IMG/VR virus record: IMGVR_UViG_3300026531_000001
Coordinates: 16,754-80,753 of that record
DNA length: 64,000 nucleotides
Direction: 5' to 3' (one strand)
DNA from: a virus
Within the stretch, counting starts at the first letter, position 1; every line of letters begins with the position of its first letter. Made by a program: the position numbers and the translations under genes. Positions 1 to 64,000 of the stretch are shown here, in pieces. Under the pieces are notes generated by a model that did not search any database, was not told where the DNA came from, and worked only from the letters and a program-made list of their open reading frames with translations.

Positions 1-1
1 C

Positions 2-1672
2 AGCTCTTATATCTTCGGTGAAAACTACGGCGCAACGGATGACCTGCCGAGCGAACCGGCACCGCCAGCATGGTACAAGGGCGGTTCGGTGGACCTTTGG
101 AACTCCAGCAATAATAACTATCTGCTGTGGGACTTTAGCCTAGAGCCAAACACTACGTACACATTCAGCTTCTACTACAAGAAGCTCGGCGACGACGACT
201 GGACCGCTAACCTGGATGCTGGTTCTGGCACCAGCGGCTCGAGCGCCTATGACCTGTACCAGGATGCCGACGGCTTGCCAGCCGCGCTGGGCACCTGGGC
301 GCGCAAGGTCATTACATTCACGACTACCAGTAGCGGGGTGGTGCACATCTACCTGGGCGGGCGCGGATCGTGGGACGGCTCAGAACACCAGCGTGGTCTA
401 CGCGTCGCATTCCCCCAGCTGGAGCAGGGAGACAGCGCTACGGCGTGGCGGCCGCCGCGGTTCTGGGTATATCACGAGCTACCCGCCCCCATAACGATTG
501 ACGAAACGATAGACCCGAACACCAACTACGCGTCATTGCTAACCGTAGCGCTGCCGGGTAGCGCCGTGGCATTCAAGCTCGACGCGCGTCCCAACTGGAC
601 CGATGTGTCCATCTCTCCCCGGTCACGCCGCACCTGGCAAGGTCCGGTTGCCCCCAATACATCAGACACGACGACGATGGAGCCCAGCTATGACGTTGGT
701 GGGGCCTCTCACCCTATGCTCGCCATGGTGGAACCGCGTCCTAACCCCGGGCTGGGGCTGCAGTTCTATTCCGTGGTGCGTTATGGATCGGACACCCCAC
801 GCACGCGCGTTGAGATACGCGGCGTCTGGGTCAAGCACAAACAGATAGGCGGCCTCCTAAAGGCCGACTCGAGCGCCACCTCCGGAGCGGGGCACACCAA
901 AACGGTCGCGTGGCGGGTTACGGACCTCGGCAACCACCAATTCCGGGCGGTGTTCGCAACTACGAACCTCGGCCCATACGCTGAGCACACTCACGCCGTA
1001 GATGTCTACTGGCACAGCGCCGCCAATGAGCTGATATACGACAACTCGCAAAACTCGACCTCCAACCAGTCCGACGTGCGGCCGCATACCTCTATCGGAG
1101 TTCTCAGCTTGGACCTCCACCAGGATGAGGATCTCTTCATTGATGCAATCGGCAATGCGCAGGGTCTCGCCCTGGCCTTCTACCAAGCCGGCGCATACAA
1201 GGTGCCTCTCGTCCTGGCCGACTTCCTCGACCCCCCGGCGCCGGGTGACGACGGCAGCGTATGGGCGCGGTGGGGCATGCTAACACCGCACAACCGTGTG
1301 GGATACAAAATCGCGGCAGCCGGCCCACTGGCCCGTTCATACCAGATCGCGGCCGGGCGCAATTTTCATACTCCCACCGGGTGGAACCACTCATATGCCA
1401 CCGGGGAAGCGCCTATACCATACTTCGAGTTCACGCTCGGGGTCAGGGTCATGGATCGCTTGCACCTGTTTGAACCATACGTCGCTCGCTCCGACTCCGT
1501 TGCCTCTAACCGAGGGCGCCTAGCCAATATCCGCGTCGCTCGAGGTGACGCCTTCAACGCCAACCTTGGCGACAGCTGGCTAGCTCAGGACGGCAGTCGC
1601 TATGTGTTCATCTGGAAAGAAGCGATGTTCTACGGCGAGTCGGATGAGCATTTGCTGTTCATCAAGCCATAG
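2..1672 (+). CDS. Tail/baseplate-associated protein with CBM-like domain (5'-truncated by window edge)
   Basis: Frame is open from base 2. LEPNTTYTFSFY...PQLEQGDSATAW resembles carbohydrate-binding domains of phage tail proteins. Lies in the tail cluster. Confidence 0.55.
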   Translation, partial: SSYIFGENYGATDDLPSEPAPPAWYKGGSVDLWNSSNNNYLLWDFSLEPNTTYTFSFYYKKLGDDDWTANLDAGSGTSGSSAYDLYQDADGLPAALGTWARKVITFTTTSSGVVHIYLGGRGSWDGSEHQRGLRVAFPQLEQGDSATAWRPPRFWVYHELPAPITIDETIDPNTNYASLLTVALPGSAVAFKLDARPNWTDVSISPRSRRTWQGPVAPNTSDTTTMEPSYDVGGASHPMLAMVEPRPNPGLGLQFYSVVRYGSDTPRTRVEIRGVWVKHKQIGGLLKADSSATSGAGHTKTVAWRVTDLGNHQFRAVFATTNLGPYAEHTHAVDVYWHSAANELIYDNSQNSTSNQSDVRPHTSIGVLSLDLHQDEDLFIDAIGNAQGLALAFYQAGAYKVPLVLADFLDPPAPGDDGSVWARWGMLTPHNRVGYKIAAAGPLARSYQIAAGRNFHTPTGWNHSYATGEAPIPYFEFTLGVRVMDRLHLFEPYVARSDSVASNRGRLANIRVARGDAFNANLGDSWLAQDGSRYVFIWKEAMFYGESDEHLLFIKP

Positions 1673-1681
1673 GAGGCACGC

Positions 1682-3829
1682 ATGCCCAAGTATTCTGCAA
1701 ACCTCGCATCCCCTTTCACCATCGGCCAGCTGGCCGATCAGTACAAGACCGCCTTCGACACCCTTGGCTGGGGTACCGGCAAAGTTAGTATTCAGGGCGG
1801 CTACCGGTTCACCAGCCAGCAGGCCGACGACTCTGCCGACACGCCGATCTCCATTACTCCCGACGGAGCGGTGGCAGCGCCCGACTCCATTACCAGCATC
1901 ACGGGAGCCGACTGGGTAGACAACTACGCCGGCAAGGTCTACGTCTACCCCGTTACCGACGGTCATCACCGCTGGCCGCTGCTCTTCTATCTGCCCGGCT
2001 TGCGGGCTTTCCGCATCACGTTTACGCCAGTGCACCGCGCCGACGGCGCCGACAGCGGCCCCTTTTCCGATCTGGACATACACGCGATGGATTCGGTGTA
2101 CAGCAACAACGCCAGCGACATCACCACATCGGCTCGAGCCGCCAGCCTCAAAGACTCCAATTGGGGAAGCGATTACACGATCGGACAGTCCTACACAACG
2201 TTATGGAGCCACGACGCCCTTGGCGGCGACGCTGAGGTAGCCCAGCACGCCCTGATTTACGCCAAGAACGTCGTCCTGCGGATTGACAAGATCGAGTACA
2301 TCGTGACCCCGGACGCCTTCGGAGTGCAGGGCCCCAACCTCGACGGCCCGCTCTTCGAGTTCCGCTTTCTCGACGGTTCCGGCTACGCCTACGGGGTCAT
2401 GCAGCCGCTACCGGTCAAAGACGCCTATCGGCCGCGCGTGATCCTATTGCCCCCGCACTACCAACGCGAGAGCGGCTTTTCGCATCTGGATGATTGGAAG
2501 CCGACCCATCTAATAAACCTCCTCTTCAACGCCTTTCGTGAGGACGACCTGCAACAGGTTGGCATCTTCAATAGCGGGCTTCCGGTTTATGCAGTAGTCA
2601 AGCACTATTCATACGGTGCCGACCTGAACGTGTTTTTGGCGTCCAATGACGATCACCGGGGATTTGCCTTGCGCAGTGTCCAGTCCGGCTCGAGCTCCAT
2701 TCACGTCGTTGCCGATCGGGTAGACAAGTCGTCAATCTATCCCGCCAACCCTACGACCGTACCCGAACGGCGCGAACATCTGCGCTGGCTCTATACGGAT
2801 TACGACAACTACAGCACGGCCACGCGCGCGCCGGCTCGTACCGGATGGCTCATCAAGGTAGAGGGGCAGACGCGCATACTGCAACGAGGCGGCGTGGATT
2901 TGGTGTTTGCTCCGTATAGCAATACCTACACATTCGCGTTATACAGGGTCAGCCGCAATACAGACGGCGAGCTGATCTATGAGGAAAAAGTGGCCGACAT
3001 CGCCATGACAGGCAACGGCACTTCAGGCGTCGGCAAGATCAGTTTCGATGCGCTTGGCTTGAGCCTCGACACCGGATACTACCTGCTCGTTCCGCCGTCC
3101 AACTTGCGACCGGTCGGCACGCGCGGTATTCCCAGCTCTAGGAGCCCGGTCGGCACCGGAGCGCGCATGCTGGGCCCGGTAGTATGCCGCGATCTATCCG
3201 ACGACTCCGGCTGGACCGCTGGATCCACGGTGCTCAACGTCACCGGTAACGACTTTTCTATTGCTCCCAGCAACGCCTCCATACACGGCAGCTTGAGCTT
3301 ATGGCTCGAGTTCGACGTGGGCGATACCCCAAGCAACCGGGTTACGTCATATGCCGAAGACTTGGCGCTGGTCACGCACTCGCCCGGTGACAGCACACCC
3401 AAACCCCACCAGTATGAGCTCTTGCCGCTGGAAAATACGGAATACACCAGCAACGGCAACTGGGCCTATGGCGCCTTCATGCCGTTCATACTCGATCGCG
3501 CCCTAGCTGGCGTTGAACCCGGTTACGTCTGGCAACTCTCGCCGCTCCCTGGGTGGTTCAGCGGTGCTCGCGGCTACTATACGACTGCCCGAAGCGCACC
3601 CACACTCGAGTTCGAGCCCGACGTAACCGAGCGCTTCCCCGCCTGGATGGACCGGCCGTACCGCGACAGCCTACCGCTCGAGCGGCTAGTTATGCGGCCA
3701 ACAAGAGACGTCGCGGCTGGCAATAGCCATTCCAACGCCGACGGGTCGGAGGATTTCGTGGCTTTCATCAGCCGGCGCGACAGCAACCGCCCCTGGAGCG
3801 TCTGCTTCCACGTCGAAGCGGAGGACTAG
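1682..3829 (+). CDS. Putative virion tail/receptor-binding protein, 715 aa
   Basis: Long ORF with AGGAGG RBS, beta-rich composition, tail-cluster context. Confidence 0.5.
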   Translation: MPKYSANLASPFTIGQLADQYKTAFDTLGWGTGKVSIQGGYRFTSQQADDSADTPISITPDGAVAAPDSITSITGADWVDNYAGKVYVYPVTDGHHRWPLLFYLPGLRAFRITFTPVHRADGADSGPFSDLDIHAMDSVYSNNASDITTSARAASLKDSNWGSDYTIGQSYTTLWSHDALGGDAEVAQHALIYAKNVVLRIDKIEYIVTPDAFGVQGPNLDGPLFEFRFLDGSGYAYGVMQPLPVKDAYRPRVILLPPHYQRESGFSHLDDWKPTHLINLLFNAFREDDLQQVGIFNSGLPVYAVVKHYSYGADLNVFLASNDDHRGFALRSVQSGSSSIHVVADRVDKSSIYPANPTTVPERREHLRWLYTDYDNYSTATRAPARTGWLIKVEGQTRILQRGGVDLVFAPYSNTYTFALYRVSRNTDGELIYEEKVADIAMTGNGTSGVGKISFDALGLSLDTGYYLLVPPSNLRPVGTRGIPSSRSPVGTGARMLGPVVCRDLSDDSGWTAGSTVLNVTGNDFSIAPSNASIHGSLSLWLEFDVGDTPSNRVTSYAEDLALVTHSPGDSTPKPHQYELLPLENTEYTSNGNWAYGAFMPFILDRALAGVEPGYVWQLSPLPGWFSGARGYYTTARSAPTLEFEPDVTERFPAWMDRPYRDSLPLERLVMRPTRDVAAGNSHSNADGSEDFVAFISRRDSNRPWSVCFHVEAED

Positions 3830-3832
3830 ACC

Positions 3833-6031
3833 ATGCCCTTGTGGAGTCTCACACCGACCGATGAGGACGTACAGCATGCGCGCGCAGCCGCCGCATCTCG
3901 ATCCCGCATCCAGGCCCGCTACTGGCGCAATGCCAGCACGCCGGGCCTCATGGACGACGGTACGGGTACCACGTTCCACTTGGCATTCCGGCGCCTAACG
4001 GACGCGCCTGCCGGTTCGGTTACCTGGCTCTACGACCAGACCAACGTAGTCAACTCGCTTTACCCGGCAATCACCCTGCGCAAGGCGCTCTCGCTACGCG
4101 CCGGCCTCGTGGCGGCGCTCGAGCCGGCGGTATTGAGCCTCGAGGTCACCCCGGTAGATGACGACACCGCGCGACTTACAGTAGTGCTCGACAAACCAGG
4201 CTCGATCAGCATGTTCCTCAAGGGACTCGATGCCGATGGCAACGAAACTGGCCTCATCACTGCTGGCGACGGGGCAGACGGCACCGGCTCCAAAACCCTC
4301 ACCATGGACTTCCCCCGGCAGGACGGCCTCTACCGGATCGTGGTGCGTGCGGGTATGACCAAGTACGCCCGCGACTACAACGCCGACACCCCCACCAGCG
4401 CGCTCTCGACCTACGCCTCTGCCGCAAACGACGTGATGGGCGGGAGTTACCAGACCGGAGTGCTCGACGGGCGCTACGCCTTCGCCAGCGCTATCTATCC
4501 TCTGGCCGATCCGTACGGTTTTGATTCGGACGCAGTTCTCAACGGCCCCGACTGGGACACTGACGCCACCCGGCAGGCCATGGTGCAGACCATCGCCGAC
4601 CGCTCGAGCATTGATACCGCCAAGCGCTTCCTCGACGCCATGGTGGACAAGGGCGCTTCGCCGTATGACGCCAGCAACACTGACCCCGACTACTACAAGA
4701 ACAAGGCGGTGCCCGCCACCGACGAAGTGTACCAGGCGGGCGGCGTCGGAGCCTATCACGATGTGTACGGTGCCTACCCGTCGTTTACCTATGACACCAC
4801 CAGTAACGACGGCAGCTATTTGTCCGGCCTCAAAAACGACTTCATCAGCGCGATCCAAACAGACGCGGACGCCGCAGGCTACGATCGCGCCTACGGCGAG
4901 GTATACCAGGCCGCGCACGACGCCGAGATCACGGGCGGGCTTCCCGAGGGCGCGACCGCTTGGCCGACCACCACATCTTCGGGGCAGGCAGCGGCCGTCG
5001 CTAGGCATGTGTATGAGTCTGGCTTCGCTCGAGCGGCCCAGGAAATCTACGATGCCGGGCGCACCGACGGCTACGACTGGCGCGTAAGTGTAGACCCGGC
5101 GCTCGAGCCCGGCACCAGCGGCTACGTGACCCAGTACCGCAACCAGGCCGACCCCTACAAGGCCAAGATGCAAGCCACGGGCAAGATTGCGGGGCTCAAG
5201 TTCTTCCTGGATTACATCGCCGCACAGTACGCCTACAGCTACGATGCCAGCAACGCCGCGGGCCTCGACGACGCCGACTACACCACCTACCTCGAGGGCG
5301 AACGCAACGGCGCCGTGGGCGTGGTCTACGACACCGGCCGCGCCAATGGCTACCGCGAGCTCTATGACGTGGGCGTCAGCCTCTTCAAGTTCAGCTACGA
5401 CTCCCAGCTCGATGCTGCCGGACTGAGCTCGATCAAGGACTCTTTCCTGACCGCGGTGTACTCCTATGGGGTGACGGCGGCCCTCCAGGAGCAGTACGAC
5501 CTCGGGACGAGCACCTACTTCAACGACCTGACCGACTACCCGACCGTGCGCGACCCCAGCTATGTGACCCGCACCCAGTACCTGGACACGCTGGCCGCGC
5601 ACCTGCGGGGGCTACAGGGCGACTTTTTCACCCGCGTCTACGAATCGGGCGTGATCTACGTCTACCGCGACCGCATCTACCCCCTGGCCGAGCCTTTCGG
5701 GTTCACCTTCGACCGTACCCAGAAGCAGGCGAGCTACTACGCCGACCTCGAGCCCGACTTCATTGAGGCGCTCCGGGAAGGCTATGCGGGCGGTCACATC
5801 GTTCGCGTAATCCGTAACTACGACCCGGCAACCTACACCGCTCATGTGGAAGTGGAGCTCTCCCGGCCGGAAGGCGTGGTGCTTTATGTAACCGACGACA
5901 ACGGCAACCAGATCGGTAGCGTGCTCGAGTCGCTAATCCCCCAAACCGTGCACACATTCGTCTTCCCCCTCGTTCCCAACGTGGATGAGGTGCTGCTGCA
6001 CATAGAGCTCAGCAACCTGGAGGAGGATTGA
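3833..6031 (+). CDS. Putative virion protein with internal Tyr-rich ~50-aa repeats, 732 aa
   Basis: Recurring VY[QED]xG...[IL]YDxG units; starts 3 nt after the upstream stop. Confidence 0.5.
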   Translation: MPLWSLTPTDEDVQHARAAAASRSRIQARYWRNASTPGLMDDGTGTTFHLAFRRLTDAPAGSVTWLYDQTNVVNSLYPAITLRKALSLRAGLVAALEPAVLSLEVTPVDDDTARLTVVLDKPGSISMFLKGLDADGNETGLITAGDGADGTGSKTLTMDFPRQDGLYRIVVRAGMTKYARDYNADTPTSALSTYASAANDVMGGSYQTGVLDGRYAFASAIYPLADPYGFDSDAVLNGPDWDTDATRQAMVQTIADRSSIDTAKRFLDAMVDKGASPYDASNTDPDYYKNKAVPATDEVYQAGGVGAYHDVYGAYPSFTYDTTSNDGSYLSGLKNDFISAIQTDADAAGYDRAYGEVYQAAHDAEITGGLPEGATAWPTTTSSGQAAAVARHVYESGFARAAQEIYDAGRTDGYDWRVSVDPALEPGTSGYVTQYRNQADPYKAKMQATGKIAGLKFFLDYIAAQYAYSYDASNAAGLDDADYTTYLEGERNGAVGVVYDTGRANGYRELYDVGVSLFKFSYDSQLDAAGLSSIKDSFLTAVYSYGVTAALQEQYDLGTSTYFNDLTDYPTVRDPSYVTRTQYLDTLAAHLRGLQGDFFTRVYESGVIYVYRDRIYPLAEPFGFTFDRTQKQASYYADLEPDFIEALREGYAGGHIVRVIRNYDPATYTAHVEVELSRPEGVVLYVTDDNGNQIGSVLESLIPQTVHTFVFPLVPNVDEVLLHIELSNLEED

Positions 6032-6036
6032 GCGAT

Positions 6037-6058
6037 AGCCGACTACGGCGGCTAGGGT
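6037..6058 (+). promoter_or_regulatory. Late promoter motif (weak upstream box)
   Basis: TAGGGT-N6-ATG; upstream GCCG at N11. Confidence 0.5.
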
Positions 6059-6064
6059 ACCCCT

Positions 6065-6772
6065 ATGGCAGATCCCACTCCCCTGACTAACCCGGGCCAG
6101 GATCATGTAGTCGTAACGCTGCCCCTGCAATCTGCGGCAGGAGTGGATGAGACAACTACATCCGGGCGACAGTGGCGCCTCCCCCCGTGGCTGCCGCTCA
6201 AGGGGATCACGGCGGACCTCATGGACGCCCTCGACGCGGGTCTGCAGCGCGTGGACCTGGGGGCTCTAGACCAGCTCGACGTACAAACGGCTACCTGGGA
6301 GTGGCTGGACTACCACGCGCGCCTCTATGGGCTCGAGCCCCGCTTCCCGGGTGAGGCCGACGCAGTATTGCGCCAGCGCATCCTGGGCGAGCTGCGGCTG
6401 CCACGCACTACTCCTGAGGCCATCGAGACCGCCATCGAAATGGCCTTCCCGGGCACCACGGCCACCGTCTTCGACTGGACCACCGTCGAGACCAAGGGTG
6501 GGTACACCATCCGGCGATGGGACGGCACCTACCACTGGGACGGCGCCGTCAACTTCAACCCCGGGGGGCCCTATGAAAACTTGCGTTACTACCTTGGCGT
6601 ATTGATAGTGCGGCTCGAGGGCGGCCCCTACGACCTCGAGGTGGTGCGGAGCATTGTGGACCGCTTCCGTCCCGCCGGGGCGCTGCCGCATTACGAGGTC
6701 CTGGGCTCGAGCACCATCCCGCTCGACGGCACCCGTATCCTCAACGGCAACTGGGTGCTCAACTCAACCTGA
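6065..6772 (+). CDS. Baseplate wedge protein (P2 gpI/Mu gp48-like)
   Basis: ATWEWLDYHARLYGL...GEADAVLRQRI and VDRFRPAG motifs; precedes fibre genes. Confidence 0.75.
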   Translation: MADPTPLTNPGQDHVVVTLPLQSAAGVDETTTSGRQWRLPPWLPLKGITADLMDALDAGLQRVDLGALDQLDVQTATWEWLDYHARLYGLEPRFPGEADAVLRQRILGELRLPRTTPEAIETAIEMAFPGTTATVFDWTTVETKGGYTIRRWDGTYHWDGAVNFNPGGPYENLRYYLGVLIVRLEGGPYDLEVVRSIVDRFRPAGALPHYEVLGSSTIPLDGTRILNGNWVLNST

Positions 6773-6791
6773 CCGCGCGCGTGAATAGGGT
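6770..6791 (+). promoter_or_regulatory. Late promoter motif
   Basis: TGACCG-N10-TAGGGT-N6-ATG. Confidence 0.75.
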
Positions 6792-6797
6792 GGCGGC

Positions 6798-7823
6798 ATG
6801 GCACTGACCGGCGACCCCAATGGGACTATGAGCCTGGAGCTCTACGAGGTCCAGACCACGGACCCCGTACATCCCAGCATGGTGAACCCCCAGCTACAAA
6901 TGCTGGTGACGAACGACGCCGTGTTGAAGAAGCGACTCGACGTTATCGAGGCGGCCGGCGTGCTGGCGCTTCCAGGCCGCGTGAGCGCGCTCGAGGCCAT
7001 CAACGCCGAGACCCGGCTGACCGCGCTTGAGGCGGTAAATGCCGGCACCCGCTTGGACGCGCTCGAAGCGGTGCGCGCGAACGACCGCCTCAACGTCCTC
7101 GAGGGAGCCGTAAACACGCTGGACGGCCGCATCTCCGACCTGGAGGCCATAGATGCCGACGCGCGACTGGATGCGCTCGAGCAGGCGCAGGGGGCCACTA
7201 TGGTCTACACCAGCAGTCCGCCCCTGGACGCCGCAATCGGGGCGCGCTGGCTTCGCCCCTTCAATGGCACGATCATCACGCTCACCAAAGCACGCGTAGA
7301 GGGAGGGCGTAACGTCTGGGTCACGGAGCCGCAGGCGATCAGCCTGCACGCGGCTTCGATCGGCACCGACGCGGGCGTGAGCGACCGTTGGGCGCTTCCG
7401 GGCAGCATGTTCGGCATGACCGTAAACCGCGCCATTGCCACCCGCATCAGATACAAATACACGGTGCAGGCGCTAGGTGTGGGGATGGACTATCGGGCTC
7501 GAGCGTGGTGGCGCGTTCCCGGGGGCGCGTCGCCGAAGGGTCGCGGCTCCAGCTCGGGTGTAGACCCCGGAGACGAAGGGGCGCCGAACAACACCTCAGG
7601 AGCCACCCTGGTCCTCAACGCCACTGCCAGCGGTTTTCAAAACCACCTCATAGATCATGAGCAGGGCGAATACACCGTAGACTCGCTCACGCCCCTGACT
7701 CCTGGCCTACAGATCTGGGTGCAGGCATGGCGCGACACGGCAGGGTGGGGGTCCGACAACAACATCCGCGGTAACACACAGGTATTCCTAGACGTGAGCT
7801 TCATAGTGGAGCTGCTGCAGTAA
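6798..7823 (+). CDS. Tail fibre protein with 12-aa coiled-coil repeats
   Basis: TTDPVH..VNPQLQMLVTNDAVLK fibre N-terminus; RLxALEAxNAxx repeats. Confidence 0.7.
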   Translation: MALTGDPNGTMSLELYEVQTTDPVHPSMVNPQLQMLVTNDAVLKKRLDVIEAAGVLALPGRVSALEAINAETRLTALEAVNAGTRLDALEAVRANDRLNVLEGAVNTLDGRISDLEAIDADARLDALEQAQGATMVYTSSPPLDAAIGARWLRPFNGTIITLTKARVEGGRNVWVTEPQAISLHAASIGTDAGVSDRWALPGSMFGMTVNRAIATRIRYKYTVQALGVGMDYRARAWWRVPGGASPKGRGSSSGVDPGDEGAPNNTSGATLVLNATASGFQNHLIDHEQGEYTVDSLTPLTPGLQIWVQAWRDTAGWGSDNNIRGNTQVFLDVSFIVELLQ

Positions 7824-7834
7824 CGGAGGCCCTC

Positions 7835-8701
7835 ATGGACCTGATCGGCAACGAAAACGGAACCTTCAGAGACCGCGTGCGCGCGCTCGAGACGACCGAC
7901 CCGGCACACCCGAACACCTGGAACCCGCAGTTCCAGGACCTGATCAACAATGACGCCATCCTCTACCGGATGGTGCAGGAGCTGGGCGGCGCCGGGGGCT
8001 TGGCCCCACGGGTAGCCGCGCTTGAAGCCCTGAACATAGGCCCGCGGTTGGACGCGCTCGAGGCCATCAATGCCGACGCACGGCTGGATGCGCTCGAGGC
8101 GCTCAACCTGGGAGACATAAACAACACCCTCAGCTCCCTCTCCAATCGCATGGACTCGCTTGAGTCGTGGGCGGCAACGGTGGACCCGGACAACGACGGC
8201 ATCGGCTGGGACGATGTGCAGAACAAGCCCTCCGAGTTCACCCCCGCCGCACACACCCACCCTCTCGCCGAAATCAGCGACTGGCCGACGGATGTGGACG
8301 CCACGGAAGTGGGCTACCTCGACGGCGTGACCGGTCCCATCCAGACCCAGCTCGACGCCAAGGCGGACCAGACCGCACTCAACGACCACCTGAACGCCGC
8401 CGATCCACACCCCCAGTACCTCACCGAGTCCGAAGGGGACGCGCGATACACCAGGACCAACGCTGCAACGCCGAACGCGCTCACGGTAGGCTCGAGCCCC
8501 TATGAGTACCAGAACCCGGGGCCCAACCCCGTCGCCGTGATCGTACAGGGCGGCGACCCGAGCCTGCTCGAGTTCAGCCGCGATGGGAACACCTACTACG
8601 ACCTGGGGGTGACGGCGGGCATGGTCTATCTGGCACCCAGCGACCGCGTGCGAGTCACCTACGGCTCCAACGCGCCAACCATGACGGTAGTGCCGCTATA
8701 G
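7835..8701 (+). CDS. Second tail fibre protein (N-terminal paralog of 6798)
   Basis: TTDPAH..WNPQFQDLINND, RLDALEA repeats, WDDVQNKP, AAHTH and HLNAADPHPQY fibre motifs. Confidence 0.7.
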   Translation: MDLIGNENGTFRDRVRALETTDPAHPNTWNPQFQDLINNDAILYRMVQELGGAGGLAPRVAALEALNIGPRLDALEAINADARLDALEALNLGDINNTLSSLSNRMDSLESWAATVDPDNDGIGWDDVQNKPSEFTPAAHTHPLAEISDWPTDVDATEVGYLDGVTGPIQTQLDAKADQTALNDHLNAADPHPQYLTESEGDARYTRTNAATPNALTVGSSPYEYQNPGPNPVAVIVQGGDPSLLEFSRDGNTYYDLGVTAGMVYLAPSDRVRVTYGSNAPTMTVVPL

Positions 8702-8707
8702 CCCGTC

Positions 8708-8729
8708 TGACGGCTACAGACCTGAAGGT
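8708..8729 (+). promoter_or_regulatory. Late promoter motif with weakened -10 (holin)
   Basis: TGACGG-N10-GAAGGT-N6-ATG. Confidence 0.6.
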
Positions 8730-8735
8730 GCGGGC

Positions 8736-9185
8736 ATGGAACGCCTCACCGCCTTCATTCTCTCGATCGCCGACAGCTTGAGCCGCCTCACCGACCTGCT
8801 ACTCATCAAACTGATCGTAGGGGTACTGATCTGGGTATATTCCCCATGGCGAGAGGCGTACGGCATTTTAGGTGCCCTTGTCGCCCTCGACTTCCTTACC
8901 GGCGTGGTAGCCGCCCGGCACAGGGGGCGCCACATCACCAGCGCCATCATGGCCACCAAGACCGGCGCCAAGCTGGTGGTCTATGGTACCGCCCTGGCCG
9001 CAATCAATCTGGCTGAGCGCGGTGTCGGCCTCGGAGCCCTATTCACGAGCGTAGGCCTAGGCATGCTGATAGTGACCGAGGCCCTTTCCATCCTGGAAAA
9101 CCTGCAACTCATCTATCCCGATCTACCCATTCTGCAACGCCTCGAGGCCATGCTACGAGATCGCGCACCGAGGTCCGACGTTTAG
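8736..9185 (+). CDS. Holin (Phage_holin_4_1-like)
   Basis: Several hydrophobic segments, DFLTGV...ITS and EALSILENL motifs. Confidence 0.8.
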   Translation: MERLTAFILSIADSLSRLTDLLLIKLIVGVLIWVYSPWREAYGILGALVALDFLTGVVAARHRGRHITSAIMATKTGAKLVVYGTALAAINLAERGVGLGALFTSVGLGMLIVTEALSILENLQLIYPDLPILQRLEAMLRDRAPRSDV

Positions 9186-9190
9186 TAGCC

Positions 9191-9212
9191 TGACCACCGC
9201 CGTTTCTACGGT
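9191..9212 (+). promoter_or_regulatory. Late promoter motif
   Basis: TGACCA-N10-TACGGT-N6-ATG. Confidence 0.75.
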
Positions 9213-9218
9213 GGCGGC

Positions 9219-9701
9219 ATGGCAAAGCGACTGAAAAACCCCCCTGGTACTCATACTGAGTTTCTCAAGCAACTCGAGCAAAGCATTAAGGAGGCCCATC
9301 TGGACGGCACCCCGGGCGGCATCCACGCCTTCATTCCCGGCACCCCCGCCGCAGACGCCATAATGTACATTTACGTTCCCACCGAGCGGGTGAAAATCCC
9401 GGCAAACGGCAACCACTTCATTTACGCCGATACGCCGCCGCAAAACGACTGGACCGCCAGCATCGAAGGCGCCAGCGGGATCATAGTAGCCGGCATTCAG
9501 GCTGGCCAGGACGTGGGCAGCTTCGACTTTCCTATGGGCGACGCCTACCTCGAGCCGGGCCAACCCCTGGTGATACTGGCACCGTCTACCGCCGACAGCG
9601 AAATCAAGGACATCGCAATCGCCATTGAGGTCCAGCGGGCCGAGCCCGGCGAAGGTCCTGCGGACGGCGGGCTTGGCGGGGTCGGCGTCATAGTCATGTA
9701 G
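9219..9701 (+). CDS. Hypothetical late protein
   Basis: 160-aa ORF preceded by the late promoter motif. Confidence 0.55.
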   Translation: MAKRLKNPPGTHTEFLKQLEQSIKEAHLDGTPGGIHAFIPGTPAADAIMYIYVPTERVKIPANGNHFIYADTPPQNDWTASIEGASGIIVAGIQAGQDVGSFDFPMGDAYLEPGQPLVILAPSTADSEIKDIAIAIEVQRAEPGEGPADGGLGGVGVIVM

Positions 9702-9703
9702 CC

Positions 9704-10429
9704 ATGGACCCCACGACAGCCCTCCAGGACAAGGTGCTCCGCATGGTGCACGCCTTCGAGGGTGGGCACCTGGCCGGCAACTTCGACGGACAGGTGCTCT
9801 CCTGGGGGCCGCTGCAGTGGAACCTTGGGCAGGGGACCCTCGGGCCGGTGCTGCAGCGCATCGTGGAGCTCGAGCCCGAAGCGGCCGCGCGGATCATGGG
9901 TGAAGAGTTCGCCGAAGCTGCGCGCGCAGGCAACCTGGCCATGGTCCGCTTCGCCCGGGCGCGCATCCTCGACCACCGGGGCCGCCCGAAGGCCGAGTGG
10001 CGGGACGCCTTCCGCAGGCTGGGCGAGCTCGAGGGCACGCACCGGGCCTTCCGTGAGGCCGCCCAGCCCTACCTCAAACGCGGGCAGCGCCTCGCTGAGG
10101 CCCTGGGATTCGAGACCGAACGCGGCTACGCCCTGGGCGTGGACGTGGCGGTGCAGAACGGCGCCCCCCGGCGCGACCACATCCGCGAGTACCGGCGCCG
10201 CCTGGGGAGCGGCAAGCGCTACCCCATGGAGTGGCAGCGGCTGAAACTCTTCGCCCACGTGGTCGCCGACGCCGCCAACCCGCGCTGGCACGACGACGTG
10301 CTGAGCCGCAAGCTCACCATCGCCGTGGGACGCGGCCGGGTGCACGGCAAGGACTACGTGCTCGAGCGCGACTTCGGCATCAGCTACTGGCGCAAATGGT
10401 GGGAGGACCCCGACCGCCCCCGTGCGTAG
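9704..10429 (+). CDS. Endolysin (lysozyme-like peptidoglycan hydrolase)
   Basis: FEGG...GNFDGQVLSWGPLQWN and DVAVQNG motifs; lysis-cassette context. Confidence 0.7.
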   Translation: MDPTTALQDKVLRMVHAFEGGHLAGNFDGQVLSWGPLQWNLGQGTLGPVLQRIVELEPEAAARIMGEEFAEAARAGNLAMVRFARARILDHRGRPKAEWRDAFRRLGELEGTHRAFREAAQPYLKRGQRLAEALGFETERGYALGVDVAVQNGAPRRDHIREYRRRLGSGKRYPMEWQRLKLFAHVVADAANPRWHDDVLSRKLTIAVGRGRVHGKDYVLERDFGISYWRKWWEDPDRPRA

Positions 10430-10432
10430 GGT
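10411..10432 (+). promoter_or_regulatory. Late promoter motif
   Basis: CGACCG-N10-TAGGGT-N6-GGAGGTGAACATG. Confidence 0.7.
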
Positions 10433-10448
10433 GCCATAGGAGGTGAAC

Positions 10449-10721
10449 ATGAAGCGACTGATCTCGATCTTGCAGGCGCTAATCCAGGCCGCCGGTCTGG
10501 CCGTGACCATCGTGGAGCTGACCGCTGAGGGAACCGGCGAGAAGGGCAAGGCCAAGGAGGACAAAGCCGTCGCCCAGATGCGCGAGCTCTTCCCCCCGGA
10601 GATGCTGCCGGAGGCGTTCCGCGACAGCTACGACATCATTGCGCGCATGGTGATCCGCGCCATCGTCGCATTCTTCAACGCCACGGGTTTTTTCGAGAAG
10701 TCCGGCGCGCCGCCCAGCTAG
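10449..10721 (+). CDS. Small holin-like/lysis accessory protein
   Basis: GGAGG RBS; hydrophobic N-terminus, GEKGKAK and C-terminal IVAFFNATGFF; follows the lysin. Confidence 0.5.
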   Translation: MKRLISILQALIQAAGLAVTIVELTAEGTGEKGKAKEDKAVAQMRELFPPEMLPEAFRDSYDIIARMVIRAIVAFFNATGFFEKSGAPPS

Positions 10722-10851
10722 GCGCGGGCCGGGCACGCAAGCGACCGCGCAGGCCAGGACTACGCAGGTAAGGCGGGCTCGAGCCCGCCTTACCCTTTGA
10801 TACCCGACCGTTACCGCACTGTTCCGCCCCCGCTGCACCCCCTTCCACCCT

Positions 10852-10869
10852 TGTCTGTAGAATAAGACG
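10852..10869 (+). promoter_or_regulatory. Repressor operator over -10
   Basis: TGTCT-GTAGAATA-AGACG. Confidence 0.65.
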
Positions 10870-10870
10870 C

Positions 10871-11260
10871 ATGATAAAGCACCTTATCGCCCCATTGGTG
10901 CTGGCGGCTGGCCTCGCTTGGGCCTCGAGTCCTGATGCGGCCGGTTGGACTGGCTGGGATGTGGAGCTCGGGTGGGAGTGGAGCAACCCCGCCCCGGCCA
11001 TCACGCAGCCGCCAGACAGCCGCATGCCCTTCTCAGGGCATTATTTGCGCCTGGACGCCTACTATTTGCTGGGATCGAGCTGGGGCGTGGACGTTTACCT
11101 CATGCCGCAGGCCGCTTTCTATCCGGGCTCGCTAGGCCGTTCCTGGATAGGGATCCAAGCGCTGGCGGACAGTCCCGATATAACCCTGGGCGTTGAGGCC
11201 CAGTACCAACCCGCAGGCACCTACGTGTTCCGCGCCTATGTACGCCTGGGGGGACGGTAA
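10871..11260 (+). CDS. Secreted/outer-membrane beta-strand protein
   Basis: Signal peptide MIKHLIAPLVLAAGLAWA; alternating aromatic strands. Confidence 0.55.
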   Translation: MIKHLIAPLVLAAGLAWASSPDAAGWTGWDVELGWEWSNPAPAITQPPDSRMPFSGHYLRLDAYYLLGSSWGVDVYLMPQAAFYPGSLGRSWIGIQALADSPDITLGVEAQYQPAGTYVFRAYVRLGGR

Positions 11261-12726
11261 TGGCCGGGCCTAAGCGACCCAAGTGGCTCACCCCTGAGCT
11301 CGAGCAGGCCGCCCGGGCGTACCTGGCCGCCCACCCGGGCCACGGGCCCCAGTACCTGAAGAACCACCTGACCGCCAACGGCCATGAGCTCACCTACTAC
11401 CGCTCGCGGGAGCTCTACCACTTCGTCACCGCCTACACCCCGGAGGGCATGCCCGCGCCGGCGGCGCCGAAGCCACCAGCACCCAAGGCGGCGGCCGAGC
11501 CGAAGCGCCCCGACGTGCGTTTCGAGGAGACCGCCGCGGGCAACGCGTCCCTCACCTACAAGGGCGAACGGCCGCTCAGCCTCGAGGACGTGCTGCGGCT
11601 GGCCCGGGTAGACACCACCGTGTGGGAAGTCGAGCGCTATGTGGTGAATACCTGGGAGATGGGCCGGGCCCACACGAAGAAATCGCTCGAGTGGGACGAC
11701 AGCCGCATGAGCGGCATGATCGAGGACGAAGGCGAGATCAAGAAGGCCCCCCTGTGGCAAATCAAGGTCTGGCTCCGGCGCAAGAAGGACGTGGACCTCA
11801 AGACCGTCTTCGAGGGGCTGATTGAGGACCTGGCCTCACGCGCTACGCCCCGGCCCACGGGAACGCCAGTACGCGTCAAGCGGCTCGAGCGCGACACCGG
11901 CTACCTGGCCGAGATCAGCGTCTACGACCTGCACGTCGGGAAGCTGGCCGCCATCGAGGAGACCGGCAACGCCTACGACACCAAGCGCGCCCTGCGCGTC
12001 TGGCAGGAGGCGGTGGCCTACCTGCTCGAGCAGGTGGCCCTCTACCCGCTCGAGCGGATCGTCATCCCCCTGGGGAACGACCTGTTCCATGTGGACACCC
12101 TCGACAACACCACCACCAAGGGCACGCGCGTGGACGTGGACACCCGCTGGCAGACCGCGTTCCGGCGAGCCGTAGCCCTTCTGACCGGCGACCTGATAGA
12201 CCGCGCCCGGGCCATCGCCCCGGTGCAGATCATCATGGTGCCCGGCAACCACGACCACCAGCGGACGTACTACCTCGGAGAGGTGCTGCGCGCCTACTAC
12301 GCCGCGACCCCCGACGTGGAGGTAGACAACGACCCCACGACGCGCAAGTACCTGCGCTGGGGGCAGGTCATGATCGGCTACACCCACGGCAATGAGGAGA
12401 AGCACGCCGACCTGCCGCTGATCATGGCCAACGAGCGCCCCGAGGACTGGGCCGGAACCCGCTACCGCGAGTGGCACGTCGGGCACCTGCACCGCAAGAG
12501 CGAGCGGGCTTTCCAGCCCCTCGCCGAGAACGGCGGGGTGCGGGTGCGGGTCCTGCCCTCCCTCTCGGGCACGGACGCCTGGCACCACCGGAAAGGCTTC
12601 GTGGCCAACCTGCGCAGCGCCGAGGCCCACGTATTCCACCGGGAGCGTGGCTACACCGCCATGTTCCCCTACTTCGCCGACCCCGCCCTGTACGGCGGGC
12701 TCGAGCACGAGGAGGAAACCGCATGA
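11260..12726 (+). CDS. Calcineurin-like metallophosphoesterase
   Basis: DLHVG, GNDLFH, PGNHD, THG and GHLH motifs. Confidence 0.8.
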   Translation: MAGPKRPKWLTPELEQAARAYLAAHPGHGPQYLKNHLTANGHELTYYRSRELYHFVTAYTPEGMPAPAAPKPPAPKAAAEPKRPDVRFEETAAGNASLTYKGERPLSLEDVLRLARVDTTVWEVERYVVNTWEMGRAHTKKSLEWDDSRMSGMIEDEGEIKKAPLWQIKVWLRRKKDVDLKTVFEGLIEDLASRATPRPTGTPVRVKRLERDTGYLAEISVYDLHVGKLAAIEETGNAYDTKRALRVWQEAVAYLLEQVALYPLERIVIPLGNDLFHVDTLDNTTTKGTRVDVDTRWQTAFRRAVALLTGDLIDRARAIAPVQIIMVPGNHDHQRTYYLGEVLRAYYAATPDVEVDNDPTTRKYLRWGQVMIGYTHGNEEKHADLPLIMANERPEDWAGTRYREWHVGHLHRKSERAFQPLAENGGVRVRVLPSLSGTDAWHHRKGFVANLRSAEAHVFHRERGYTAMFPYFADPALYGGLEHEEETA

Positions 12727-13079
12727 GGAAGTTCTACCGCCGCCTGCGCGCCAAGCTGGGCCTCTACCCCGAGGCCTACGTCGCGCGCGAGCTCGACCGG
12801 CGCGCGCAGGTCTACATGAGCGTGCGCAGCGCCTTTCTCAAGGGCCTCAGCGACCCCAACAAGTCCAGCGAGGAGCACGCGCACGTCGCAGCGGTCCTCT
12901 ACCGCGCTGCCGCCAGCTTCGACGAGCTGGTGGCCGAAGAGCTCGAGCTGGTGCAGGCCCTGGCACCGAACCTGATCGGCCTCACGGCCGGCATGGGCAC
13001 CGCCCCGGCGTTGATCGTCACCGGTAACCCGGCGGCGCAGGCGTACGCGCCGCCCGCGCGCTCGGGGGTGGAAGCGTGA
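12723..13079 (+). CDS. Hypothetical protein
   Basis: ATGA/GTGA translational coupling at both ends (start moved from 12471). Confidence 0.6.
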   Translation: MRKFYRRLRAKLGLYPEAYVARELDRRAQVYMSVRSAFLKGLSDPNKSSEEHAHVAAVLYRAAASFDELVAEELELVQALAPNLIGLTAGMGTAPALIVTGNPAAQAYAPPARSGVEA

Positions 13080-13720
13080 TCGCCCTCGACCTCGACGGCG
13101 TGGTCGCCCTGCTCACCCCTGTGGTGCTGCGGCGCTTGGCAGAACAAGTGGGCCTCGACCTCGACCAGGTGCGCTACTGGGACCCCGCGCATTACGACGA
13201 CCTGCTCGCCGAGCTGCCGGAGCCTTACCGCACTGAGGAGGTGGAGCGCATGGTCTCGGAGCTCTACTGGGACCCTGAGACCTACCGGCAGGCCATGCCC
13301 ATCCCCGGTGCGCTCGAGGCCGCCCAGTGGCTCGCCCGACGCAAGCTGCTCACCGCCTACATCACCCGACGCAAGTCCCACACCGAGGCCGTGACCAAAG
13401 CGTGGCTGCAAGAGCGCGGCTTTCCCCTGCGACCAGTGCACCACGTGGAGCGCCCGGCAACCAAGGCCGACGTAGCGGAGCGGATCGGGGCCCGGGTACT
13501 CGTGGACGACAGCCCCCGGGAAGCGCTCGAGTTCGCCGAGGCCGGCCTAGTGCCCATCTTGCTGGCGCACCGCTACAACCGGCACGTGGACGACCCGCGC
13601 GTCATGCGCGCGGAGGGCTGGCCGGCGCTGCTCGGGCTCTTGAAGGCCCTGCCCTTGGACTACCGCGAGCGGCGCGACCCGCTCGGGTACGGGAACAAGC
13701 GTGGGAGGAGAAACGGATGA
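13076..13720 (+). CDS. HAD-family 5'(3')-deoxyribonucleotidase-like phosphatase
   Basis: DLDGV, ITRR, K and VDD HAD motifs. Confidence 0.8.
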   Translation: MIALDLDGVVALLTPVVLRRLAEQVGLDLDQVRYWDPAHYDDLLAELPEPYRTEEVERMVSELYWDPETYRQAMPIPGALEAAQWLARRKLLTAYITRRKSHTEAVTKAWLQERGFPLRPVHHVERPATKADVAERIGARVLVDDSPREALEFAEAGLVPILLAHRYNRHVDDPRVMRAEGWPALLGLLKALPLDYRERRDPLGYGNKRGRRNG

Positions 13721-14529
13721 AGCAAGAAAGACTGATCGGCATCTCTGGCAAGGCTCGAGCGGGCAAGGACAGCTTCTACCGGCTGGTGCTCGCCCCCCGG
13801 GGCTACACCCGCATCGCCCTGGCCGACCCCCTGAAGGGGCTGGCGCTGGCGCTCGAGGCCCTGACCGTCCCCATGACCACCCCGGGGCTCATGGAACAGG
13901 TGGCCCGGTACACCACGGAGCTCGCTGAGCGCGAGAAGCGCACGCCGGAGCCCCAGGAGATCGTGGGCATCTACCTGAAGCCGGTGCTCTCGATGGTGGC
14001 CGAGCGCTACTATGCCTACTACGGCGCCCGGAAGGGACCGCGGGAGCGCCACCTGCTGCAGCACCTGGGTACCGAGATTGGCCGCAACCTGGACCCCGGG
14101 CTCTGGCTGATCCCGGCGCTCACCGAAGCCCGCCGCGTCCTGGCCGCCGGCGGCCGCGTGGCCATCACCGACGTGCGCTTTCCCAACGAGGCGTACGCCG
14201 TGCAGGGGAACGTCGAGGCTATGCGCCACTTCTATGAGGCCCACGAAGCCCTCGAGGGGCATGTGCTCGAGCCGGTGAAGCACGCCCTGACCCACACCTG
14301 GGACGAAGAGGGCGGCCTGCTGCCGCCCCCGGGCCTCGGGGCGGTGGTGCGGGTGGAACGCCCGGACGCCCCCGAGGTTCTGGACCCCGAGGCGCGGCAG
14401 CACGCCAGCGAGCGCATGGTGGACGCCATCGAGCCCGACTGGATCCTCACCGCCAACACGCTCGCCGAGCTCAAAGCGCGCGGCGATGAACTCTTCGGAG
14501 ACGCCGCAGGCTACCTAGCCGACGCCTAG
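13717..14529 (+). CDS. Deoxynucleoside monophosphate kinase (T4 gp1-like)
   Basis: GISGKARAGKD P-loop, ALADPLK, LQHLGTE, DVRFPNE and HASE motifs; start from ATGA overlap. Confidence 0.85.
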   Translation: MKQERLIGISGKARAGKDSFYRLVLAPRGYTRIALADPLKGLALALEALTVPMTTPGLMEQVARYTTELAEREKRTPEPQEIVGIYLKPVLSMVAERYYAYYGARKGPRERHLLQHLGTEIGRNLDPGLWLIPALTEARRVLAAGGRVAITDVRFPNEAYAVQGNVEAMRHFYEAHEALEGHVLEPVKHALTHTWDEEGGLLPPPGLGAVVRVERPDAPEVLDPEARQHASERMVDAIEPDWILTANTLAELKARGDELFGDAAGYLADA

Positions 14530-14543
14530 CCTTCGTCTCATTA

Positions 14544-14588
14544 GACGGCCAAGCAACACGTCTTGCATGCTTGGCCGTCTCTCTTTTG
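14544..14588 (+). terminator. Intrinsic terminator hairpin
   Basis: AGACGGCCAAGCA...TGCTTGGCCGTCT then CTCTTTT, between convergent genes. Confidence 0.65.
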
Positions 14589-14601
14589 CCCCCGCCCCCC
14601 C

Positions 14602-14636
14602 GACCTTACACGCCGAGGCCCTGCGGTTGTAAGGCT
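14602..14636. repeat. 35-bp palindromic-armed element, copy 1
   Basis: GACCTTACACGCCGAGGCCCTGCGGTTGTAAGGCT; 32/35 identical to 57466-57500. Confidence 0.85.
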
Positions 14637-14643
14637 CGAGCCC

Positions 14644-16665
14644 CTACCGGCGCCGCCACAGCGGGCAGTGGGGCTGATCCTCACCCACTGAAAGATTGAT
14701 CACGATGTTCTGAGGGTGCGTGCACTTGCCACGGCCACCGGAGAGGGCGGAGTAATAGCGACATTCCCCGCAGGTGCGGCTGAGCGCCCGTTTGCGCTCG
14801 AGCTCGAGGTCGGCAGGTCTGACCCCCCCAGGAACCACGGCATCGAGCTGGCGAGGCGGCTCAGGCGAGCTCTCAGGCCCCATGTGAATGCCCGTGCCAC
14901 CCATGCGCCGGGCCAAACCCGCAAGGGCGTAGAGGTGGGCGTGGGCGAAGTGGGGGTCGAGGGCTAGGTGGCGGTAGATTTGCCGGACCTCACCAGAGTG
15001 TACCCGCTCCCCCGTGGGCAGCGTACGGTAAACCGGGATAGTAGCTCGAGCGATGTTCTCGAGGTGGGTCACGTACTCCTTGGCCACCGGCCATTTTTGG
15101 AGCACGCCGCCGATCCGCCGCGGCTGGGTCTTCTCATAGAAGTCCACCGGGATACGGATGCGGCGCCGCTGGAACTGGATCAGCGCCCAATCGAGGGCCT
15201 TGTAGCGGTCCAGGAGCACCCGGTACTCATACTTAACCTCACCGGTGGACTTCTGGATGTCCGACCGGCGCCGCTCGTCCTTCCAGGTGATGGCGTGGGG
15301 AGAGTCAGCATAGTCTGCTAGCCAAACTACGCCCCGGGGCAGGCGACGGGCTAGGTCTACGGCCAGGTCATAAGACGGCTCGCCGTCTATTACCACGATC
15401 TTCGCGTGCCAACGCCGCGCTAGGAGTTCGAGCGCCCGGGCCGCCTCGGAGCCCGACGCCTCGATGACCTCGAGGTGCACCAGGTCGAAGGTGTTCCCGG
15501 GACCTAGCTTGTAGACCACGGCGTGCTTTTCCGGGGCGCGCTGGTCTATCCCAACGGCCACCCATTCACCCTTGAGGTCTTCTGGGTCGGGCCAGTGGTA
15601 CTGAGGGTCCATGCATGCCTCAACGGTTTCTCGCGGTGCCGGCACTGCATCAGGGTCGCGGTAGGGCAACCCCAGGCGCGAGTTATAGAACTCGGGCAGG
15701 TTGTCTCCACGCTCCCACGCCTCCCACAGCTCTGGCAGGTACTTGTTCCCACGTAGGATTTGCGAAAACTGGTAGCCCTCCCATTCGGCACCGGGGTTTT
15801 CGGGAACGTAGAAGCCGTGCTTGAGTAGCACGTCGTCGGTGATCTCGGTCTTGCACTCGGGGCACTGGTAGTGGAGCCTCGAGCCGTCCCGTCCCACTAC
15901 GTCCGGCCAGCGCAGGGGCATGATGATCCCCTCGCGGTGCAGCTTGCAGGCCGGGTTCGGGCAGGGGGTGCGCCAGTAGTTCATCGTGGACCGCTGGAAC
16001 CAGCGGTCTATGTCCATGCCGGGGAAGCCGGCCGTACTGTTCAGCTCGATCAGGCCCTTGCGCCCCTCCCACTCGAACCTCGAGGCCGAAACGCGCACGA
16101 AGGTGCGCTCGATGGTGGCTAGGTCCATGAGGCGCACCTCATCGAAGAGCAAGGCGTCCGCCGGGAAGGAGTCCACGCCGATCCCGGAGCGCATGCCGCG
16201 GAACCGCATCGTGGACACGCCAACGCGCACCAACCCCACAGCGTCCACGTCCCCGATCAGCTTCATCATCTTGCTCGAGGACTGCATCATCGGCCGGAAG
16301 CGGGACTTGTGCAGATCCAGCACGGCCTCGAGCGTCGGGAACATGAGGGCGACGTTGAAGCGCACATTCGAGTCTGCCGTCAACCAGCCGGCGCGGTACA
16401 GCAGCTTGACCGTGAGGCCCATCTGGGCCGCTTTCATGATCACGAGCCGGGAATACGGCTTGTCCCGGCGCTCAGCATAGAGATCCCTCAAGTAGGGCCG
16501 CCCCTCGAGCGAAAAACGCGGTCCACCAACGCCTTCGGGCCGGATGCCGGAGGCGTTGGCGAAACCAACCAACGTTTCCAGCTCGGATGCGCTGAAAACG
16601 GGCGGCGGCCGGAACATGACCTCAGCCGCAGCGCGTGCAAACTCAGGCTCGAGCGCCACGCTCAC
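14644..16665 (-). CDS. Terminase large subunit (lambda GpA-like)
   Basis: MKAAQMGLT Walker A-like, LLFDEV Walker B, CxxC Zn sites, VGIDQ nuclease motif. Confidence 0.85.
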   Translation of the reverse strand: MSVALEPEFARAAAEVMFRPPPVFSASELETLVGFANASGIRPEGVGGPRFSLEGRPYLRDLYAERRDKPYSRLVIMKAAQMGLTVKLLYRAGWLTADSNVRFNVALMFPTLEAVLDLHKSRFRPMMQSSSKMMKLIGDVDAVGLVRVGVSTMRFRGMRSGIGVDSFPADALLFDEVRLMDLATIERTFVRVSASRFEWEGRKGLIELNSTAGFPGMDIDRWFQRSTMNYWRTPCPNPACKLHREGIIMPLRWPDVVGRDGSRLHYQCPECKTEITDDVLLKHGFYVPENPGAEWEGYQFSQILRGNKYLPELWEAWERGDNLPEFYNSRLGLPYRDPDAVPAPRETVEACMDPQYHWPDPEDLKGEWVAVGIDQRAPEKHAVVYKLGPGNTFDLVHLEVIEASGSEAARALELLARRWHAKIVVIDGEPSYDLAVDLARRLPRGVVWLADYADSPHAITWKDERRRSDIQKSTGEVKYEYRVLLDRYKALDWALIQFQRRRIRIPVDFYEKTQPRRIGGVLQKWPVAKEYVTHLENIARATIPVYRTLPTGERVHSGEVRQIYRHLALDPHFAHAHLYALAGLARRMGGTGIHMGPESSPEPPRQLDAVVPGGVRPADLELERKRALSRTCGECRYYSALSGGRGKCTHPQNIVINLSVGEDQPHCPLWRRR

Positions 16666-17167
16666 GCAACCACCCCCATACGGCCAGGCCGAGCGCGTCT
16701 ATGACGTGGGGCCAGTCACGACGTGCCAGATCCTGGAAAGCAGCCGCCGGCCAACCCTCGAGCTCGAGCGCCAGCCGGTTGGCGATGGCTTGGTCATCTT
16801 TGCGCACCTTGGGCACGCCGTAGGCGTCCCGGCGGATCATGGCAGCCCCTGAGCGCATGGCGGGTTTCCAGCGGGAGGCGTAGGTCTCGACCAAGGGCAC
16901 ATTGTAGACCGCAGCCAGGGCCTGGACGTTGCCGAGCACCTGATTGGCATAGGCGCCGTGGATGTTCGGGCGGCGACCCTGATTTTCCCAGCCCTCGAGC
17001 ACGACCAGGGTCGGGCGATAATCCCGAAACACTTCATGCAGTCGCTCAAGTGCCTCACCCCGGGGCACGGCCCCGAGCGCCAGAACCTCACGTCCATGCA
17101 GGACGGCATAGCCAGTGGTACCCCCAGGGTCTACGGCGAGAATGCGGGGAGATCGTCGTCTACTCAC
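16643..17167 (-). CDS. RuvC-like Holliday junction resolvase
   Basis: ILAVDPGGTTG, VVLE and HVIDAL motifs. Confidence 0.8.
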   Translation of the reverse strand: MSRRRSPRILAVDPGGTTGYAVLHGREVLALGAVPRGEALERLHEVFRDYRPTLVVLEGWENQGRRPNIHGAYANQVLGNVQALAAVYNVPLVETYASRWKPAMRSGAAMIRRDAYGVPKVRKDDQAIANRLALELEGWPAAAFQDLARRDWPHVIDALGLAVWGWLRERGARA

Positions 17168-17176
17168 GTCTCCCCT

Positions 17177-17198
17177 AGCGTACGGACGGGGGCCGTCA
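17177..17198 (-). promoter_or_regulatory. Late promoter motif (resolvase-terminase operon)
   Basis: TGACGG-N10-TACGCT-N9-GTG. Confidence 0.65.
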
Positions 17199-17215
17199 GG
17201 GACGGCCCCAGCCGG

Positions 17216-17440
17216 TTATTGAAGCAACCCCTGTATGAGCTCGATTATGTAGTGGCAGACGCTCGGGTGCCGCACACACCAGCGCAATATGGTCTCAAGC
17301 AGCCGCTTGGCTCGAGCGCCGGCCTTGGAAGGCTCCCGTTTTGGGTGCCGGGGCCTTGGTCGGGTTTGATACTTCGGTTTGCGTGCCTTTTGCCTTGTTC
17401 CGCGTCCTCCTTTACTTTGGCTTTTATACATTTTGTTCAA
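17216..17440 (-). CDS. Small basic hypothetical protein
   Basis: 74-aa ORF in a locally AT-richer gap; K/R-rich. Confidence 0.35.
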   Translation of the reverse strand: MNKMYKSQSKGGRGTRQKARKPKYQTRPRPRHPKREPSKAGARAKRLLETILRWCVRHPSVCHYIIELIQGLLQ

Positions 17441-17591
17441 CCATCTATAATCTTAGCGTACCCAGATGAACAATTCTGCGAAGGTCGCTAGCATAAGCTG
17501 TTAAAAATCCCGGTAAGCGTCATTAACGGGATTTTCCAGCGCAAGAGAAGCCGCCCCCGAAGGGGCGGCGATCCGCAGGTGGTGAGTCGGG

Positions 17592-18272
17592 TCAGGCGGA
17601 CGCGAAGCGGGCCTCGTACTCGCGTCGGTGCTCGCCCGTGAGCGCGTCGGGGTCCTCATCGCCGACCATTTCCAGCGCCTCCAGCAGCTCGGCCTCAAGG
17701 TCGCCGTCCAGGAGGTAGCCGTCGCTCGTGGCGTCGGCCTCGAGGGACGCGACCGCCTCATCGAGCGGAACGTCCGGGCTCCAGAGGCTGCTCAGCCCGT
17801 CGAGGGAGCGTGTGTGCGCGTCCCACAGCCAGCGGCCCGCGTCCGCGATCTTGACGAGGCAACTGTCGCACTCGTTGTACTCGCGCTCAAGCAGCGCCTC
17901 GAGCTCCTCACTGGCGGCCTCGGCGTCGTCGCTCAGGCGGCCCACGCGGTTGCTGCCGTCCCACTCGGAGCTCAGGCCGGCGTAGACCCGCTCGAGCAGG
18001 GACGCCACCCGATCGTCGTTAGCGAGCGCACGCAGGGCCTCGCGCGTGAGGCGCGGGTTGAGGGACCAAAGGAGGTCCCGGCCGTGCCAGACCGGCTCCG
18101 GCGTGCCGTCCGAGTAGTTAACCCAGAACCCGACCTCGCCGTCCTCGTTGAGGCGCAGGTAGGCCGGCCGCGGGTGAAGGTCGTTACCGACCCGGTCGTA
18201 CAGGGGCGCGAGACCGTCACCGAGGGCATCGAGGGCCTTGTTCAACGCGTTTTTCATCGCTTCTTTCTTCAT
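17592..18272 (-). CDS. Acidic hypothetical protein, 226 aa
   Basis: GGAGG RBS and TTGACA-N18-TACAAT promoter upstream of ATG 18272; hairpin GCCGCCCC-GAA-GGGGCGGC downstream. Confidence 0.7.
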   Translation of the reverse strand: MKKEAMKNALNKALDALGDGLAPLYDRVGNDLHPRPAYLRLNEDGEVGFWVNYSDGTPEPVWHGRDLLWSLNPRLTREALRALANDDRVASLLERVYAGLSSEWDGSNRVGRLSDDAEAASEELEALLEREYNECDSCLVKIADAGRWLWDAHTRSLDGLSSLWSPDVPLDEAVASLEADATSDGYLLDGDLEAELLEALEMVGDEDPDALTGEHRREYEARFASA

Positions 18273-18293
18273 CGTCAACCTCCCTACGTCTGT

Positions 18294-18356
18294 ATTGTAG
18301 TACGGTACGCGTACCCGTGTCAATACTTGCGCACGGTACGCGCCCCGTGATACGGT
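18294..18356. promoter_or_regulatory. Back-to-back sigmaA promoters, each with an ACGGTACGCG..CCCGTG operator in the spacer
   Basis: Minus strand TTGACA-N18-TACAAT; plus strand TTGCGC-N18-TACGGT; operator copies at 18302-18319 and 18333-18349. Confidence 0.7.
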
Positions 18357-18374
18357 GAGGGCGGAGGTGCGATC

Positions 18375-18836
18375 ATGCCGATGGAAAACGCCCTGAGAGT
18401 CAACACGTCGTTGAGCCCGGAGGTGCGCCCCGGGGCAGACCTGATCCAGCGCGCCCGCGAGCTCTCCCCTACCGAGGTCGCCCGCCGCGACCTGGCCCGC
18501 TACTACGCGATGCTCGAGCGGGCCCGGCGGTCGTTGCGCGGTCGGTTTTCGGCCCGCGAGCTCGAGGCCCTGGCCCATGCACTCGACTCGATGGCCGGCG
18601 TCGAGGCCCCCGAGCTCATCTACCTGGTGCCGGCGACGGTCGAGGAGGCAGTCGGCGAGGAGCGCCTGTGCGAGCAGGCCGGCCTCGAGGACTGCGGCGG
18701 CTTTCTCGAGCGCGTGCGGGGCCTCGACCTGGCCGAGCGGTACGCGCTGGTGGATGCGGTTGGGGTGTACCTGAGCCTCAAGCCAAGCGAGCGCAGCGCC
18801 GACACCTGGGGCGAGCTGGGGCTGCTCTCGAGCTAG
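18375..18836 (+). CDS. Putative RHH-type regulator (paralog of 28472-28915)
   Basis: VARRDLARYYAML...GRFS and ALVDA...WGELG shared with the 28915 gene. Confidence 0.6.
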   Translation: MPMENALRVNTSLSPEVRPGADLIQRARELSPTEVARRDLARYYAMLERARRSLRGRFSARELEALAHALDSMAGVEAPELIYLVPATVEEAVGEERLCEQAGLEDCGGFLERVRGLDLAERYALVDAVGVYLSLKPSERSADTWGELGLLSS

Positions 18837-19576
18837 TCGGTGCCCTCCGTCCGTTCAGGGAGCTGCAGGCGCTTCGGCGCCAGCAGCTCCCTTCGCAGAC
18901 GGTCCTCAAAGACGTTTAACGTTTCTTCGTCTGTCAAATCCCACACGATGTCCCGCACGCCCTGGGCGAGCTTGACGAACTGCTCGAGGGCGCGGGTCTC
19001 AGCCAGCTTCGCGCGGGTCTCGGCGCGCTGCTTTACCGCGTTGATCACCTTGATCGCGCCCTCGACCAAGCGGTCGGTCCAGGCGGCGAGCTCGGTAGCA
19101 AGCCGCAGCGCTGCGCGGATGTCCTGCCCGATCTCGCGGGCGGTGCTGGGGTCCTCATACATGCGGGCGTTCTCGGCGGCTTGGGCTAAGGCCTCAGTGA
19201 GCTTGTCGAACTTTTCGGCCCTCTCCTTCTGGGTATCCGCTAGGTCCAGCAGCCACTCGAGGGTGGCCTTGAGCGTAGCTAGGGCGGTGTCGGTCTCGTC
19301 GAGCTTTTCTGTGGCGCGCAGGAGCTCGTCACGCAGCTCGCGGATTGAGGTCATGCCCTTCTTGGTATAGAGACCGTGCACCGGTGGGCGGCCCGGGGGC
19401 TTCTTCTTGCCTTCGCGCTCGCGCTTCGCCGAGCCCGCGCCGTGCTTCCAGCACACGTCATAGCCCTTACGCGCCGGATTTGAGCAGCGTTTCCCAGATT
19501 TGAGGATCGCTTTACAGCGTCGAGCGCGGCCGCCATTGGGCAGCTCGATGTAGTCCTCGGAACGGTCGCCCATCAT
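18833..19576 (-). CDS. Terminase small subunit-like protein (HGGxSTG-type Zn finger)
   Basis: CKAILKSGKRCSNPA...CWKHGAGS and HGLY motifs; late promoter upstream. Confidence 0.65.
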   Translation of the reverse strand: MMGDRSEDYIELPNGGRARRCKAILKSGKRCSNPARKGYDVCWKHGAGSAKREREGKKKPPGRPPVHGLYTKKGMTSIRELRDELLRATEKLDETDTALATLKATLEWLLDLADTQKERAEKFDKLTEALAQAAENARMYEDPSTAREIGQDIRAALRLATELAAWTDRLVEGAIKVINAVKQRAETRAKLAETRALEQFVKLAQGVRDIVWDLTDEETLNVFEDRLRRELLAPKRLQLPERTEGTD

Positions 19577-19581
19577 GACCT

Positions 19582-19603
19582 ACCGTATGCCGCGATACCG
19601 TAG
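19582..19603 (-). promoter_or_regulatory. Late promoter motif (TerS-like gene)
   Basis: CTACGG-N10-TACGGT-N5-ATG. Confidence 0.65.
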
Positions 19604-19646
19604 GAGTTTTTGCCAAGTTGAGCGGTACATGGGATGTGGTTCAAAT

Positions 19647-19680
19647 GGTAGACCCTACGGCTGGAACCGTAGGGTCTACC
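19647..19680. terminator. Terminator hairpin downstream of dnaN
   Basis: GGTAGACCCTACGG...CCGTAGGGTCTACC perfect inverted repeat. Confidence 0.6.
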
Positions 19681-19705
19681 GCGATTAGCGGTTGTCGAAC
19701 CGCGG

Positions 19706-20779
19706 TTAAACGCGGAGCGGTACCACAATAGCCCAGGAAGTTTGCCCCTTTACCAGCGAGGGCGTTGCGGCGCCGCTGAGCTGAATGGTTACCACGTCGT
19801 TCTCCTCGGTTTCCAAATGCTGCAGGGCCTCGAGCATGTAATGCAGGTTGTAAATGGCAGTGATGGGCTCGCCGTGGGACTCCTCGAGCAGCACCTGATC
19901 CTGAGCCCGACCATAGTCGCCTTCGGCCGTGATGCGAACCGCCCGCGAGTCGAACTCGAGGTCAACCCGCGCGGTCTGACGATCCACCAGCGGCGTCATG
20001 CGCTTGAGCGCCGCGATCAGGTCGCTCCGAACCACCTCGTAGTAGTTCGGATAGTCGGCGGGCACCACGCGCTCATATTCGGGGAACTGGCCCTCCATGA
20101 GCGCGGCGACAAAACGCACACCATCCCAGGTCAGGTGCATATGCCCGCGCCCGAATGCCACCTCAATCAGCTCATCACCATCGGGCAAGAGCTTGGCCAT
20201 GAGGTCCAACGCCTTTCGCGGGACCACCCATGCTTGCTCTCGCTCGCCGTCTCGGTCAGGGGTGTCGTAAACCGCCAGCCGGAACCCGTCGGACGCTACC
20301 GCGCGCAGCCCTGTTTCGTACTTCTCGAACTGGACACCGCGGAAAATGGCGCGGTAATCCTCGCTGCTCGCGGCATAGCGCACGGCCAAGGCCGCCCGCA
20401 GTTGGCTGGCCATTGTCTTGAAGCGCGCGTCTTCCTTGTCGGGATCGAGGGCTGCCGGAAAATCCGCAGGATCCGCTGTGTGGAACTGAGCGCGCGCAGA
20501 ACCGCTACGCACCGCCAGCACATGCTGCTCAGCATCGAACTCGATATGCGGATCAGCCAAGCCAGAAATGAAGCGGTGGAAGCCCTCAACAGGCACTAGC
20601 CGGGGCTCTGGCATATCTAGCTCCGACTCGAGCCTGATAGTCAGATCCACCTCACCATTTGATGCGCGCCCTACCAGCTCCCCATCCCTTCCGCCCAGCC
20701 AGATGTGCGTCAAGACCGGGTTTGCGGAACGCGATGGGGCAATGCCCGCCAGATGTCCTATCGCCTCTTTCAGTTTCAT
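19706..20779 (-). CDS. dnaN: DNA polymerase III beta sliding clamp
   Basis: PVLTHI, ASDGFRLA, EGQFPEYERVVP, YNLHYMLEAL and C-terminal IVVPLRV; 357 aa. Confidence 0.92.
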   Translation of the reverse strand: MKLKEAIGHLAGIAPSRSANPVLTHIWLGGRDGELVGRASNGEVDLTIRLESELDMPEPRLVPVEGFHRFISGLADPHIEFDAEQHVLAVRSGSARAQFHTADPADFPAALDPDKEDARFKTMASQLRAALAVRYAASSEDYRAIFRGVQFEKYETGLRAVASDGFRLAVYDTPDRDGEREQAWVVPRKALDLMAKLLPDGDELIEVAFGRGHMHLTWDGVRFVAALMEGQFPEYERVVPADYPNYYEVVRSDLIAALKRMTPLVDRQTARVDLEFDSRAVRITAEGDYGRAQDQVLLEESHGEPITAIYNLHYMLEALQHLETEENDVVTIQLSGAATPSLVKGQTSWAIVVPLRV

Positions 20780-21021
20780 CTTTCCCCCCTGTAGACATAC
20801 CGTTTGAACCCTGCTATTTCGTTCGCTGGCCGGAGCCTGTCACCATCGGCAACGATCCCGATACCGTGACTGCCCTCGAACTGCCACACCACCACCGGGC
20901 GGATTGTGCCGTTCTCATATACGGCGCGCCACCCGGATGCGGGAATGCGCTGAATGAACGCAGCCATTTCCGCAGGAGGCCCCGAAAGGCCTGGCGTCTT
21001 TGCCATTTCTGGCGTCTTCAT
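20776..21021 (-). CDS. Hypothetical protein
   Basis: ATGA-coupled on both sides. Confidence 0.55.
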   Translation of the reverse strand: MKTPEMAKTPGLSGPPAEMAAFIQRIPASGWRAVYENGTIRPVVVWQFEGSHGIGIVADGDRLRPANEIAGFKRYVYRGER

Positions 21022-21221
21022 ACGGCACCCCCTCTGTGTTCATGCATGAGCGAAACCGCCAGCACCCCCACGAACGCCAAGAGCACGAGTGGACCGAGTA
21101 CGGCATACACGATCCACCACCCCCAATGCACCCGGCTCTCGAACGTCAGCTTGACCAGCGCCAAGGAGACCACGCCGGTGAGCGCCCACGCGGCTCCGTA
21201 GATGAGGTTTAGGTCGTGCAT
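21018..21221 (-). CDS. Small two-TM membrane protein
   Basis: Two hydrophobic segments; leaderless behind TTGACT-N18-TAGACT. Confidence 0.55.
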   Translation of the reverse strand: MHDLNLIYGAAWALTGVVSLALVKLTFESRVHWGWWIVYAVLGPLVLLAFVGVLAVSLMHEHRGGAV

Positions 21222-21222
21222 G

Positions 21223-21240
21223 TGTCTAGTCTATCGGACA
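21223..21240 (-). promoter_or_regulatory. Repressor operator over -10 (dnaN operon)
   Basis: TGTCC-GATAGACT-AGACA on the minus strand. Confidence 0.75.
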
Positions 21241-21280
21241 CGTGAAACAGCAGTCAAGCTGCGTGGCTTGTCTGTCTGTC

Positions 21281-21760
21281 CTACCACCGCTTCCAGGCCG
21301 TCCAGCGGCGCCGGCGCTCCGGTGTGGGCGTGGAGGGGTTTGGCACCAGCGCCTCCCCCAGCCGGCGATACCAACGACGCGCGGCCCGACGCATGCGGTG
21401 ATGGAGGCTCCGGGCGTAACCGCGCATCCTCTTGCGGGCCCGAATCGCCAGCCACCCGCAGCGCTCGCGCAGGGCCGCCGCCAGTTTCGCAGCCCGGGCC
21501 ATGCGGCGCCGCAGCCCCCACGGCAATGAGCCAGGCACGGTGTACCCGTTCTTCAGGCCCACTTGGTACCAACGGCGGTAGCGCGCGTTGTGCCGGACCG
21601 CCCAACGGTAGGCGATCCGCGCCAGGGGTGCCGGCAGCGTGCCCGTGATGCGCTCGAAACGCCACGACCCACCCGCATAGCGCGGGGGCAGGATACCGAT
21701 CACCTGGGCGGTCAGCACCAGCTGCCGCCGACCAGTATGTGGGTCTTTCCAGATGTACAT
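21281..21760 (-). CDS. Arg/Trp-rich hypothetical protein
   Basis: AAGGA RBS; lies in the cro operon. Confidence 0.5.
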   Translation of the reverse strand: MYIWKDPHTGRRQLVLTAQVIGILPPRYAGGSWRFERITGTLPAPLARIAYRWAVRHNARYRRWYQVGLKNGYTVPGSLPWGLRRRMARAAKLAAALRERCGWLAIRARKRMRGYARSLHHRMRRAARRWYRRLGEALVPNPSTPTPERRRRWTAWKRW

Positions 21761-21792
21761 GCAATCCTTCTTTCTGGCTTGCTCATCTCTCC

Positions 21793-22008
21793 CTATAGAC
21801 GTATGTCCAGGGCCTCTGCCAAGCCGATGATGTGATGCAGCACTCGCTCCCCCTTCGGGGTTAGGCGGTCAGCCTCCACTAGACCCTCTTCTTCCCAGAG
21901 GAGCCACATAATAGGCGGGCTGACTAAAGTACCGGCACGGGCCGCGAGCAGATACGGCAGCCCATTCGCCAAATCGAGGCGTTGAATGAGGTCCAGGAGC
22001 TCCTTCAT
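21793..22008 (-). CDS. Hypothetical winged-helix-like protein
   Basis: EEGLVEADRLTPKG; ATGA-coupled. Confidence 0.5.
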   Translation of the reverse strand: MKELLDLIQRLDLANGLPYLLAARAGTLVSPPIMWLLWEEEGLVEADRLTPKGERVLHHIIGLAEALDIRL

Positions 22009-22652
22009 ACCGCCTCCAAGTAGTGGGCCCGCTCCGGAAACATGGCGCGCAGAACGGGCTCGGCTACGCGCTGGTAGGCCGTAATCCCCAACGCGCGCAG
22101 CGCTTTGCGCAAGGTCTCTTCACGCACGTCTAGCGCATCGGCGGCAGCGTGCATCGGCAACGTCCGCGGTAGGGGCTCGAGTAGCCGATACATGAGGTTG
22201 CTACGGCTCCACCGCGCCGGAACAACGGCACCATGCTCTGGAATGATGACCTCGTCTACACCGCCTTCCACCTCACGGTGGCGGCGAATGCCGTTGTAGC
22301 GCTCGCCCCCGTATCCGATGACCACCACCTGATCACCCGGGCGCGGTATGAAGCTCATACCAAACTCGCGCAGGTAGTAGTAAATCTTTGACGCCGGAAT
22401 GTCGAGGTCGCGCTCAACTTCCTCAACGGTGCGCCCATCACGCCGCAGCAAGGCGTTAATGAGGTGCGCTCGGGCGGGGACGGACGACCACCATATTGTG
22501 GCTGCATGGTTGTCCTCACGCGGGCGTTCAGCACGAATAAACCCCACCGATTCGGCGTAGGTGGGGCGCTGTTTGACTACAAAGTCGGCCACATCGGGAT
22601 TGCGCTCAGGATCCCGCCACTCACCCCAAGGGTCCAGATCCCTAGGTAGCAT
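22005..22652 (-). CDS. Protein with two HTH-like motifs
   Basis: TVEEVERDLDIPASKIYYYL and MHAAADALDVREETLRKAL. Confidence 0.6.
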   Translation of the reverse strand: MLPRDLDPWGEWRDPERNPDVADFVVKQRPTYAESVGFIRAERPREDNHAATIWWSSVPARAHLINALLRRDGRTVEEVERDLDIPASKIYYYLREFGMSFIPRPGDQVVVIGYGGERYNGIRRHREVEGGVDEVIIPEHGAVVPARWSRSNLMYRLLEPLPRTLPMHAAADALDVREETLRKALRALGITAYQRVAEPVLRAMFPERAHYLEAV

Positions 22653-22863
22653 CCGCCCCCCTGAGAGCCCTTTGCAGCTTGAGCAGCGTACTGCCCCTAG
22701 CCCGCTTCAGTGCGTCGGGGCTGCTCCGGTACTGATACAAGGTCGAGCGCCCGATACCGGTTTGCGCCGCCAGCGCGTCAACCTCTGCGCCATCCATGGC
22801 AGCCAAAGCCCTATAAATCGCCCCCAGGCGGATTGTGTCGTCATTGGAAGTCTGCTGCTTCAT
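22642..22863 (-). CDS. Cro-like HTH repressor
   Basis: VDALAAQTGIGRSTLYQY HTH; divergent from the cI-like gene; leaderless behind TTGCCC-N17-TAAAAT. Confidence 0.7.
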   Translation of the reverse strand: MKQQTSNDDTIRLGAIYRALAAMDGAEVDALAAQTGIGRSTLYQYRSSPDALKRARGSTLLKLQRALRGADAT

Positions 22864-22864
22864 G

Positions 22865-22882
22865 TGTCTTATTTTACAGACA
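22865..22882 (-). promoter_or_regulatory. Repressor operator over -10 (cro promoter)
   Basis: TGTCT-GTAAAATA-AGACA on the minus strand. Confidence 0.75.
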
Positions 22883-22995
22883 GACAGACAGGCGGGCAAG
22901 ATGGCCAGCATAGCCATTCGTCTTGAATAATCCGATATACTGGACTAAACTAGTAAACAAGACGCGCGTGAGAGCGCATAGCCAGGGGGGGGCTA

Positions 22996-23628
22996 ATGAC
23001 ACAACGACGACCGCTAGGGCAACTAATACGCGAACGGATGGAGTCGCGCAAGCTCAGTTTGCGCGACGTTGATGCACTCAGCCGGGGTTTGGCCGAAAAA
23101 CAACCAGAGCTGTACGAAAGAATATCGCGGCCGACACTGCATGCGCTCATTCAGGATGAGGGGGCAACGCGAACGCTATCGCCGGCGCGCCTACGCACGC
23201 TTGTAGCGCTCCTATGGGACGGCCACTACGAAGACTTCGTGAGCGAAACGGGCCTCGCCATCGTGGCCCCCGGAGAAGAACCAACGACCGGTCGCGTTGC
23301 GGTTACTGTGCCCGTATATCTCGAGGGCGAATCGGCGGCGGCCGGAGCCCCGAGGCGGGAGGAGCCAACGTACCCATGCGACATGCTCTATGTGGCCACA
23401 TCACGCCGCATCCGCTGCTTGCCTGAGGGCGAACCGGTGGGCGTGCGCGCTACCGACCGCATCGAGAAGGGCGACTTGGTGATCATCGAGCGCTTGGGCA
23501 ACGGCCTCGAGGCGGTGTGGTCCACGGAGTCAGGGTTTGTGTACGATGACGAGCCAGCGGCACCTCCAAAACCGAGCGACCGTGTGGTAGGGGTGGTCGC
23601 ATGGATCGTGCCAAAGCGGACGGAATGA
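22996..23628 (+). CDS. CI-like XRE repressor with degenerate S24-like C-terminal domain
   Basis: LGQLIRERMESRKLSLRDV...ISRPTL HTH; VPVY..AAAG and GDLVII..VVGVV C-terminal fold. Confidence 0.7.
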   Translation: MTQRRPLGQLIRERMESRKLSLRDVDALSRGLAEKQPELYERISRPTLHALIQDEGATRTLSPARLRTLVALLWDGHYEDFVSETGLAIVAPGEEPTTGRVAVTVPVYLEGESAAAGAPRREEPTYPCDMLYVATSRRIRCLPEGEPVGVRATDRIEKGDLVIIERLGNGLEAVWSTESGFVYDDEPAAPPKPSDRVVGVVAWIVPKRTE

Positions 23629-24437
23629 TGATCATCGCCATCGCAGCCGAGAAGGGCGGGGTAGGGAAGACCACCACCGCCGTCAACCTTTCCGCCTACT
23701 TAGCCGAACGCGCAGGCAAAGTGCTACTGGTAGACATGGACTCACAGGGGCAGGCAGGCATGTTCCTGGGGTTCACTACAGAGGGCGAAGACCGTGCGGG
23801 CATGTATGAACTGCTCGTATTTTCGGACCCCCTTTCGCCCATCTATCGCCCCGCAGAAGAACTCATCACACTAAGCGTGCGGCCTGGGCTCGACCTGATC
23901 CCCAACAACCCGCGCATTGCTCAAGCCGAGTTGGAGATCGCCGGGCGCGAGAACAGGCACATGATCCTGGCCGACCGCTTGCGCGAGGTGAGCGACCGGT
24001 ACAAGGCCGTGGTGATTGACGTGGGCCCCACAGTCAACCTGGCCAGCCTGTTGGCCCTGTACGCGGCAGACGCCGTGATCGTGCCCGTAGCTCCCGGTGC
24101 CGCCACGCGCGCGGGTGTAGAGGGGCTCAGGACGCGGCTCAGGGCCATGCGCGACCGGTTGGAGTACGCCCCGGCGCTCATGGGGGTGCTCGCCACCATG
24201 ATTGACCGGCGCGAAAAGCTCTCGCGCAACTTGATCCCAGATCTGCAAGAGAACTACGGTCCCCTCTACGCCGGCCACATCCGCCGCAACGTCCACCTAG
24301 CCGAAGCACCGGAGCGGGGCTTGACCATCTTCGAGTACAAACCCAACTCGCCCGGGGCCATTGACTACATGGCGCTAGGCGACTGGGTGCTCGAGCGCCT
24401 GAACCGCGCGGAGGGAGGAGAGCAGCATGCCCAATAA
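23625..24437 (+). CDS. parA: ParA partition ATPase
   Basis: KGGVGKTT, LLVDMDSQG and VIDVGP motifs. Confidence 0.92.
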   Translation: MMIIAIAAEKGGVGKTTTAVNLSAYLAERAGKVLLVDMDSQGQAGMFLGFTTEGEDRAGMYELLVFSDPLSPIYRPAEELITLSVRPGLDLIPNNPRIAQAELEIAGRENRHMILADRLREVSDRYKAVVIDVGPTVNLASLLALYAADAVIVPVAPGAATRAGVEGLRTRLRAMRDRLEYAPALMGVLATMIDRREKLSRNLIPDLQENYGPLYAGHIRRNVHLAEAPERGLTIFEYKPNSPGAIDYMALGDWVLERLNRAEGGEQHAQ

Positions 24438-24843
24438 ATACCAGTACGAAGGGCTTATGGGCAGCGATGCTGGTAAGCCGACCGGCCCGAAAGGGCAGCT
24501 GCGCCGGGTCGTGTCCTACAAGGTGCCTGAGGATCTGTATACCGAACTAAAGCTCGCCGCGCTGGCCGAAGGACTAACCATTCAGGGTTTCGTCGAACGA
24601 GCCCTTGCCGACTTCTTGCGGGAAATCCGCCGCAAGCCCGACGCCCTGCCACGTTATCTGCGCAACCCGCGCCCCTACGACTCGGTACGCAGCCAGCGGC
24701 TGCCGGTGGAGCTGGTTAACGTCCTGCACGATACGGTAGAGCGGCTGAACAAGCAGCGCAAAGAAAAGATCACGCAGAACAGCGTGATCCTCACGGCCAT
24801 TGAGCGGGCGGTTAGATCCCGCAACGCTACAAAAGCGTCCTAA
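24427..24843 (+). CDS. Tandem ribbon-helix-helix centromere-binding protein (ParG-like)
   Basis: VSYKVPEDLYTELK...IQGFVERAL and SQRLPVELV...QNSVILTAI; follows parA. Confidence 0.65.
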   Translation: MPNKYQYEGLMGSDAGKPTGPKGQLRRVVSYKVPEDLYTELKLAALAEGLTIQGFVERALADFLREIRRKPDALPRYLRNPRPYDSVRSQRLPVELVNVLHDTVERLNKQRKEKITQNSVILTAIERAVRSRNATKAS

Positions 24844-25031
24844 ATCTGAGCCAATAGCTTTCTTACCTTCGCTTGCGCGGCAGGGGGGAGGGTTTGCATT
24901 TTTTTCTGAACTACTTGAACCGCCGCAAGGATGTCAAACGTGGTTAGCTCGTGTGTCAGATGGCCCTCAGTTGCGTTTATCAACTCCCGCGCCTCGCTAG
25001 TTTCGGCTATGTTTATATCTTTCACGTTCAT
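24840..25031 (-). CDS. Small hypothetical protein
   Basis: 63-aa ORF, leaderless behind TACGAT. Confidence 0.45.
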   Translation of the reverse strand: MNVKDINIAETSEARELINATEGHLTHELTTFDILAAVQVVQKKMQTLPPAAQAKVRKLLAQI

Positions 25032-25209
25032 GGCCTAATCGTAGCACCCACTGCATGGGCAATGGGTGCTTTTGGTGCACGAATAATAACAGTCCCGTAA
25101 CAGTCGTTTAGTAACAGCCAGGGCACGGATCCGCCAAAACGTGCGAGAGCATGAGACCTAGAGCCAGTAGAAGGAGTACGGTTGCAGCTACTCGTTTCAT
25201 GGCTGTACC

Positions 25210-26646
25210 CTAGACGCTCTTGTGGACAGAACGCAACACAGGGGCGCGGCCTTCGATCTCATCGAGGACACTAGACCACGCAGACGCCTGCCTGCGGTGC
25301 AATTCGCTGGCCCGGTGGTACATTGCCCGGGCCACCCGGTGCAGCGTTCCCAGGTTCACCACGCGCTCAGGGGAAAGCCCCTCACGCTCGAGGTAACGGC
25401 GGTAGCGAGACACTTGGGCATTGTATGCCTTCGGCAGGTCTTCTGTCGCCCCGCCGGCGGCCTCGAGGAGCATGCGGCGCGTTAGGTTGTCGGGCGCCTT
25501 GATTGTAGACCCGTTACGCACGACCTTGCCTTCGGTCAGAAGCGGCAACGATGCAAAGGCACCGGCCAAATCGGGGTGCGCTTCGGGGTGAATGGATAAC
25601 GCCCCAAGTGCGTCGGGCATATATACCGCCATCGCTCGCAAAACACCGGTAGCCGACACTAGTTCGCCCATGGCATCATTAGCGGTATATATCACCTGCA
25701 GCGGGTCATACGGCGTGAACGCATCGCCGCCCACGGCACCGAAGGCAACGAGTGCGACCCCAGCCCAGAAGATGCGCTGGTCGGGGTAGGCCGGCGGTTT
25801 TTCGCCGATGTGCCGTACGGCCGCGCTGGGATGCCCACGGCGGATCATCCCGTAGGCGCGCAACACACGGGCATAGTCGTGATAGGGGGGTGTTTCGATC
25901 AGCCCCGGCATAAACGACCGGTCAAGAAGCGCACGCGCTAGTCGTTCCTGGTGGCTGTCTCCCTCCGGGGGTTCGATTCCTTCGATACACGCTAGCGCAC
26001 CAGCCAAGGCGCGGATCGGCGGGTCTTCGTTTGCGTCGCGATATGCGCGCTCATAATCCCCGCGACCGAGCCGCATCTCAACCAAGGTTCGTAACCCCCA
26101 GCTACGCAGTCGCGGGTGCTTGCTGCGCAACTCAGCCCATACCCTGGCCATGGCGTCGGGGTCAGGTGCTCCCATCAGACCCCGAATGCGCAGTTCGTCT
26201 GCTCGCAGCATCGGCATGCGCTGCGTGAGCCGCAGCACTCGAGCTATATACGACGCCACGAAGTAGTAACCAAGTGCCTCATAGAAGCGTTTAAGTTCAG
26301 TGGCCGCCAACCCGCGCGCCACGGCATCGTACATGGAGTCTTCGAGCTCGAGGGGGGTCAATACGTCTACCGGGGCCGGCTCAGACGCTAGCACGCGCTC
26401 ATACGCCCCGACACCCACCCGGGCCAACCGCCGGAGCCCATAAGCCGGCGGCCCTTCGGCCGGATCGAGTTCGTGAAGGGCATCGTAAAAGCGCCCTTCG
26501 CGCATTAGCAATATGGCGCGGCGAGCACGCACGATTGAGTCGTTGTGGTCAAACCCGTCTAAGTCGCTCAGTTTGAGCGTGTACCCGATAGCGTCCCAGC
26601 GGGCAGGATCTTGCAAGTCGTCATAAGTTATCGCTGCTACTGCCAT
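25210..26646 (-). CDS. Alpha-helical (TPR-like) protein of unknown function, 478 aa
   Basis: Helical repeat-like composition; coupled to the DnaC-like gene. Confidence 0.55.
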   Translation of the reverse strand: MAVAAITYDDLQDPARWDAIGYTLKLSDLDGFDHNDSIVRARRAILLMREGRFYDALHELDPAEGPPAYGLRRLARVGVGAYERVLASEPAPVDVLTPLELEDSMYDAVARGLAATELKRFYEALGYYFVASYIARVLRLTQRMPMLRADELRIRGLMGAPDPDAMARVWAELRSKHPRLRSWGLRTLVEMRLGRGDYERAYRDANEDPPIRALAGALACIEGIEPPEGDSHQERLARALLDRSFMPGLIETPPYHDYARVLRAYGMIRRGHPSAAVRHIGEKPPAYPDQRIFWAGVALVAFGAVGGDAFTPYDPLQVIYTANDAMGELVSATGVLRAMAVYMPDALGALSIHPEAHPDLAGAFASLPLLTEGKVVRNGSTIKAPDNLTRRMLLEAAGGATEDLPKAYNAQVSRYRRYLEREGLSPERVVNLGTLHRVARAMYHRASELHRRQASAWSSVLDEIEGRAPVLRSVHKSV

Positions 26647-27422
26647 ACTGTGATCTCACGCTCCCTGAAGTTTTTACCATGTTTGAACGCCAAAACCACT
26701 ACGGGCTTGAGACGATCCCATATCCGCCCCCCAAGGTACTGCTCGAGGGAGCCGCTGCGGGTGCTTTTTGCACCAACCGGCAAGTTGGTGGTGATGAGCG
26801 TGGGGCGCTGTGCCTGGTTGCGCGCCTCGAGCGCTAGGTAGAGCAGGCGCCGCTCGAGTTCCGCATTGCGCGTTTCGCCGGCCCCCACATCATCGAGGAG
26901 CAGCAGGTCAGGGGCGCTCATGAGCCGTATGGCCTCATTTTCGGAAATGCCCTTCCCACCATTCCAGGTCGAGCGCACCTCAACCCCCAAACGACCAATA
27001 TTGACCACGCGCGCCTCATAACCTGCGCGCACCGCCGCCTTTATCAAGAGCAGCGCGCTTTGCGTTTTTCCTGATCCGACGGGACCCGTGAACACAGCCG
27101 ATTCGCCCCGCTGGATCAGATCGCCGACCTTTTCGGCTACCCGCCGTATCTTCGGTAGCGGCGGCACCATTTCCAGGTCGTCCCACTCGATTTCTAAGTA
27201 ACGTTCAGCGATGCCTGCATTCTGCAAACGGCGTTTGAGCATGGCCTCTGCCTTGCGCGCTTGGCAAATGGGGCAAACCACCCATTGGCCCTCTTCGTTC
27301 TCAATCATGCCGTCAGAACATACGTGGTCGCTCTCGGGCGGCTGTGTTTGTTGTACCGTTCGAGTTTTTAGCTCGGCCAGGAAGGGGTTGATCGTTTCCG
27401 CCGCGCGCTTCGCCTCACCCAT
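26637..27422 (-). CDS. DnaC/IstB-like AAA+ helicase loader
   Basis: CPIC, GPVGSGKT, LLLLDDVG and TLITTNL motifs; GGAG RBS. Confidence 0.85.
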   Translation of the reverse strand: MGEAKRAAETINPFLAELKTRTVQQTQPPESDHVCSDGMIENEEGQWVVCPICQARKAEAMLKRRLQNAGIAERYLEIEWDDLEMVPPLPKIRRVAEKVGDLIQRGESAVFTGPVGSGKTQSALLLIKAAVRAGYEARVVNIGRLGVEVRSTWNGGKGISENEAIRLMSAPDLLLLDDVGAGETRNAELERRLLYLALEARNQAQRPTLITTNLPVGAKSTRSGSLEQYLGGRIWDRLKPVVVLAFKHGKNFREREITVWQ

Positions 27423-27423
27423 G

Positions 27424-28470
27424 TCACTCCTCCTCGATGTAAACGCCCCGCATGTCCACATCTACGCCGTCGGAGGCGGCGGCAGGAGCCACGACCGCCC
27501 CCGATCGTCGAACCCGGCGGCCCGATTTCGGATCGTCACGAACGACGCTGATGATCCAGGAAAACGGGTGCTGCACGTCAGGCGCGAGCGCCAAACGCTC
27601 GACTGCGGTTTTTACCCTCTCGGCGCCGTCGTCATAGTCCGCAACGACGCGCGAGAGCTGATCCAGCCAGTCATGCCATGCACGCGCCGAGCGCGCCTCG
27701 CGGCGGAGCGCCTTTAAGCCATCCCAGGCATCCGCTTCGAGCAGGGCGGCCAACATCTGAGCGCGAAGTTCTGGCGCGCCGCGCAGCGCATCATGGAGTA
27801 CGCGGTCGGCCATCGCCTCCGGGCGCGCGAAGGCGGCGCGGAACGTTTGAATCGCCGCCAAGGGTTCGCGCGCGCTCCCGTGGTGGGAACCCTGCGCCCC
27901 TGGGTCGGGTTGAGCGGGCGTGTCCCTCGATGTTTCATGAGCTGGATGAGTGGAGGTAACATCTTCTTCTTCTTCTTCCTTTGTCTTTTTCTCTAGGTCT
28001 TTTTCTATTTGTTTTTTTCGGCCGGGATTTTGGGCCTGTTTTTCCCGTCCAGCACGCGCGCTGTCATGCGCACCATAGGTCTCTCTCTGAGACCCATTAG
28101 GTCTCTCTCTGAGACCTATGGGGTCTCTGTGTGATACGTATCCCCCTGATACGTCTCTCTCTGAGACCTGTTTCACGGTTGGAGTTTGGAGGATTTGATA
28201 GACGTTCCGCTTCCCGTCGCGCCAACGGGACACATAGCCGTGCTCTTCAAGTTGCTTCAGGGCGCGGAACACGGCCGCTCGGCTGATGCCCGTCAAGCGC
28301 TCAATGGTTTCGATTTTCGGCCATGCCTGGCGGTCTCGATCCGAGAACCGGAGCAGGACGATGTATACCACCGCAGCATGCGGGCCCATTTGCGCCAGGT
28401 GGCCATGGTCTACGAAGTCGTTGGGGGCCCACCAAAACCCGCGTGTCCTGCCATCCTCAAGCCGATCCAT
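27424..28470 (-). CDS. Replication initiator protein (N-terminal HTH, lambda O-like layout)
   Basis: VYIVLLRF...AWPKIETIERLTGISRAAVFRALKQLEEHGYV; internal iterons; upstream of the loader. Confidence 0.8.
   Translation of the reverse strand: MDRLEDGRTRGFWWAPNDFVDHGHLAQMGPHAAVVYIVLLRFSDRDRQAWPKIETIERLTGISRAAVFRALKQLEEHGYVSRWRDGKRNVYQILQTPTVKQVSERDVSGGYVSHRDPIGLRERPNGSQRETYGAHDSARAGREKQAQNPGRKKQIEKDLEKKTKEEEEEDVTSTHPAHETSRDTPAQPDPGAQGSHHGSAREPLAAIQTFRAAFARPEAMADRVLHDALRGAPELRAQMLAALLEADAWDGLKALRREARSARAWHDWLDQLSRVVADYDDGAERVKTAVERLALAPDVQHPFSWIISVVRDDPKSGRRVRRSGAVVAPAAASDGVDVDMRGVYIEEE
27961..28168. repeat. Putative replication origin: iterons plus AT-rich tract inside rep
   Basis: GGTCTCTCTCTGAGACC at 28078 and 28100, degenerate copy at 28122, near-perfect copy at 28153; T-rich run 27961-28041. 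Confidence 0.75.
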
Positions 28471-28471
28471 G

Positions 28472-28915
28472 TCACGCCCCCAGTTCGTCCCACCGCAAGC
28501 GGCCGTTGGCAACGAGCTCAGCCGCGTCAACGAGGGCCCAGATTTCCGCCGAGGACAGCGCGCGAATGCCATCCGCTGGAACGGAAATATCCCCGCGCTC
28601 AGCAGCTTCGATGAGGATGTGCGGCGCGACTGCTAGGGCCTCAGGGAGATCGAGGATTGGGTTAGCGACGAGGACGCGCCCCATTTGTTCGAGCGCGTCC
28701 TGCGAAAAACGGCCGACCAGCTCGCGGCGACCGGTTTCGAGGAGGGCGTAGTAGCGCCCGAGGTCGCGCCGCGCAACGGCCGAATAGCCGCTATCGGCGG
28801 TCGTTCGCAGTTCGATGTCGGGGCCAGGCCGCACGCTGGTGATGCGCACAGCGGCCGTCGGGACGCGCCTAGCTGGAGCGGTTGTATCTTTCGGTGATTT
28901 GTGCGTCGTCTCCAT
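28472..28915 (-). CDS. Putative RHH-type regulator heading the rep operon
   Basis: Paralog of 18375; promoter TTGACA-N18-TAGACT. Confidence 0.6.
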   Translation of the reverse strand: METTHKSPKDTTAPARRVPTAAVRITSVRPGPDIELRTTADSGYSAVARRDLGRYYALLETGRRELVGRFSQDALEQMGRVLVANPILDLPEALAVAPHILIEAAERGDISVPADGIRALSSAEIWALVDAAELVANGRLRWDELGA

Positions 28916-29013
28916 TTCGAGACCAGTCTATGCACATGCCTAGGCGTCTGTCAACCCCGCGTCAAATGCTTGCAATCCAGAGTAGTGGACGGTAGATTGA
29001 AGGAGGGGGTCGA

Positions 29014-29424
29014 ATGGACAGACAAACAAGCAGCCAAGCAAGCAAGATTGGCCCGTACCCGAGACTGCGCGGAGGGCGGCAGCTATTTACGCGCGACGGG
29101 GAAACGCTTCTTGTCGAAGACGATCTGCCGCGGGCGCTCTATGTTGTTTCTGTTGGTGCGGACGGGGAAAATGCACGTATTCTCTCAGGGCCCTTTAGCG
29201 AAGAGCGGCGTGCCATTTACCGCGCGCTACTTGATGAGAGCTTTCTTGGCATTAGCGGAGTGGCCATTCTCGACCTGCGTGAACACGATGCGGAAGGGAA
29301 CCCGATAGACTGGGTGGATCCAGAACAGGAGGCTAGGCGGCGTGCAATAGAGCGCGACCTTGATCGGGGCTCATGGGCGGAGGGCGACTATTGGCAACTA
29401 GTCGAAGCGGGGGAGATAGCATAA
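29014..29424 (+). CDS. Hypothetical protein
   Basis: AAGGAGG RBS; TTGCAA-N17-TAGATT promoter. Confidence 0.6.
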   Translation: MDRQTSSQASKIGPYPRLRGGRQLFTRDGETLLVEDDLPRALYVVSVGADGENARILSGPFSEERRAIYRALLDESFLGISGVAILDLREHDAEGNPIDWVDPEQEARRRAIERDLDRGSWAEGDYWQLVEAGEIA

Positions 29425-29515
29425 TCTGATAATCCCTCTTATCGTCAGACGGCACCACTAGATACGTTGAATGCAATAAAGCCCCGGTGCAATAGGCGCG
29501 ACAGGGGACACAGAG

Positions 29516-29547
29516 GAAGCAGGGCCTGAAATACCCGGCCCTGCTTC
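29516..29547 (-). terminator. Terminator of the tRNA operon
   Basis: GAAGCAGGGCC...GGCCCTGCTTC hairpin just 3' of tRNA-Met. Confidence 0.65.
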
Positions 29548-29551
29548 GTTT

Positions 29552-29626
29552 TGGTAGCGGGAGCGGGAATCGAACCCGCGACCTCCAGGGTATGGGCCTG
29601 GCGAGCTACCGCTGCTCCATCCCGCA
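29552..29626 (-). tRNA. tRNA-Met(CAT), initiator-like with atypical anticodon arm
   Basis: Full cloverleaf with encoded CCA; U1:U72 mismatch, A11-U24, loop CCCATAC. Confidence 0.9.
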
Positions 29627-29630
29627 GCAT

Positions 29631-29720
29631 TGGCGGTGGGGGCAGGATTTGAACCTGCGGCGCCCCAGAGGGCGCGCCCGGTTAGCAACCGGGTGCCTTA
29701 AGCCGCTCAGCCACCCCACC
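29631..29720 (-). tRNA. tRNA-Ser(GCT)
   Basis: CCCGG-TTGCTAA-CCGGG arm, long variable arm, G73, CCA. Confidence 0.92.
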
Positions 29721-29815
29721 GGAGCCCCGTTCACCCCTACGCCTAGCCACCTGGGGGGGGGTGGACAAGGCGGCAAGCCGGCATACACCGACGGTTCGGC
29801 GTAGGGGGTAGGGGT

Positions 29816-29891
29816 TGGTGGACGCGACAGGATTTGAACCTGCAACCTGCCGGGTGCAAACCGGCCGCTCTCCCGTTAGAGCTACGCGCCC
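29816..29891 (-). tRNA. tRNA-Ala(TGC)
   Basis: GCCGG-TTTGCAC-CCGGC arm, G3:U70, CCA. Confidence 0.93.
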
Positions 29892-29893
29892 AT

Positions 29894-29979
29894 TGGCGGA
29901 GGGGGCAGGACTCGAACCTGCAACGGCTACGCCGCCCCGATTTTCGAGACCGGTTGCCGCACCTACTGGCGACCCCTCC
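29894..29979 (-). tRNA. tRNA-Ser(CGA)
   Basis: CCGGT-CTCGAAA-ATCGG arm, variable arm, G73, CCA; short atypical D arm. Confidence 0.85.
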
Positions 29980-30196
29980 AAGAGCATCCGAGGGCACCCA
30001 CCTGCCGACCCGGATAAGGGCGGGGCCCCATGCGTCTGCGCGCTGCCCCGCTTCCCACAAGCGGCGGTCGTGCTCCCACAACCCAAACCGCAGTCTTTAG
30101 GGTAGCGACCAGTGCCGTAGGGTGGCCAACCCCATGGAGCTGAAAACGAGACAGACAACCTTGACAGATTGAATGCTTGGTCAATAGTCTATAATC

Positions 30197-30703
30197 ATGG
30201 ACAGATTAACAAACAGCCTGCGTTTGCTGGCCACGATCGTTTTGGTCGTTCTTGCAGTGGCGCTCATCCAGTTCATGACTGCGCTAATCGCGCTGGCTCC
30301 CCACCGCTCGAGCGACGGACCGGGCACCATCGCCGCCCCCGGTGAGGTCTGGGTACTGCAGCCGGCACCGAAGAGGGAAACGGCACCTCAACGTATACGG
30401 GTACAGCGAGTTAGCTTCTACCAGGCGGTGCCGAGCCAGACGGATGGCGACCCGGAGTTTTCCGCGTGTGGCCGGACCCGCCAGCCGTGGACGCAGGTCG
30501 CGGTGAGCCGCGACCTGTTCGCTGAGCTCGGGTGCGGAACGCGGGTGCGGTTGATCCTCGACGACGGCCGGGTGATCGATGCGGTGGTGTGGGATACCAT
30601 GGCACCCCGCTGGCGGGAGACCGTAGATGTGCTCGTCGCTCCCCATGAGCCCGCCATGGCCTACGGCGTGCGCGCTGGGGTGCTGGAGGTGGCGCGGCAG
30701 TGA
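30197..30703 (+). CDS. Membrane-anchored 3D-domain (lytic transglycosylase-like) protein
   Basis: N-terminal TM; SFYQAVPSQTDGDP, VAVSRDL and VWDTM...VDV motifs. Confidence 0.75.
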   Translation: MDRLTNSLRLLATIVLVVLAVALIQFMTALIALAPHRSSDGPGTIAAPGEVWVLQPAPKRETAPQRIRVQRVSFYQAVPSQTDGDPEFSACGRTRQPWTQVAVSRDLFAELGCGTRVRLILDDGRVIDAVVWDTMAPRWRETVDVLVAPHEPAMAYGVRAGVLEVARQ

Positions 30704-31293
30704 TCGCTATTCCCGTGACCGTTCAGGGCCGCCTACGCCACCTTGCGACTGGGCGGGATGGAGGACACCGGTACGCGGTAGGCCCATTTGAGCTGCGTTC
30801 GCGGACGCGCCTACAACGAGGTGTGCCAGTAATCGCCACACCGTTTTACGGCCCCGATGGGCTACTGGCAGGTATGGACCTTTATCCGCACGATGGGGAG
30901 GCTGAGGCCGTGCTCGAGGTGCACAACTCCGGTCTATACACCTTGCCGCTGAACCGCGTTGCCCAGGTCGTAGCCGTGCGCGACCGCCACACGCTTGTGG
31001 TGCACGCTCCGTACCCTGAGCGGACCGTTGTGGTACCACCCACATCAGTGACGCGACATGCCATAGTGCGCTACCGCCAACGGGTATTGGGTACTCGCGG
31101 CACGCTATCCGCCGCCGAAGAGGAGCTGCGCCGCGTCATGACAAATGCCACGCTTGCACCACCTGCGCTAGCGCAGCAAATGCACCTCAAGCCGCCAGCG
31201 GAAAGTCTATGGGTGGCGAACAACGGCTCAGCAAAAATAGGCCTATTCGTGGACGGAGTAGGCAACGTCGTCACGATCGTTCATCTGCGATAG
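30700..31293 (+). CDS. Hypothetical protein
   Basis: GTGA-coupled; followed by a hairpin/T-tract at about 31319-31377. Confidence 0.55.
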   Translation: MIAIPVTVQGRLRHLATGRDGGHRYAVGPFELRSRTRLQRGVPVIATPFYGPDGLLAGMDLYPHDGEAEAVLEVHNSGLYTLPLNRVAQVVAVRDRHTLVVHAPYPERTVVVPPTSVTRHAIVRYRQRVLGTRGTLSAAEEELRRVMTNATLAPPALAQQMHLKPPAESLWVANNGSAKIGLFVDGVGNVVTIVHLR

Positions 31294-31402
31294 CAAGAAC
31301 CGGTATACTGAGATCAAGAAAACCCCTTCTGCTAGGAAAGCCGTCGCGCTTGACCAGCTCAGAAGGGGGAGTTTTTTGCAGCGACGTATCCGATTATCAG
31401 AC

Positions 31403-31424
31403 CGACGGCACCGAGACGTAGGGT
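31403..31424 (+). promoter_or_regulatory. Late promoter motif (portal)
   Basis: CGACGG-N10-TAGGGT-N7-ATG. Confidence 0.75.
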
Positions 31425-31431
31425 ACATGGC

Positions 31432-33264
31432 ATGATGAAGCCCAAGGCCCGGCGCCTTTATTACCCGAACAAGGCGTACCTCGAGGCGGCGCGTACCGCC
31501 ACCCGGCAGGATGCGCCACCTGATGAGCGCCAGGAGGCAGCGGCGCGTGCCGCCAAAGAGCTTGTCCCCCTGGCGAAGGCCGTGCCCGTGAATGAAGTGA
31601 TGCGGTGGGCCCAGGCCCATGCGCCGAAGGAGCTACCCGGGGCGCAGCTCAATCGCATGGCAAAGGTAAGCCTCGACCTCGAGGACCCCAACTCGCGGTC
31701 TGTCTGGTTGGTGCGACCGGTGGGTCTCGATTGGCCGCAGTTGCGCGCCATCGTCAAAGAAGACCCGGTGCTCAAGAGTGTGATCTGGACGCGCATCAGC
31801 CAGGTGCAGCGGTTTCTGCGGCCGTCGCGGCAGGAGTGGAAGCCGGGGTACCGCATCCGCTTGCGGGATCGCCACCGCAAACCAACCCCTGAGGATGAAG
31901 CTCGTATCAGCTGGCTCGAGCAATACATCCTCAACGCCGGAGCCGAGTTCGACCCGCGCAAGCGCCGTGCGCTCCGGCGCGACAACCTGTGGGACTGGGC
32001 CTCGAAGCACCTGCAGGACTCACTCACCCTCGACGCGGCGCCGGTCGAGCTGGTTTCGACCCCCTCAGGACGCACGCACGGCTGGGTACACGTGGACGGG
32101 GGCATGGTCTACCTAGTGGACCCGAATATCGGGGCCGCCGACCGCGAGCCCCCGAGCCTGCACCAGCGTTACGGGCTCGACATCCCTGATCCCCAGGAGG
32201 TTGTGGCGATCCTAGCCCACGAAGGCCGGGTTCAGGCATGGTATACCCACGAGGACCTGCTCTACCGCGTGCGCCGCCCACATTCCGAGGCCCTAGCGCT
32301 GGGCTATGGCCAGCCGGAGCCCGAAGACCTGATCCGCATTGTCACCGGGTTCGTCAACGCGCTCACCCTAAACCTGCGCGGTTTTACGCACAACTCGATT
32401 CCCAAAGGCATCCTGGCGGTGTGGGGCGACTTCAACGGGGATGATGTAGAGCAGTTCCGCATGGAGTGGGACGCCTACGTCACCGGGGTCACTAACCGCT
32501 GGCGCCTACCCGTGCTGATCTCCGAGGACGGATCGCAGAATGCTGGGGCCAGCTTTATCCCCATTGGCCAAGATTTCAATGAGATGTACTTCGCCCGCTG
32601 GATGACGTTCCTCGTAGCCATCAAGGCGGCCCTCTACGGTATGGACCCTGAGGAGATCAACTTTGAGTCGTTCAGCGCCAAGCCGAGTACGCTTTCGGGC
32701 AGCGACACCGAGGAGCGGTTGGCAAGCTCGAAGGACAAGGGCTTGTGGCCGTTGCTGCAGTTCCTGGCCCAGACCCTCAACGAAATCCTGTACACGGTAG
32801 ACCCAGACTTCGAGCTCTACTGGACGGGCCTCGAGCAGGACCAGCAACTCGCCAAAGCGGACGAAGAGAAGATGCTCACCCTGGGCGAGTTCCGCCGGCG
32901 CCGCGGCGAACCCGAGCCGGATTCGGAGGTCCTCGCCAACGCGCCGATGAACCCCGCGCTGCTCTCGCTGTACCAGATGGAGCTGCAGGAACAGCAAGCC
33001 CAGGAGCAGCAGGCCGCAGGCGTCCCGGACGGGGGGGCGATGCCCCCCGGGGCCGAAGCGGCCCCGGGGCAGGAGGAAGAGGGGGCTCAGCCCGAAGAGG
33101 CCCAGGGCGCGCCGGGTCAGGAAGAGGACGCGCCCCCGGCCGATCCGCAAGAGGCGGAAGAGTGGGCCCTCGAGCACCATCTGCCGCAGACCCCGGGAGC
33201 GGGAGATGAGGACCTGGCCAAGGCCGTGACCGAGATCGAGGTGTGGCCGGAGGAGGCCGAGTAA
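31432..33264 (+). CDS. Portal protein
   Basis: DSLTLD, GYGQPEPE, FTHNSIPKGIL, WRLPVL and ALYGMDPEEINF motifs (SPO1/K-type portal). Confidence 0.85.
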   Translation: MMKPKARRLYYPNKAYLEAARTATRQDAPPDERQEAAARAAKELVPLAKAVPVNEVMRWAQAHAPKELPGAQLNRMAKVSLDLEDPNSRSVWLVRPVGLDWPQLRAIVKEDPVLKSVIWTRISQVQRFLRPSRQEWKPGYRIRLRDRHRKPTPEDEARISWLEQYILNAGAEFDPRKRRALRRDNLWDWASKHLQDSLTLDAAPVELVSTPSGRTHGWVHVDGGMVYLVDPNIGAADREPPSLHQRYGLDIPDPQEVVAILAHEGRVQAWYTHEDLLYRVRRPHSEALALGYGQPEPEDLIRIVTGFVNALTLNLRGFTHNSIPKGILAVWGDFNGDDVEQFRMEWDAYVTGVTNRWRLPVLISEDGSQNAGASFIPIGQDFNEMYFARWMTFLVAIKAALYGMDPEEINFESFSAKPSTLSGSDTEERLASSKDKGLWPLLQFLAQTLNEILYTVDPDFELYWTGLEQDQQLAKADEEKMLTLGEFRRRRGEPEPDSEVLANAPMNPALLSLYQMELQEQQAQEQQAAGVPDGGAMPPGAEAAPGQEEEGAQPEEAQGAPGQEEDAPPADPQEAEEWALEHHLPQTPGAGDEDLAKAVTEIEVWPEEAE

Positions 33265-33839
33265 TGCCGCGGTACGTTGTGTACCTCGCCAAGGCGCACG
33301 CGACCGGCTACCCCCTCGCCGGCCGCCGCCGCTGGCGCGGGCTCGAGATCAGCATAGAGGCCAAGGCCGGCCAGTACCGCCCATGGAAAGATGACCAGGG
33401 GCGTGAGGGCAAGACCCTCATGCGCTACGACTACGGGTACATCCGTGGCACCGAGGGGGTGGACAAGGCCCCGCACAAGAAGCGCCCGGACCACCTCGAC
33501 TGCTACGTCGGGCCCTATGAGGGCGCGCGCTGGGTCTACATCGTGCACCAGATCGTCCCCAAAACGGGCGAGCACGACGAGGACAAGGTGATGCTGGGCT
33601 TCCGCTCGGCACGCGACGCCAAGGCCGCCTACCTTGCCCACATCCCGCGCAGCTACTACGGCGGGATGAGCCGCATGCCGGCTGAGACCTTTGTGCGCCT
33701 GGTCAAGGAGGGGAGGCTGCGAGGGCGCGTGGTCCTGGGCGAGCCGGTGCCGGGGGCCCGGGCCAAGGAGCTGCGCACCCTGCTCGAAATCGCCCGTCGC
33801 GGGCGGCTGGCCCGGGTGCCAGATAGGGGAGAGGTATGA
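33264..33839 (+). CDS. Inorganic pyrophosphatase-like (polyvalent-protein iPPase) domain protein
   Basis: GLEISIE, MRYDYGYIRGTEGVD, DHLDCYVG and DEDKVMLGF motifs. Confidence 0.8.
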   Translation: MPRYVVYLAKAHATGYPLAGRRRWRGLEISIEAKAGQYRPWKDDQGREGKTLMRYDYGYIRGTEGVDKAPHKKRPDHLDCYVGPYEGARWVYIVHQIVPKTGEHDEDKVMLGFRSARDAKAAYLAHIPRSYYGGMSRMPAETFVRLVKEGRLRGRVVLGEPVPGARAKELRTLLEIARRGRLARVPDRGEV

Positions 33840-34840
33840 GCGTGCTGGCGGCTTCCGAACGCGACGTATGGAGCCCCGACCCCGACCCGTTCGTGGCCGC
33901 GCTCGAGCGCGGCATGACGGCGCTCGGGACGAGCTACCTGTACCACGTGCACCGCGACCTGCACCGCGTGCTCAAGCTGCCCCCTTTGCCGGCCAGCTAC
34001 ATCCGGGAGCTCTACCATGTGGACACCCTCGCCAAGGCGAGCCAGGCCGAGGCGCGGCGTAAGGCCCTCGAGCGCGCCCGGGAAACCTACGAGCGGGTGC
34101 TGGCCGGGCGATCCCCGGGCGAAGCAGTGCCCCCGGAGGTTTACCGCGACCTGGTGCAGGCGATCACGGATGAATGGTACGGCCGCGGGCGGCTCGAAAC
34201 GCGCGCCCAGCAGCGGGCCGTTGCCAGTTACATCACAGGGTTGCTGCAAGCGGGGTACATGACCCAGGCCAACCCCAAGGCCCTACTCGAGCGGTATGCC
34301 GGCGTCCTCGGCGAGCGGCACGCCATGCGCATCGAGTTCGCCCGCGCCCGAGCAGCCGAGCATATACGCCACCTGGATGAGAATACCCGCCACGCCATCG
34401 TGCAGGTGATCTACGCCTGGGAGGAGGACCGCCGCCAGCCCATGGACCTAGCCCGGGCACTCGCCGACCAGTTCGGTCGCCTCAACCGCGACTGGCGCCG
34501 GGTTGCGCTTACGGAAGTGGCTCGCAACCGCGCGGCCGGCTACCTAGCAGGGCTCCCCGATGGGGCCGTGGTGGAGTGGAGCGCTGCGAGGGACGCCTGC
34601 GACAAGTGCCGCAAGCTCCACGGCCGGCGCTTCACGGTGGTGCCGGGCCCGGGCGACCCCAAGCTGGACGTATGGCCGGGCAAGAACCCCATCGGCCGGC
34701 GCGACCCCGTAGAGCACGCCGCGATCCCGTTGCACCCCCACTGCCGTTGCCGCTGGATCCACGTCAGCCGCGCCGGGGAGGGTGTGAACCCCGAGTTTGA
34801 GCGAAAGCTGCAGGGGCTGATTGCGCTCGCTACTCGATAG
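33836..34840 (+). CDS. MuF/SPP1 gp7-like head morphogenesis protein
   Basis: RDWRRVALTE, ACDKC and PLHPHCRC motifs. Confidence 0.85.
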   Translation: MSVLAASERDVWSPDPDPFVAALERGMTALGTSYLYHVHRDLHRVLKLPPLPASYIRELYHVDTLAKASQAEARRKALERARETYERVLAGRSPGEAVPPEVYRDLVQAITDEWYGRGRLETRAQQRAVASYITGLLQAGYMTQANPKALLERYAGVLGERHAMRIEFARARAAEHIRHLDENTRHAIVQVIYAWEEDRRQPMDLARALADQFGRLNRDWRRVALTEVARNRAAGYLAGLPDGAVVEWSAARDACDKCRKLHGRRFTVVPGPGDPKLDVWPGKNPIGRRDPVEHAAIPLHPHCRCRWIHVSRAGEGVNPEFERKLQGLIALATR

Positions 34841-34875
34841 ACAGACGCCCTTGCCAGCTTGACAGCTTTTCCATG

Positions 34876-34893
34876 TGTCCGATAAGCTGGACA
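34876..34893 (+). promoter_or_regulatory. Repressor operator over -10
   Basis: TGTCC-GATAAGCT-GGACA; -35 TTGACA at 34859. Confidence 0.75.
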
Positions 34894-34908
34894 CGTGGGA
34901 GGTTGCCT

Positions 34909-35355
34909 ATGAAATCAAAAAAGGTGGTAGCCGAGCATCGGTGTGCCCTGTGCGGACGCCCGATCAAGGGTACCCGCCGCGCCGTGCCTGGCATCGGCAT
35001 GCTGGGGCCGCGGTGCTACGCAAAGTTCGGCGCGTACGAGACGGTCTTAGCGCAGTACGGAGCAGAAGAGCTCTTCCTCACCGGGTCCATGCGGGTGGGG
35101 GAGAACGAGGGGCCAGATCGCACCCGTCAGGTGAATGCCCTACTCGATCGCTTGAAGAGGGGCGGTGTCCGCTACCAGGTCGAGCACGGCCGCGATGAGA
35201 GCACGGGCGAAGGGTATGCGGTGATACGGGTTCTCGGACTACCCAAAAAAGCCAAATTGCGGAAGCGCGCCATGGATGTATGGACGGAGTGGGCGAAGGA
35301 GGTTGAACGCCGCGACATCGAGCGCAAGTTCGGGTTCGGGGAGGTAGACAAATGA
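34909..35355 (+). CDS. Zn-finger protein (CxxCGRP...GPxC)
   Basis: GGAGG RBS; first gene of an operator-controlled early operon. Confidence 0.6.
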   Translation: MKSKKVVAEHRCALCGRPIKGTRRAVPGIGMLGPRCYAKFGAYETVLAQYGAEELFLTGSMRVGENEGPDRTRQVNALLDRLKRGGVRYQVEHGRDESTGEGYAVIRVLGLPKKAKLRKRAMDVWTEWAKEVERRDIERKFGFGEVDK

Positions 35356-35690
35356 ACGCGATCGGATGGGCAATTACCGGCCCGCGGAACAATGCGCAGT
35401 TAGTTTTGTGGTCCAAAGAGCAGGGCTGGACGTATCGCACCAGAGGGGAGCGAAGCGAGCTGGAAGAGCTGGCGCGCGATTTCGCCGATGTGCGCATCGG
35501 GGTTGACCCGCTAGAGGCAGAGGTTCGAGCAAAAACCCGCACATTTTCCGTGCGCTACGATTCCGAGCTCGGGTACTACGGCGAGGCGGAAACGCGCGAC
35601 GGGCGCACGCTACGCACAAACCGTCAGCCAGAACCTAAAGCGGTCCTGCGCTACTTCCTGAACCAGCTCAGGGGAGGTATTTCGGCATGA
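35352..35690 (+). CDS. Hypothetical protein
   Basis: ATGA-coupled. Confidence 0.55.
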   Translation: MNAIGWAITGPRNNAQLVLWSKEQGWTYRTRGERSELEELARDFADVRIGVDPLEAEVRAKTRTFSVRYDSELGYYGEAETRDGRTLRTNRQPEPKAVLRYFLNQLRGGISA

Positions 35691-36532
35691 GAGCACAGCG
35701 GAGATCGCGTGGCGTGCGGCCAAAAGATCCCACGCTGCGCAACCCGTGTGGCCGGGCACTGGGGGAGTATGTAGAGGTTGCATGGGTCATTTCTGAGGCC
35801 GGCGTTAGCTACGCCGCTTTTCGTGATTGGCGCGTACACCGCGGGTATACAAAATGCCCTTCATTTTGGCGGTCTAGCGGTCGCACATTCGTGCGGTGGG
35901 AGGTGGCGGAGGAATATCTCAATGGCGACGGGATACCGCGCGTGCCTAATCCGCCGACGGGATGGGTGCCGATTGCGCGCGCGAAAGAGCTCATGGGAGT
36001 CAGCGGTGAGTATTTGACAAAGGCAGCACGGCGGGGAGAGCTAACTGCCGTTCGTTGCCGCCAGCAGTTTTATTTCGAGCCAGACGCACTAAATCAGATG
36101 CGTGAAAACCACAACATACCCGGGGGATGGAAGACGACGGCTGATTTGGCGCGAGAGTTAGGGCTTGACCCGCGGACAATTCTCAGCCGGGCAAAGGCAT
36201 TGGGGATAAACAAGCGGCTTGCGCCAGATCGCAGAGCGCAAAGGCGGGTACGGTGGTTTTCTCCCCTCGAGGCGGAAATGGTGAGGAGTTACCGGGACAT
36301 ACGGCGTAGCGTTCCTGACGGATGGGTGCGATGCGCAGATGAGGCAGAAAAGCTCGGTTGGAACCGTCGTAGCCCGCTAGCGTGGGCGAAACACCATGGG
36401 TACCCGATGGCCTATGTCAGCGTTCCGGGACAGCGCGGAACGGCTAGCTACTGCCCCAAGTGGGTGTGGGACGAATACGTAAAGCAGCGCAGGCGTAACG
36501 AAAGGAAGCGGCGCAGGAGGGAGGCGGCATGA
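35687..36532 (+). CDS. Multi-HTH (MerR/excisionase-like repeats) DNA-binding protein
   Basis: GWVPIARAKELMGVS, GWKTTADLARELGLD and GWVRCADEAEKLGWN repeats. Confidence 0.65.
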   Translation: MRAQRRSRGVRPKDPTLRNPCGRALGEYVEVAWVISEAGVSYAAFRDWRVHRGYTKCPSFWRSSGRTFVRWEVAEEYLNGDGIPRVPNPPTGWVPIARAKELMGVSGEYLTKAARRGELTAVRCRQQFYFEPDALNQMRENHNIPGGWKTTADLARELGLDPRTILSRAKALGINKRLAPDRRAQRRVRWFSPLEAEMVRSYRDIRRSVPDGWVRCADEAEKLGWNRRSPLAWAKHHGYPMAYVSVPGQRGTASYCPKWVWDEYVKQRRRNERKRRRREAA

Positions 36533-36837
36533 CGGCAGCTAAGCCAAAGCTGGTGGAGCTTGCGGGCATGGTTTCCCGCGCGCGTGAGGCACTGCAGGGG
36601 CCGGCGACGGAAGCGATCGAGCGGGCCCTGGATGCGATCAAGGTCGTGGACGGTAGCACCGAAGGCGAACGCGGCGAAGCGCTAGAGGACGCCGTCAGGC
36701 ATGCCAGGGAAGTGGTGACGAGCGCCTACGGCCAGCTGCGGGCGGCGGAAACGGTGATGTGGACCCTGCACCACGCCTTGATGGAAGAGCAACGCCACCA
36801 CCCGGAGGAGCAAGGGGAGTCATCCGATGAGCGTTGA
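36529..36837 (+). CDS. Hypothetical helical protein
   Basis: ATGA-coupled, GGAGG RBS. Confidence 0.55.
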   Translation: MTAAKPKLVELAGMVSRAREALQGPATEAIERALDAIKVVDGSTEGERGEALEDAVRHAREVVTSAYGQLRAAETVMWTLHHALMEEQRHHPEEQGESSDER

Positions 36838-37339
36838 CGTGCGCGACGAGCTGCGTACGGTGCTGGGCGAACTGGCCCGGGTCAGGAGCGAAGCGCAGTC
36901 CCTGGGCGCGCGCCTACGTGATCGGGAAGCCGAGTGGCGGGAGCGCTTCGAGCGCCAGCATGCGGATGAGATCGCTAGACGCGACGCCGCAAGCCAGCGC
37001 GCAGCTGAGCTCGAAGAGCGCGCCAAGGAGCTGGCAGTGCAGATCGCACGCGAGCGAGGCGACAAGTCACCAGCTCGCGGCATCCGGGTGAAAGTCGTGC
37101 GCAAGATTCAGTACGACCCCGACAAGGCGGTTCGGTGGGCCCTCGAGCGCCGAGCGACGGAGGTTCTGGCGCTGGCGGGGCGCCGCGCCTTTCTCGACTA
37201 CCTCAAACGGGCGGGTGAAAAGCCCGATTTCATCGAGGAGGAAGAGGTCTACCAGGCCATGATCACCAAGGAACTGGGTGCCGAGGAACAGGCACCCGCA
37301 AAGGAGGAACATAGTGAAGCGAGCGACCTTCCCTTTTGA
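36827..37339 (+). CDS. Coiled-coil protein (Gam/Gp157-like) with SSB-like DLPF tail
   Basis: Long coiled coil; C-terminus EEHSEASDLPF. Confidence 0.55.
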   Translation: MSVDVRDELRTVLGELARVRSEAQSLGARLRDREAEWRERFERQHADEIARRDAASQRAAELEERAKELAVQIARERGDKSPARGIRVKVVRKIQYDPDKAVRWALERRATEVLALAGRRAFLDYLKRAGEKPDFIEEEEVYQAMITKELGAEEQAPAKEEHSEASDLPF

Positions 37340-37531
37340 CCCGCGCCTCATCGCCCTGCTCGGCCGCGCTGCGCGGCGGTCGGCACCTGGCGAGCGCGAG
37401 CGCAAAGACCGGCGCAAGGGCAGCAAGCGGCCATTCCGGGCACTGAGTGGCCGGAAGAGGGCCGCGCGCAAGCGCCAGCGCCAGGCGCGCCGCGCCGCAG
37501 CGCGCCTGCGGCGCGTGAGGGGGCGCTAGCC

Positions 37532-38020
37532 ATGCGGCTCATGCGCGAGATGTGCGAGAAGACCACCTGCCCGACCTGTGGCGGCGAACGGGTGGTTGCG
37601 GACCCCTTCGGTTTCTGGAGCGAAGCGGACAAGCGCGGCATTCAAAGCGACGACATGGTTGCCCTGCGCCTCCTCGCCGCTGAGCTGGGCATTGCCGACG
37701 ACCAGTACCCCGATCGCAACCCGGGGTGGCTTCCACCTGAGGAGGAGCAGTGCCACGCTTGCGGCGGCTCCGGGGAGGTTTGCCAGGAGCGCACGGCCCT
37801 GGCCTACGACCGGGATGGCCAGGTGATCGTAGTGCGCGGCGTACCGGGCGTGGTCGCTGACGACGGGGAGTTCCTTGGGTACTCCGAGGCCACCGTAGAG
37901 CGCTTGCAGACACTGGTTCACCGGGCGCGGAGTGAGCACTCGGGCACCGAGCTCGTCATGGTCGAGTTTGAGAGCGGGTGCCTCATTCCCATGGAGCGCC
38001 AAACCCGGGAGGTGGGATGA
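37532..38020 (+). CDS. DnaJ-type Zn-finger protein
   Basis: CPTCGGER and CHACGGSG motifs. Confidence 0.6.
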   Translation: MRLMREMCEKTTCPTCGGERVVADPFGFWSEADKRGIQSDDMVALRLLAAELGIADDQYPDRNPGWLPPEEEQCHACGGSGEVCQERTALAYDRDGQVIVVRGVPGVVADDGEFLGYSEATVERLQTLVHRARSEHSGTELVMVEFESGCLIPMERQTREVG

Positions 38021-38487
38021 TGCCGCGCTTGCGCACAATGCTGAACCGGGCCGTCGGCCACTTCCTGAACTTCACGCGGTTGGGCCAGTGGATCATGGCC
38101 CACCGTTTCAAGCTCTTGTACCGCAATGCGCAGAACGACTATGTACGCGTCGTACTCAGCAACTACTGCCGCTATGTGCTCAGTTACCCCATCATGCCGA
38201 TGCGGAGCGCACTTTTCCGCCACATGTGCAAGGAGCTGGCTGAGCTGGACGGGAACCCGTGGGGCAGCGGCCCGCCCACTTTCACGCGTTCCCACGCCGA
38301 GCAGCTGGGCTGGCTCGAGCGCGAAGAAGACTGGATCGAGCAAAAGCTCGCCCTGGGAAACCTTAGCGCGAGCGAGGCGGCGCGGCACCTGGACCGGCTC
38401 GAGCGCGTCCGCGCACGCATCGAGGAGCTGCGGCTGCTGCGAAGGGAAACGCGCGCTCAGGGGGGTTGCAATGACAACAACACGTAA
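38017..38487 (+). CDS. Hypothetical protein
   Basis: ATGA-coupled, GGAGG RBS. Confidence 0.55.
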   Translation: MMPRLRTMLNRAVGHFLNFTRLGQWIMAHRFKLLYRNAQNDYVRVVLSNYCRYVLSYPIMPMRSALFRHMCKELAELDGNPWGSGPPTFTRSHAEQLGWLEREEDWIEQKLALGNLSASEAARHLDRLERVRARIEELRLLRRETRAQGGCNDNNT

Positions 38488-38815
38488 AAAAACTTATTTA
38501 CTCATCTCATTCAAAGGTGAAAACGACATACCAGAGCAACTAAGTAGCCGGAAAGTAGGCACCTACCTAAGAGGCTATTCGTGGCCAATTATAGCTACCA
38601 CAGGCCATGAGTGGATTGCGAGTGACGCACGACGCATGGGCGGTGGTCGCCAGTATGCTGTGGCGGCATACGAACTATCCGGCTGTTTCGATGGGAGCCT
38701 GCAGGGACAGCTGGCGTGGGTCATCTACCCCGGTAAAATACACGGCCGCTGGATACCAGGAATGAGGCCTCCGAAAGGCCCTTTTACTCAGGAGGCAGAG
38801 CATGATCGGCAGTAG
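38471..38815 (+). CDS. Hypothetical protein (paralog of 39223)
   Basis: YAVAAYELSGCFDG matches YTVAAYELRGCLHG. Confidence 0.6.
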   Translation: MTTTRKKTYLLISFKGENDIPEQLSSRKVGTYLRGYSWPIIATTGHEWIASDARRMGGGRQYAVAAYELSGCFDGSLQGQLAWVIYPGKIHGRWIPGMRPPKGPFTQEAEHDRQ

Positions 38816-39251
38816 CTGCCCGATGGATGCAGATCCAGTGGAGCTTTACACTCCTGTGGTGCGTAAGGCGCGAAAACCGCACCTTTGCTACGAGTGCAGC
38901 CAGGTGATTGCGCCCGGGACAACGTACACGTACGTGAGCTACAAGGCAGAAGGCGAGTTTTTCAATCACAAGTTTTGCGGAACGTGCTGGGAGCTTTCGC
39001 AGTTTGCCGTTCGGATCGGGATCGAGGTGGTGTTCGGCGAACTGTGGGAAGCGCTACACGCATGCGGCCGGGACCTGATTGCGCGGCGGTTCGCGCTCTT
39101 CAACTATGACCGCGCCTACGCGCACCGGCAACTTGTGCAGCGGGGGAAGCTGAGCGAAGAAGCTGCCGATGTATTGCTCAACAGGGTGTACAAGCTTGCA
39201 TTCAGGGAGGAGGGCGATCGGGATGGGAAAGACAACGATCGAGTGGGTTGA
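38802..39251 (+). CDS. Zn-finger protein (KARKxHxCxEC)
   Basis: RKARKPHLCYEC...FCGTC motif. Confidence 0.65.
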   Translation: MIGSSCPMDADPVELYTPVVRKARKPHLCYECSQVIAPGTTYTYVSYKAEGEFFNHKFCGTCWELSQFAVRIGIEVVFGELWEALHACGRDLIARRFALFNYDRAYAHRQLVQRGKLSEEAADVLLNRVYKLAFREEGDRDGKDNDRVG

Positions 39252-39612
39252 GGAGACTGGGAACCCGCCGACGCATGACCAGCTGTACTTGCTCGTCCTC
39301 TACCACGAAGGCGACACCCCGCCTGAAGTGCTTGTGGGCCGGCAGGTCAGGGACCTGCTCGGTTCGCGTGTATGGCCGGAGGTTATGACCACATACCGGA
39401 TGTGGCTGGAGCCGCACGCCCACAAGATGGGGATGAATGGCAAATACACCGTGGCGGCGTATGAGCTGCGTGGATGCTTGCACGGCGAGCTGAGAGCAAC
39501 GTTGGCGCGGGTCTACTGGGCAGGCGGGCGCGTAGGTCGCCTGAAGACCACGCTGCAGCCGCCCAGCTGGGTGGCGGAGAGGGGGGAGGACCATGGGCAA
39601 GACGGCGATTGA
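39223..39612 (+). CDS. Hypothetical protein with a Gp37Gp68-derived N-terminus
   Basis: MGKTTIEWVEETGNP followed by a body paralogous to 38471. Confidence 0.6.
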   Translation: MGKTTIEWVEETGNPPTHDQLYLLVLYHEGDTPPEVLVGRQVRDLLGSRVWPEVMTTYRMWLEPHAHKMGMNGKYTVAAYELRGCLHGELRATLARVYWAGGRVGRLKTTLQPPSWVAERGEDHGQDGD

Positions 39613-40594
39613 GTGGGCAGAGGAGACCTGGAACCCCGTCGTTGGCTGTACGAAGGCCTCAACCGAATGCAAAAACTGCTACGCCGAACGGCTGCACAGA
39701 ACGCGGTACCGGGCGTGGCTAGACGGTTGGACGGACGCACCGGAGCAGTACCATGAGCCCTTTGAGCGCGTGCGTCTTATCGAGCGGCGGCTGGACGAGC
39801 CGAAGCGCTGGCGCAAGCCTAGGGCGGTGTTCTGCTGCTCGATGGGCGATCTGTTCCATGAGGACGTGCCGGCGCGCGACGTGCTGGCCGTCCTGAACAC
39901 GATGGAGCAGGTCAACACCGACCGCATCCACGCCGGGCGGGAGCCACACCGGTTCATGGTGCTCACCAAGCGCTCGCGGCGCATGCGCGACATCCTGGAG
40001 ACCTGGTTCGACGAGTTCCTGGCCAATAGCGTTGAGCCCACGGGCGTGTACTCGATCTGGTTCGGAGTCTCGGTGGGCGTACAGGGGTCGGTAGACCGCG
40101 CCTTCGATCTGGCGAGCATTCGCAGCCCCGTGCCGCTGGTGCGGTTCGTGAGCGCCGAGCCGCTGCTGGGGCCCGTGGGATTCGCGCAGGCGCAGCGTCG
40201 GTGCTGCGACGGCGAGTTTTACAACCTGCTCACCGGCGAACCCCTGGGGCATGACGGACAACCGCTTCCGGGGCGGATTAACTGGATCATCGTCGGTGGA
40301 GAGACTGGGCCGGGCGCGCGGCCCATGCACCCTGATTGGGCGCAGAGCTTGCGAGACGAAGCAGGCTACTATGGCGTTCCGTTTTTCTTCAAGCAGTGGG
40401 GGGAGTATGTACCGGCGTGGGGCGAAAACGATCCCACCATCTGGCTCGATAGGTACGGGGGGATTGCGACCGATCCGCATGAGCTCAGCGATCTGGAGAA
40501 CCCGATCCCAATGCGGCGCGTAGGCCGCCGGGCCGCCGGACGCGAGCTCGACGGGCTCGTGTGGGAGCAGTATCCCGCTCAGGTCACGCCCTAA
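39593..40594 (+). CDS. Phage Gp37/Gp68 (DUF5131) radical-SAM-like protein
   Basis: IEW..TWNPVVGCTKASTECKNCYA, SMGDLFH, LTKR, SAEPLLG, GGETG and PFFFKQWG motifs. Confidence 0.9.
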   Translation: MGKTAIEWAEETWNPVVGCTKASTECKNCYAERLHRTRYRAWLDGWTDAPEQYHEPFERVRLIERRLDEPKRWRKPRAVFCCSMGDLFHEDVPARDVLAVLNTMEQVNTDRIHAGREPHRFMVLTKRSRRMRDILETWFDEFLANSVEPTGVYSIWFGVSVGVQGSVDRAFDLASIRSPVPLVRFVSAEPLLGPVGFAQAQRRCCDGEFYNLLTGEPLGHDGQPLPGRINWIIVGGETGPGARPMHPDWAQSLRDEAGYYGVPFFFKQWGEYVPAWGENDPTIWLDRYGGIATDPHELSDLENPIPMRRVGRRAAGRELDGLVWEQYPAQVTP

Positions 40595-40609
40595 GCCCAC
40601 CTTCGTCTC

Positions 40610-40631
40610 TCACCGCCCCAATCTCTACGGT
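40610..40631 (+). promoter_or_regulatory. Late promoter motif (MTase), inside a hairpin
   Basis: TCACCG-N10-TACGGT. Confidence 0.6.
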
Positions 40632-40672
40632 GGGGGGCGGTGAGAGGACGAGCACCAGCTAGCGCAGCAGTG

Positions 40673-41263
40673 ATGGCGCGACGCAATGAGGGCCGCGCTG
40701 ATTCGCTTGACTATTACCCAACGCCTCCAGGGGCAACGCGCGCACTCCTGGATTGGCTTGAGGGGCGTGGGCACGCGCTTTCGGAAGCAAGGGTATTTGA
40801 GCCGGCGGCTGGTGGCGGGCACATGGCCCAAGTGCTGGCTGAGCGTTTCGCGGAAGTGACAACAGCCGATATTGTAGATTACGGCTATCCGCTTAATTGT
40901 GTAGGTGATTTTCTAAGGGGGCAGTGTGGTCAAGACGCTGATTGGTTGATTACCAACCCCCCGTTTGTACTGTTTGATGATTTTGCGATCCGGGCCGTTC
41001 GCCAGTACCCGAACGTCGCGCTGTTGGCGCGGCTACAAGCGCTTGAAGGGCAGCGGCGCTTTGCTCGCTTGTGGTCCCAGAATCCCCCATCCGACGTGCT
41101 GGTGTTTGTTAACCGCGTTTCCATGGCGAAGGGCGGTATGCCGTGGGAGGTTGGTACTAGCCATTCTGCCGTCGCGTACGCATGGTTTGTGTGGCGCCAA
41201 GCCGCAACCGGGCGCGCCGCAATAGACTGGCTGCATTATTCCGAAGACAAACCGCTTCTTTAG
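40673..41263 (+). CDS. DNA adenine methyltransferase
   Basis: DYYPTP, FEPAAGGG, ITNPPF and YAWFVW motifs; start could be GTG 40640. Confidence 0.85.
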   Translation: MARRNEGRADSLDYYPTPPGATRALLDWLEGRGHALSEARVFEPAAGGGHMAQVLAERFAEVTTADIVDYGYPLNCVGDFLRGQCGQDADWLITNPPFVLFDDFAIRAVRQYPNVALLARLQALEGQRRFARLWSQNPPSDVLVFVNRVSMAKGGMPWEVGTSHSAVAYAWFVWRQAATGRAAIDWLHYSEDKPLL

Positions 41264-41267
41264 CGAC

Positions 41268-41289
41268 TTACCACCCCCGCCCCTACGGT
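41268..41289 (+). promoter_or_regulatory. Late promoter motif (giant helicase)
   Basis: TTACCA-N10-TACGGT-N7-ATG. Confidence 0.7.
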
Positions 41290-41296
41290 GGGGGCA

Positions 41297-44200
41297 ATGC
41301 CATGGACTGCAGACCGCTACCCCGACGCTATGCGCCACCTCTCGCCACCGGTGCGTAGGCGCGCCATTCGCATCGCCAACTCATTGCTGCGCAACGGCTA
41401 CGGCGAGGGGGAGGCCATACGGATCGCTATAGCCCAGGCCAAGCACCAGCTGGCCAAGGGATACTACTTGGCCTACGACCCCAATGGGTTCGCCCTGGTC
41501 TTTTGGCTCGAGCCTGAGGCACCGCTCGCCAAAGCTGAAGGGGGATCGGACCTAGGCCCGAACGAGCGCTGGGTTACGCTCAAGCCCCATGGACCCGACC
41601 ATCCCGACTATGTGCACGTCAAGATCAAGGTCAACCCCGACGGCAGCGCCCATGTGGTCTCCGGCCCAAAGGGGTTGCACGGCTTGCGACTGACGCGCAT
41701 CGGTGGGAAGAAGGACGGCCGACGCGAGAAGGCCGACGTGCCCCCCGAGGAGATGGCGCGCCGCAAAGAGCTGGCGCAGCGACTGCAAGAGCACATCCAG
41801 GAGGCCCACCGCGCGGCCTTGGCCGCCGCCGCCCGCATCACCGGGAACCCCCACCTCGAGCGCTTGCTCGACGACGACACCCGTGAGCAGCTGCGTACGA
41901 TCGCGCAGCAGGCGGTGGGGGAGGGCCCCGAGGCGAGCCTCGGGGCGGGCCTGGCCACCGCGCGCCACGTGCGCGCCGCTACCCAAGCGATCAAGCGCAT
42001 CGAACGCCAAGTGCTCAAGCACCTGGTACGCGACCCCGATCTACGGAGCGCGGTCCTTGGCGAGCACGACGCAATCCAGCCGGAGGAGGTTCCCGGGGCG
42101 GAACCGACCCCAACCCCCAGCCGCGGCTACGGGGGGTCCATGCGCCAGATGGCCGAAGAGCACGGGCTCACGGATGAGGAGTTCGAGCGCGAGGCCGAGG
42201 ACGCTTTCCAGGCCCGGCTCGCCCAGTACGCCCCCGAGGTGCAGGCGCGCATCCTGGCGGCGCGGGAGCGCATGCGGGCTGCGCAGCCCCTGGCGCGCGA
42301 AGCCGGCGCCGCCCTGGAGGAAGCGGCACCGAAGCCCGCCGCCCCCACCCCCGAAGAGCTGCGCCAGCATGCGGACGACGTGCGCACCTTCCTGGCCGCG
42401 TCCCGCAAGCTGCGCCAGCTGCAAAGGGCGAAGCGCCGCGCCCTGCTCGGGCATGACCCCGAGGCGACCGAAGCCGAGATCAAGGCCCTGGAGGAGGCCC
42501 AGCGCGCCGAGGACGGGAGCCCGCTGGTGGTCCACGCCGAAGAGGTAGACCCCGAGCTGGCCCGCGAGCTGCAGGCGAGGATCGCCGACCTGGCCAAGGA
42601 GGACCTGACCCGCAGCTTCCTCGACACCGTGCAGCGCGCCGCTGAGCCCGGTTGGAGCTACGGGGAGCTGCGGAAGGCCCTCTACAAGCACTACGCAGCC
42701 GGAGCCTACGCGCACCTGAGCAATGTGGGTCTGGCCGTACTGGGGCACGACACCCTGGACCGGCTGGCCCTGGACGCCCTGGGCCTCGACGCCGGGGCGA
42801 AGCTCATGGCCCACGCGCTGCGCCGCGGCCTCAGCGACGAAGAGGTGGCCAAGGTGCGCAAGGCCCTTGCGGAGCATCACGACCAGACCCTCGAGCCCAT
42901 GCTCAAGGAGGCCATGGAGTGGGGCACCAAGGCGCTGGAGGCCGCCAGAGCGATCGAAATCCCGGCGATTACGGCCACCACCGACGCCCTGATGGTCATG
43001 GACCTGGTGCGCAAAAAGCGGCGCCTGCTCGAAGAGGCGTACCGCCACCTGGGGACCGCGCTCGGGAAAATGGAGGCGTCCGCCGCTCTCAACTACGCCC
43101 TGGGGCAACCTCCAAGCGACCACCTCGAGCTCGAGTTCGGCAAGAGCGCGCGCGAGGTGATCCCGGCGCTGCGGGCCCTGGGTCTGCAGCCGGGCGACTA
43201 CACCTACGACTGGGAGGGCGACCGCTTCAAGGTGCGCGTCAACCGCGCCGGCATGGACCGGCTCACCCCCGAAGCCGATCCCGAGGAGCGCGCCCGCGCC
43301 GACCGCGTGAAGGCGATCAAAGCGGGCTTGCACGACGAAGCGGACTGGCTGCCCGCCGGCTTCGCCCGGTACCCAGCCACGGCCTTCGACCAGCAGGAAC
43401 CCCCGAAGGCCAAGCGCTTGGCTCGGGCCCCCGACTTCAGCCGCGACGTGCGCGCCGGCCTTGAGGAGGCCATCGCCAGCCGGTTGGCGGACGGGTGGAC
43501 CCCCACCGAGCTAAAGCGGCTGCTCACGTCCGCGAGCTTCATCCGCGACTGGGTGCCGCCGGAGAAGATGGAGGCGTACGACCAGCACCTTGAGGAGCTA
43601 CTTCCGACGTGGGCGGGGGAAGAGGTCCGGCGCAACAAGCAGGGTGAGGAGTACCGGGTGCCGATCCCGGTGGACTACGACCGCCTCGAGGAGAAGCACC
43701 CCGAGCTGCACGAGCGGTTGCAGGGCATGGCCCGGGCATTCGTGGAGAAGGAGCACCCTGGCGAAGCCGACTTCTACAGCCAGACCGTTGCCGACACCCC
43801 CGAGGTGCGAAAGGCCCTCTACCTCACCGTCCTCGAGGACCCGCGCACTCAGGTGGCCCTCAAGCCGCTGGGCGACCTGACCCACCGCGATCAGCGGGCG
43901 ATCCGCCACTACTACCTGACCGAGGTCTTGGGCAAGAGCCCCGAGGAGCTGGCGGCGCGCAAGGAGTCGGTGCGCAAGGCCCTGGCCGCGTACGACGCCA
44001 AGCACCCCATGCCCGACAAGTGGGGCGCGCCGTCTGATGGCGGCCTCTTCGGCGACCCGCAGCCCGTGGACCCCGAGGCCCCGGTGACGCTGCGCTTTCG
44101 CCAGCACGTCGCCGCCGACCCCGACCTCAAGGCGGAGACGCTGCGCGCCATGGGCCTGGGCCACGGCGACTACGTGGAGAACGACGACGGCAGCGTCACC

Positions 44201-46525
44201 CTCACCGAGGACGGCAAGGCCAACCTCCGGGGCAACCCCTACCCGGACCGGCTGGAGAGCGACCTGCCCCTGAACCCGGACTGGGTGCGGTGGCACCGCG
44301 AGCGGCAGCAGACGGCCACCGACGCGCTCGGGGAGCAGGAGGAGCTGGTCGAGTGGAACAAGTTCGTGGAGGGCCTGGGCGGGCCGCAGCGTGCGTACGA
44401 GGCCATCCAGGAGCACATGCGCGGCCAGCTCGCCAGCCGCTACGCCCACTACCACGCCAAGCTCACCGGCCAGCCGCTGCGCCTCTCCAAGGTGGCCAAC
44501 CGCTGGGGCGAGCACTTGTGGGCCGTGCATGACCCGGCCAGCTACCGCGCCTTCAAGGACGAGATCGCCCGCCAGCAGCACGCCCTGCGCGAGCGCCAGG
44601 GTGGGAAGTTCGCCTACATGGGCGGGCGCGGCTCGCTCCTCGAGGCGTGGCGCAAGAAGAAGGAGGAGGAGCGGGCTGCGCGCATGGCGCAGGGGAGCCT
44701 GTTCGCCGGAGCGGGCGATGAGGCCCTGGACCCTGAGGCCCCGGTGCCGCACCTGGAGCGCCACGCCCTGCCCCCCGCCGTCGAGAAGCGCCTGGCCGCG
44801 ATCCTGCCGGAGGTCGCCGGCAGCGTGCACTCCGGGATGAGCCCCGTCCAGATGTACCCCGTAACCATGGGGAAGGGCACCAAGTACGTCAAGCAGCAGC
44901 GGGCGATAAAGGCCATTATCGAAGGCCAGAAGCTCGCAGCCTTCCTGGGAACGGGAAGCGGAAAGACCTCCGTCGCCATCGGCGGTTTCACCGAGCTGCA
45001 CCACCGCGGCGAGGCCCAGAAGGGCTTCTTCGTCGTGCCCTCGATCGTGCGCGACCAGTTCGGGGAGGAAATGGCGCGCGTGCTCGAGCCGGGCAAGTAC
45101 CGCTGGCACGCGCAGGAAGCCGACGGCGAGCAGCGCCGCGCGGCGTACAAGGCCCGCGACGTGCACATGGTTGCGGTCACGCACCAAGCGTTCCGCGACG
45201 ATATGCTGCGCCTCATGGCGGAGCACCACGGGGAAGACCCCGAGGCGTTCAAGCAGCGCTTCCTCGACGCCGACCTGAGCGAACGCCAGCGCCTGATGCG
45301 CGAGGCCCTGGACGCCCACGGCATCCCGCTGCACTACCTGGCCGTGGACGAGGCCCACGACGCCCTGAACCGCCAGGGGAAGGCGGAGAGCCTGCTAACG
45401 GCGGTGCTGGATACCGCGATGAGCCTTTCCAGGTACGGCACCCTCATGACCGGGAGCCCGGTCAAGAACGACGCTTCCGAGATCGGCGACTGGCTGCGCA
45501 AGCTGGACCCGAAGCGCTTCGGTGACCCGGCGGAGTTCCGGCGCCGTTACGGTGTGGACGCGCTCACCGCGCGCGAGGCCCTGAAACGGCTGGCTGACCG
45601 CTACGTCTACCACGACGTGGTGCCCTCGGGCGTCACCAAGCGGGTGGTTTGGGGGGCAGACGGCACGCAGGGCGACACGCCCAGCGGTCATGCCCCCATC
45701 CCCCTGCACCCCCAGCAGCAGGCAGGGCTCGAGGCCGTGCGCCATGCCTACCAGCGGGCCGTGCGCGCCCGCGACCGTGGCGACGTGGACGTGGACGCCC
45801 TCAAGCAGCTTTCGCCCCGGTCCTTCGAGGGCGTGCCCGAGGCCCAGCACGAGGAGATCGCTCGGCGCCTGAACCGCAGCCTGGGCGTGCTGCACGAGGC
45901 GGCCAAGGCGCGGGTGATCAACGAAACGCCGGCCGACCAGAACGCCAAAATCCAGCACCTGCTCAAGCTGGCGGACCAGCGCCGCGGCAAGGGCGGGGTG
46001 ATCTTCGCCCACAACCGCCGCGCGGTGCACGAGATCGCCCAGGCCCTCGAGCGCGCGGGTCACAAGGTGGCCGTGCTGCACGGCGGCCACAGCGCCCAGG
46101 ACAAGGCCCGCATTCGGCAGCGCTTCGATCGCGGCGAGGTGGACGTGATCGTCGCCTCGGACGCCGGGGCGACGGGGGCAAACCTGCAGCACCGGGGTGA
46201 GTGGCTGGTTCACTACGACCTTCCCATGACGCACAAGACGTGGGAGCAGCGCTCGGCGCGCATTGACCGGCTGGGGCAGAAGCGGCCGATCGAAATCCAC
46301 ACGCTGATGACCGACTCCGACCACGACCGCACCAGCCTCGAGCGCTTGGAGCGCAAGCGCCTGCTCGGGACGATCTTCCAGGGGCCCTATGAGCACATGG
46401 ACGATACCGGCCTGGCGCTGCAGCTGCAGCTGGCTGGCCTCTCCCGCCCGGAACGTCCCCGGGACGACGACCCGACGCCGCCGCCCGTGCCCCCGCCACC
46501 GCAGCAAGGGGCCCTGTTCGGGTAG
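41297..46525 (+). CDS. Giant polyvalent protein: N-terminal YdaT/ChaB-like domain, C-terminal SNF2-type helicase
   Basis: MPWTADRYP...AIRIANSLL; GTGSGKT, DEAH, TGSP, GANLQ and QRSARIDR motifs; start set from the promoter motif. Confidence 0.85.
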   Translation: MPWTADRYPDAMRHLSPPVRRRAIRIANSLLRNGYGEGEAIRIAIAQAKHQLAKGYYLAYDPNGFALVFWLEPEAPLAKAEGGSDLGPNERWVTLKPHGPDHPDYVHVKIKVNPDGSAHVVSGPKGLHGLRLTRIGGKKDGRREKADVPPEEMARRKELAQRLQEHIQEAHRAALAAAARITGNPHLERLLDDDTREQLRTIAQQAVGEGPEASLGAGLATARHVRAATQAIKRIERQVLKHLVRDPDLRSAVLGEHDAIQPEEVPGAEPTPTPSRGYGGSMRQMAEEHGLTDEEFEREAEDAFQARLAQYAPEVQARILAARERMRAAQPLAREAGAALEEAAPKPAAPTPEELRQHADDVRTFLAASRKLRQLQRAKRRALLGHDPEATEAEIKALEEAQRAEDGSPLVVHAEEVDPELARELQARIADLAKEDLTRSFLDTVQRAAEPGWSYGELRKALYKHYAAGAYAHLSNVGLAVLGHDTLDRLALDALGLDAGAKLMAHALRRGLSDEEVAKVRKALAEHHDQTLEPMLKEAMEWGTKALEAARAIEIPAITATTDALMVMDLVRKKRRLLEEAYRHLGTALGKMEASAALNYALGQPPSDHLELEFGKSAREVIPALRALGLQPGDYTYDWEGDRFKVRVNRAGMDRLTPEADPEERARADRVKAIKAGLHDEADWLPAGFARYPATAFDQQEPPKAKRLARAPDFSRDVRAGLEEAIASRLADGWTPTELKRLLTSASFIRDWVPPEKMEAYDQHLEELLPTWAGEEVRRNKQGEEYRVPIPVDYDRLEEKHPELHERLQGMARAFVEKEHPGEADFYSQTVADTPEVRKALYLTVLEDPRTQVALKPLGDLTHRDQRAIRHYYLTEVLGKSPEELAARKESVRKALAAYDAKHPMPDKWGAPSDGGLFGDPQPVDPEAPVTLRFRQHVAADPDLKAETLRAMGLGHGDYVENDDGSVTLTEDGKANLRGNPYPDRLESDLPLNPDWVRWHRERQQTATDALGEQEELVEWNKFVEGLGGPQRAYEAIQEHMRGQLASRYAHYHAKLTGQPLRLSKVANRWGEHLWAVHDPASYRAFKDEIARQQHALRERQGGKFAYMGGRGSLLEAWRKKKEEERAARMAQGSLFAGAGDEALDPEAPVPHLERHALPPAVEKRLAAILPEVAGSVHSGMSPVQMYPVTMGKGTKYVKQQRAIKAIIEGQKLAAFLGTGSGKTSVAIGGFTELHHRGEAQKGFFVVPSIVRDQFGEEMARVLEPGKYRWHAQEADGEQRRAAYKARDVHMVAVTHQAFRDDMLRLMAEHHGEDPEAFKQRFLDADLSERQRLMREALDAHGIPLHYLAVDEAHDALNRQGKAESLLTAVLDTAMSLSRYGTLMTGSPVKNDASEIGDWLRKLDPKRFGDPAEFRRRYGVDALTAREALKRLADRYVYHDVVPSGVTKRVVWGADGTQGDTPSGHAPIPLHPQQQAGLEAVRHAYQRAVRARDRGDVDVDALKQLSPRSFEGVPEAQHEEIARRLNRSLGVLHEAAKARVINETPADQNAKIQHLLKLADQRRGKGGVIFAHNRRAVHEIAQALERAGHKVAVLHGGHSAQDKARIRQRFDRGEVDVIVASDAGATGANLQHRGEWLVHYDLPMTHKTWEQRSARIDRLGQKRPIEIHTLMTDSDHDRTSLERLERKRLLGTIFQGPYEHMDDTGLALQLQLAGLSRPERPRDDDPTPPPVPPPPQQGALFG

Positions 46526-46534
46526 TCGGATTAC

Positions 46535-46556
46535 CGACCACGACGGCGTATAAGGT
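46535..46556 (+). promoter_or_regulatory. Late promoter motif (DarB-like operon)
   Basis: CGACCA-N10-TAAGGT-N7-ATG. Confidence 0.7.
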
Positions 46557-46563
46557 GGGCGCC

Positions 46564-46797
46564 ATGAAGGATGACGCCAAGCGCATACTGGCCGAGCTCC
46601 GCGCCGAGCTCGGCCGCGCGCGCATTGAGGAGGCCGCCGCCCGCGGTGCCGCCCGCGCCGTTGCGGAGCGGCACCAGGCCGCCGCCGCCGAAGCCGCCGG
46701 GGGCATCGAAGCGCCCCGCGGCAGCGCCCTCGAAGACGAGTACCTGGAGCACGTACTGAGACGCGGAACCGCCCGCGCACTGGAGGCAGCCGAATGA
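46564..46797 (+). CDS. Small Ala-rich late protein
   Basis: Leaderless behind a late promoter; ATGA-coupled to the DarB-like gene. Confidence 0.55.
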   Translation: MKDDAKRILAELRAELGRARIEEAAARGAARAVAERHQAAAAEAAGGIEAPRGSALEDEYLEHVLRRGTARALEAAE

Positions 46798-49700
46798 CGC
46801 TACGCGAGATCTACGATCTGATCAAGGCCCAGGCCCAGGCCCTGTTCAACCTGCCCGAACCGCCGGCGAAGCGCACGCGCCCGCGGCGCTCCACTCGGCG
46901 CACCCGCAAGCCGAAGGGGGCACCCCCGGACCAGCCCGCCCTGTTCGGCGACGGGGGCAGCAAGCCGGTCGAGCAACCGGCGCTCCCGTTCGGGAAGCGC
47001 GACAAGACGCGCCTGAAACCGGTCAAGAAGGTCGTGCGCGAGAAGGGCGGGAAAACCCACACGCAGACCTACTGGGAGAAGGTGGGCGACGCGGAACCGG
47101 CGCCCAAGCCGGCCGCGCCGAAGCCCGAAGAGAGACAGGAGCCCAACCCCGGGGACGCGTTCCGAGCGAAGCTGAGCCAGGACCCGCACGCCGCCCTCGA
47201 CGAGCTCGAGCGCGAGGTGGAGGGCCTGTTCACCACCCGCAGTGCGGCCGACACGCACCGCAAGAAGCTCCGCCCCAAGGACCTGCCCAAAGGCGACGCG
47301 CCCGGGCCGCGCCTGCAGCGGATGCTCGCCAAGCTGCAGGCCCTGCTGAAGGACCTGCATGAGGCGTCCAACTTCGCCTACGACATGGGCCGCCCCAACA
47401 AGCAGGTGGAGGACCTGATCCAGCGCGCGAACCAGGCCGCCCACAGCGTGGGCGCGGCCGCTGAAGGCGTGCGGGCCGGCGTCTTCGACGCCCCGAAGCC
47501 TGAGGCGGCGCCGGCCGAGGAGCCGAAGCCGAGTGCGGGGGAAACCCGGCCGGCCGTGGCCCCGGCGGAGCGGCAGCGCTCGCGCGATGCTAAGGCCCTG
47601 GCCGACTTTCTCGAGCGGGCCAACCTGCGCGAGTACGTGCTGAGCGAGGGCGATGAGGACGGCAGCTTTCACCTGCGCATTCCCAACCCGCCCTTTCTGC
47701 CGCTGGTCATTGAGCGTCACCCCGGGCCCGACCATGAGCCGCGGCTCTACCTAACCCACTACCGCCACGCCGACCCCGACGATCCCATGAGCGACCTCTA
47801 CGTGGACGGGGAGGTCGTTTACAAGGTCAACCCCGACGGCACCCTCGAGCTCGAGGAGACGGCCGTGCACGACCCATTCCGCGGGTATGAGTCGCGCAGC
47901 CGCGACGCCGACTTCGCCCGCATGTTCAACGCCAACCTAGTGGAGCACGGCTACCACGAAGTGCCCCGGGAGCGCTGGAAAGGCAAGAACGTCCCCGAGC
48001 TCCCCGTCGAGGCCCCGGAGCGGAGCGAGGAGGCCCCGGACACCCTCCCCATCGAGCCATCCGAGCAAAACCTGCAGGAAGGTGCCGAAAAAACCAGGAT
48101 GTTTGCCGACGGCGCCCACGCCTACCGGCTCAAGGGCGGCCGCTGGCACCGCATGGATGAGGAGCCGGAGGCGGCCCCCAACGCTGCGGTGCCCGTAGAG
48201 CCTGCGGAAGCGCCCGCAGAGAAGGCGCCGACTGAAGAGCCCGCACCGCAGGAGGACGCACCACTCACCCCCGCTGAGGAGCCCAAACCCGCACCCGAAC
48301 CCGAGGCTCAGGAAGATGCCCAGCCGACGCCGGCGCGCAGCCGCGGCCTCGACTACTCCAAACCCTTCCGCCAGCTGCTCGAGCACCTGCCCCGCTTCGG
48401 CTTCGCCCTCCTGCCGAAGGCGACGGTGGCCCAGCGCACCAAGGCCAACCAGCGCGCCGTCGAGCTACTGGAGCGCCTGGAACGCGAGCAGCGGGAGCCC
48501 ACCCCTGAGGAGCGCGAGGTCCTGGCCGCCTACACCGGCGAGGGCGGGCTTTCGGGCGACCTGAACGCCCACTACACCCCCACGCCGCTGGCGGCGGCGA
48601 TGTGGGCCTTACTGCAGCGCGTCGGGGGCAAGCCTAAAACGGTGCTCGAGCCTTCCATGGGCAACGGCGTCTTCCTGCACACCGCCCCTCAGGGCACCCA
48701 GGTGACGGGCGTCGAGCTTTCCAAGGTGTCCGGCGCCATCGGCAAGCTCCTGCACGAACCCAACGGCCACCGGGTCTACCCGGGCATGGCCTTTGAGGAT
48801 TACAACCTCGGGGAGGGGCAGGAGCACACCTACGACGCCGTGATCGCCAACCCGCCCTACGGCATCCGCGGCAGCCTGATCACCCGGGGGAAACCGTGGC
48901 TGGCGAAGGCCGAGCAGTATTTCATAGACGCTTCGCTCGACCGCATGAAGGACGGGGGCGTCGGGGTTTATCTGATCAACCCCGGGCCGGTGGAGAACCG
49001 TAACACCCGCGACTTCCGCACCCGCCTACTGGCCCGGGCTGAGGTGCTGGGGGCGTACCAGCTCCCCTCGAGCGTCTTCAAGGAGTCCAACTCGGGTGTG
49101 CCCCCCGTCGTCCTGGTGGTGCGCAAGCGCCCCGACACCGACGGCATGACCCTGCTCCGCCTCGTCCAGCGCCACGGCGAGGAAGCGCTGCATCACGCGA
49201 ACGTCCTGACGGGCGCGGCCAAGGACTTCCTCGACGGCAAGCTGCACTTACGTGAGGAAAACCTGCTCGGCGAGTGGAGCGGCGAGACCACCTACCATGG
49301 CTACAAGAAGATTGAGGGCGACCTGGATCCCGAACGGCTCGAGCGCCTAATCAATGGAGAAATATTTGCTCAACCCGTTGACATGGATGCTCTCGAGCAA
49401 ACTTATGGCGATGAGCTCGAGTCCGCCCGGGCATGGGCCCAGAGCGAAGCCTCCGATCCTGAACGCGGCCGCGTTCAGGAAGGTACGGTTAGCGAGGATG
49501 GCCGCCTGGTCTTCCGCAACCACCGCTGGCATACGATCCAGGGTGAGGACCCCCGCCTTGCGGCCGCCGTGGACATTGCCAAGGAGCTGCAGGATTACGT
49601 GCACGTCCTCAACAATGGGTCCCCGGCCGACGCTGAGGCGCGGCGCAAGGCAGTGCTCGAGTCGCTGCAGAGCTATCTCGAAGAGTATGGGAACCCCCAT

Positions 49701-52700
49701 GAACACCTAAAGGGCGACATCAAGCGCATTCACAACTTGGCGCACCTGATGAGCGCAGTCACGCCAAAGGGCGAGATTGCCGAGCACCTGCAGCGCCCCG
49801 TGACCGCTGGAGGTGACGCGGGCGATGTGGACTATGCCGACCCCCACGCCGTGGCCGCGCACCTCGCGCGCCAGCGGCGCCTTACCCCGGCGCGCTTCGT
49901 GTCCGTGCTCGTCGGGAGCGAGCACTGGAACACGCCGAAGGCCATCGAGTGGCTGGCCAACAACGGCTACGCCCTGGATGAGTCGGGCCGCTGGATACCA
50001 GAGGACGAATTCTATGTGGGCGACGTGTACGAACGCGCCGAAGCGCTCGAGGCTGCGGCCCAATCGCCCTCACTCTCGCCCCAGGAGCGCGAAATCCTGC
50101 GCGCCCAAGCGCAGACGTTCCGCGAAAAGCTACCGCGCAAGTCCATTGAGGATGTGGAGATCACCGCGCGCGACATCTACGTCCGCCCCGAAATCGTGGC
50201 CGAGTTCATTCGCGATGTGATTGATCCCGGCGGAGAGTATGAGGTAACGCGCACGGCGACCGGCGTCTTTGAGGTGCGGGACCACTACGGGCGCGACCTG
50301 CCGGCCCACGTCCGCGAGTTCGCCAAGTACCTCAACTACGACACCCCGGTGCGGCGCCTCACCCCCGAACAGACCCGCAGCATGACCCAGGCGGAGCTCG
50401 CGGCGCTCAAGGCCCAATACCGCGAGGACGCCCGGCGCCAGGAGAAGGAGTACGCCGACCAGTTCAAGGCGTGGGCGGCGAGCTCGGACTACCGGGAGGA
50501 GCTGGAGGAGCACTATAACCGCGCCTTCAACAGCTACATCCCGCCCAAGTACAGCGACCGCCCCCTGAACATCCCCGACTGGAAGGGGCCGCCCCTGCAC
50601 AGTTTCCAGACTGAGGCCGTGCGCCATGCCCTCGACACCGGCAGCTCGATCATGGCGCTCGACGTGGGCCTCGGGAAGACCTACGCGGGCATGGCCCTGG
50701 CCCAGATGCTTGAGCATGAGGGGCGCGCCCGCCGCATCATGCACATCATGCCCAAGAGTCTCATGGGCAACTGGCGCAACAGCTACGCTGAGCTTGGCAG
50801 CGGCCGCTGGTTCGTGACTGGAGGCTTCGCCCTTCCTGAGGGGGCGGATGAGCAGACGGCTACTGACGCGCAGCAGGTCTACGACCTGCTCAAGCGGCGT
50901 GAGCTGGGGACCTGGAGCGAGCTCGAGGCCGAGAGCAAGCTGCCCGCCGACCGCTTCCAGGCGGCGCTGCGGGCCCTATCCAAGGCGGACGTAGCGCGTG
51001 GCATCCCCGGCGAGCACGTGATGGTCATCGGCGAGACCTTCGACCCCAAGAAGAAGGTCTGGCGCGAGGACAAGATGCAGGATGTGGCCACCAAGCTCAC
51101 CCGCTTGGCCGCCGATCCCTCGATTACCCGCGTGCTCATCACCCGCGACAAGTTTTCGGCAATCCCGGTACGCGGCGAAACGCTGAAACGCTATGTCGAA
51201 GACGATGTGGTGCGCGCCCGTGAGTTCGAGGAGGCCGAACGCGACGCCCGTAAGAAGAAGAGCGCGCGCGACTGGGTGGCCAAAATGGAGAAGGCCATGG
51301 AGAAGGCCACCTCCAAGCTGTTCGGCGACCAGGTGAAGGCGGTGCACTGGGAGGACCTAGGCGTAGATGCCCTGATCTCCGACGAGCACCACGCCTACAA
51401 GAACTTGCATGCTGCCCCCGCCAGCTTCGGCGAGACGCCCAAGTTCCTGGGTGCTGGGTCGGAGTCTCAGCGCGCGGCCGACATGCTGATCAAGAGCCGC
51501 CATGTGCGTGATCGCAATGGTGGTAGCGGCATATACGCACTAACGGCCACCCCCACCAAGAACAGTCCCCTCGAGGTCTACAACATGTTGCGCTATGTCA
51601 CTGACGCCGTGGACCGCCTCGCCCCCACCCCCAAGGCGTTCATTGACCGCTACGCCGAACTAGGCAATGCCCTGGTGGCCACCCCCGGCGGGGTGGAGAT
51701 GCGCACAGCCGTGCTCGGGTTCAAGAACCTGGGCGAGCTACGGGGGCTGATGAACCGCTACATCTTCCGGCGCACCGCGCAGGAGGTGGGGCTGAAAATC
51801 CCCGAGCGCGAAGACCATGAGCATATCTTCGAGATGCACCCTGAGCAGCACGCAACCTACCGCGACTTGGCCGCTGCCGCTGAAAGGGCTGCCGGAGACC
51901 GCGAGGCGGAGGGCGATGCCCACTTCTTTTCCTACCTCGCCCGCATGCGCTTCCTCACCCTCGACCCGGCCCTCTATGACCCGGAGTCGCTGGGGCACTT
52001 GCCCAACCCGCGCTTCCAGAAGGCGGCTGAGATCACCAAGAGCGCCCTCAAGGAGGGGGGTAAGGTGGTCATGTTCATGGACCTGGGCCAGCAGGCAGCC
52101 GGCGAGAACCCGGCCGAGGACATGAGCAAGGAGGCCCTGCAGCAGTACGCCCAGCAGCACGGCTTGCCCCATGAGGGCATGACCGAAGCGAAGCTGCGCA
52201 GCTTAGTAGGCAAGCACATAGACGCAAGCAGGACCAACGCCTACGAGCGCCTGAAGCAGCACCTCATCGAGGCGGGCGTCCCCGAAGACCAGATCGCTAT
52301 CGTGACCTCAAAGACGGCGAAGAGCTCGGCGGCGCGTGCGGACATCGAGGCGGCGTTCAAGGCCGGCAAGCTGCGCGTCGTGGTGGGCTCCACCGGGGTG
52401 ATCGGCGAGGGTTTCAACCTGCAGACCGGCACCACCGACATGATCCACCTGGACATTCCCTGGGACCCCGGCACCTACTGGCAGCGCCTCGGGCGCGCGG
52501 TGCGCCAGGGGAACACCCAGGAGAAGGTGCGCAACCATGTGCTACTTGCGCGCGGATCGGTGGACGCCATGACCTACGGCACCATGCTGGGTAAGAAGGG
52601 GTGGACGGACATCCTGTGGAACAGCACCGAGGAGCGGGCCCGCAACGCCGACGCCCTCGACCCGGAGAACGACCCCTACACCATGATGCTCATGCAGACG

Positions 52701-53729
52701 GCCGACGACCCCGACGCAGTGAAGAAAATCCTCGAGGAGCAGAAACAGCGCCGCCTCGAGCAGGCCCGGGTCGCGGCACGCCAGGCCAGCCTCGGGAAGC
52801 TCGAGCAGGCGGCCATTCTGCACAACTCGCTCCGCAAGCAGCGGGGGCTGGTGGAGCAAGCCAAGGCGCACCTCGAAAAAGCGCATGAGGACGCCGCGCC
52901 CGACAAGATCGCCCTATGGGAGAAACGCCTCAAGGACCGCAGCGATAAGCTACAGCGGCTCGAGGGCGAGTGGCGCAGTCGCGTTGAGGCCCTGAAGGGT
53001 GACGAGCACATCGAGCCCGGGCACATCGCGGCGCTCGAGTCGGGTCGCCCCTTCATCGTCACGCCGACGGGTGCGGTCTTCGTCGAGGGCGGCGTGGTGC
53101 GGCAGACCCGCGGCGACAAGAGTGCACCCTACCGGATCGTCGGCGTGGATCCCGTGACCAAGACCGTGAGGCTCCGGCCGCTGGTCCCCCTGCAGAAGTA
53201 CGGCGACATCGCAGAGGCGAAGAGCTACAAGGCAGAGGACCTGACCAAGAAGAGCGGCCTCACGGTGACGCCCGAGGTGGACCAGGAGGAGCTGGCCGCT
53301 GAGCTCGAGCGCCGGCTGGCGCACGCCGGCCCAGCAGGCCTGCGCCAGGTGCATCCCGATGTGGTGCGCCGCCACCACGATGCGGTACAGCGCGGCCTGG
53401 ACCGGTGGACGCGGGAGAGCTATCACTACGGCGGCTGGGTGGTGAACCGGGAGGGCAAGCCCGAGTTTCGGAAGCCGCCGCACGACCGCAAGGAGGGGTT
53501 GCTCCAGGAGGGCGAGCGGATGCTCACAAACACCCCGGAGGATGTGCGCCTGTGGCAACAGCACCATGGGGACGATGAACACAACTACGACCGGCTTGCA
53601 ACCCTCCCCTTCGCTCACAAACCCCAGTACGGGCGCCGCCACTACCGGGCCGAGCCCATCGAGCCTGAGGAGTACCTGGTAAAAGCCCCGCTCGTGGAGA
53701 TCTACCGTAAACTGATAGGGAGGATGTGA
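46794..53729 (+). CDS. DarB-like N6-adenine methyltransferase-SNF2 helicase fusion, 2311 aa
   Basis: HYTP, VLEPSMGNG, IANPPY; DVGLGKT, DEHH, TATP, EGFNLQ and QRLGRAVRQGN motifs. Confidence 0.88.
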   Translation: MTLREIYDLIKAQAQALFNLPEPPAKRTRPRRSTRRTRKPKGAPPDQPALFGDGGSKPVEQPALPFGKRDKTRLKPVKKVVREKGGKTHTQTYWEKVGDAEPAPKPAAPKPEERQEPNPGDAFRAKLSQDPHAALDELEREVEGLFTTRSAADTHRKKLRPKDLPKGDAPGPRLQRMLAKLQALLKDLHEASNFAYDMGRPNKQVEDLIQRANQAAHSVGAAAEGVRAGVFDAPKPEAAPAEEPKPSAGETRPAVAPAERQRSRDAKALADFLERANLREYVLSEGDEDGSFHLRIPNPPFLPLVIERHPGPDHEPRLYLTHYRHADPDDPMSDLYVDGEVVYKVNPDGTLELEETAVHDPFRGYESRSRDADFARMFNANLVEHGYHEVPRERWKGKNVPELPVEAPERSEEAPDTLPIEPSEQNLQEGAEKTRMFADGAHAYRLKGGRWHRMDEEPEAAPNAAVPVEPAEAPAEKAPTEEPAPQEDAPLTPAEEPKPAPEPEAQEDAQPTPARSRGLDYSKPFRQLLEHLPRFGFALLPKATVAQRTKANQRAVELLERLEREQREPTPEEREVLAAYTGEGGLSGDLNAHYTPTPLAAAMWALLQRVGGKPKTVLEPSMGNGVFLHTAPQGTQVTGVELSKVSGAIGKLLHEPNGHRVYPGMAFEDYNLGEGQEHTYDAVIANPPYGIRGSLITRGKPWLAKAEQYFIDASLDRMKDGGVGVYLINPGPVENRNTRDFRTRLLARAEVLGAYQLPSSVFKESNSGVPPVVLVVRKRPDTDGMTLLRLVQRHGEEALHHANVLTGAAKDFLDGKLHLREENLLGEWSGETTYHGYKKIEGDLDPERLERLINGEIFAQPVDMDALEQTYGDELESARAWAQSEASDPERGRVQEGTVSEDGRLVFRNHRWHTIQGEDPRLAAAVDIAKELQDYVHVLNNGSPADAEARRKAVLESLQSYLEEYGNPHEHLKGDIKRIHNLAHLMSAVTPKGEIAEHLQRPVTAGGDAGDVDYADPHAVAAHLARQRRLTPARFVSVLVGSEHWNTPKAIEWLANNGYALDESGRWIPEDEFYVGDVYERAEALEAAAQSPSLSPQEREILRAQAQTFREKLPRKSIEDVEITARDIYVRPEIVAEFIRDVIDPGGEYEVTRTATGVFEVRDHYGRDLPAHVREFAKYLNYDTPVRRLTPEQTRSMTQAELAALKAQYREDARRQEKEYADQFKAWAASSDYREELEEHYNRAFNSYIPPKYSDRPLNIPDWKGPPLHSFQTEAVRHALDTGSSIMALDVGLGKTYAGMALAQMLEHEGRARRIMHIMPKSLMGNWRNSYAELGSGRWFVTGGFALPEGADEQTATDAQQVYDLLKRRELGTWSELEAESKLPADRFQAALRALSKADVARGIPGEHVMVIGETFDPKKKVWREDKMQDVATKLTRLAADPSITRVLITRDKFSAIPVRGETLKRYVEDDVVRAREFEEAERDARKKKSARDWVAKMEKAMEKATSKLFGDQVKAVHWEDLGVDALISDEHHAYKNLHAAPASFGETPKFLGAGSESQRAADMLIKSRHVRDRNGGSGIYALTATPTKNSPLEVYNMLRYVTDAVDRLAPTPKAFIDRYAELGNALVATPGGVEMRTAVLGFKNLGELRGLMNRYIFRRTAQEVGLKIPEREDHEHIFEMHPEQHATYRDLAAAAERAAGDREAEGDAHFFSYLARMRFLTLDPALYDPESLGHLPNPRFQKAAEITKSALKEGGKVVMFMDLGQQAAGENPAEDMSKEALQQYAQQHGLPHEGMTEAKLRSLVGKHIDASRTNAYERLKQHLIEAGVPEDQIAIVTSKTAKSSAARADIEAAFKAGKLRVVVGSTGVIGEGFNLQTGTTDMIHLDIPWDPGTYWQRLGRAVRQGNTQEKVRNHVLLARGSVDAMTYGTMLGKKGWTDILWNSTEERARNADALDPENDPYTMMLMQTADDPDAVKKILEEQKQRRLEQARVAARQASLGKLEQAAILHNSLRKQRGLVEQAKAHLEKAHEDAAPDKIALWEKRLKDRSDKLQRLEGEWRSRVEALKGDEHIEPGHIAALESGRPFIVTPTGAVFVEGGVVRQTRGDKSAPYRIVGVDPVTKTVRLRPLVPLQKYGDIAEAKSYKAEDLTKKSGLTVTPEVDQEELAAELERRLAHAGPAGLRQVHPDVVRRHHDAVQRGLDRWTRESYHYGGWVVNREGKPEFRKPPHDRKEGLLQEGERMLTNTPEDVRLWQQHHGDDEHNYDRLATLPFAHKPQYGRRHYRAEPIEPEEYLVKAPLVEIYRKLIGRM

Positions 53730-54091
53730 TGAAACGCAAGGTGGACCGCAAAGCGCTCGCGGGGGTGGTGCAACTCTTGCAGCAGGATCCCGCCAGCTAC
53801 AAGAGCTATGGCATGTACTGGTGGCCGCTGAAGCGTTGGCTGCGCCGGGAGGTGGACGAGAAGACGCTGCCCCTGGTACATCTCCCCCACCCTCACGATG
53901 AGCCCGAAACCGTGGCCCGGCTCGAGGCTCTCTATCCCGATGAGTGGTCGCTGTTCATGGCTGCACTACACCACGCCGAGCAGAAAACCTTGTGGGGCGA
54001 GCGCTATCAGGGACACAGCTACTGGCCGGCGGGTGAAGGTTACGTCCTGGACGACCCCGACATGGGTCCGGCCAACACTGTGGGCGCATAA
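53729..54091 (+). CDS. Hypothetical protein
   Basis: Coupled to the upstream stop; GGAGG RBS. Confidence 0.6.
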   Translation: MKRKVDRKALAGVVQLLQQDPASYKSYGMYWWPLKRWLRREVDEKTLPLVHLPHPHDEPETVARLEALYPDEWSLFMAALHHAEQKTLWGERYQGHSYWPAGEGYVLDDPDMGPANTVGA

Positions 54092-54095
54092 CCAC

Positions 54096-54117
54096 CGACC
54101 GCGACGGGCGCTAGGGT
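54096..54117 (+). promoter_or_regulatory. Late promoter motif (alarmone synthetase)
   Basis: CGACCG-N10-TAGGGT-N6-ATG. Confidence 0.75.
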
Positions 54118-54123
54118 GCGGGT

Positions 54124-54924
54124 ATGGAACGCACTCTAGCGCCTTCGTTCTCCCTTATCGAGCTCGCTCTCTACCTACTTGCCAAAGCGCAGGGCGCCCA
54201 TGCCATGCGCGTTCTTCCCAGCGGCCGCCTGATGGTGCGGGTCAAGACGCCTCAGGGTCGGAAGTGGGTTCCCCATACCGCCCCTGAGGTCGAGCAGCAC
54301 ATTGACCAGCACCTGCATCCAATCGCGGAAGATGCGCATGCCCGGGCCGAAGCCCACCTTAAAGAGCTTATGCGGGGGCTGAACGTCGAGGTGGGCGGCC
54401 GGATCAAGGAGCCCTACAAAATCGCCGAAAAGATGGGGCGGCCAGGCAAGCAGCCGCGCCATTTCAACCGCCTGGGCGACACCGTGGGCCTGCGCGTCAC
54501 GGTGCACGATCCCGCGCACTTCGAGGAGGCCCACCGGCGCCTCAAGCAGTTAATGACTAACCCCCACCCCCACCTGAAGATCCTGGATCATGAGGTGCAT
54601 GACGGTTCGCGCGACGGCTACCGCTCGGTGCATTTCAACGGCATTGGCCATAAGGGGCAGCGGCTCGAGGTGCAGCTTCGGCACCACTGGCAGAACGTTT
54701 GGGCCGATCACGCTCACGACAACTTTTACAAGGACGACAACCTGCGCAAGCTGGTGCCGGACCATGAGCGTGAGGCCGTAAAGCGGGAAGGCGTACAGTA
54801 CATGAAGCAAGTCAGCGACCACCTGCACGCCAACGGTGGCAAGATCGGCGAGGGTTTCCCCGAGGCACCGCCGCGGATCAAGAAATACGGCCTCGAGTTC
54901 CCGTCCCACAAGCTGCAAAACTAA
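54124..54924 (+). CDS. RelA/SpoT-family small alarmone synthetase
   Basis: GRIKEPYKIAEK, DTVGLRV, GYRSVH and EVQLR...WAD..H motifs. Confidence 0.85.
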   Translation: MERTLAPSFSLIELALYLLAKAQGAHAMRVLPSGRLMVRVKTPQGRKWVPHTAPEVEQHIDQHLHPIAEDAHARAEAHLKELMRGLNVEVGGRIKEPYKIAEKMGRPGKQPRHFNRLGDTVGLRVTVHDPAHFEEAHRRLKQLMTNPHPHLKILDHEVHDGSRDGYRSVHFNGIGHKGQRLEVQLRHHWQNVWADHAHDNFYKDDNLRKLVPDHEREAVKREGVQYMKQVSDHLHANGGKIGEGFPEAPPRIKKYGLEFPSHKLQN

Positions 54925-54942
54925 ACTTGCGGCATTAACGGC

Positions 54943-54960
54943 TGTCTGATATACTGGACA
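54943..54960 (+). promoter_or_regulatory. Repressor operator over -10
   Basis: TGTCT-GATATACT-GGACA. Confidence 0.75.
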
Positions 54961-54979
54961 TGCAGAGAGGGGGTACGGA

Positions 54980-55195
54980 ATGAGCAAGCGATACAGCTAC
55001 TACCTGGTCACGCGAAAAGGCGACGGCAAGCCGGTGGACACGGTTCCCGTCAACGGCGACCGCCGGAAGGTGCGCGCCAAGCTGTCCAAGAAGTATCCCG
55101 TGACCGACGGCTACGGTATCTCGCTCGTGACGAGCGACCGGCCGCTCGACGACCCCCACCGCTTCGCCAGCAGCTTCGACGCCTTCAAGTCGTAG
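54980..55195 (+). CDS. Small hypothetical protein
   Basis: Own promoter TTGCGG-N17-TATACT, GAGG RBS, terminator at 55217-55240. Confidence 0.6.
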   Translation: MSKRYSYYLVTRKGDGKPVDTVPVNGDRRKVRAKLSKKYPVTDGYGISLVTSDRPLDDPHRFASSFDAFKS

Positions 55196-55216
55196 GTAAA
55201 CGCGGTTCTTGCGCAT

Positions 55217-55240
55217 GGGGCCGTCCGTAAGGACGGCCCT
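55217..55240. terminator. Bidirectional hairpin terminator
   Basis: GGGGCCGTCC-GTAA-GGACGGCCCC; similar stems at 17190-17209 and 60720-60741. Confidence 0.65.
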
Positions 55241-55243
55241 GCT

Positions 55244-56203
55244 TTAATCCCATCCGTCCAGGAGTTCACGGGCCATGTCCTCAGCCCATTTTGCGTAGAT
55301 CGCGGTCGTTTGCAACTGCGAATGCCGGAGCTGGCGCGCGGCCGTGTTCAGGTCGCCGGTGCGCTGGTAGATGTAAGTGCCACAGTAGTGGCGCAAGGCG
55401 TGGTACCCCTTATAACGCACCCCGGCCCGCTCGCACAGCGCCTGCAGGCGGCGCCGAATGCTGGCCGGCGTTCGCCACGGGAGCACGTGCTCGGCTTCGG
55501 GTTCGGCCTTACGCAGTGCACGCAGCGCCGCGCGCAACCCCTTGGGAATGAGGACGCTCGCCGTCTTCCCCCCTTTGCCGTCGCGGATCGTGATCCGCCG
55601 CGCCCCCAGGTCCACATCGTCCCAGCGCAGGCGCGCTGCTTCGGATACACGCAGTCCGCCCTGGGCCCCGAGCAGAACCATGGCGCGTTCGGCTGGGTTC
55701 GCCTCGCGGGTTAGCCGCTTGATCTCGTCGTCCTCATACGGGCGCCGCTTCTCATGGCGCGGGGTCGGGTCCCGCACCGTCGGCGCCAGGTCGAAGGGGT
55801 TGGCATGGGTGGCCCGGGCCCACTGGAGCGCCCGGTAGAAGGCGCGCACCGCCGCCCGGCGGTTGTTCACCGTCGCGGGGGCGTGCCGGCGCTGCAGGTG
55901 CCGCAGGTACTCGGCCCCCAGGTCCTCGGACGGGTCGAGCACCGCTTCGGCCAGCAGCTCGCCCTCGAGCCCCAGCCCGGCCAGGTAGTCAAGGAAGCTG
56001 TTCAGACCGGTTCGGTACGTCCGCAGGGTATGGGGGCTGGTGGCCGCCCCCGCCCGCCCCCAGGTCATGAGGTGGTGCTTGACCAGGGCCCACAGCCCGT
56101 CGCGGTCCCCCGCCTCGAGCATCGCCCGGACCTTCTCGGCCCGCCGCTCGGGCTTGACCGCCCCCCACGGAAACGCCTCGCCTCGGTAGCCGCCTCTAGC
56201 CAT
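55244..56203 (-). CDS. Tyrosine recombinase (XerC/D-like resolvase)
   Basis: SPHTLRTY, GLRVSE, GKGGK, HALRH and LRHS..TTAIY catalytic motifs. Confidence 0.9.
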   Translation of the reverse strand: MARGGYRGEAFPWGAVKPERRAEKVRAMLEAGDRDGLWALVKHHLMTWGRAGAATSPHTLRTYRTGLNSFLDYLAGLGLEGELLAEAVLDPSEDLGAEYLRHLQRRHAPATVNNRRAAVRAFYRALQWARATHANPFDLAPTVRDPTPRHEKRRPYEDDEIKRLTREANPAERAMVLLGAQGGLRVSEAARLRWDDVDLGARRITIRDGKGGKTASVLIPKGLRAALRALRKAEPEAEHVLPWRTPASIRRRLQALCERAGVRYKGYHALRHYCGTYIYQRTGDLNTAARQLRHSQLQTTAIYAKWAEDMARELLDGWD

Positions 56204-56209
56204 GTGACC

Positions 56210-56231
56210 ACCCTAGCGGCCAAGGTGGAAG
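56210..56231 (-). promoter_or_regulatory. Late-like promoter motif (recombinase), partial upstream box
   Basis: CTTCCA-N10-TAGGGT-N6-ATG. Confidence 0.5.
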
Positions 56232-56266
56232 GAGGTCAGAAAAAACGGGTTCCGGGCCCCGCCGCG

Positions 56267-56294
56267 TGTGCCGATAATTGACATTATCGCGCAT
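56267..56294. other. dif-like 11-6-11 recombination site
   Basis: TGTGCCGATAA-TTGACA-TTATCGCGCAT immediately upstream of the recombinase. Confidence 0.65.
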
Positions 56295-56426
56295 GCCCCA
56301 TGATACCACGCGGGAAGCACGTATTCATCGGCTACCAGAAGACCGCGCGTTCTTTGCCCCCTAGAATGCTTTGCTCCGGGGGGCGGTAGAGGGTAGGTGC
56401 CGCCAAAACTTGCTTGTTTGGGCGTC

Positions 56427-56444
56427 TGTCTGATATATTAGACA
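56427..56444 (+). promoter_or_regulatory. Repressor operator over -10
   Basis: TGTCT-GATATATT-AGACA. Confidence 0.75.
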
Positions 56445-56459
56445 TGCAAGGAGCGAGAG

Positions 56460-56789
56460 ATGGCCAACAAGAAGAGACTTTACCTGGATGACTTGAGAAC
56501 TCCGCCGGCAGGGGAGGGCTACCAAGTCTTCCGCACGGTGGTCGAGCTGCAAACATGGATTGAGGCCAACGGTCTCAATGAAGTGGAGGAGATCAGCCTG
56601 GACCATGACTTGGGTCAAGACATGCCGACCGGTTACGACTTCATCAACTGGCTCGAGCGGTACGTAATCGCCCACAACTTGCGAGAAATGCCTCGGATAG
56701 TCAGCCACTCGAGCAACCCTGCGGGGCGAGCCAACATCGAGCGAGCGGTCGAGGCGATACGCAGGTGGATAAAAGGGGGTGCAGTATGA
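56460..56789 (+). CDS. Cyclic-phosphate-processing receiver (cREC-like) domain protein
   Basis: LYLDDLR, ISLDHDLG, TGYD and HSSNPAG motifs. Confidence 0.8.
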   Translation: MANKKRLYLDDLRTPPAGEGYQVFRTVVELQTWIEANGLNEVEEISLDHDLGQDMPTGYDFINWLERYVIAHNLREMPRIVSHSSNPAGRANIERAVEAIRRWIKGGAV

Positions 56790-57400
56790 AGGTGCAAAAT
56801 GGCCGGTGGTTCAAGCGGTTAGATGTAAGCGATGAGGCGAGCGGCGCTGCATGGGAAGACATGGGTGTTCCGGGACGGGTCGTGAACGCAATGCGTAAAT
56901 ACGGCTACCCGCTGCTAAGCAACAGCCTGAGTGCCGAGCGCGTTGAGGCCGGCCCGTGGGACAATGGTCGGCAGCCAATGGACGAGTCATGGTATGAGGT
57001 GCTGGCCACACTCGAGTTCCAGGGGCGCGAGGGCAAGATTGTGGTAAAGCTCGCCTCCAAGGATGCTCTATTGCGTGATGCGTTGAGCAACCTTCTCCCA
57101 TTCGCTGTCTATGGAGTACCCGATCGCGTGGTGCTCCCTCATGAGCGCCCGTCAGACGACAACTTCACTCTGAACCTAGCCGCGCGCTTCATGAGCCTCA
57201 ACTCCGATGCGCTTACTCCGCGGTCGGGCGTGGAGGTGCAATGCGCGGTTTCCGACGGTGACTCACGCAGGACGGTGACATGTGGTTATAGCGTTGTGGA
57301 CTTTGGCGAAGGGCATTTCGGCCAAGTCTGGGAGGAGGCCGGGTTCTCGAGCTCTCGCTGGGTAGGCACGGTGGGTATCCCGGAAGTGGTGGTAGATTAA
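56786..57400 (+). CDS. Hypothetical protein
   Basis: ATGA-coupled; hairpin at 57425-57455 downstream. Confidence 0.55.
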   Translation: MKVQNGRWFKRLDVSDEASGAAWEDMGVPGRVVNAMRKYGYPLLSNSLSAERVEAGPWDNGRQPMDESWYEVLATLEFQGREGKIVVKLASKDALLRDALSNLLPFAVYGVPDRVVLPHERPSDDNFTLNLAARFMSLNSDALTPRSGVEVQCAVSDGDSRRTVTCGYSVVDFGEGHFGQVWEEAGFSSSRWVGTVGIPEVVVD

Positions 57401-57465
57401 CACGCGGCGTGGCAAATATTAACACACCCCGTGAGCGCATTTCGCTCACGGGGTGAGCGTTTTGA

Positions 57466-57500
57466 GACCTTACACGCCGAGGCCCTGACCTTGTAAGGCT
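57466..57500. repeat. 35-bp palindromic-armed element, copy 2
   Basis: GACCTTACACGCCGAGGCCCTGACCTTGTAAGGCT. Confidence 0.85.
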
Positions 57501-57530
57501 TGGCCCCGTCCGCGCATCCAGGCCGCTGCC

Positions 57531-57552
57531 CTACCGCTCACCCCTCTAGGGT
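57531..57552 (+). promoter_or_regulatory. Late promoter motif (protease)
   Basis: CTACCG-N10-TAGGGT-N6-GTG. Confidence 0.75.
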
Positions 57553-57558
57553 GGCAAC

Positions 57559-58479
57559 GTGGAGCGCACCGGGATCATCGTACAACTACCCCACATGGCC
57601 AAAGCCACAGATGTGGACGGGCGCCGCATCGTCTACTTCGAGGCGTCGCGTGACGGGGTGGTGGATCGTGAAGGCGACATCGTAGCCGCAGATGCGCTAT
57701 GGGCGTCGCGCAAGGTCTTCCTAGAGCAGGGGAACCTGGACCTCAATCACTGGTCGTGGCTCGGAAACCCAATCGGGACCGGCGCTCGGCCGGAATACGT
57801 CATCGGCCTACCCCTCGAGGTCAAGCGGCAGGGCCGCTCGATTTACGTCAAAGGGGAGATTTTCTCGAACCGGACGCCCCCGCCACCGGGCAGCGCCGGC
57901 GACTGGGCCAACTGGTTTTGGCACTCGATCACCCAGATGGACCCGCCGCAGCGCTGGTACCCGTCGGTTTTTGGCAGCATTAAGGCAGTAGAGCACGACA
58001 CTGTGCGTGGCAAGCGAGTCCGGCGCATTACGGCGGTTGAATGGTTCTCGGTCGGGTTCGCACAGCGCGCCCAACACCCTGAGCTCCCCCCGGTTTCGAC
58101 TGAACCCATGGGGCCGCTGGCAAAAGCGGTGCAGGTACGCCCCGATGAAGGCGCGCGTGCCGGGGTAGAGGTTATGGACCTGAGCACATTCGCCAAGGCC
58201 CTCACCGTGGGCGTGCCCGTAACGGACAGTGCCGCGAAGGAAGGCGTGCAGGCCATGACCCCCGAAAGCCTGGACCGCCGAGTGAAAAAGATCGTTCCGT
58301 ACGAAAAGCTGCGTGGGCGGGTACTGCGCGCGATCTTGCGGGGCAGGGTAGCCCCAAAGCGCGCCGTCATTGCCCAAGCCTTTCAGAAACTGGGTTGCGA
58401 TCCGGGAACAGCGCGTGAATATACCGAACGCCTGCTCCTGGAAGCGGCCGCCATGCATCCAGACGGCAAACGCCGCTAG
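57559..58479 (+). CDS. Prohead maturation protease
   Basis: IVYFEAS..VDREGDIV, GNLDLNH and YPSVFG motifs; upstream of scaffold and capsid. Confidence 0.75.
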   Translation: MERTGIIVQLPHMAKATDVDGRRIVYFEASRDGVVDREGDIVAADALWASRKVFLEQGNLDLNHWSWLGNPIGTGARPEYVIGLPLEVKRQGRSIYVKGEIFSNRTPPPPGSAGDWANWFWHSITQMDPPQRWYPSVFGSIKAVEHDTVRGKRVRRITAVEWFSVGFAQRAQHPELPPVSTEPMGPLAKAVQVRPDEGARAGVEVMDLSTFAKALTVGVPVTDSAAKEGVQAMTPESLDRRVKKIVPYEKLRGRVLRAILRGRVAPKRAVIAQAFQKLGCDPGTAREYTERLLLEAAAMHPDGKRR

Positions 58480-58482
58480 GGT
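58461..58482 (+). promoter_or_regulatory. Late promoter motif (scaffold-capsid)
   Basis: AGACGG-N10-TAGGGT, short leader ending GGAGGTGAACATG. Confidence 0.75.
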
Positions 58483-58510
58483 GCGGGCGTGAAAAACGAC
58501 GGAGGTGAAC

Positions 58511-59218
58511 ATGGCCGACCATGAAAAGCTGCTCCAAGAAGGCGAAGCCGCCCTGGAGCGGGCCGCTGAGCTCCTGGCGAAAGCTGCAGACCCGGAGCTC
58601 GACCCGGCCACGGCTGACGAAGACCCCGACAAGGACTTCGACGGCCTGGACAATCCCGAACCCGTAGAGGGTGACGGTAACGCCGGAGAGCAGCCCGATG
58701 AGGACGGCGACGACGACTGCCCCGAGGGTGAGGACTGCGAGAAGGATGAAGAGGGCGACGAGCCCGCAGGGGAGACCACCGAAGAGAGCGTGCCCGAAGA
58801 GGGCGAAGACGAGCCCATGGCAAAAGCGGCCGATGGGTTCGTGGACGCCACGCCGCTGCTCGAGGCGATTGACGCCAAGCTGGGGCAGCTCGCGGAGCTG
58901 ACCAAGCGCGTGCAGGCGCTCGAAGCCCACAACAACGCCCTGGTCAAGGCCCTTGTGGCCCAGAACGAAGGGCTGGGGGCCCTGGTGAAAGCGCACGGCG
59001 TGCTGGCCGACGACACCCCGCGGCGTCCCAAGTCGCGCCAGGTCTCGGTGCCGACCTCTGCGCCCAAGCTCGACCGCGAGACCGTGATGGCCAAGGCCGC
59101 GGAGATCGTGGACGATCCTGTGCGCATGGGCATGATCGAGCACTACTACAACATCGGCAACATCGAAGGCATGCTGCAACATCTAACCGCCGAAGAGCGC
59201 GCCAAGCTCGCCGGCTAA
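58511..59218 (+). CDS. Acidic scaffold protein
   Basis: D/E-rich segment plus coiled coil, between protease and capsid. Confidence 0.7.
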   Translation: MADHEKLLQEGEAALERAAELLAKAADPELDPATADEDPDKDFDGLDNPEPVEGDGNAGEQPDEDGDDDCPEGEDCEKDEEGDEPAGETTEESVPEEGEDEPMAKAADGFVDATPLLEAIDAKLGQLAELTKRVQALEAHNNALVKALVAQNEGLGALVKAHGVLADDTPRRPKSRQVSVPTSAPKLDRETVMAKAAEIVDDPVRMGMIEHYYNIGNIEGMLQHLTAEERAKLAG

Positions 59219-59236
59219 GCAAGAGGAGGAACCTGA

Positions 59237-60700
59237 ATGTACGGATTGGGAGAAGGTGGAGTCGTAAGCGGCGCAGGCATCCCCGCAGGGGGTATCCAGA
59301 CCTTTGAGGACTGGAATGCTTTCGCCAAGGCGATCCAGACCTCGACCTATGAGACCGACCACAGCCAGCTCACTGGCGTTGGCGGCCTGCGCGTCGAGAG
59401 CCTGGAAGCAACCCTCAAGAAGATCATCGAAAAGGAAGAGTCGTTCAAGCTCTTCCGCGCGCTGAAGCGCCAGCCGGTCACTAGCTCGGTGCATGAGTAC
59501 ACCGCACAGACCAGCATCGGCGGGCAGCCTGGCGGCGCGTTCAACTCCGAAACCGGGCCGATCAGCTCCGAGGTTGGCGAGTACGACCGCCGGATCACCT
59601 TCGTGAAGTACCTCATGACCCAGGCGCAGATCAGCCATGTGGCTTCGGTGCAGAAGACCATCGTGCCGCTGAAAGCGCGCGAAAACGCCAATGCCCTGCT
59701 GCGCCTCAGCCGCGCTGCCAACTGGTCCATGTACCAGGGCAATGCCGCTGTCGCACCAATGCAGTTCGACGGCATCGAGGCGATCCTGAGTGACTTCCGT
59801 GGCGGTAGCAACATCCGCGACCTGGAGGGCTCGAGCGACGTGGGTGCCATTGTGGACACCATCTTCGAGTCGTTCGCCACCGCCATGGGCGAAGGCAACT
59901 TCGGGAAGATCACCCATGTCCACATGGACCCGATCACCCAGGCCGCTCTCGACCGCTACCTCGACCCCGCCTTCCGCGTGAACCTGGACAACAACCCCGC
60001 CGGTCTGCAGCTGGGTGCTCCCGTCAAGGCGATCCGCACCAGCTTCGGTGACGTGGCCACCGAACAGGACATCTGGATCGAGGGCCCCGAGAACGCGAAG
60101 CCGGCCTACGCCAAGTATGGCAAGGTGCCCGACGACGCCCCCGGCACTCCGACCGTCAGCGCAGCCGCCAACGCAAGCGCCGGGTCTAAGTTTGACTCGG
60201 ACAAAGCGGGCACCTACTACTACGTAGTGGCCGCGATTGACGAGCGCGGCGTCGAGGGCATTCCCAGCACTGCGGTTTCGGCGGCCGTCGCTGCCGACGG
60301 CAGCGTTACCCTGACCATCACCCCCAACTCCGACCGCAAGCAGACCGGGTACGCCATCTATCGCTCGACCCAGGATCCCGCCACGGCCCCGGCCCTCGCG
60401 GACTACCGCCTGGTCAAGCGCATCCCCGCCAACCCCGATCGCACCGCGACCACCGTCTTCGAGGACAAGAACGAGGACATCCCCGGTAGCTCCAAGCTCT
60501 TCCTGCTCAACCGCGTGCCGGAGGCTATCGAGTGGATCCAGCTGCTCCCCGCTACGCAGTTCCCCCTCTACCCCACCAATGCGGCAATCATCCCCTGGGC
60601 GGTCCTGCTTTACGGCGCGCTGCAGCTCTCGATTCCCAACCACCACTTCGTCATCAAGAACTTCCTCCCGCCCCTGGCGAAGTGGAAGCCCTTTAAGTAA
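59237..60700 (+). CDS. Major capsid protein (A511/K/SPO1-like)
   Basis: K|AIQTSTY..GGLRVESLE, VHEYT, RRITFVKYL, QFDGI and VLLYGALQL motifs. Confidence 0.85.
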   Translation: MYGLGEGGVVSGAGIPAGGIQTFEDWNAFAKAIQTSTYETDHSQLTGVGGLRVESLEATLKKIIEKEESFKLFRALKRQPVTSSVHEYTAQTSIGGQPGGAFNSETGPISSEVGEYDRRITFVKYLMTQAQISHVASVQKTIVPLKARENANALLRLSRAANWSMYQGNAAVAPMQFDGIEAILSDFRGGSNIRDLEGSSDVGAIVDTIFESFATAMGEGNFGKITHVHMDPITQAALDRYLDPAFRVNLDNNPAGLQLGAPVKAIRTSFGDVATEQDIWIEGPENAKPAYAKYGKVPDDAPGTPTVSAAANASAGSKFDSDKAGTYYYVVAAIDERGVEGIPSTAVSAAVAADGSVTLTITPNSDRKQTGYAIYRSTQDPATAPALADYRLVKRIPANPDRTATTVFEDKNEDIPGSSKLFLLNRVPEAIEWIQLLPATQFPLYPTNAAIIPWAVLLYGALQLSIPNHHFVIKNFLPPLAKWKPFK

Positions 60701-60763
60701 GCCCTAGAGCTTGCTTGTACGGCCGTCCAGTAGGACGGCCGTTTCTGTTATGCTGGATGTGTC

Positions 60764-61168
60764 ATGGAATACAGAATTGAAGCTACTCAACCCGCCGTAG
60801 TGCAGTCGGTGCGCGAGCATGGCCACCACATGGTCAACGGCCTCAAGTTCGAGCTGAGGGACAACCGGGCAATCTCGGAGCCTGCCAATGACCAGAAGAT
60901 CAAGACCTTCCAAGGCGTCACGGGCTACCTGCTTGTGCGCGCTGAGGAGCCCTACGACCGTGTGAGCGACCTCAGCGGCGAAAAGATCGTGCTGCGTGAT
61001 GCGAAGGAGCCGGAGCCCGAGGCCGGCACCGAATCGGCGCCGGAACCGGCGGCCCCGGCCCCGGAGGAGACCACCGTGTCCGAGACCCCTGCCGAACCGG
61101 CCGCTCAGGAGTCCAAGCCGAAGCCCAAGCGCAACACCCGGAACAACACCCGGAAGCCGAAAAAGTAA
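60764..61168 (+). CDS. Hypothetical head-associated protein with low-complexity tail
   Basis: Follows the capsid gene; P/E/K-rich C-terminus. Confidence 0.55.
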   Translation: MEYRIEATQPAVVQSVREHGHHMVNGLKFELRDNRAISEPANDQKIKTFQGVTGYLLVRAEEPYDRVSDLSGEKIVLRDAKEPEPEAGTESAPEPAAPAPEETTVSETPAEPAAQESKPKPKRNTRNNTRKPKK

Positions 61169-61176
61169 CGTCCACC

Positions 61177-61198
61177 TGACCGCCTCGAGGGGTAGGGT
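61177..61198 (+). promoter_or_regulatory. Late promoter motif (neck genes)
   Basis: TGACCG-N10-TAGGGT-N6-ATG. Confidence 0.75.
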
Positions 61199-61204
61199 AC
61201 GCCC

Positions 61205-62017
61205 ATGCCCCTCGAGACTCTTTTGACGCCGGCGTACATCCGCGAGCGCTACCTGCCCGGGCTGCCGCTGCTCGACTCGCAGGGGCGCCCGCTCCCCGAC
61301 GACACCATCACCCAGCGCGTCAAGGCCGTGGTGCGCGCCTTCGAGCGCAAGTACGACATCCGCCTCGAGCCCAAGCGGATCAAGGCGGGGCGCTATACCT
61401 TCGATGGCGAAGACCCCAGCACGATAGACGAGCATTTCCCGGGCGTGGACTGGCACCCCGACCAGAACCGGGACCACAAGCACTTCATCATGAAGCTGCC
61501 GGCGGGCCCCATCCGCGAGATCGAAAAGGTGGGCCTATGGATGCCCGGCATGCGGGCACCGGCCGAGTTCCCCAGCGACTGGATTGAGGTACGGCCGCGC
61601 TCGAGCACCATCCGGGTCTATGTAGGCACAACCCTGACCTACGCCATCCCTCAACTCAGTGGCATCATCATGAACCTGATCGGCTTCAATCGGCCGATCC
61701 CCGGAGGCTGGCACTTCATCTACACCGCAGGGTACGCTGAGGAAGACCTTACGGGGCGCGACTACGACCTGCTCGACGCTTTAGGCAAAGCCGCGGCGCT
61801 CGAGGTCCTAACCCCGGGGAGCCTGGACAAGCACTTCGCCGACGGCGTGACCTCGCGCAACGTGAGCGTTGACGGCCTCTCGCAGACCCTAAGCCTGACC
61901 AACACGCCCAACTCGCTGAAGTACCAGGCCCTCATCGCCCGCTACACCGAGGAGCTGGCGGCCTGGGAAAAGACCTTCTGGGCACGCAAGTCGGGTATCC
62001 GCTTCGGGGTGGTGTAA
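61205..62017 (+). CDS. Head-tail adaptor/neck protein
   Basis: IYTAGY and SRNVSVDGLSQTL motifs; position after capsid. Confidence 0.7.
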   Translation: MPLETLLTPAYIRERYLPGLPLLDSQGRPLPDDTITQRVKAVVRAFERKYDIRLEPKRIKAGRYTFDGEDPSTIDEHFPGVDWHPDQNRDHKHFIMKLPAGPIREIEKVGLWMPGMRAPAEFPSDWIEVRPRSSTIRVYVGTTLTYAIPQLSGIIMNLIGFNRPIPGGWHFIYTAGYAEEDLTGRDYDLLDALGKAAALEVLTPGSLDKHFADGVTSRNVSVDGLSQTLSLTNTPNSLKYQALIARYTEELAAWEKTFWARKSGIRFGVV

Positions 62018-62018
62018 C

Positions 62019-62960
62019 GTGGCCCGGTACGACCACTTCCCCATTCCCGAGATCGAGCCCACGTGGTTCGACACCCTGCTCAACTCGGGCCTTACCTACC
62101 GGATCGTCTACCGCAAGGCCAACCTTTGCCCCTGCCAGGATGAGCGTGGCGGCGGCCCCGACCCTAAATGCCCCGTTTGTCATGGTGTGGGGTACACCTG
62201 GGAGCCGGTGCAGTACGCCGAGTATACCGACACTCTCACGCACGTCGCGGTGGGTACCTGGGGCCTCGACCAGGCCAGCTCCGCCGAGCGCCTGACCCGT
62301 GGGGGCGTCCAGGAAGTGCTTGAGGTGCGGGACGCCGACGGCAACACCTATGATCCCGCCACGGAGGTGGCGCTCGAGCCTGATGGCCGCGTGCGCTTCG
62401 TCGGAGGCCGCGAGCCCGGGCCGGGGGTAAGTTACGCGGTGCGTTACCGCGCGCCCGTGCAGGGTCGCATGCACGCCCAAAGCGCGAACAAGCGGCGTAT
62501 CTGGGCCGACCGCGGCGAGGTGCAGGCGGGCGACCTGATCGCCTCGATCCCTTACACCCTCGAGGACTTAGCCACGCCCAACCCCGCTTGGCACGCCGGG
62601 CCCCATGACCGCTTCATCCTGATTGATGAGCGCTACCGCTATGAGCAGCGGATGCAGCGCGACCGCAAGGAGCAGCTGACCTTCACCTGGGTGCACGCCG
62701 TCCTGCGGCTGCGGGCCTATGAGGGCGGCAGCATCGTGGAGTACACCACCCCCGACGACTTCGTGATCACCGACGGCGAGGTGGTCTGGCAGGCCGGCCG
62801 CGGCCCGGCGCCGCGCACGCCCTACGTACTTGAGTACGAAGCCGCCCCGGAATACTACGTGCTCGACGGACTCACCTACGACCGGCACGCCGGCGGCCAC
62901 AGTCTCCCCCGCCGCCTCATGCTGCGGATGTGGAACAACTACCCCGGCCGCGGGCGGTAG
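62019..62960 (+). CDS. Neck/head-closure protein
   Basis: KANLCPC...CPVCHGVGY and YEAAPEYYV motifs. Confidence 0.7.
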   Translation: MARYDHFPIPEIEPTWFDTLLNSGLTYRIVYRKANLCPCQDERGGGPDPKCPVCHGVGYTWEPVQYAEYTDTLTHVAVGTWGLDQASSAERLTRGGVQEVLEVRDADGNTYDPATEVALEPDGRVRFVGGREPGPGVSYAVRYRAPVQGRMHAQSANKRRIWADRGEVQAGDLIASIPYTLEDLATPNPAWHAGPHDRFILIDERYRYEQRMQRDRKEQLTFTWVHAVLRLRAYEGGSIVEYTTPDDFVITDGEVVWQAGRGPAPRTPYVLEYEAAPEYYVLDGLTYDRHAGGHSLPRRLMLRMWNNYPGRGR

Positions 62961-63060
62961 CAGTTCGATAATCACCCTTATCGCCTCCGGGCGTCTGGGT
63001 GAAAGTACAAGGGTCGTCTGGATGAAAGGACGGCCCTTAATGCTTGCGTGCTTTCTTGCA

Positions 63061-63078
63061 TGTCCGGTATAGTGGACA
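63061..63078 (+). promoter_or_regulatory. Repressor operator over -10 (MTase)
   Basis: TGTCC-GGTATAGT-GGACA; -35 TTGCGT. Confidence 0.75.
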
Positions 63079-63079
63079 C

Positions 63080-64000
63080 ATGAGGAAGAAGACGCGGCGG
63101 AAAGCGCCCGACACCGGCTACCGGCTGCACGTCGGGGACGCTATGGATGTTCTGCCCACCCTCGAGGCCGGCTCAGTGCATTGTGTCGTGACCAGCCCGC
63201 CCTACTGGGGGCTGCGCGACTACGGGCTCGAGCCCCGGGTGTTTGGCGGGGACTCGGCATGCGCCCACGAGTGGGGCGCGATGGAGCGAGGCAAACGGCG
63301 CGATCTCCTGCCGGAGGAGGTGAGCGAAAGCCGATCGCGGCTGGGAACTCACCAGGAGCAGCACCGCGCTCCGCAGAACGGGGGCCGTTTCTGCCAACGC
63401 TGCGGTGCCTGGCTGGGACAGCTGGGGCTCGAGCCCACCCCCGAGCTCTACGTCGAGCATATGGTGGCGGTGTTCCGCGAGGTACGGCGAGTGCTCGCCG
63501 ACGACGGCACCCTGTGGCTCAACATCGGAGACTCCTACGTCACCGGCGCCGTCGGGGACAGCCTCAAGCGCAAAGACCTAGCGGGCATCCCCTGGCGGCT
63601 GGCGCTGGCGCTCCAGGCCGACGGCTGGTATCTGCGCGCGGACATCGTGTGGCACAAGCCCAACCCAATCCCCGAGAGCGTGCGAGACCGGCCGACGCGG
63701 GCCCATGAGTACGTATTCCTGCTCAGCAAGGCACCGGCTTACTATTACGACGCCGACGCGATCGCTGAGCGCGCCATAGGCGGCCACACCGGTGCGGGTG
63801 CTACTTTCCGCCGTGAGGCTAGCAAGCGCGGTGCCGCCCTCGTTCCCGGCCAGGCGCGCGGCACGCACCGTGCCGACCGGCCGGAGGTTGCCTACAACGG
63901 CCCAACCCGTAACGCACGCAGCGTGTGGACGATCGCCACCAAGCCGTTCCCGGGGGCGCACTCCGCCGTCATGCCGCTCGAGCTCGCCGAGCGCGCGGTG
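63080..64000 (+). CDS. DNA amino-methyltransferase, beta-class N4C/N6A (3'-truncated; missing from the ORF track)
   Basis: MRKKTRRKAPDTGYRLHVGDAMDVLPTLEAGSVHCVVTSPPYWGLRDY, DIVWHKPNP and HEYVFLLSK. Confidence 0.88.
   Translation, partial: MRKKTRRKAPDTGYRLHVGDAMDVLPTLEAGSVHCVVTSPPYWGLRDYGLEPRVFGGDSACAHEWGAMERGKRRDLLPEEVSESRSRLGTHQEQHRAPQNGGRFCQRCGAWLGQLGLEPTPELYVEHMVAVFREVRRVLADDGTLWLNIGDSYVTGAVGDSLKRKDLAGIPWRLALALQADGWYLRADIVWHKPNPIPESVRDRPTRAHEYVFLLSKAPAYYYDADAIAERAIGGHTGAGATFRREASKRGAALVPGQARGTHRADRPEVAYNGPTRNARSVWTIATKPFPGAHSAVMPLELAERAV

Follow-up and report, generated by a model that had tools for sequence, protein, structure and literature searches.

A predicted class of late promoters with a conserved box near -26 in a relative of Thermus phage Lalka27a

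Introduction

Thermus phage Lalka27a possesses 16 late promoters, which combine a TAGGGT hexamer with an invariant C at -25 and yield leaderless mRNAs; for half of them the transcription start was mapped, 6 nt past the hexamer (bioRxiv 10.64898/2026.04.20.719267). The downstream genes are late as determined by RNA-seq, the phage carries neither a sigma factor gene nor an RNA polymerase gene, and a phage factor was proposed (bioRxiv 10.64898/2026.04.20.719267).

Related architectures are known from other systems. In Deinococcus-Thermus, promoters with a -10 region adjacent to the ORF occur, and a bare -10 can suffice (PMC12340547). In the PafBC system, one wHTH reads a -26 element and another touches sigma region 4 (PMC8635444). 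Middle and late promoters of Thermus phage phiYS40 are -35-less and leaderless, like most of the sites described here. At T4 middle promoters a phage-made activator (MotA box plus AsiA) replaces the -35 contact, and the sigma-70-type -10 element is kept.

Results

The phage and its relatives

The window analyzed comprises 64,000 nucleotides and is part of a complete phage genome of 80.7 kb obtained from a hydrothermal-vent metagenome. Judged by its proteins, the phage is a distant relative of Lalka27a: about 45 proteins are common to both at 30-71% identity, and tblastn gave 65% for the portal protein, 71% for TerL, 70% for MCP, 65% for the sheath and 58% for Lvh. As a Lalka-like temperate myovirus it probably has a host in the family Thermaceae; within the window it carries a ParA gene, not an integrase gene. 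The sister phage G001 is collinear with it at 70-83% (about 75%) nucleotide identity. Two further phages used for comparison, Lalka8 and Cumys, have one host strain in common.

Promoter sites and architecture

About twenty copies of a promoter-like arrangement were found in the phage, with a GACC box near -26, a TAGGGT -10 box and a start codon mostly 6 nt further on. The genes behind them have virion, packaging, lysis or cargo functions. The sites in the window are given below; a site is named by the position at which its upstream box begins (the higher coordinate on the minus strand), with the hexamer starting 16 nt beyond it.

6037..6067, plus strand: predicted late promoter, AGCCGA-N10-TAGGGT-N6-ATG; 235-aa tail-fibre-region gene; kept in G001
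6770..6800, plus strand: predicted late promoter, TGACCG-N10-TAGGGT-N6-ATG; 341-aa gene; box and hexamer kept in G001, spacer diverged
8708..8738, plus strand: predicted late promoter variant, TGACGG-N10-GAAGGT-N6-ATG; 149-aa gene, homologue of Lalka gp28
9191..9221, plus strand: predicted late promoter, TGACCA-N10-TACGGT-N6-ATG; 160-aa gene
10411..10451, plus strand: predicted late promoter with leader, CGACCG-N10-TAGGGT, GGAGGT, ATG at 10449; homologue of Lalka gp25
17165..17198, minus strand: predicted late-type promoter with weaker hexamer, TGACGG-N10-TACGCT-N9-GTG; RuvC-like gene, then TerL
19574..19603, minus strand: predicted late promoter, CTACGG-N10-TACGGT-N5-ATG; 247-aa zinc-ribbon and coiled-coil protein, homologue of Lalka gp7
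31403..31434, plus strand: predicted late promoter, CGACGG-N10-TAGGGT-N7-ATG; portal protein
40610..40642, plus strand: doubtful site, TCACCG-N10-TACGGT-N8-GTG; DNA methyltransferase; inside a hairpin with a 13-bp stem
41268..41299, plus strand: predicted late promoter, TTACCA-N10-TACGGT-N7-ATG; 1742-aa virion helicase, homologue of Lalka Lvh
46535..46566, plus strand: predicted late promoter, CGACCA-N10-TAAGGT-N7-ATG; 77-aa gene, then DarB-like 2311-aa gene
54096..54126, plus strand: predicted late promoter, CGACCG-N10-TAGGGT-N6-ATG; 266-aa cargo gene
56201..56231, minus strand: predicted late promoter, CTTCCA-N10-TAGGGT-N6-ATG; recombinase, homologue of Lalka gp60 (late)
57531..57561, plus strand: predicted late promoter, CTACCG-N10-TAGGGT-N6-GTG; prohead protease
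58461..58513, plus strand: predicted late promoter with leader, AGACGG-N10-TAGGGT, GGAGGT, ATG at 58511; scaffold-like gene
60733..60766, plus strand: predicted late-type promoter, GGACGG-N10-TATGCT-N9-ATG; yqbF-like gene
61177..61207, plus strand: predicted late promoter, TGACCG-N10-TAGGGT-N6-ATG; tail fibre protein, homologue of Lalka gp52

Sixteen of these sites had been listed in an earlier, sequence-only reading, and each was found where it had been placed. An AC[C/G][G/A] element ending exactly 10 nt before the hexamer was recovered in 14 of the 16; the exceptions, 6037 (AGCCGA) and 56231 on the minus strand (CTTCCA), keep the C at -25. The hexamer is TA[G/C]GGT in 13 of the 16; the other three are 8708 (GAAGGT), 17198 on the minus strand (TACGCT) and 46535 (TAAGGT). 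The site at 60733 had been missed, as had those at genome positions 2348, 3459, 5025, 7516 and 13753, outside the window.

Under a first-order Markov model, ACS-N11-TASGGT was expected 1.46 times in this genome and was observed 14 times. When the start codon was included (ACS-N11-TASGGT-N5-8-RTG), 13 occurrences were observed in the 80.7-kb genome as compared to 0.21 expected, 12 of the 13 on the plus strand; the corresponding values were 13 and 0.16 for G001 and 8 and 0.09 for Lalka27a.

From the whole genome, 18 strict sites were picked with TA[ACGT]GGT, which leaves only position -10 free; this position is G in 12, C in 5 (TACGGT) and A in 1. Four more sites have weaker hexamers. The upstream box consists of 8 bp, CyGACCGC at -29..-22, with the core A-26 C-25; it is asymmetric, non-palindromic and centred at -25.5. 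Conserved bases among the 18 sites are C-29 (16/18), A-26 (15/18), C-24 (14/18), G/A-23 (18/18), C-22 (17/18) and G-6 (14/18). C-25 was counted without selecting for C, and was present in 15 of 16 TASGGT sites located 5-8 nt before the start of an ORF of at least 100 codons, the lone exception being an antisense TTG ORF. A TTGACA-like hexamer at -35 was absent from the 18 strict sites, and so was TG at -15/-14 as a conserved feature (-15: C8 G6 A3 T1; -14: C7 G6 T4 A1). ATG or GTG follows 5-8 nt past the hexamer in 16 of the 18 (mode 6), a distance from which leaderless transcripts are predicted; the strict sites at 10411 and 58461 carry a leader with GGAGG. By these features, the sites are a promoter class without -35 element, with a specific element at -28..-23 and with mostly leaderless transcripts predicted.

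The best explanation overall, and in our judgment a rather probable one, is that late promoters combine host sigma-A polymerase with a phage box that is likely read by a trans-acting protein. Host sigma-A RNA polymerase would read TA(G/C)GGT as the -10 element (-12..-7), and transcription would begin 6-7 nt past the hexamer with the first base of the start codon (A or G), making most transcripts leaderless. The phage-specific, non-palindromic box would take the place of the -35 contact. A protein made earlier in infection would most likely bind it and bridge to the polymerase, resembling PafBC 'sigma adaptation' or T4 MotA/AsiA appropriation. Start position and late timing are transferred by analogy from Lalka27a, in which the orthologues of the downstream genes are late.

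Conservation across phages and host-like DNA

Comparison of 20 orthologous promoter pairs with G001 revealed identical A-26 and C-25 in 20/20; identity over these pairs was 95% for the hexamer, 68% for the spacer and 49% for the upstream region. The 8708 site corresponds to a GAGGGT hexamer in G001 and to TGACCC-N10-TAGGGT in Lalka27a, the 60733 site to AGACGG-N10-TATTCT and GGACTC-N10-TAGGGT, respectively, and the 17198 site (minus strand) to TGACCG-N10-TAGCGT in G001. The leadered layout of the 10411 site is common to G001 and Lalka27a, and the promoter type of the portal genes of Lalka27a and G003 matches the 31403 site. Lalka gene 7, the homologue behind the 19603 site (minus strand), is classed as late. 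The hairpin-embedded site at 40610 is ambiguous and cannot be aligned with G001. The descending arm of the capsid gene's terminator hairpin and the box at 60733 overlap.

Five phage lineages have the box, and the same architecture precedes orthologous genes in Lalka27a (16 sites), G003 and Cumys (11 sites). In G003 and Cumys the hexamer is relaxed to TASSST or worse, but A-11 and T-7, the sigma-A signature, are kept. Apparently, it is the box that carries specificity, since TGACCC is constant in Cumys while the hexamer is degenerate (GAAGAT, CATTCT, GAAAAT). In the related fragment L017, orthologous genes stand behind TGnTAnnnT promoters without the box, so that this set of genes can do without it; the TG at -15/-14 of such extended -10 promoters, known from P23-45 middle and late genes, is present in L017 but lacking here.

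The box is kept independently of the spacer, and any DNA-binding protein would account for this. Because a bare -10 can suffice in Deinococcus-Thermus, the box could be a negative or modulatory site instead of an activator site: intrinsically active -10-only promoters would be blocked by a phage protein at -29..-22 until this protein is titrated by genome replication or inactivated, and 'late' would mean de-repression. A protein at this position would occlude polymerase, and a bare TANNNT adjoining the ORF suffices as promoter in D. radiodurans and is common in the phylum (PMC12340547). We nevertheless regard repression as unlikely: the box consists of one asymmetric 8-bp site, whereas repressors typically bind a dyad, the operators of the immunity region look different from it, and the Cumys hexamers GAAGAT and CATTCT are too degenerate for a stand-alone -10, which implies positive help.

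Besides being enriched and conserved, the motif is restricted to late-gene starts and absent from host-like replicons, where counts stayed at chance level: in Thermaceae megaplasmids (1.1 Mb) the motif matched 15 times and the control 14 times, and in 5.3 Mb of the co-binned MAG minus the phage contig the figures were 46 and 71. Furthermore, the box-to-hexamer spacing is 10 nt in Lalka8 versus 11 nt in Cumys, and within one host strain phage-specific readers fit this difference better than a single host factor.

Both observations bear on two alternatives. The sigma-A holoenzyme might recognize the box directly, for instance as a -35-like TGAC at an 11-nt spacer or via some different contact between polymerase and DNA; template number or topology would then set the late timing. 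The core (T)GAC(C) of the box does resemble part of TTGACA, G-6 is conserved, and Taq and Tth polymerases use -35-less promoters with G-rich discriminators. Yet in a normal holoenzyme region 4 of sigma does not extend as far as -26, the most conserved bases of the box, A-26 and C-25, differ from those most conserved in -35 elements, and the Lalka27a genes behind the box are silent early though polymerase is present; together with the missing enrichment in 1.1 Mb of Thermaceae DNA and with a spacing that differs between two phages of one host and so speaks against a fixed polymerase contact, this makes reading without any extra factor improbable.

Alternatively, a host-encoded activator, e.g. 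a WYL-type stress regulator, might bind the box, the phage exploiting a host regulon. The geometry matches the host PafBC system of actinobacteria, and WYL-domain proteins are encoded by Thermus. We consider this quite unlikely, as the motif is not enriched in the megaplasmids, box sequence and spacing vary between phages of one host, and the late timing seen in synchronous Lalka27a infection suggests that the product is made by the phage. A small regulon of the host may share this box, the host-like DNA scanned consisting of megaplasmids and the MAG.

Early promoters and candidate factors

A factor made by the phage itself, as the preferred explanation assumes, would be expressed earlier than its targets. 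Early genes had been described as having TTG-type -35 boxes instead, and such promoters were indeed present, with TTGACA-N18 also at 28954 and 18323 (both minus strand).

22871..22899, minus strand: canonical early promoter, TTGCCC-N17-TAAAAT, 7 nt before the ATG of a cro-like gene
22005..22652, minus strand: two-HTH protein, 215 aa, second gene of the cro-like early operon; conserved in all relatives
34851..35355, plus strand: zinc-ribbon candidate with its own promoter, TTGACA-N18-TAAGCT, before gene 34909

The earlier reading had seen no sigma factor, in agreement with our searches: screening all six frames of the complete genome for Sigma70 r2, r4 and r4_2 (PF04542, PF04545, PF08281) yielded nothing at E<=1, whereas control genomes were matched. 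These results bear on a diverged phage sigma-like protein (cf. T4 gp55, SPO1 gp34) that would replace sigma-A and read hexamer plus box. Such a protein would fit the six hexamer positions, which are nearly invariant in Lalka27a and strong here and exceed the sigma-A need (TANNNT). We judge it very unlikely: besides the negative Sigma70 domain search, PHROG, Pfam and PDB gave no sigma-like match among the conserved candidates, and the relaxed hexamers of G003 and Cumys retain the sigma-A signature. Additionally, all six reading frames of the entire genome lacked a WYL domain, the conserved non-structural proteins showed no known activator fold, and no MotA or AsiA homologue was recognized in the phage.

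Of the activators suggested before, two lack homologues in both Lalka27a and Cumys, though these phages use the same box: the multi-HTH protein (35687) and the 478-aa protein (25210). The two-HTH protein (22005) is disfavoured; in Lalka27a the orthologous gene 9 belongs to the late genes, and the box-less relative encodes it too. A better though weak candidate is a 148-aa zinc-ribbon protein (CxxCGR...GIGPxC; gene 34909-35355, plus strand), whose promoter carries an inverted repeat, GTGTCC..GGACAC, over the -10 and whose Lalka27a homologue, gp80, is an early gene. Compared by tblastn to 50,697 phage records, the two leading candidates matched only Lalka phages; hence, among these two no Lpa-like candidate was found. 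We infer that the trans-acting factor exists and is phage-encoded.

Discussion

The promoters share with those of Lalka27a the TAGGGT hexamer, C-25, the lack of a -35 element, a start codon 6-7 nt further on, a copy number of about 16-20 and orthologous downstream genes; both sets precede virion, packaging, DarB-like, helicase and recombinase genes. They differ in the box, (t/g)GACC(c/g) there versus CyGACCGC at -29..-22 here, and in a hexamer that here tolerates C at -10 (5/18).

The T4 MotA box is centred at -30 and A/T-rich, and it defines middle promoters, whereas the present class is late. P1 late promoters driven by Lpa are likewise numerous and dispersed; they have a -10 but lack a -35, a further conserved element lies in their spacer region, and the phage activator binds RNA polymerase. 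The DarB and Ulx cargo is also P1-like, and a ParA gene is present in this phage. The P1 element, however, is reportedly (Lehnherr et al., 1992) an inverted repeat of 9 bp around -22, in contrast to the asymmetric box of the present phage.

PafBC promoters place a 6-bp element at -28..-23, separated by 10 nt from TAnnnT, and lack a -35 (PMC8635444), as found here. Their motif is tGTCgg(N10)tA(N3)T, in which the -26 element occupies -23..-28 (PMC8635444), and had been given correctly in the sequence-only reading. Their element is tGTCgg as compared to yGACCG here (PMC8635444). Moreover, PafBC is a WYL-domain heterodimer of another host phylum serving a DNA-damage regulon, in contrast to a viral temporal switch in a phage that encodes no WYL or PafBC-like protein. 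Leaderless promoters of Deinococcus-Thermus resemble the present ones in a TANNNT 6-7 nt before the start codon and an often absent -35 (PMC12340547); neither these nor the phiYS40 promoters are known to have a conserved upstream box or a hexamer fixed as TAGGGT.

Both the class and the idea of a phage factor were already published for Lalka27a, and the present phage therefore adds to a known class. New here are the 8-bp box, the G001 footprint, the occurrence in five lineages, the 11-nt spacing in Cumys, the chance level in megaplasmids and the PafBC geometry.

The phage and its relatives

The complete virus record comprises 80,753 bp, of which the window takes in bases 16754-80753; it has direct terminal repeats, a completeness rating of 100% and a GC content of 65%. 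Among 50,697 phage records, the sole nucleotide match was the gene of the large virion helicase (Lvh) of Thermus phages Lalka8, Lalka27a and Lalka27b (76% identity). A protein-level comparison revealed about 45 genes common to this phage and Lalka27a, including TerL (71% identity), MCP (70%), portal and sheath (65% each), Lvh helicase (58%) and a DarB-like protein (52%), as well as baseplate, tail fibre, prohead protease and recombinase genes. The phage is therefore a distant Lalka-group myovirus. TerL of the Thermus phage Cumys is 55% identical. A sister phage from IMG/VR (G001; 79,030 bp) is collinear at 70-83% nucleotide identity, and a third relative (G003) is available as 60.8 kb, 75% complete.

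The host is probably a member of the Thermaceae. Only one sequencing run, a hydrothermal-vent metagenome and the probable source sample, contains the phage in full, and no RNA run containing it was found in the sequencing-run search. A 79-kb contig of the sister phage (L003, contig C386 of G002; JALVDI010000386.1) was binned in a 'Polyangiaceae' MAG; this is probably a binning artefact from which no host assignment should be drawn. The immunity region (22642-24843) is lambda-like, with a divergent gene pair followed by two further genes:

22917-22642, minus strand: cro-like gene
22996-23628, plus strand: cI/LexA-like gene
23601-24437: ParA
24427-24843: Arc-like protein

Such a layout points to a prophage maintained as a plasmid and not by integration.

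Late promoters

Positions are numbered with the A of the start codon as +1 and a gap of 6 nt between hexamer and start codon, which places the TAGGGT-like hexamer at -12 to -7 and the upstream box, as delimited by the sequence-only reading, at -28 to -23. All 16 box-and-hexamer sites listed in that reading were found in the sequence. Genome-wide, 18 sites matched C-N12-TA[N]GGT with either a start codon or a Shine-Dalgarno sequence downstream; 16 of them are predicted to be leaderless, with +1 on the A or G of the start codon, and two (hexamers at 10427 and 58477) have a GGAGG leader, with a predicted +1 about 6 nt past the hexamer. Weaker hexamers at an unchanged distance from the box were seen at four extra sites:

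8724: GAAGGT
17182, minus strand: TACGCT
60749: TATGCT
genome position 5025: TAGAGT

The composite pattern ACS-N11-TASGGT-N5-8-RTG occurred 13 times (12 on the plus strand); a first-order Markov model predicts 0.21 occurrences. Positions outside the selection were also conserved among the 18 sites, namely C-29 (16/18), A-26 (15/18), C-24 (14/18), G/A-23 (18/18), C-22 (17/18) and G-6 (14/18); this defines the box of the present phage as CyGACCGC at -29 to -22. Neither TG at -15/-14 nor a TTGACA-like element at -35 was present in the 18 sites. A rival, less probable reading is that the box serves a repressor as operator, the -10-only promoters being active by themselves; promoters of this kind are plausible in the Deinococcus-Thermus phylum.

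The contrast drawn earlier with early genes was borne out, the immunity and early regions bearing canonical promoters:

before the cro-like gene, leaderless: TTGCCC-N17-TAAAAT
before gene 34909: TTGACA-N18-TAAGCT
28954, minus strand: TTGACA-N18
18323, minus strand: TTGACA-N18

No late-type site was detected in 19,700-31,400 and 31,500-40,600, which hold early, replication and partition genes.

Several sites overlap other features. At 40610, the TACGGT hexamer is enclosed by a hairpin with a 13-bp stem (40606-40650; CTCTCACCGCCCC ... GGGGCGGTGAGAG), which may be the terminator of the DUF5131 gene instead of a promoter, or both. The late promoter that follows the capsid gene takes its GGACGG box from a terminator-like hairpin downstream of this gene (60720-60745; GGCCGTCC..GGACGGCC), an arrangement kept in the sister phage. 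Antisense to the gene of a two-HTH protein (22005-22652) lies a box-type site, GGACGG-N10-TATTGT-N6-ATG (22478-22511, plus strand). A hairpin between box and discriminator was rejected upon inspection, the arms being mirror repeats and not inverted repeats. Downstream of late genes, exonuclease, nucleotidase and dNMP-kinase genes (11260-14529) have no separate promoter; the same unexplained promoterless layout was reported for Lalka27a middle genes 22-18 (bioRxiv 10.64898/2026.04.20.719267).

The same promoter class in Lalka27a

Lalka27a was recently analyzed by RNA-seq, which defined expression classes, and by sRNA-seq of 5' ends; MEME revealed 16 late promoters, the transcripts are mostly leaderless, and for half of these promoters a transcription start was seen 6 nt downstream of the hexamer (bioRxiv 10.64898/2026.04.20.719267). 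The authors found no sigma factor or RNA polymerase gene and concluded that a phage-encoded factor alters the specificity of the host polymerase (bioRxiv 10.64898/2026.04.20.719267). Our own scan of PQ109076.1 (Lalka27a) returned the same 16 sites, with the consensus (t/g)GACC(c/g)-N10-TAGGGTg-N6-ATG; thus, both phages use the same promoter class in different lineages. Because this class was published in 2026 for Lalka27a, its occurrence here is no discovery. The earlier proposal that an activator redirects the host polymerase to a -26 element is reasonable, but it is unproven and was already published for this relative. A sigma-54 reading (-24/-12) was ruled out, since transcription of Lalka27a starts 6 nt past the hexamer.

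Conservation of the box

The sister phage has 18 sites at orthologous positions. In 20 aligned promoter pairs of the two phages, A-26 and C-25 were 100% identical, the hexamer 95% and the whole box 81%, as compared to 68% for the 9-nt spacer and 49% for the upstream region. The upstream element is a real box of 6-8 bp under selective maintenance, beyond a single C. The portal, Lvh, protease and tail-fibre genes of G003 are preceded by xxAC(G/C)G-N10-TA(S)(S)(S)T.

In Cumys, the pattern TGACCC-N11-hexamer-N6-ATG was found at 11 sites, located on the minus strand of PQ109079.1 at, among others, record positions 8004, 13390, 17162, 20027, 26595, 29035, 36173 and 41304. Its hexamers are degenerate (TAGCGT, TACGGT, GAAGAT, CATTCT, GAAAAT); the box stays constant and lies one base farther from the -10 element (11 nt, not 10). 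A gagggc/gagggt discriminator recurs in these promoters, and gagggc is also seen in G003. The distance from box to -10 is constant within one phage and varies between phages of the same host: Lalka8 and Cumys share T. thermophilus HB8 yet differ in spacing, which argues for phage-specific readers. Further rival readings are that a host factor reads the box, or that the holoenzyme does so directly.

A more distant fragment (L017, IMGVR_UViG_3300025104_000005; GC 60%) carries orthologous late genes including Lvh behind TGnTAnnnT extended -10 promoters (for example at 5270-5303, 9680-9712 and 11200-11237; TGATAGCAT, TGATAGGTT), and the GACC box is absent from these promoters. CCAGGG is frequent just upstream of them.

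Host-like sequences were scanned for ACS-N11-TASGGT. Four Thermaceae megaplasmids of 1.1 Mb in total (pTT27 of HB27 and HB8, pMESIL01, pTHEOS01) gave 15 matches versus 14 with a reversed control pattern. The 5.4-Mb MAG holding the sister phage gave 46 versus 71 outside the phage contig, and 16 on this contig alone. In the phages, the motif reaches about 15 times the density of the scanned megaplasmids and the remainder of the MAG, where it stays at chance level (a background of 0.9-1.4 per 100 kb).

Candidate readers of the box

Six-frame searches revealed no Sigma70 r2, r4 or r4_2 domain and no WYL domain; a further rival reading is that of a very diverged sigma factor at the promoters. Only three non-structural, non-replicative proteins are common to Lalka27a and this phage, and the shortlist of conserved non-structural proteins that might read the box is very short:

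22005-22652: two-HTH protein, 215 aa (Lalka27a gene 9)
18833-19576: zinc-ribbon plus coiled-coil protein, 247 aa (Lalka27a gp7)
34909-35355: zinc-ribbon protein, 148 aa (Lalka27a gp80)

PDB sequence searches with all three and with a family profile gave no matches.

A family HMM found exactly one copy of the two-HTH protein each in this phage, G001, G003, Lalka27a, Cumys and L017. The family comprises 38 clusters at 50% identity, and metagenome and IMG/VR scans added only G003, L017 and L019. The gene follows the cro-like gene in this phage, G001 and G003. The high-confidence model (pLDDT 92) shows an N-terminal HTH, a Tudor/SH3-like barrel and a C-terminal Xis/BldC-type wHTH. Foldseek returned no match for either of two models at E<=0.001, and VIA-align gave weak domain-level matches only (Z<=6.8): the N-terminal HTH to ParB/Spo0J/KorB in the lower-confidence first model (Z 5.9-6.8), the barrel to Tudor/SH3 folds in the high-confidence model (Z about 5) and the C-terminal HTH to Xis/BldC in both (Z about 5). 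P23-45 gp39 matched the barrel at Z 4.3, indistinguishable from dozens of unrelated barrels. A helix ARAHLxNALLxR is near-invariant in 26 diverse family members, which hints at a conserved partner over varied DNA targets. Members of about 300 aa have a Cys-rich C-terminal tail (NPCxCxFW...CG...C.D), a tail also seen in Cumys, and the L017 protein has an additional N-terminal wHTH.

The sequence-only reading had named this protein, a multi-HTH protein (35687) and a 478-aa protein (25210) as candidate activators, besides a host WYL-type factor, a list now mostly disfavoured. The multi-HTH and 478-aa proteins are absent from Lalka27a and Cumys. Gene 9 belongs to the late class in Lalka27a, and L017 encodes the protein without having the box; both findings speak against the two-HTH protein as the switch.

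A late promoter precedes the gene of the gp7 homologue itself, and the orthologous gene in Lalka belongs to the late class. Lalka gp80 is early in Lalka27a. The promoter of its homologue here (34851-34895; TTGACA-N18-TAAGCT) carries an operator-like inverted repeat, GTGTCC-N8-GGACAC, across the -10 element. A single copy of the motif CxxC(G/N)R...GIGPxC is present in each of four phages, namely this one, G001, Lalka27a and Cumys (there in gene 10); none was found in L017 or in the incomplete genome of G003. The sole lead from the ESM Atlas was DUF6011 (score 0.90). By timing and distribution, the 148-aa protein is the best candidate reader, its binding to DNA or polymerase being putative.

A possible mechanism

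PafBC-dependent promoters have the form tGTCgg(N10)tA(N3)T; recognition of the -26 element and contact with sigma region 4 fall to two different HTHs (PMC8635444). Their geometry is exactly that found here, with a hexamer at -28 to -23, N10, TAnnnT and no -35 element (PMC8635444), and therefore favours an adaptor-type activator. Such an activator would act at the box on the sigma-A holoenzyme, which we consider fairly probable by analogy. The four rival readings named above are less probable, but each is compatible with the computations. A far more tentative proposal, rather doubtful at present, is that Lalka-group phages of Deinococcota may encode a new, non-WYL adaptor: by PafBC-like sigma adaptation of the host sigma-A polymerase, an asymmetric -26 GACC box would replace the -35 element, the early zinc-ribbon protein (CxxCGR...GIGPxC) being the best candidate, perhaps together with the conserved HTH-Tudor-HTH protein.

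The contribution of this analysis lies in comparative refinements of a known promoter class and in a short, testable list of candidates. The late promoters are compact, strong and leaderless parts for thermophile genetics. The geometry of the box is exactly that of the only -26-element system solved structurally. Thermus polymerase is the main model enzyme for structural work on transcription in bacteria; a new adaptor for this enzyme, if one exists, would be directly amenable to cryo-EM.

What the first reader, a model, noticed from the sequence alone, without database searches (positions are those of the whole stretch)
31432..60700. 'LAKA' tag: a shared protease-cleavage/capsid-loading signal on head proteins and a panel of putative injected effectors
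Seen: the motif [LMF]-[AVI]-K-[AG] recurs at or near protein termini across the head module. Capsid FAKA (aa 29-32). Protease MAKA (aa 13-16), plus LAKA and FAKA after the catalytic domain. Scaffold five times (LAKA, MAKA, LVKA x2, MAKA). Portal LAKA at aa 47-50, at nt 32848 and at nt 33214, 12 aa from the C-terminus. MuF LAKA (aa 65). It also marks non-structural enzymes: iPPase (MPRYVVYLAKA), the 1742-aa helicase (LAKG, then LAKA at aa 77), the DarB-like protein (N-terminal LIKA, C-terminal LVKA) and the alarmone synthetase (LAKA, aa 19-22). The peptides that would be removed are often short and hydrophobic (YVVY, LIELALYL, IIVQL, VTEIEVW, LVEIY). Known: capsids of A511/K-type myoviruses are matured by cleavage after a Lys at the equivalent N-terminal position, and T4 internal proteins use a cleaved capsid-targeting sequence. 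Inference: a portable tag recruits cargo to the prohead core, and the protease at 57559 releases it for injection. The tag would then predict the injected proteome from sequence alone. Background hits exist (SMAKGG in the 40673 MTase, LIKA in DnaC, internal WLAKA in DarB).
Basis: partly seen in the sequence, partly recalled or inferred. Interest (0 to 1): 0.88.

Follow-up and report, generated by a model that had tools for sequence, protein, structure and literature searches.

The report
Lysine-cut tag on phage head cargo
In this Thermus-type phage, head proteins and several enzymes share a short "LAKA"-like site that is very probably cut by the phage's head-maturation protease, so the enzymes are probably packed in the capsid and delivered into the host with the DNA.

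Summary
[LMF][AVI]K[AG] occurs 24 times in the 80.7-kb phage genome. Twenty hits lie in the portal-to-capsid block (2.25 expected) and 4 elsewhere (2.5 expected). Nine of 25 block proteins carry it in their first 80 residues (0.43 expected), against 1 of 55 elsewhere.

The gene at 57559 has the T4 gp21/herpes assemblin fold with invariant His64 and Ser136. Its three own sites are conserved in homologues down to 31% identity. The capsid site (FAK|A) is invariant as [FL]-x-K-[AS] in 94 homologues. It aligns with V-K|S of Staphylococcus phage phi812, whose shorter deposited capsid chain starts just after that Lys.

The giant helicase, DarB-like protein, pyrophosphatase, alarmone synthetase, MuF and portal keep the site next to their termini in distant relatives, including Bordetella phage PHB04. 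The leaders before it vary freely in length and sequence.

Best reading: this is a Lys-specific counterpart of the T4 L/I-x-E propeptide system, and it marks head-internal cargo. That the leader itself loads the cargo remains unproven. The tag is not a stand-alone predictor, because a relaxed motif loses all specificity and Ulx carries no tag. Verdict: a new variant of a known kind, well supported computationally but untested at the bench.

The parts
31432..33264 (+). Portal protein (610 aa). Predicted cut sites are LAKA at aa 47-50 (nt 31570-31581) and aa 595-598 (nt 33214-33225). The internal LAKA at 473-476 (nt 32848-32859) is probably not a cut site.
   Evidence: PHROG portal families, E about 1e-18. 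The N-site (about aa 50-60) and the C-site about 12 aa from the end are conserved in 15 of 16 non-redundant portal homologues. Site 473 is absent from Lalka8.
33264..33839 (+). Polyvalent-protein-type inorganic pyrophosphatase (191 aa) with a 10-aa leader ending in LAK|A (aa 8-11, nt 33285-33296).
   Evidence: Pfam InPase PF18823, 1.2e-31. Homologues in L046, L081, L078, L035 and PHB04 hyp28 carry an N-terminal [LF]-x-K-[AS].
33836..34840 (+). MuF-like minor head protein (334 aa), LAKA at aa 65-68 (nt 34028-34039).
   Evidence: PHROG 115 minor head protein, 1.8e-8; Pfam Phage_Mu_F is weak. The N-site is kept in most homologues: 15 of 24 by the [LMF] rule, and others have I/V/Y at P3. Lalka8 has VAKG.
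41297..46525 (+). 1742-aa SNF2/DEAD-type helicase, predicted cargo. LAKG at aa 52-55 (nt 41450-41461) and LAKA at aa 77-80 (nt 41525-41536), just before the conserved 'RW[IV]T..P' domain.
   Evidence: Pfam Helicase_C, DEAD, ResIII, SNF2. 35 of 36 non-redundant cluster members carry [LFM]-x-K-[AS] after a 5-40 aa variable leader. A promoter-like TACGGT box lies 7 nt before the ATG.
46794..53729 (+). DarB-like protein (2311 aa; N6-MTase plus SNF2 helicase), predicted cargo. LIKA at aa 9-12 (nt 46818-46829) and LVKA at aa 2295-2298 (nt 53676-53687). The internal LAKA at 703 (nt 48900-48911), inside the MTase domain, is probably not cut.
   Evidence: Pfam N6_Mtase, SNF2-rel_dom, Helicase_C. The N- and C-terminal sites are kept in G001 and Lalka8, and the N-site in PHB04 and L034.
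53729..54091 (+). Ulx-like protein (120 aa) with no tag.
   Evidence: PHROG 1629 Ulx-like anti-restriction, 1.7e-8. No motif.
54124..54924 (+). RelA/SpoT-type small alarmone synthetase homologue (266 aa), predicted cargo. The 21-aa leader ends in LAK|A (aa 19-22, nt 54178-54189).
   Evidence: Pfam RelA_SpoT, 1e-15. All 6 homologues (down to 39% identity) have phi-x-K-[AS] before the catalytic domain, with leaders of 5 to about 125 aa. A TAGGGT box lies 6 nt before the ATG.
57559..58479 (+). Prohead maturation protease (306 aa). Self-cleavage sites: MAKA 13-16 (nt 57595-57606), LAKA 187-190 (nt 58117-58128) and FAKA 211-214 (nt 58189-58200). The catalytic candidates are His64 and Ser136.
   Evidence: No Pfam or PHROG hit. 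The AF2 model (pLDDT 82) best matches T4 gp21 (5jbl) and herpes assemblins. K15, A16, K189, K213 and A214 are (nearly) invariant and H64 and S136 are invariant in 36 homologues. The sites lie in low-pLDDT linkers.
58511..59218 (+). Scaffolding protein (235 aa, acidic) with five sites at aa 22, 103, 144, 158 and 193 (nt 58574, 58817, 58940, 58982, 59087).
   Evidence: It sits between the protease and the capsid gene in all relatives. The ORF in this position carries the motif in its first 80 aa in 50 of 50 cases. Multiple sites are kept in Lalka8 and G001.
59237..60700 (+). Major capsid protein (487 aa), FAK|A at aa 29-32 (nt 59321-59332).
   Evidence: PHROG 752, 3e-78. Homologous to the phi812 and SPO1 capsid proteins. 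[FL]-x-K-[AS] is invariant in 94 homologues down to 25% identity.

Best explanation
The motif phi-x-K|[A/S/G] is the recognition site of the phage's own prohead protease (window 57559-58479). In this lineage it is sharpened to [LMF]-[AVI]-K-[AG], and the cut falls after Lys. The protease is a serine protease of the T4 gp21/HK97/herpes-assemblin fold. Inside the assembled prohead it is inferred to do four things. It removes a 31-residue propeptide from the capsid protein. It chops the scaffold at five sites. It trims itself on both sides of its catalytic domain. It clips both ends of the portal and the N-terminal part of MuF. The same site lies at the ends of a set of enzymes: within the first 80 residues of the SNF2 helicase, the DarB-like methylase-helicase (which also has one 14 residues from its C-terminus), a polyvalent-protein-type pyrophosphatase and a RelA/SpoT-type synthetase. 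Prohead proteases act inside proheads, so these enzymes are inferred to be co-assembled into the prohead core, processed there, kept in the DNA-filled head and ejected into the host with the DNA. This is a Lys-specific analogue of the T4 L/I-x-E propeptide and capsid-targeting system. Shown by computation: enrichment, placement, conservation and the protease fold. Inferred: cleavage, packaging and ejection. Open: whether the removed leader or tail peptides are the loading signal.
For: (1) Enrichment and placement. 20 hits against 2.25 expected in the block, and 9 of 25 block proteins tagged N-terminally against 0.43 expected; the rest of the genome is at chance. (2) Protease identity. The AF2 model matches T4 gp21 (probability 1.0, TM 0.53 on the target) and herpes assemblins; His64 and Ser136 are invariant. 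(3) The protease's own three sites are (nearly) invariant in 36 homologues down to 31% identity. They flank a linker of variable length and sequence, and they lie in low-confidence loops. (4) The capsid site is invariant in 94 homologues. It aligns with V-K|S of phi812, whose 439-residue PDB chain starts right after that Lys. (5) Cargo. Helicase homologues (35 of 36) carry the site 8-12 residues before the conserved domain, after leaders of 5-80 aa with no sequence conservation. All six RelA-SpoT homologues do likewise. DarB-like, InPase and helicase of Bordetella phage PHB04 are tagged within their first 10 residues. (6) Family-wide control. In 80 IMG/VR loci, same-strand ORFs upstream of the protease carry the motif in the first 80 aa in 47% of cases, against 9% for the reversed motif. 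Tail ORFs give 7% against 5%, and opposite-strand ORFs 7% against 6%. (7) The site moves rather than disappears. In Lalka8 the aligned portal N-site is lost and a new LAKA lies 9 residues downstream. (8) The helicase and RelA-SpoT genes carry the same TASGGT-N6/7-ATG box as the portal, protease and tail genes. (9) The same domains (DarB, MuF, InPase, RelA/SpoT) were independently predicted to be head-packaged in 'polyvalent proteins' (PMC5512222). P1 DarB is packaged through an N-terminal signal (PMC9024508).
Against: There are no experimental data for this phage or any family member; I found no N-terminal sequencing or virion proteome for them in the held library. The anchor for 'cut after Lys' rests on the start of a deposited PDB chain, not on a paper I could read. 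Some strict-motif hits are surely not cut: DarB 703 inside the MTase domain, the ATPase Walker-A LIKA, and the baseplate protein LAKA 32, which is conserved in Lalka8 and G001. The motif is helix-friendly (ALEA and RKAL are equally over-represented 4-mers). Counts across the 80 loci are inflated by shared ancestry. The Ulx-like protein has no tag, although its P1 homologue is packaged.
Confidence: 0.75

Rival explanations
1. The sites are real protease sites, but the tag is only a processing or activation site. Loading into the prohead would be directed by other determinants, such as the folded domains, MuF or portal contacts, or a stepwise Dar-type pathway as in P1. The hydrophobic residues before the cut would simply be the protease's P3-P6 subsite preference.
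For: A hydrophobic P6 and P3 recur even in the capsid protein and protease (98% and 93% hydrophobic at P6), which fits substrate recognition rather than targeting. In P1, DarB loading needs other Dar proteins as well as its N-terminus (PMC9024508). Leaders vary from 5 to about 125 aa with no shared sequence. Ulx has no tag.
Against: The C-terminal tail of the DarB-like protein lies on the P' side of its cut, yet it resembles the N-terminal leader of the same protein, and the two co-vary between phages (LREIY/LVEIY here, DLVRLY/DLVRLW in Lalka8). Tail 8-mers rank as high as 23rd (23rd-808th across the seven windows) here and 2nd (2nd-4274th across the eleven windows) in Lalka8 among about 22,000 proteome windows. 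That is hard to explain by protease subsites alone. T4 and P1 precedents show that 10-30 aa N-terminal peptides suffice for loading.
Confidence: 0.35
2. Only the structural proteins (capsid, scaffold, protease, portal) are substrates. The hits on the enzymes are chance or reflect a helix-forming compositional bias.
For: LAKA is a typical helical tetrapeptide, and other helical 4-mers (ALEA, RKAL) are equally over-represented. The pattern was defined post hoc.
Against: The four enzymes alone carry 7 hits against 1.17 expected (p = 2e-4), and all four have a hit in the first 80 aa. The site is kept at the same place in helicase, RelA-SpoT, InPase and DarB homologues of other phyla's phages while the flanks diverge. 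The reversed-motif control and the tail genes are at baseline.
Confidence: 0.05
3. The motif is cut by a host protease, or serves another host-directed signal such as secretion or a degron, and not the phage protease.
For: Nothing specific. The phage also encodes a tmRNA whose tag ends in MLKAA, which hints at some link to proteolysis tagging.
Against: The motif is shared by phages of Deinococcota and of several Proteobacteria. Their only constant partner is this protease family, and the protease itself carries three invariant copies. The sites are confined to head-module genes.
Confidence: 0.04

Closest known systems
T4 prohead protease gp21 with L/I-x-E sites and the capsid-targeting sequence (CTS) of internal proteins IPI-III and Alt
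   Same: The protease fold is the same. The site architecture is the same: hydrophobic P3, any P2, charged P1, small P1'. Capsid protein, scaffold core, protease and injected internal proteins all carry the site. Short N-terminal leaders of about 10 aa are removed (PMC9024508, 10.64898/2026.03.04.709575, PMC9026906).
   Different: P1 is Lys instead of Glu. There is no detectable sequence similarity to gp21 (no Pfam or PHROG hit). The cargo consists of very large enzymes (190 and 255 kDa) plus small nucleotide-signalling enzymes. Sites also occur at C-termini (portal, DarB-like).
Propeptide-bearing ejection proteins of giant phages (phiKZ, 201phi2-1, SPN3US; A/S/G-x-E motif)
   Same: One protease motif marks many head-internal and ejected proteins, and was used to read processing from sequence plus mass spectrometry (PMC5694885, PMC7411985, PMC10052503).
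   Different: The residue specificity, the phage lineage and the cargo set all differ. Here there are no experimental data yet.
Phage P1 Dar anti-restriction system (DarB, Ulx, DarA, Hdf, DdrA/B)
   Same: The DarB-like MTase-helicase is followed by an Ulx-like gene and lies next to head genes. P1 DarB has an N-terminal capsid-targeting signal within its first 30 residues (PMC9024508). The Lalka paper already proposed that DarB and Ulx are packaged (PMC11437467).
   Different: Here a clear consensus exists. DarA, Hdf and DdrA/B homologues were not found or not looked for. The P1 protease is not a detectable homologue.
Polyvalent proteins of phages (Iyer, Burroughs, Anand, de Souza, Aravind 2017)
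   Same: The domain repertoire is the same (MuF, DarB-type MTase plus helicase, InPase, RelA/SpoT), and so is the prediction of delivery from the head (PMC5512222). In relatives the InPase domain is fused into 2044-2103 aa proteins.
   Different: Here the domains are separate genes, each with its own cleavable tag. That paper invoked embedded metallopeptidases for processing, not the prohead protease motif.
Capsid maturation in Herelleviridae (phi812/K, SPO1, A511)
   Same: The capsid proteins are homologous (E about 1e-22), and the aligned site is phi-x-K|S at about residue 24.
   Different: Whether those phages tag cargo in the same way was not examined. No sequence search placed the protease here in a named family.

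Membership tests
Prohead (capsid maturation) serine protease of the gp21/HK97/assemblin fold | Assemblin-like fold | tested here: met
   The AF2 model (pLDDT 82) has T4 gp21 5jbl as its top Foldseek PDB hit (probability 1.0, TMt 0.53), followed by many herpesvirus proteases.
Prohead (capsid maturation) serine protease of the gp21/HK97/assemblin fold | Conserved catalytic His and Ser | tested here: met
   H64 and S136 are invariant in 36 homologues. Their superposition on gp21 H85/S140 was not checked residue by residue.
Prohead (capsid maturation) serine protease of the gp21/HK97/assemblin fold | Gene located next to scaffold and major capsid genes | tested here: met
   The order protease-scaffold-MCP holds here, in Lalka8, in PHB04 and in the IMG/VR loci.
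Prohead (capsid maturation) serine protease of the gp21/HK97/assemblin fold | Sequence membership in a curated family (Pfam S78/U35/U9, PHROG) | tested here: not met
   There is no Pfam or PHROG match at E <= 0.01 or 0.001 and no PDB sequence match. It is a distinct sequence family with the same fold.
T4-type capsid-targeting/propeptide system | One protease motif shared by capsid protein, scaffold, protease and internal cargo | tested here: met
T4-type capsid-targeting/propeptide system | The leader is sufficient to load a foreign protein and is removed in the head | not testable with these tools
   This needs reporter fusions and virion analysis.
P1 Dar system | DarB: N6-adenine MTase plus SF2 helicase in one protein of more than 2000 aa | tested here: met
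   Pfam N6_Mtase, Eco57I, SNF2-rel_dom and Helicase_C on the 2311-aa protein.
P1 Dar system | Ulx encoded immediately downstream of darB | tested here: met
   PHROG 1629, 1.7e-8, for the 120-aa product at 53729-54091. The order is the same in P1, Lalka8 and PHB04.
P1 Dar system | DarA, Hdf, DdrA and DdrB present | not tested
   No search with these proteins was run.
Polyvalent-protein effector repertoire | InPase (PF18823), RelA_SpoT and MuF domains in a head-gene context | tested here: met
   Pfam and PHROG hits. All lie between the portal and the protease.
Polyvalent-protein effector repertoire | Several effector domains fused in one polypeptide | tested here: not met
   InPase and RelA-SpoT are stand-alone genes here. 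Fused forms exist in relatives (L078 2103 aa, L035 2044 aa).

The most novel reading that the evidence does not exclude
The short peptides that are cut off act as a portable capsid-loading signal that works from either end of a protein: N-terminal leaders of 10-21 aa on InPase, DarB-like and RelA-SpoT (longer on the helicase), and C-terminal tails of 13-14 aa on portal and DarB-like. If so, any protein given such a peptide plus LAKA would be packed into the (thermostable) capsid, released by the protease and injected. The tag would then list an injected enzyme set for a whole family of roughly 70-95 kb myoviruses of Thermus, Bordetella, Pseudomonas, Yersinia, Aeromonas and others. That set includes an alarmone synthetase and a pyrophosphatase that would act at the moment of DNA entry.
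Probability: 0.35. Interest if true: 0.8.

Novelty: new variant of a known kind. Interest (0 to 1): 0.66.

Why it matters
Which proteins a phage injects with its DNA is usually learned only by virion proteomics. Here a simple Lys-specific protease site, read together with position and gene context, points to the head-internal proteins of a large and almost unstudied phage family with cultivable members: Lalka8 on Thermus thermophilus, PHB04 on Bordetella, Dolphis on Pseudomonas.

It predicts that two giant helicases are delivered as pre-made proteins, which bears on anti-restriction and early host takeover. It predicts the same for a pyrophosphatase and a (p)ppGpp-type synthetase. It also offers a candidate short tag for loading foreign proteins into heat-stable capsids. 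All of this can be tested with standard experiments.

Tried and rejected
- Single-protein related-loci scans with the N-terminal parts of the DarB-like protein and the helicase found only the 79-kb relative.
- Complex prediction on the protease catalytic domain (16-189) with the RelA-SpoT N-terminus (1-45) gave no verdict (score 0.01, below the mark). It counts neither for nor against binding.
- Literature: I found no paper in the held library that describes a Lys-specific prohead protease motif or virion N-termini for this family or for phi812/A511. The A511 genome paper is not held.
- DNA-word hypothesis (the motif as a by-product of a repeated 12-mer): rejected, because the codons differ between sites.
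- Relaxed motif [LMFIV]-x-K-[AGS] as a genome-wide predictor in this phage: rejected, 17 proteins against 17 for the reversed control.
- My guess that the first 50 residues of the helicase are a ChaB-like domain: Pfam gave no such hit, so I make no claim.
- An aromatic residue within 10 residues of the cut in removed peptides: my own count by eye from the flanks (no tool tallied it), about 8 of 12 sites against about 35% expected. It is weak and absent from proteobacterial relatives, so I do not use it.
- The P1 DarB N-terminus shows no obvious equivalent tag.
- tmRNA genes were not found in Lalka8 or in the close IMG/VR loci.

Full report
**What the DNA is.** The window is bases 16754-80753 of an 80,753-bp phage genome of about 65% G+C. 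Its head genes are about 69% identical in DNA to the Thermus thermophilus myoviruses Lalka8, Lalka27a and Lalka27b, and more distantly related to phiMa and Cumys. A 79-kb IMG/VR record (G001, 98% complete) is a closer relative. I called genes for the whole genome with a codon-usage scorer (80 genes, 22,690 aa).

- portal (31432-33264)
- a polyvalent-protein-type inorganic pyrophosphatase, PF18823 (33264-33839)
- a MuF-like minor head protein (33836-34840)
- a 1742-aa SNF2/DEAD helicase (41297-46525)
- a 2311-aa DarB-like N6-methylase plus SNF2 helicase (46794-53729), followed by an Ulx-like gene
- a RelA/SpoT-type synthetase (54124-54924)
- the major capsid protein (59237-60700)

The genes between MuF and the helicase are small unknowns, a DUF5131 protein and a methylase. 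None carries a terminal tag.

[LMF][AVI]K[AG] occurs 24 times in the genome. Twenty hits lie in the block 31432-60700, against 2.25 expected from within-protein shuffles (maximum 10 in 2000 shuffles). Four lie in the other 13,829 residues, against about 2.5 expected.

Nine of 25 block proteins have the motif in their first 80 residues (0.43 expected). Only 1 of 55 other proteins does (0.81 expected; Fisher p = 7e-5). The four enzymes alone carry 7 hits against 1.17 expected. Codons differ from site to site, so this is a protein-level signal. However, G001 repeats it (23 hits against 4.6), and Lalka8 keeps the sites at the equivalent places.

**The protease.** The product of 57559-58479 matches no Pfam, PHROG or PDB sequence. 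It has about 100 homologue clusters in metagenomes. An AlphaFold model built on 36 of them (pLDDT 82) finds T4 gp21 as the best PDB fold, followed by the herpesvirus assemblins.

His64 and Ser136 are invariant. The three motif copies in the protease are (nearly) invariant down to 31% identity: K15-A16, K189 and K213-A214. The N-terminal leader and the 190-212 linker vary in sequence and length. All three sites fall in low-confidence loops of the model. This is what self-processing sites on either side of a catalytic domain look like.

**The cut is after Lys.** In 94 capsid homologues with an N-terminus (down to 25% identity), [FL]-x-K-[AS] is invariant at the position of FAKA 29-32. The capsid protein is homologous to those of Staphylococcus phage phi812 and Bacillus phage SPO1. 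A30-K31-A32 aligns with V23-K24-S25 of the full-length phi812 chain (5lii). A later deposit of the same protein (9row, 439 residues) is offset by exactly 24 residues, so it starts at S25.

I could not find a paper in the held library that states this cut, so the anchor is indirect. The site has the same architecture as the T4 gp21 motif I/L-x-E (10.64898/2026.03.04.709575), with Lys in place of Glu.

**The same site on structural partners.** The ORF between protease and capsid gene (the scaffold) has the motif in its first 80 residues in 50 of 50 non-redundant loci, and several copies overall. Portal homologues keep two sites in 15 of 16 cases: one near residue 50-60 and one about 12 residues from the C-terminus. 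In Lalka8 the aligned N-terminal portal site has decayed and a new LAKA lies nine residues further on. That is site turnover under selection, not passive conservation. MuF homologues mostly keep an N-terminal site.

**The same site on the enzymes, across phyla.** The protease family also occurs in roughly 86-95-kb myoviruses of Bordetella (PHB04), Pseudomonas (Dolphis, Jeremy, Touem01), Aeromonas, Yersinia, Morganella, Enterobacter and E. coli. Eighty IMG/VR loci were fetched.
- The big helicase is encoded within 10 kb upstream of the protease in most of them. In 35 of 36 non-redundant cluster members, a leader of 5 to about 40 unconserved residues ends in [LFM]-x-K-[AS], 8-12 residues before the conserved 'RWITVHP' start of the protein.
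- All six RelA-SpoT homologues found (down to 39% identity) have phi-x-K-[AS] just before the catalytic domain, after leaders of 5 to about 125 residues.
- In the isolated Bordetella phage PHB04, the InPase-like protein, the DarB-like methylase and the helicase are all tagged within their first ten residues. Its protease, scaffold and capsid protein also carry the site.
- Over all loci, same-strand ORFs upstream of the protease have the motif in the first 80 residues in 47% of cases, against 9% for the reversed motif. Tail ORFs (7% against 5%) and opposite-strand ORFs (7% against 6%) are at baseline. These counts share ancestry, so they are contrasts, not probabilities.

**Expression context.** A box TA[CG]GGT lies exactly 6-7 nt before the start codons of the portal, helicase, RelA-SpoT, protease and several tail genes. 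Two other first-stage notes read it as a late promoter of leaderless mRNAs. I did not test that reading. It fits synthesis of the cargo together with the virion parts, and it supports the start codons that define the leader lengths.

**Mechanism proposed.**
- Shown by computation: an assemblin-fold protease; a short site that it carries itself; the same site at the maturation junction of the capsid protein, in the scaffold, and at the portal and MuF ends; and the same site at the termini of four enzymes, conserved in relatives.
- Inferred: the protease cuts after Lys inside the prohead; the enzymes are therefore inside the prohead, are trimmed there, stay in the filled head and leave with the DNA.

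This matches three precedents: T4 internal proteins and Alt; P1 DarB, whose first 30 residues load a reporter (PMC9024508); and the prediction that DarB, MuF, InPase and RelA/SpoT domains of 'polyvalent proteins' are head-delivered (PMC5512222). The Lalka paper had already proposed that DarB and Ulx are packaged (PMC11437467). It also reports about 80-nm heads for a 72-kb genome, which by my inference leaves room for protein.

**What is not shown.** A cut site does not prove that the tag is the loading signal. Hydrophobic residues at P3 and P6 recur even in the capsid protein and protease, so the 'hydrophobic leaders' may be substrate recognition.

One hint points to an independent role. The C-terminal tail of the DarB-like protein lies after its cut, yet it resembles the N-terminal leader of the same protein, and the two co-vary between phages (LREIY/LVEIY here; DLVRLY/DLVRLW in Lalka8). 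The best-matching tail 8-mers rank 23rd here and 2nd in Lalka8 among about 22,000 proteome windows, though other windows of the same tails rank far lower. This is suggestive and post hoc.

As a predictor the tag needs context:
- The strict motif has false positives: baseplate protein LAKA 32, ATPase LIKA 126, DarB 703 and probably portal 473.
- The relaxed family motif has no specificity in this genome (17 against 17).
- Ulx has no tag.

**Novelty and score.** The principle of one prohead-protease motif marking head and ejected proteins is known from T4 and from phiKZ/SPN3US-type phages. New here are:
- the Lys specificity
- a protease sequence family that curated libraries do not recognise
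- the spread over a large, nearly unstudied family spanning Deinococcota and Proteobacteria hosts
- sites at C-termini
- the predicted cargo: two giant helicases, a pyrophosphatase and an alarmone synthetase as separate tagged genes

I rate it a new variant of a known kind. Interest is 0.66, and confidence that these are real protease sites marking head-internal proteins is 0.75.

Noticed in passing
outside the window: genome 4663-4958 (locus L085:364-659), about 11.8 kb before the window start: ARAGORN finds a phage-encoded tmRNA between tail genes with the tag peptide GNPMLKAA. The tag contains M-L-K-A, the family-wide form of the protease site, instead of the usual ...ALAA ending. No tmRNA was found in Lalka8 or in the close IMG/VR loci. 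This could be coincidence or a link between trans-translation tagging and the phage protease.
   Followed up: partly
window 46827-46860 (DarB-like aa 12-22); also Lalka8 DarB aa 14-22 and PHB04 DarB-like aa 8-14: Right after the predicted cut, the DarB-like protein exposes a Q-x-x-L-F peptide: QAQALF here, QPALF in Lalka8, and QLALF in Bordetella phage PHB04. It resembles the beta-clamp-binding pentapeptide QL[SD]LF (from memory). Lalka8 repeats QPTLW twice further on. Its conservation across phyla suggests a function.
   Followed up: partly
window 31413-31431, 41278-41296, 54106-54123, 57541-57558, 61187-61204 and tail genes upstream of the window: A box CC[AG]C..-N8-TA[CG]GGT lies exactly 6-7 nt before the start codon of 12 genes, including portal, helicase, RelA-SpoT, protease, the minus-strand recombinase and tail genes. 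It looks like a promoter for leaderless late mRNAs.
   Followed up: partly
window 41297-41536 (helicase aa 1-80): In this phage, G001 and Lalka8 the helicase has an extra conserved module of about 50 aa before the tag. It is bracketed by LAKG/FGKG at about aa 52 and LAKA at about aa 77, and it is absent from the proteobacterial homologues. It could be released as a separate small peptide. Pfam gives it no name.
   Followed up: no
loci L021, L030, L031, L035, L047, L062, L078 and PHB04 (L093:1924-2000): In proteobacterial relatives, several otherwise unrelated tagged ORFs continue straight after the tag with a shared motif of the form H-[VI]-x-x-Y-T-[RK]-K-D-G-x-x-V-x-x-H. This may be a second portable module of unknown function. 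It is not present in this phage.
   Followed up: no
Lalka8 record 36133-41280 (L002:134-5281): In Lalka8 the tagged helicase gene sits inside the tail/baseplate module, and the DarB-like gene lies far from the protease. Tagged cargo genes therefore need not be next to the head genes.
   Followed up: no
window 55244-56203 (minus strand): A tyrosine recombinase gene (PHROG integrase, 1e-40) lies on the opposite strand between the cargo genes and the protease. It has the same TAGGGT box 6 nt before its ATG and is conserved in G001 and Lalka8.
   Followed up: no
genome 15001-15381 (1372-1752 nt before the window start): A 126-aa baseplate-type protein has LAKA at aa 32, conserved in Lalka8 (aa 28) and G001 (aa 32). 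It is the only N-terminal strict-motif hit outside the head block. It is probably a structural helix and not a cut site.
   Followed up: no
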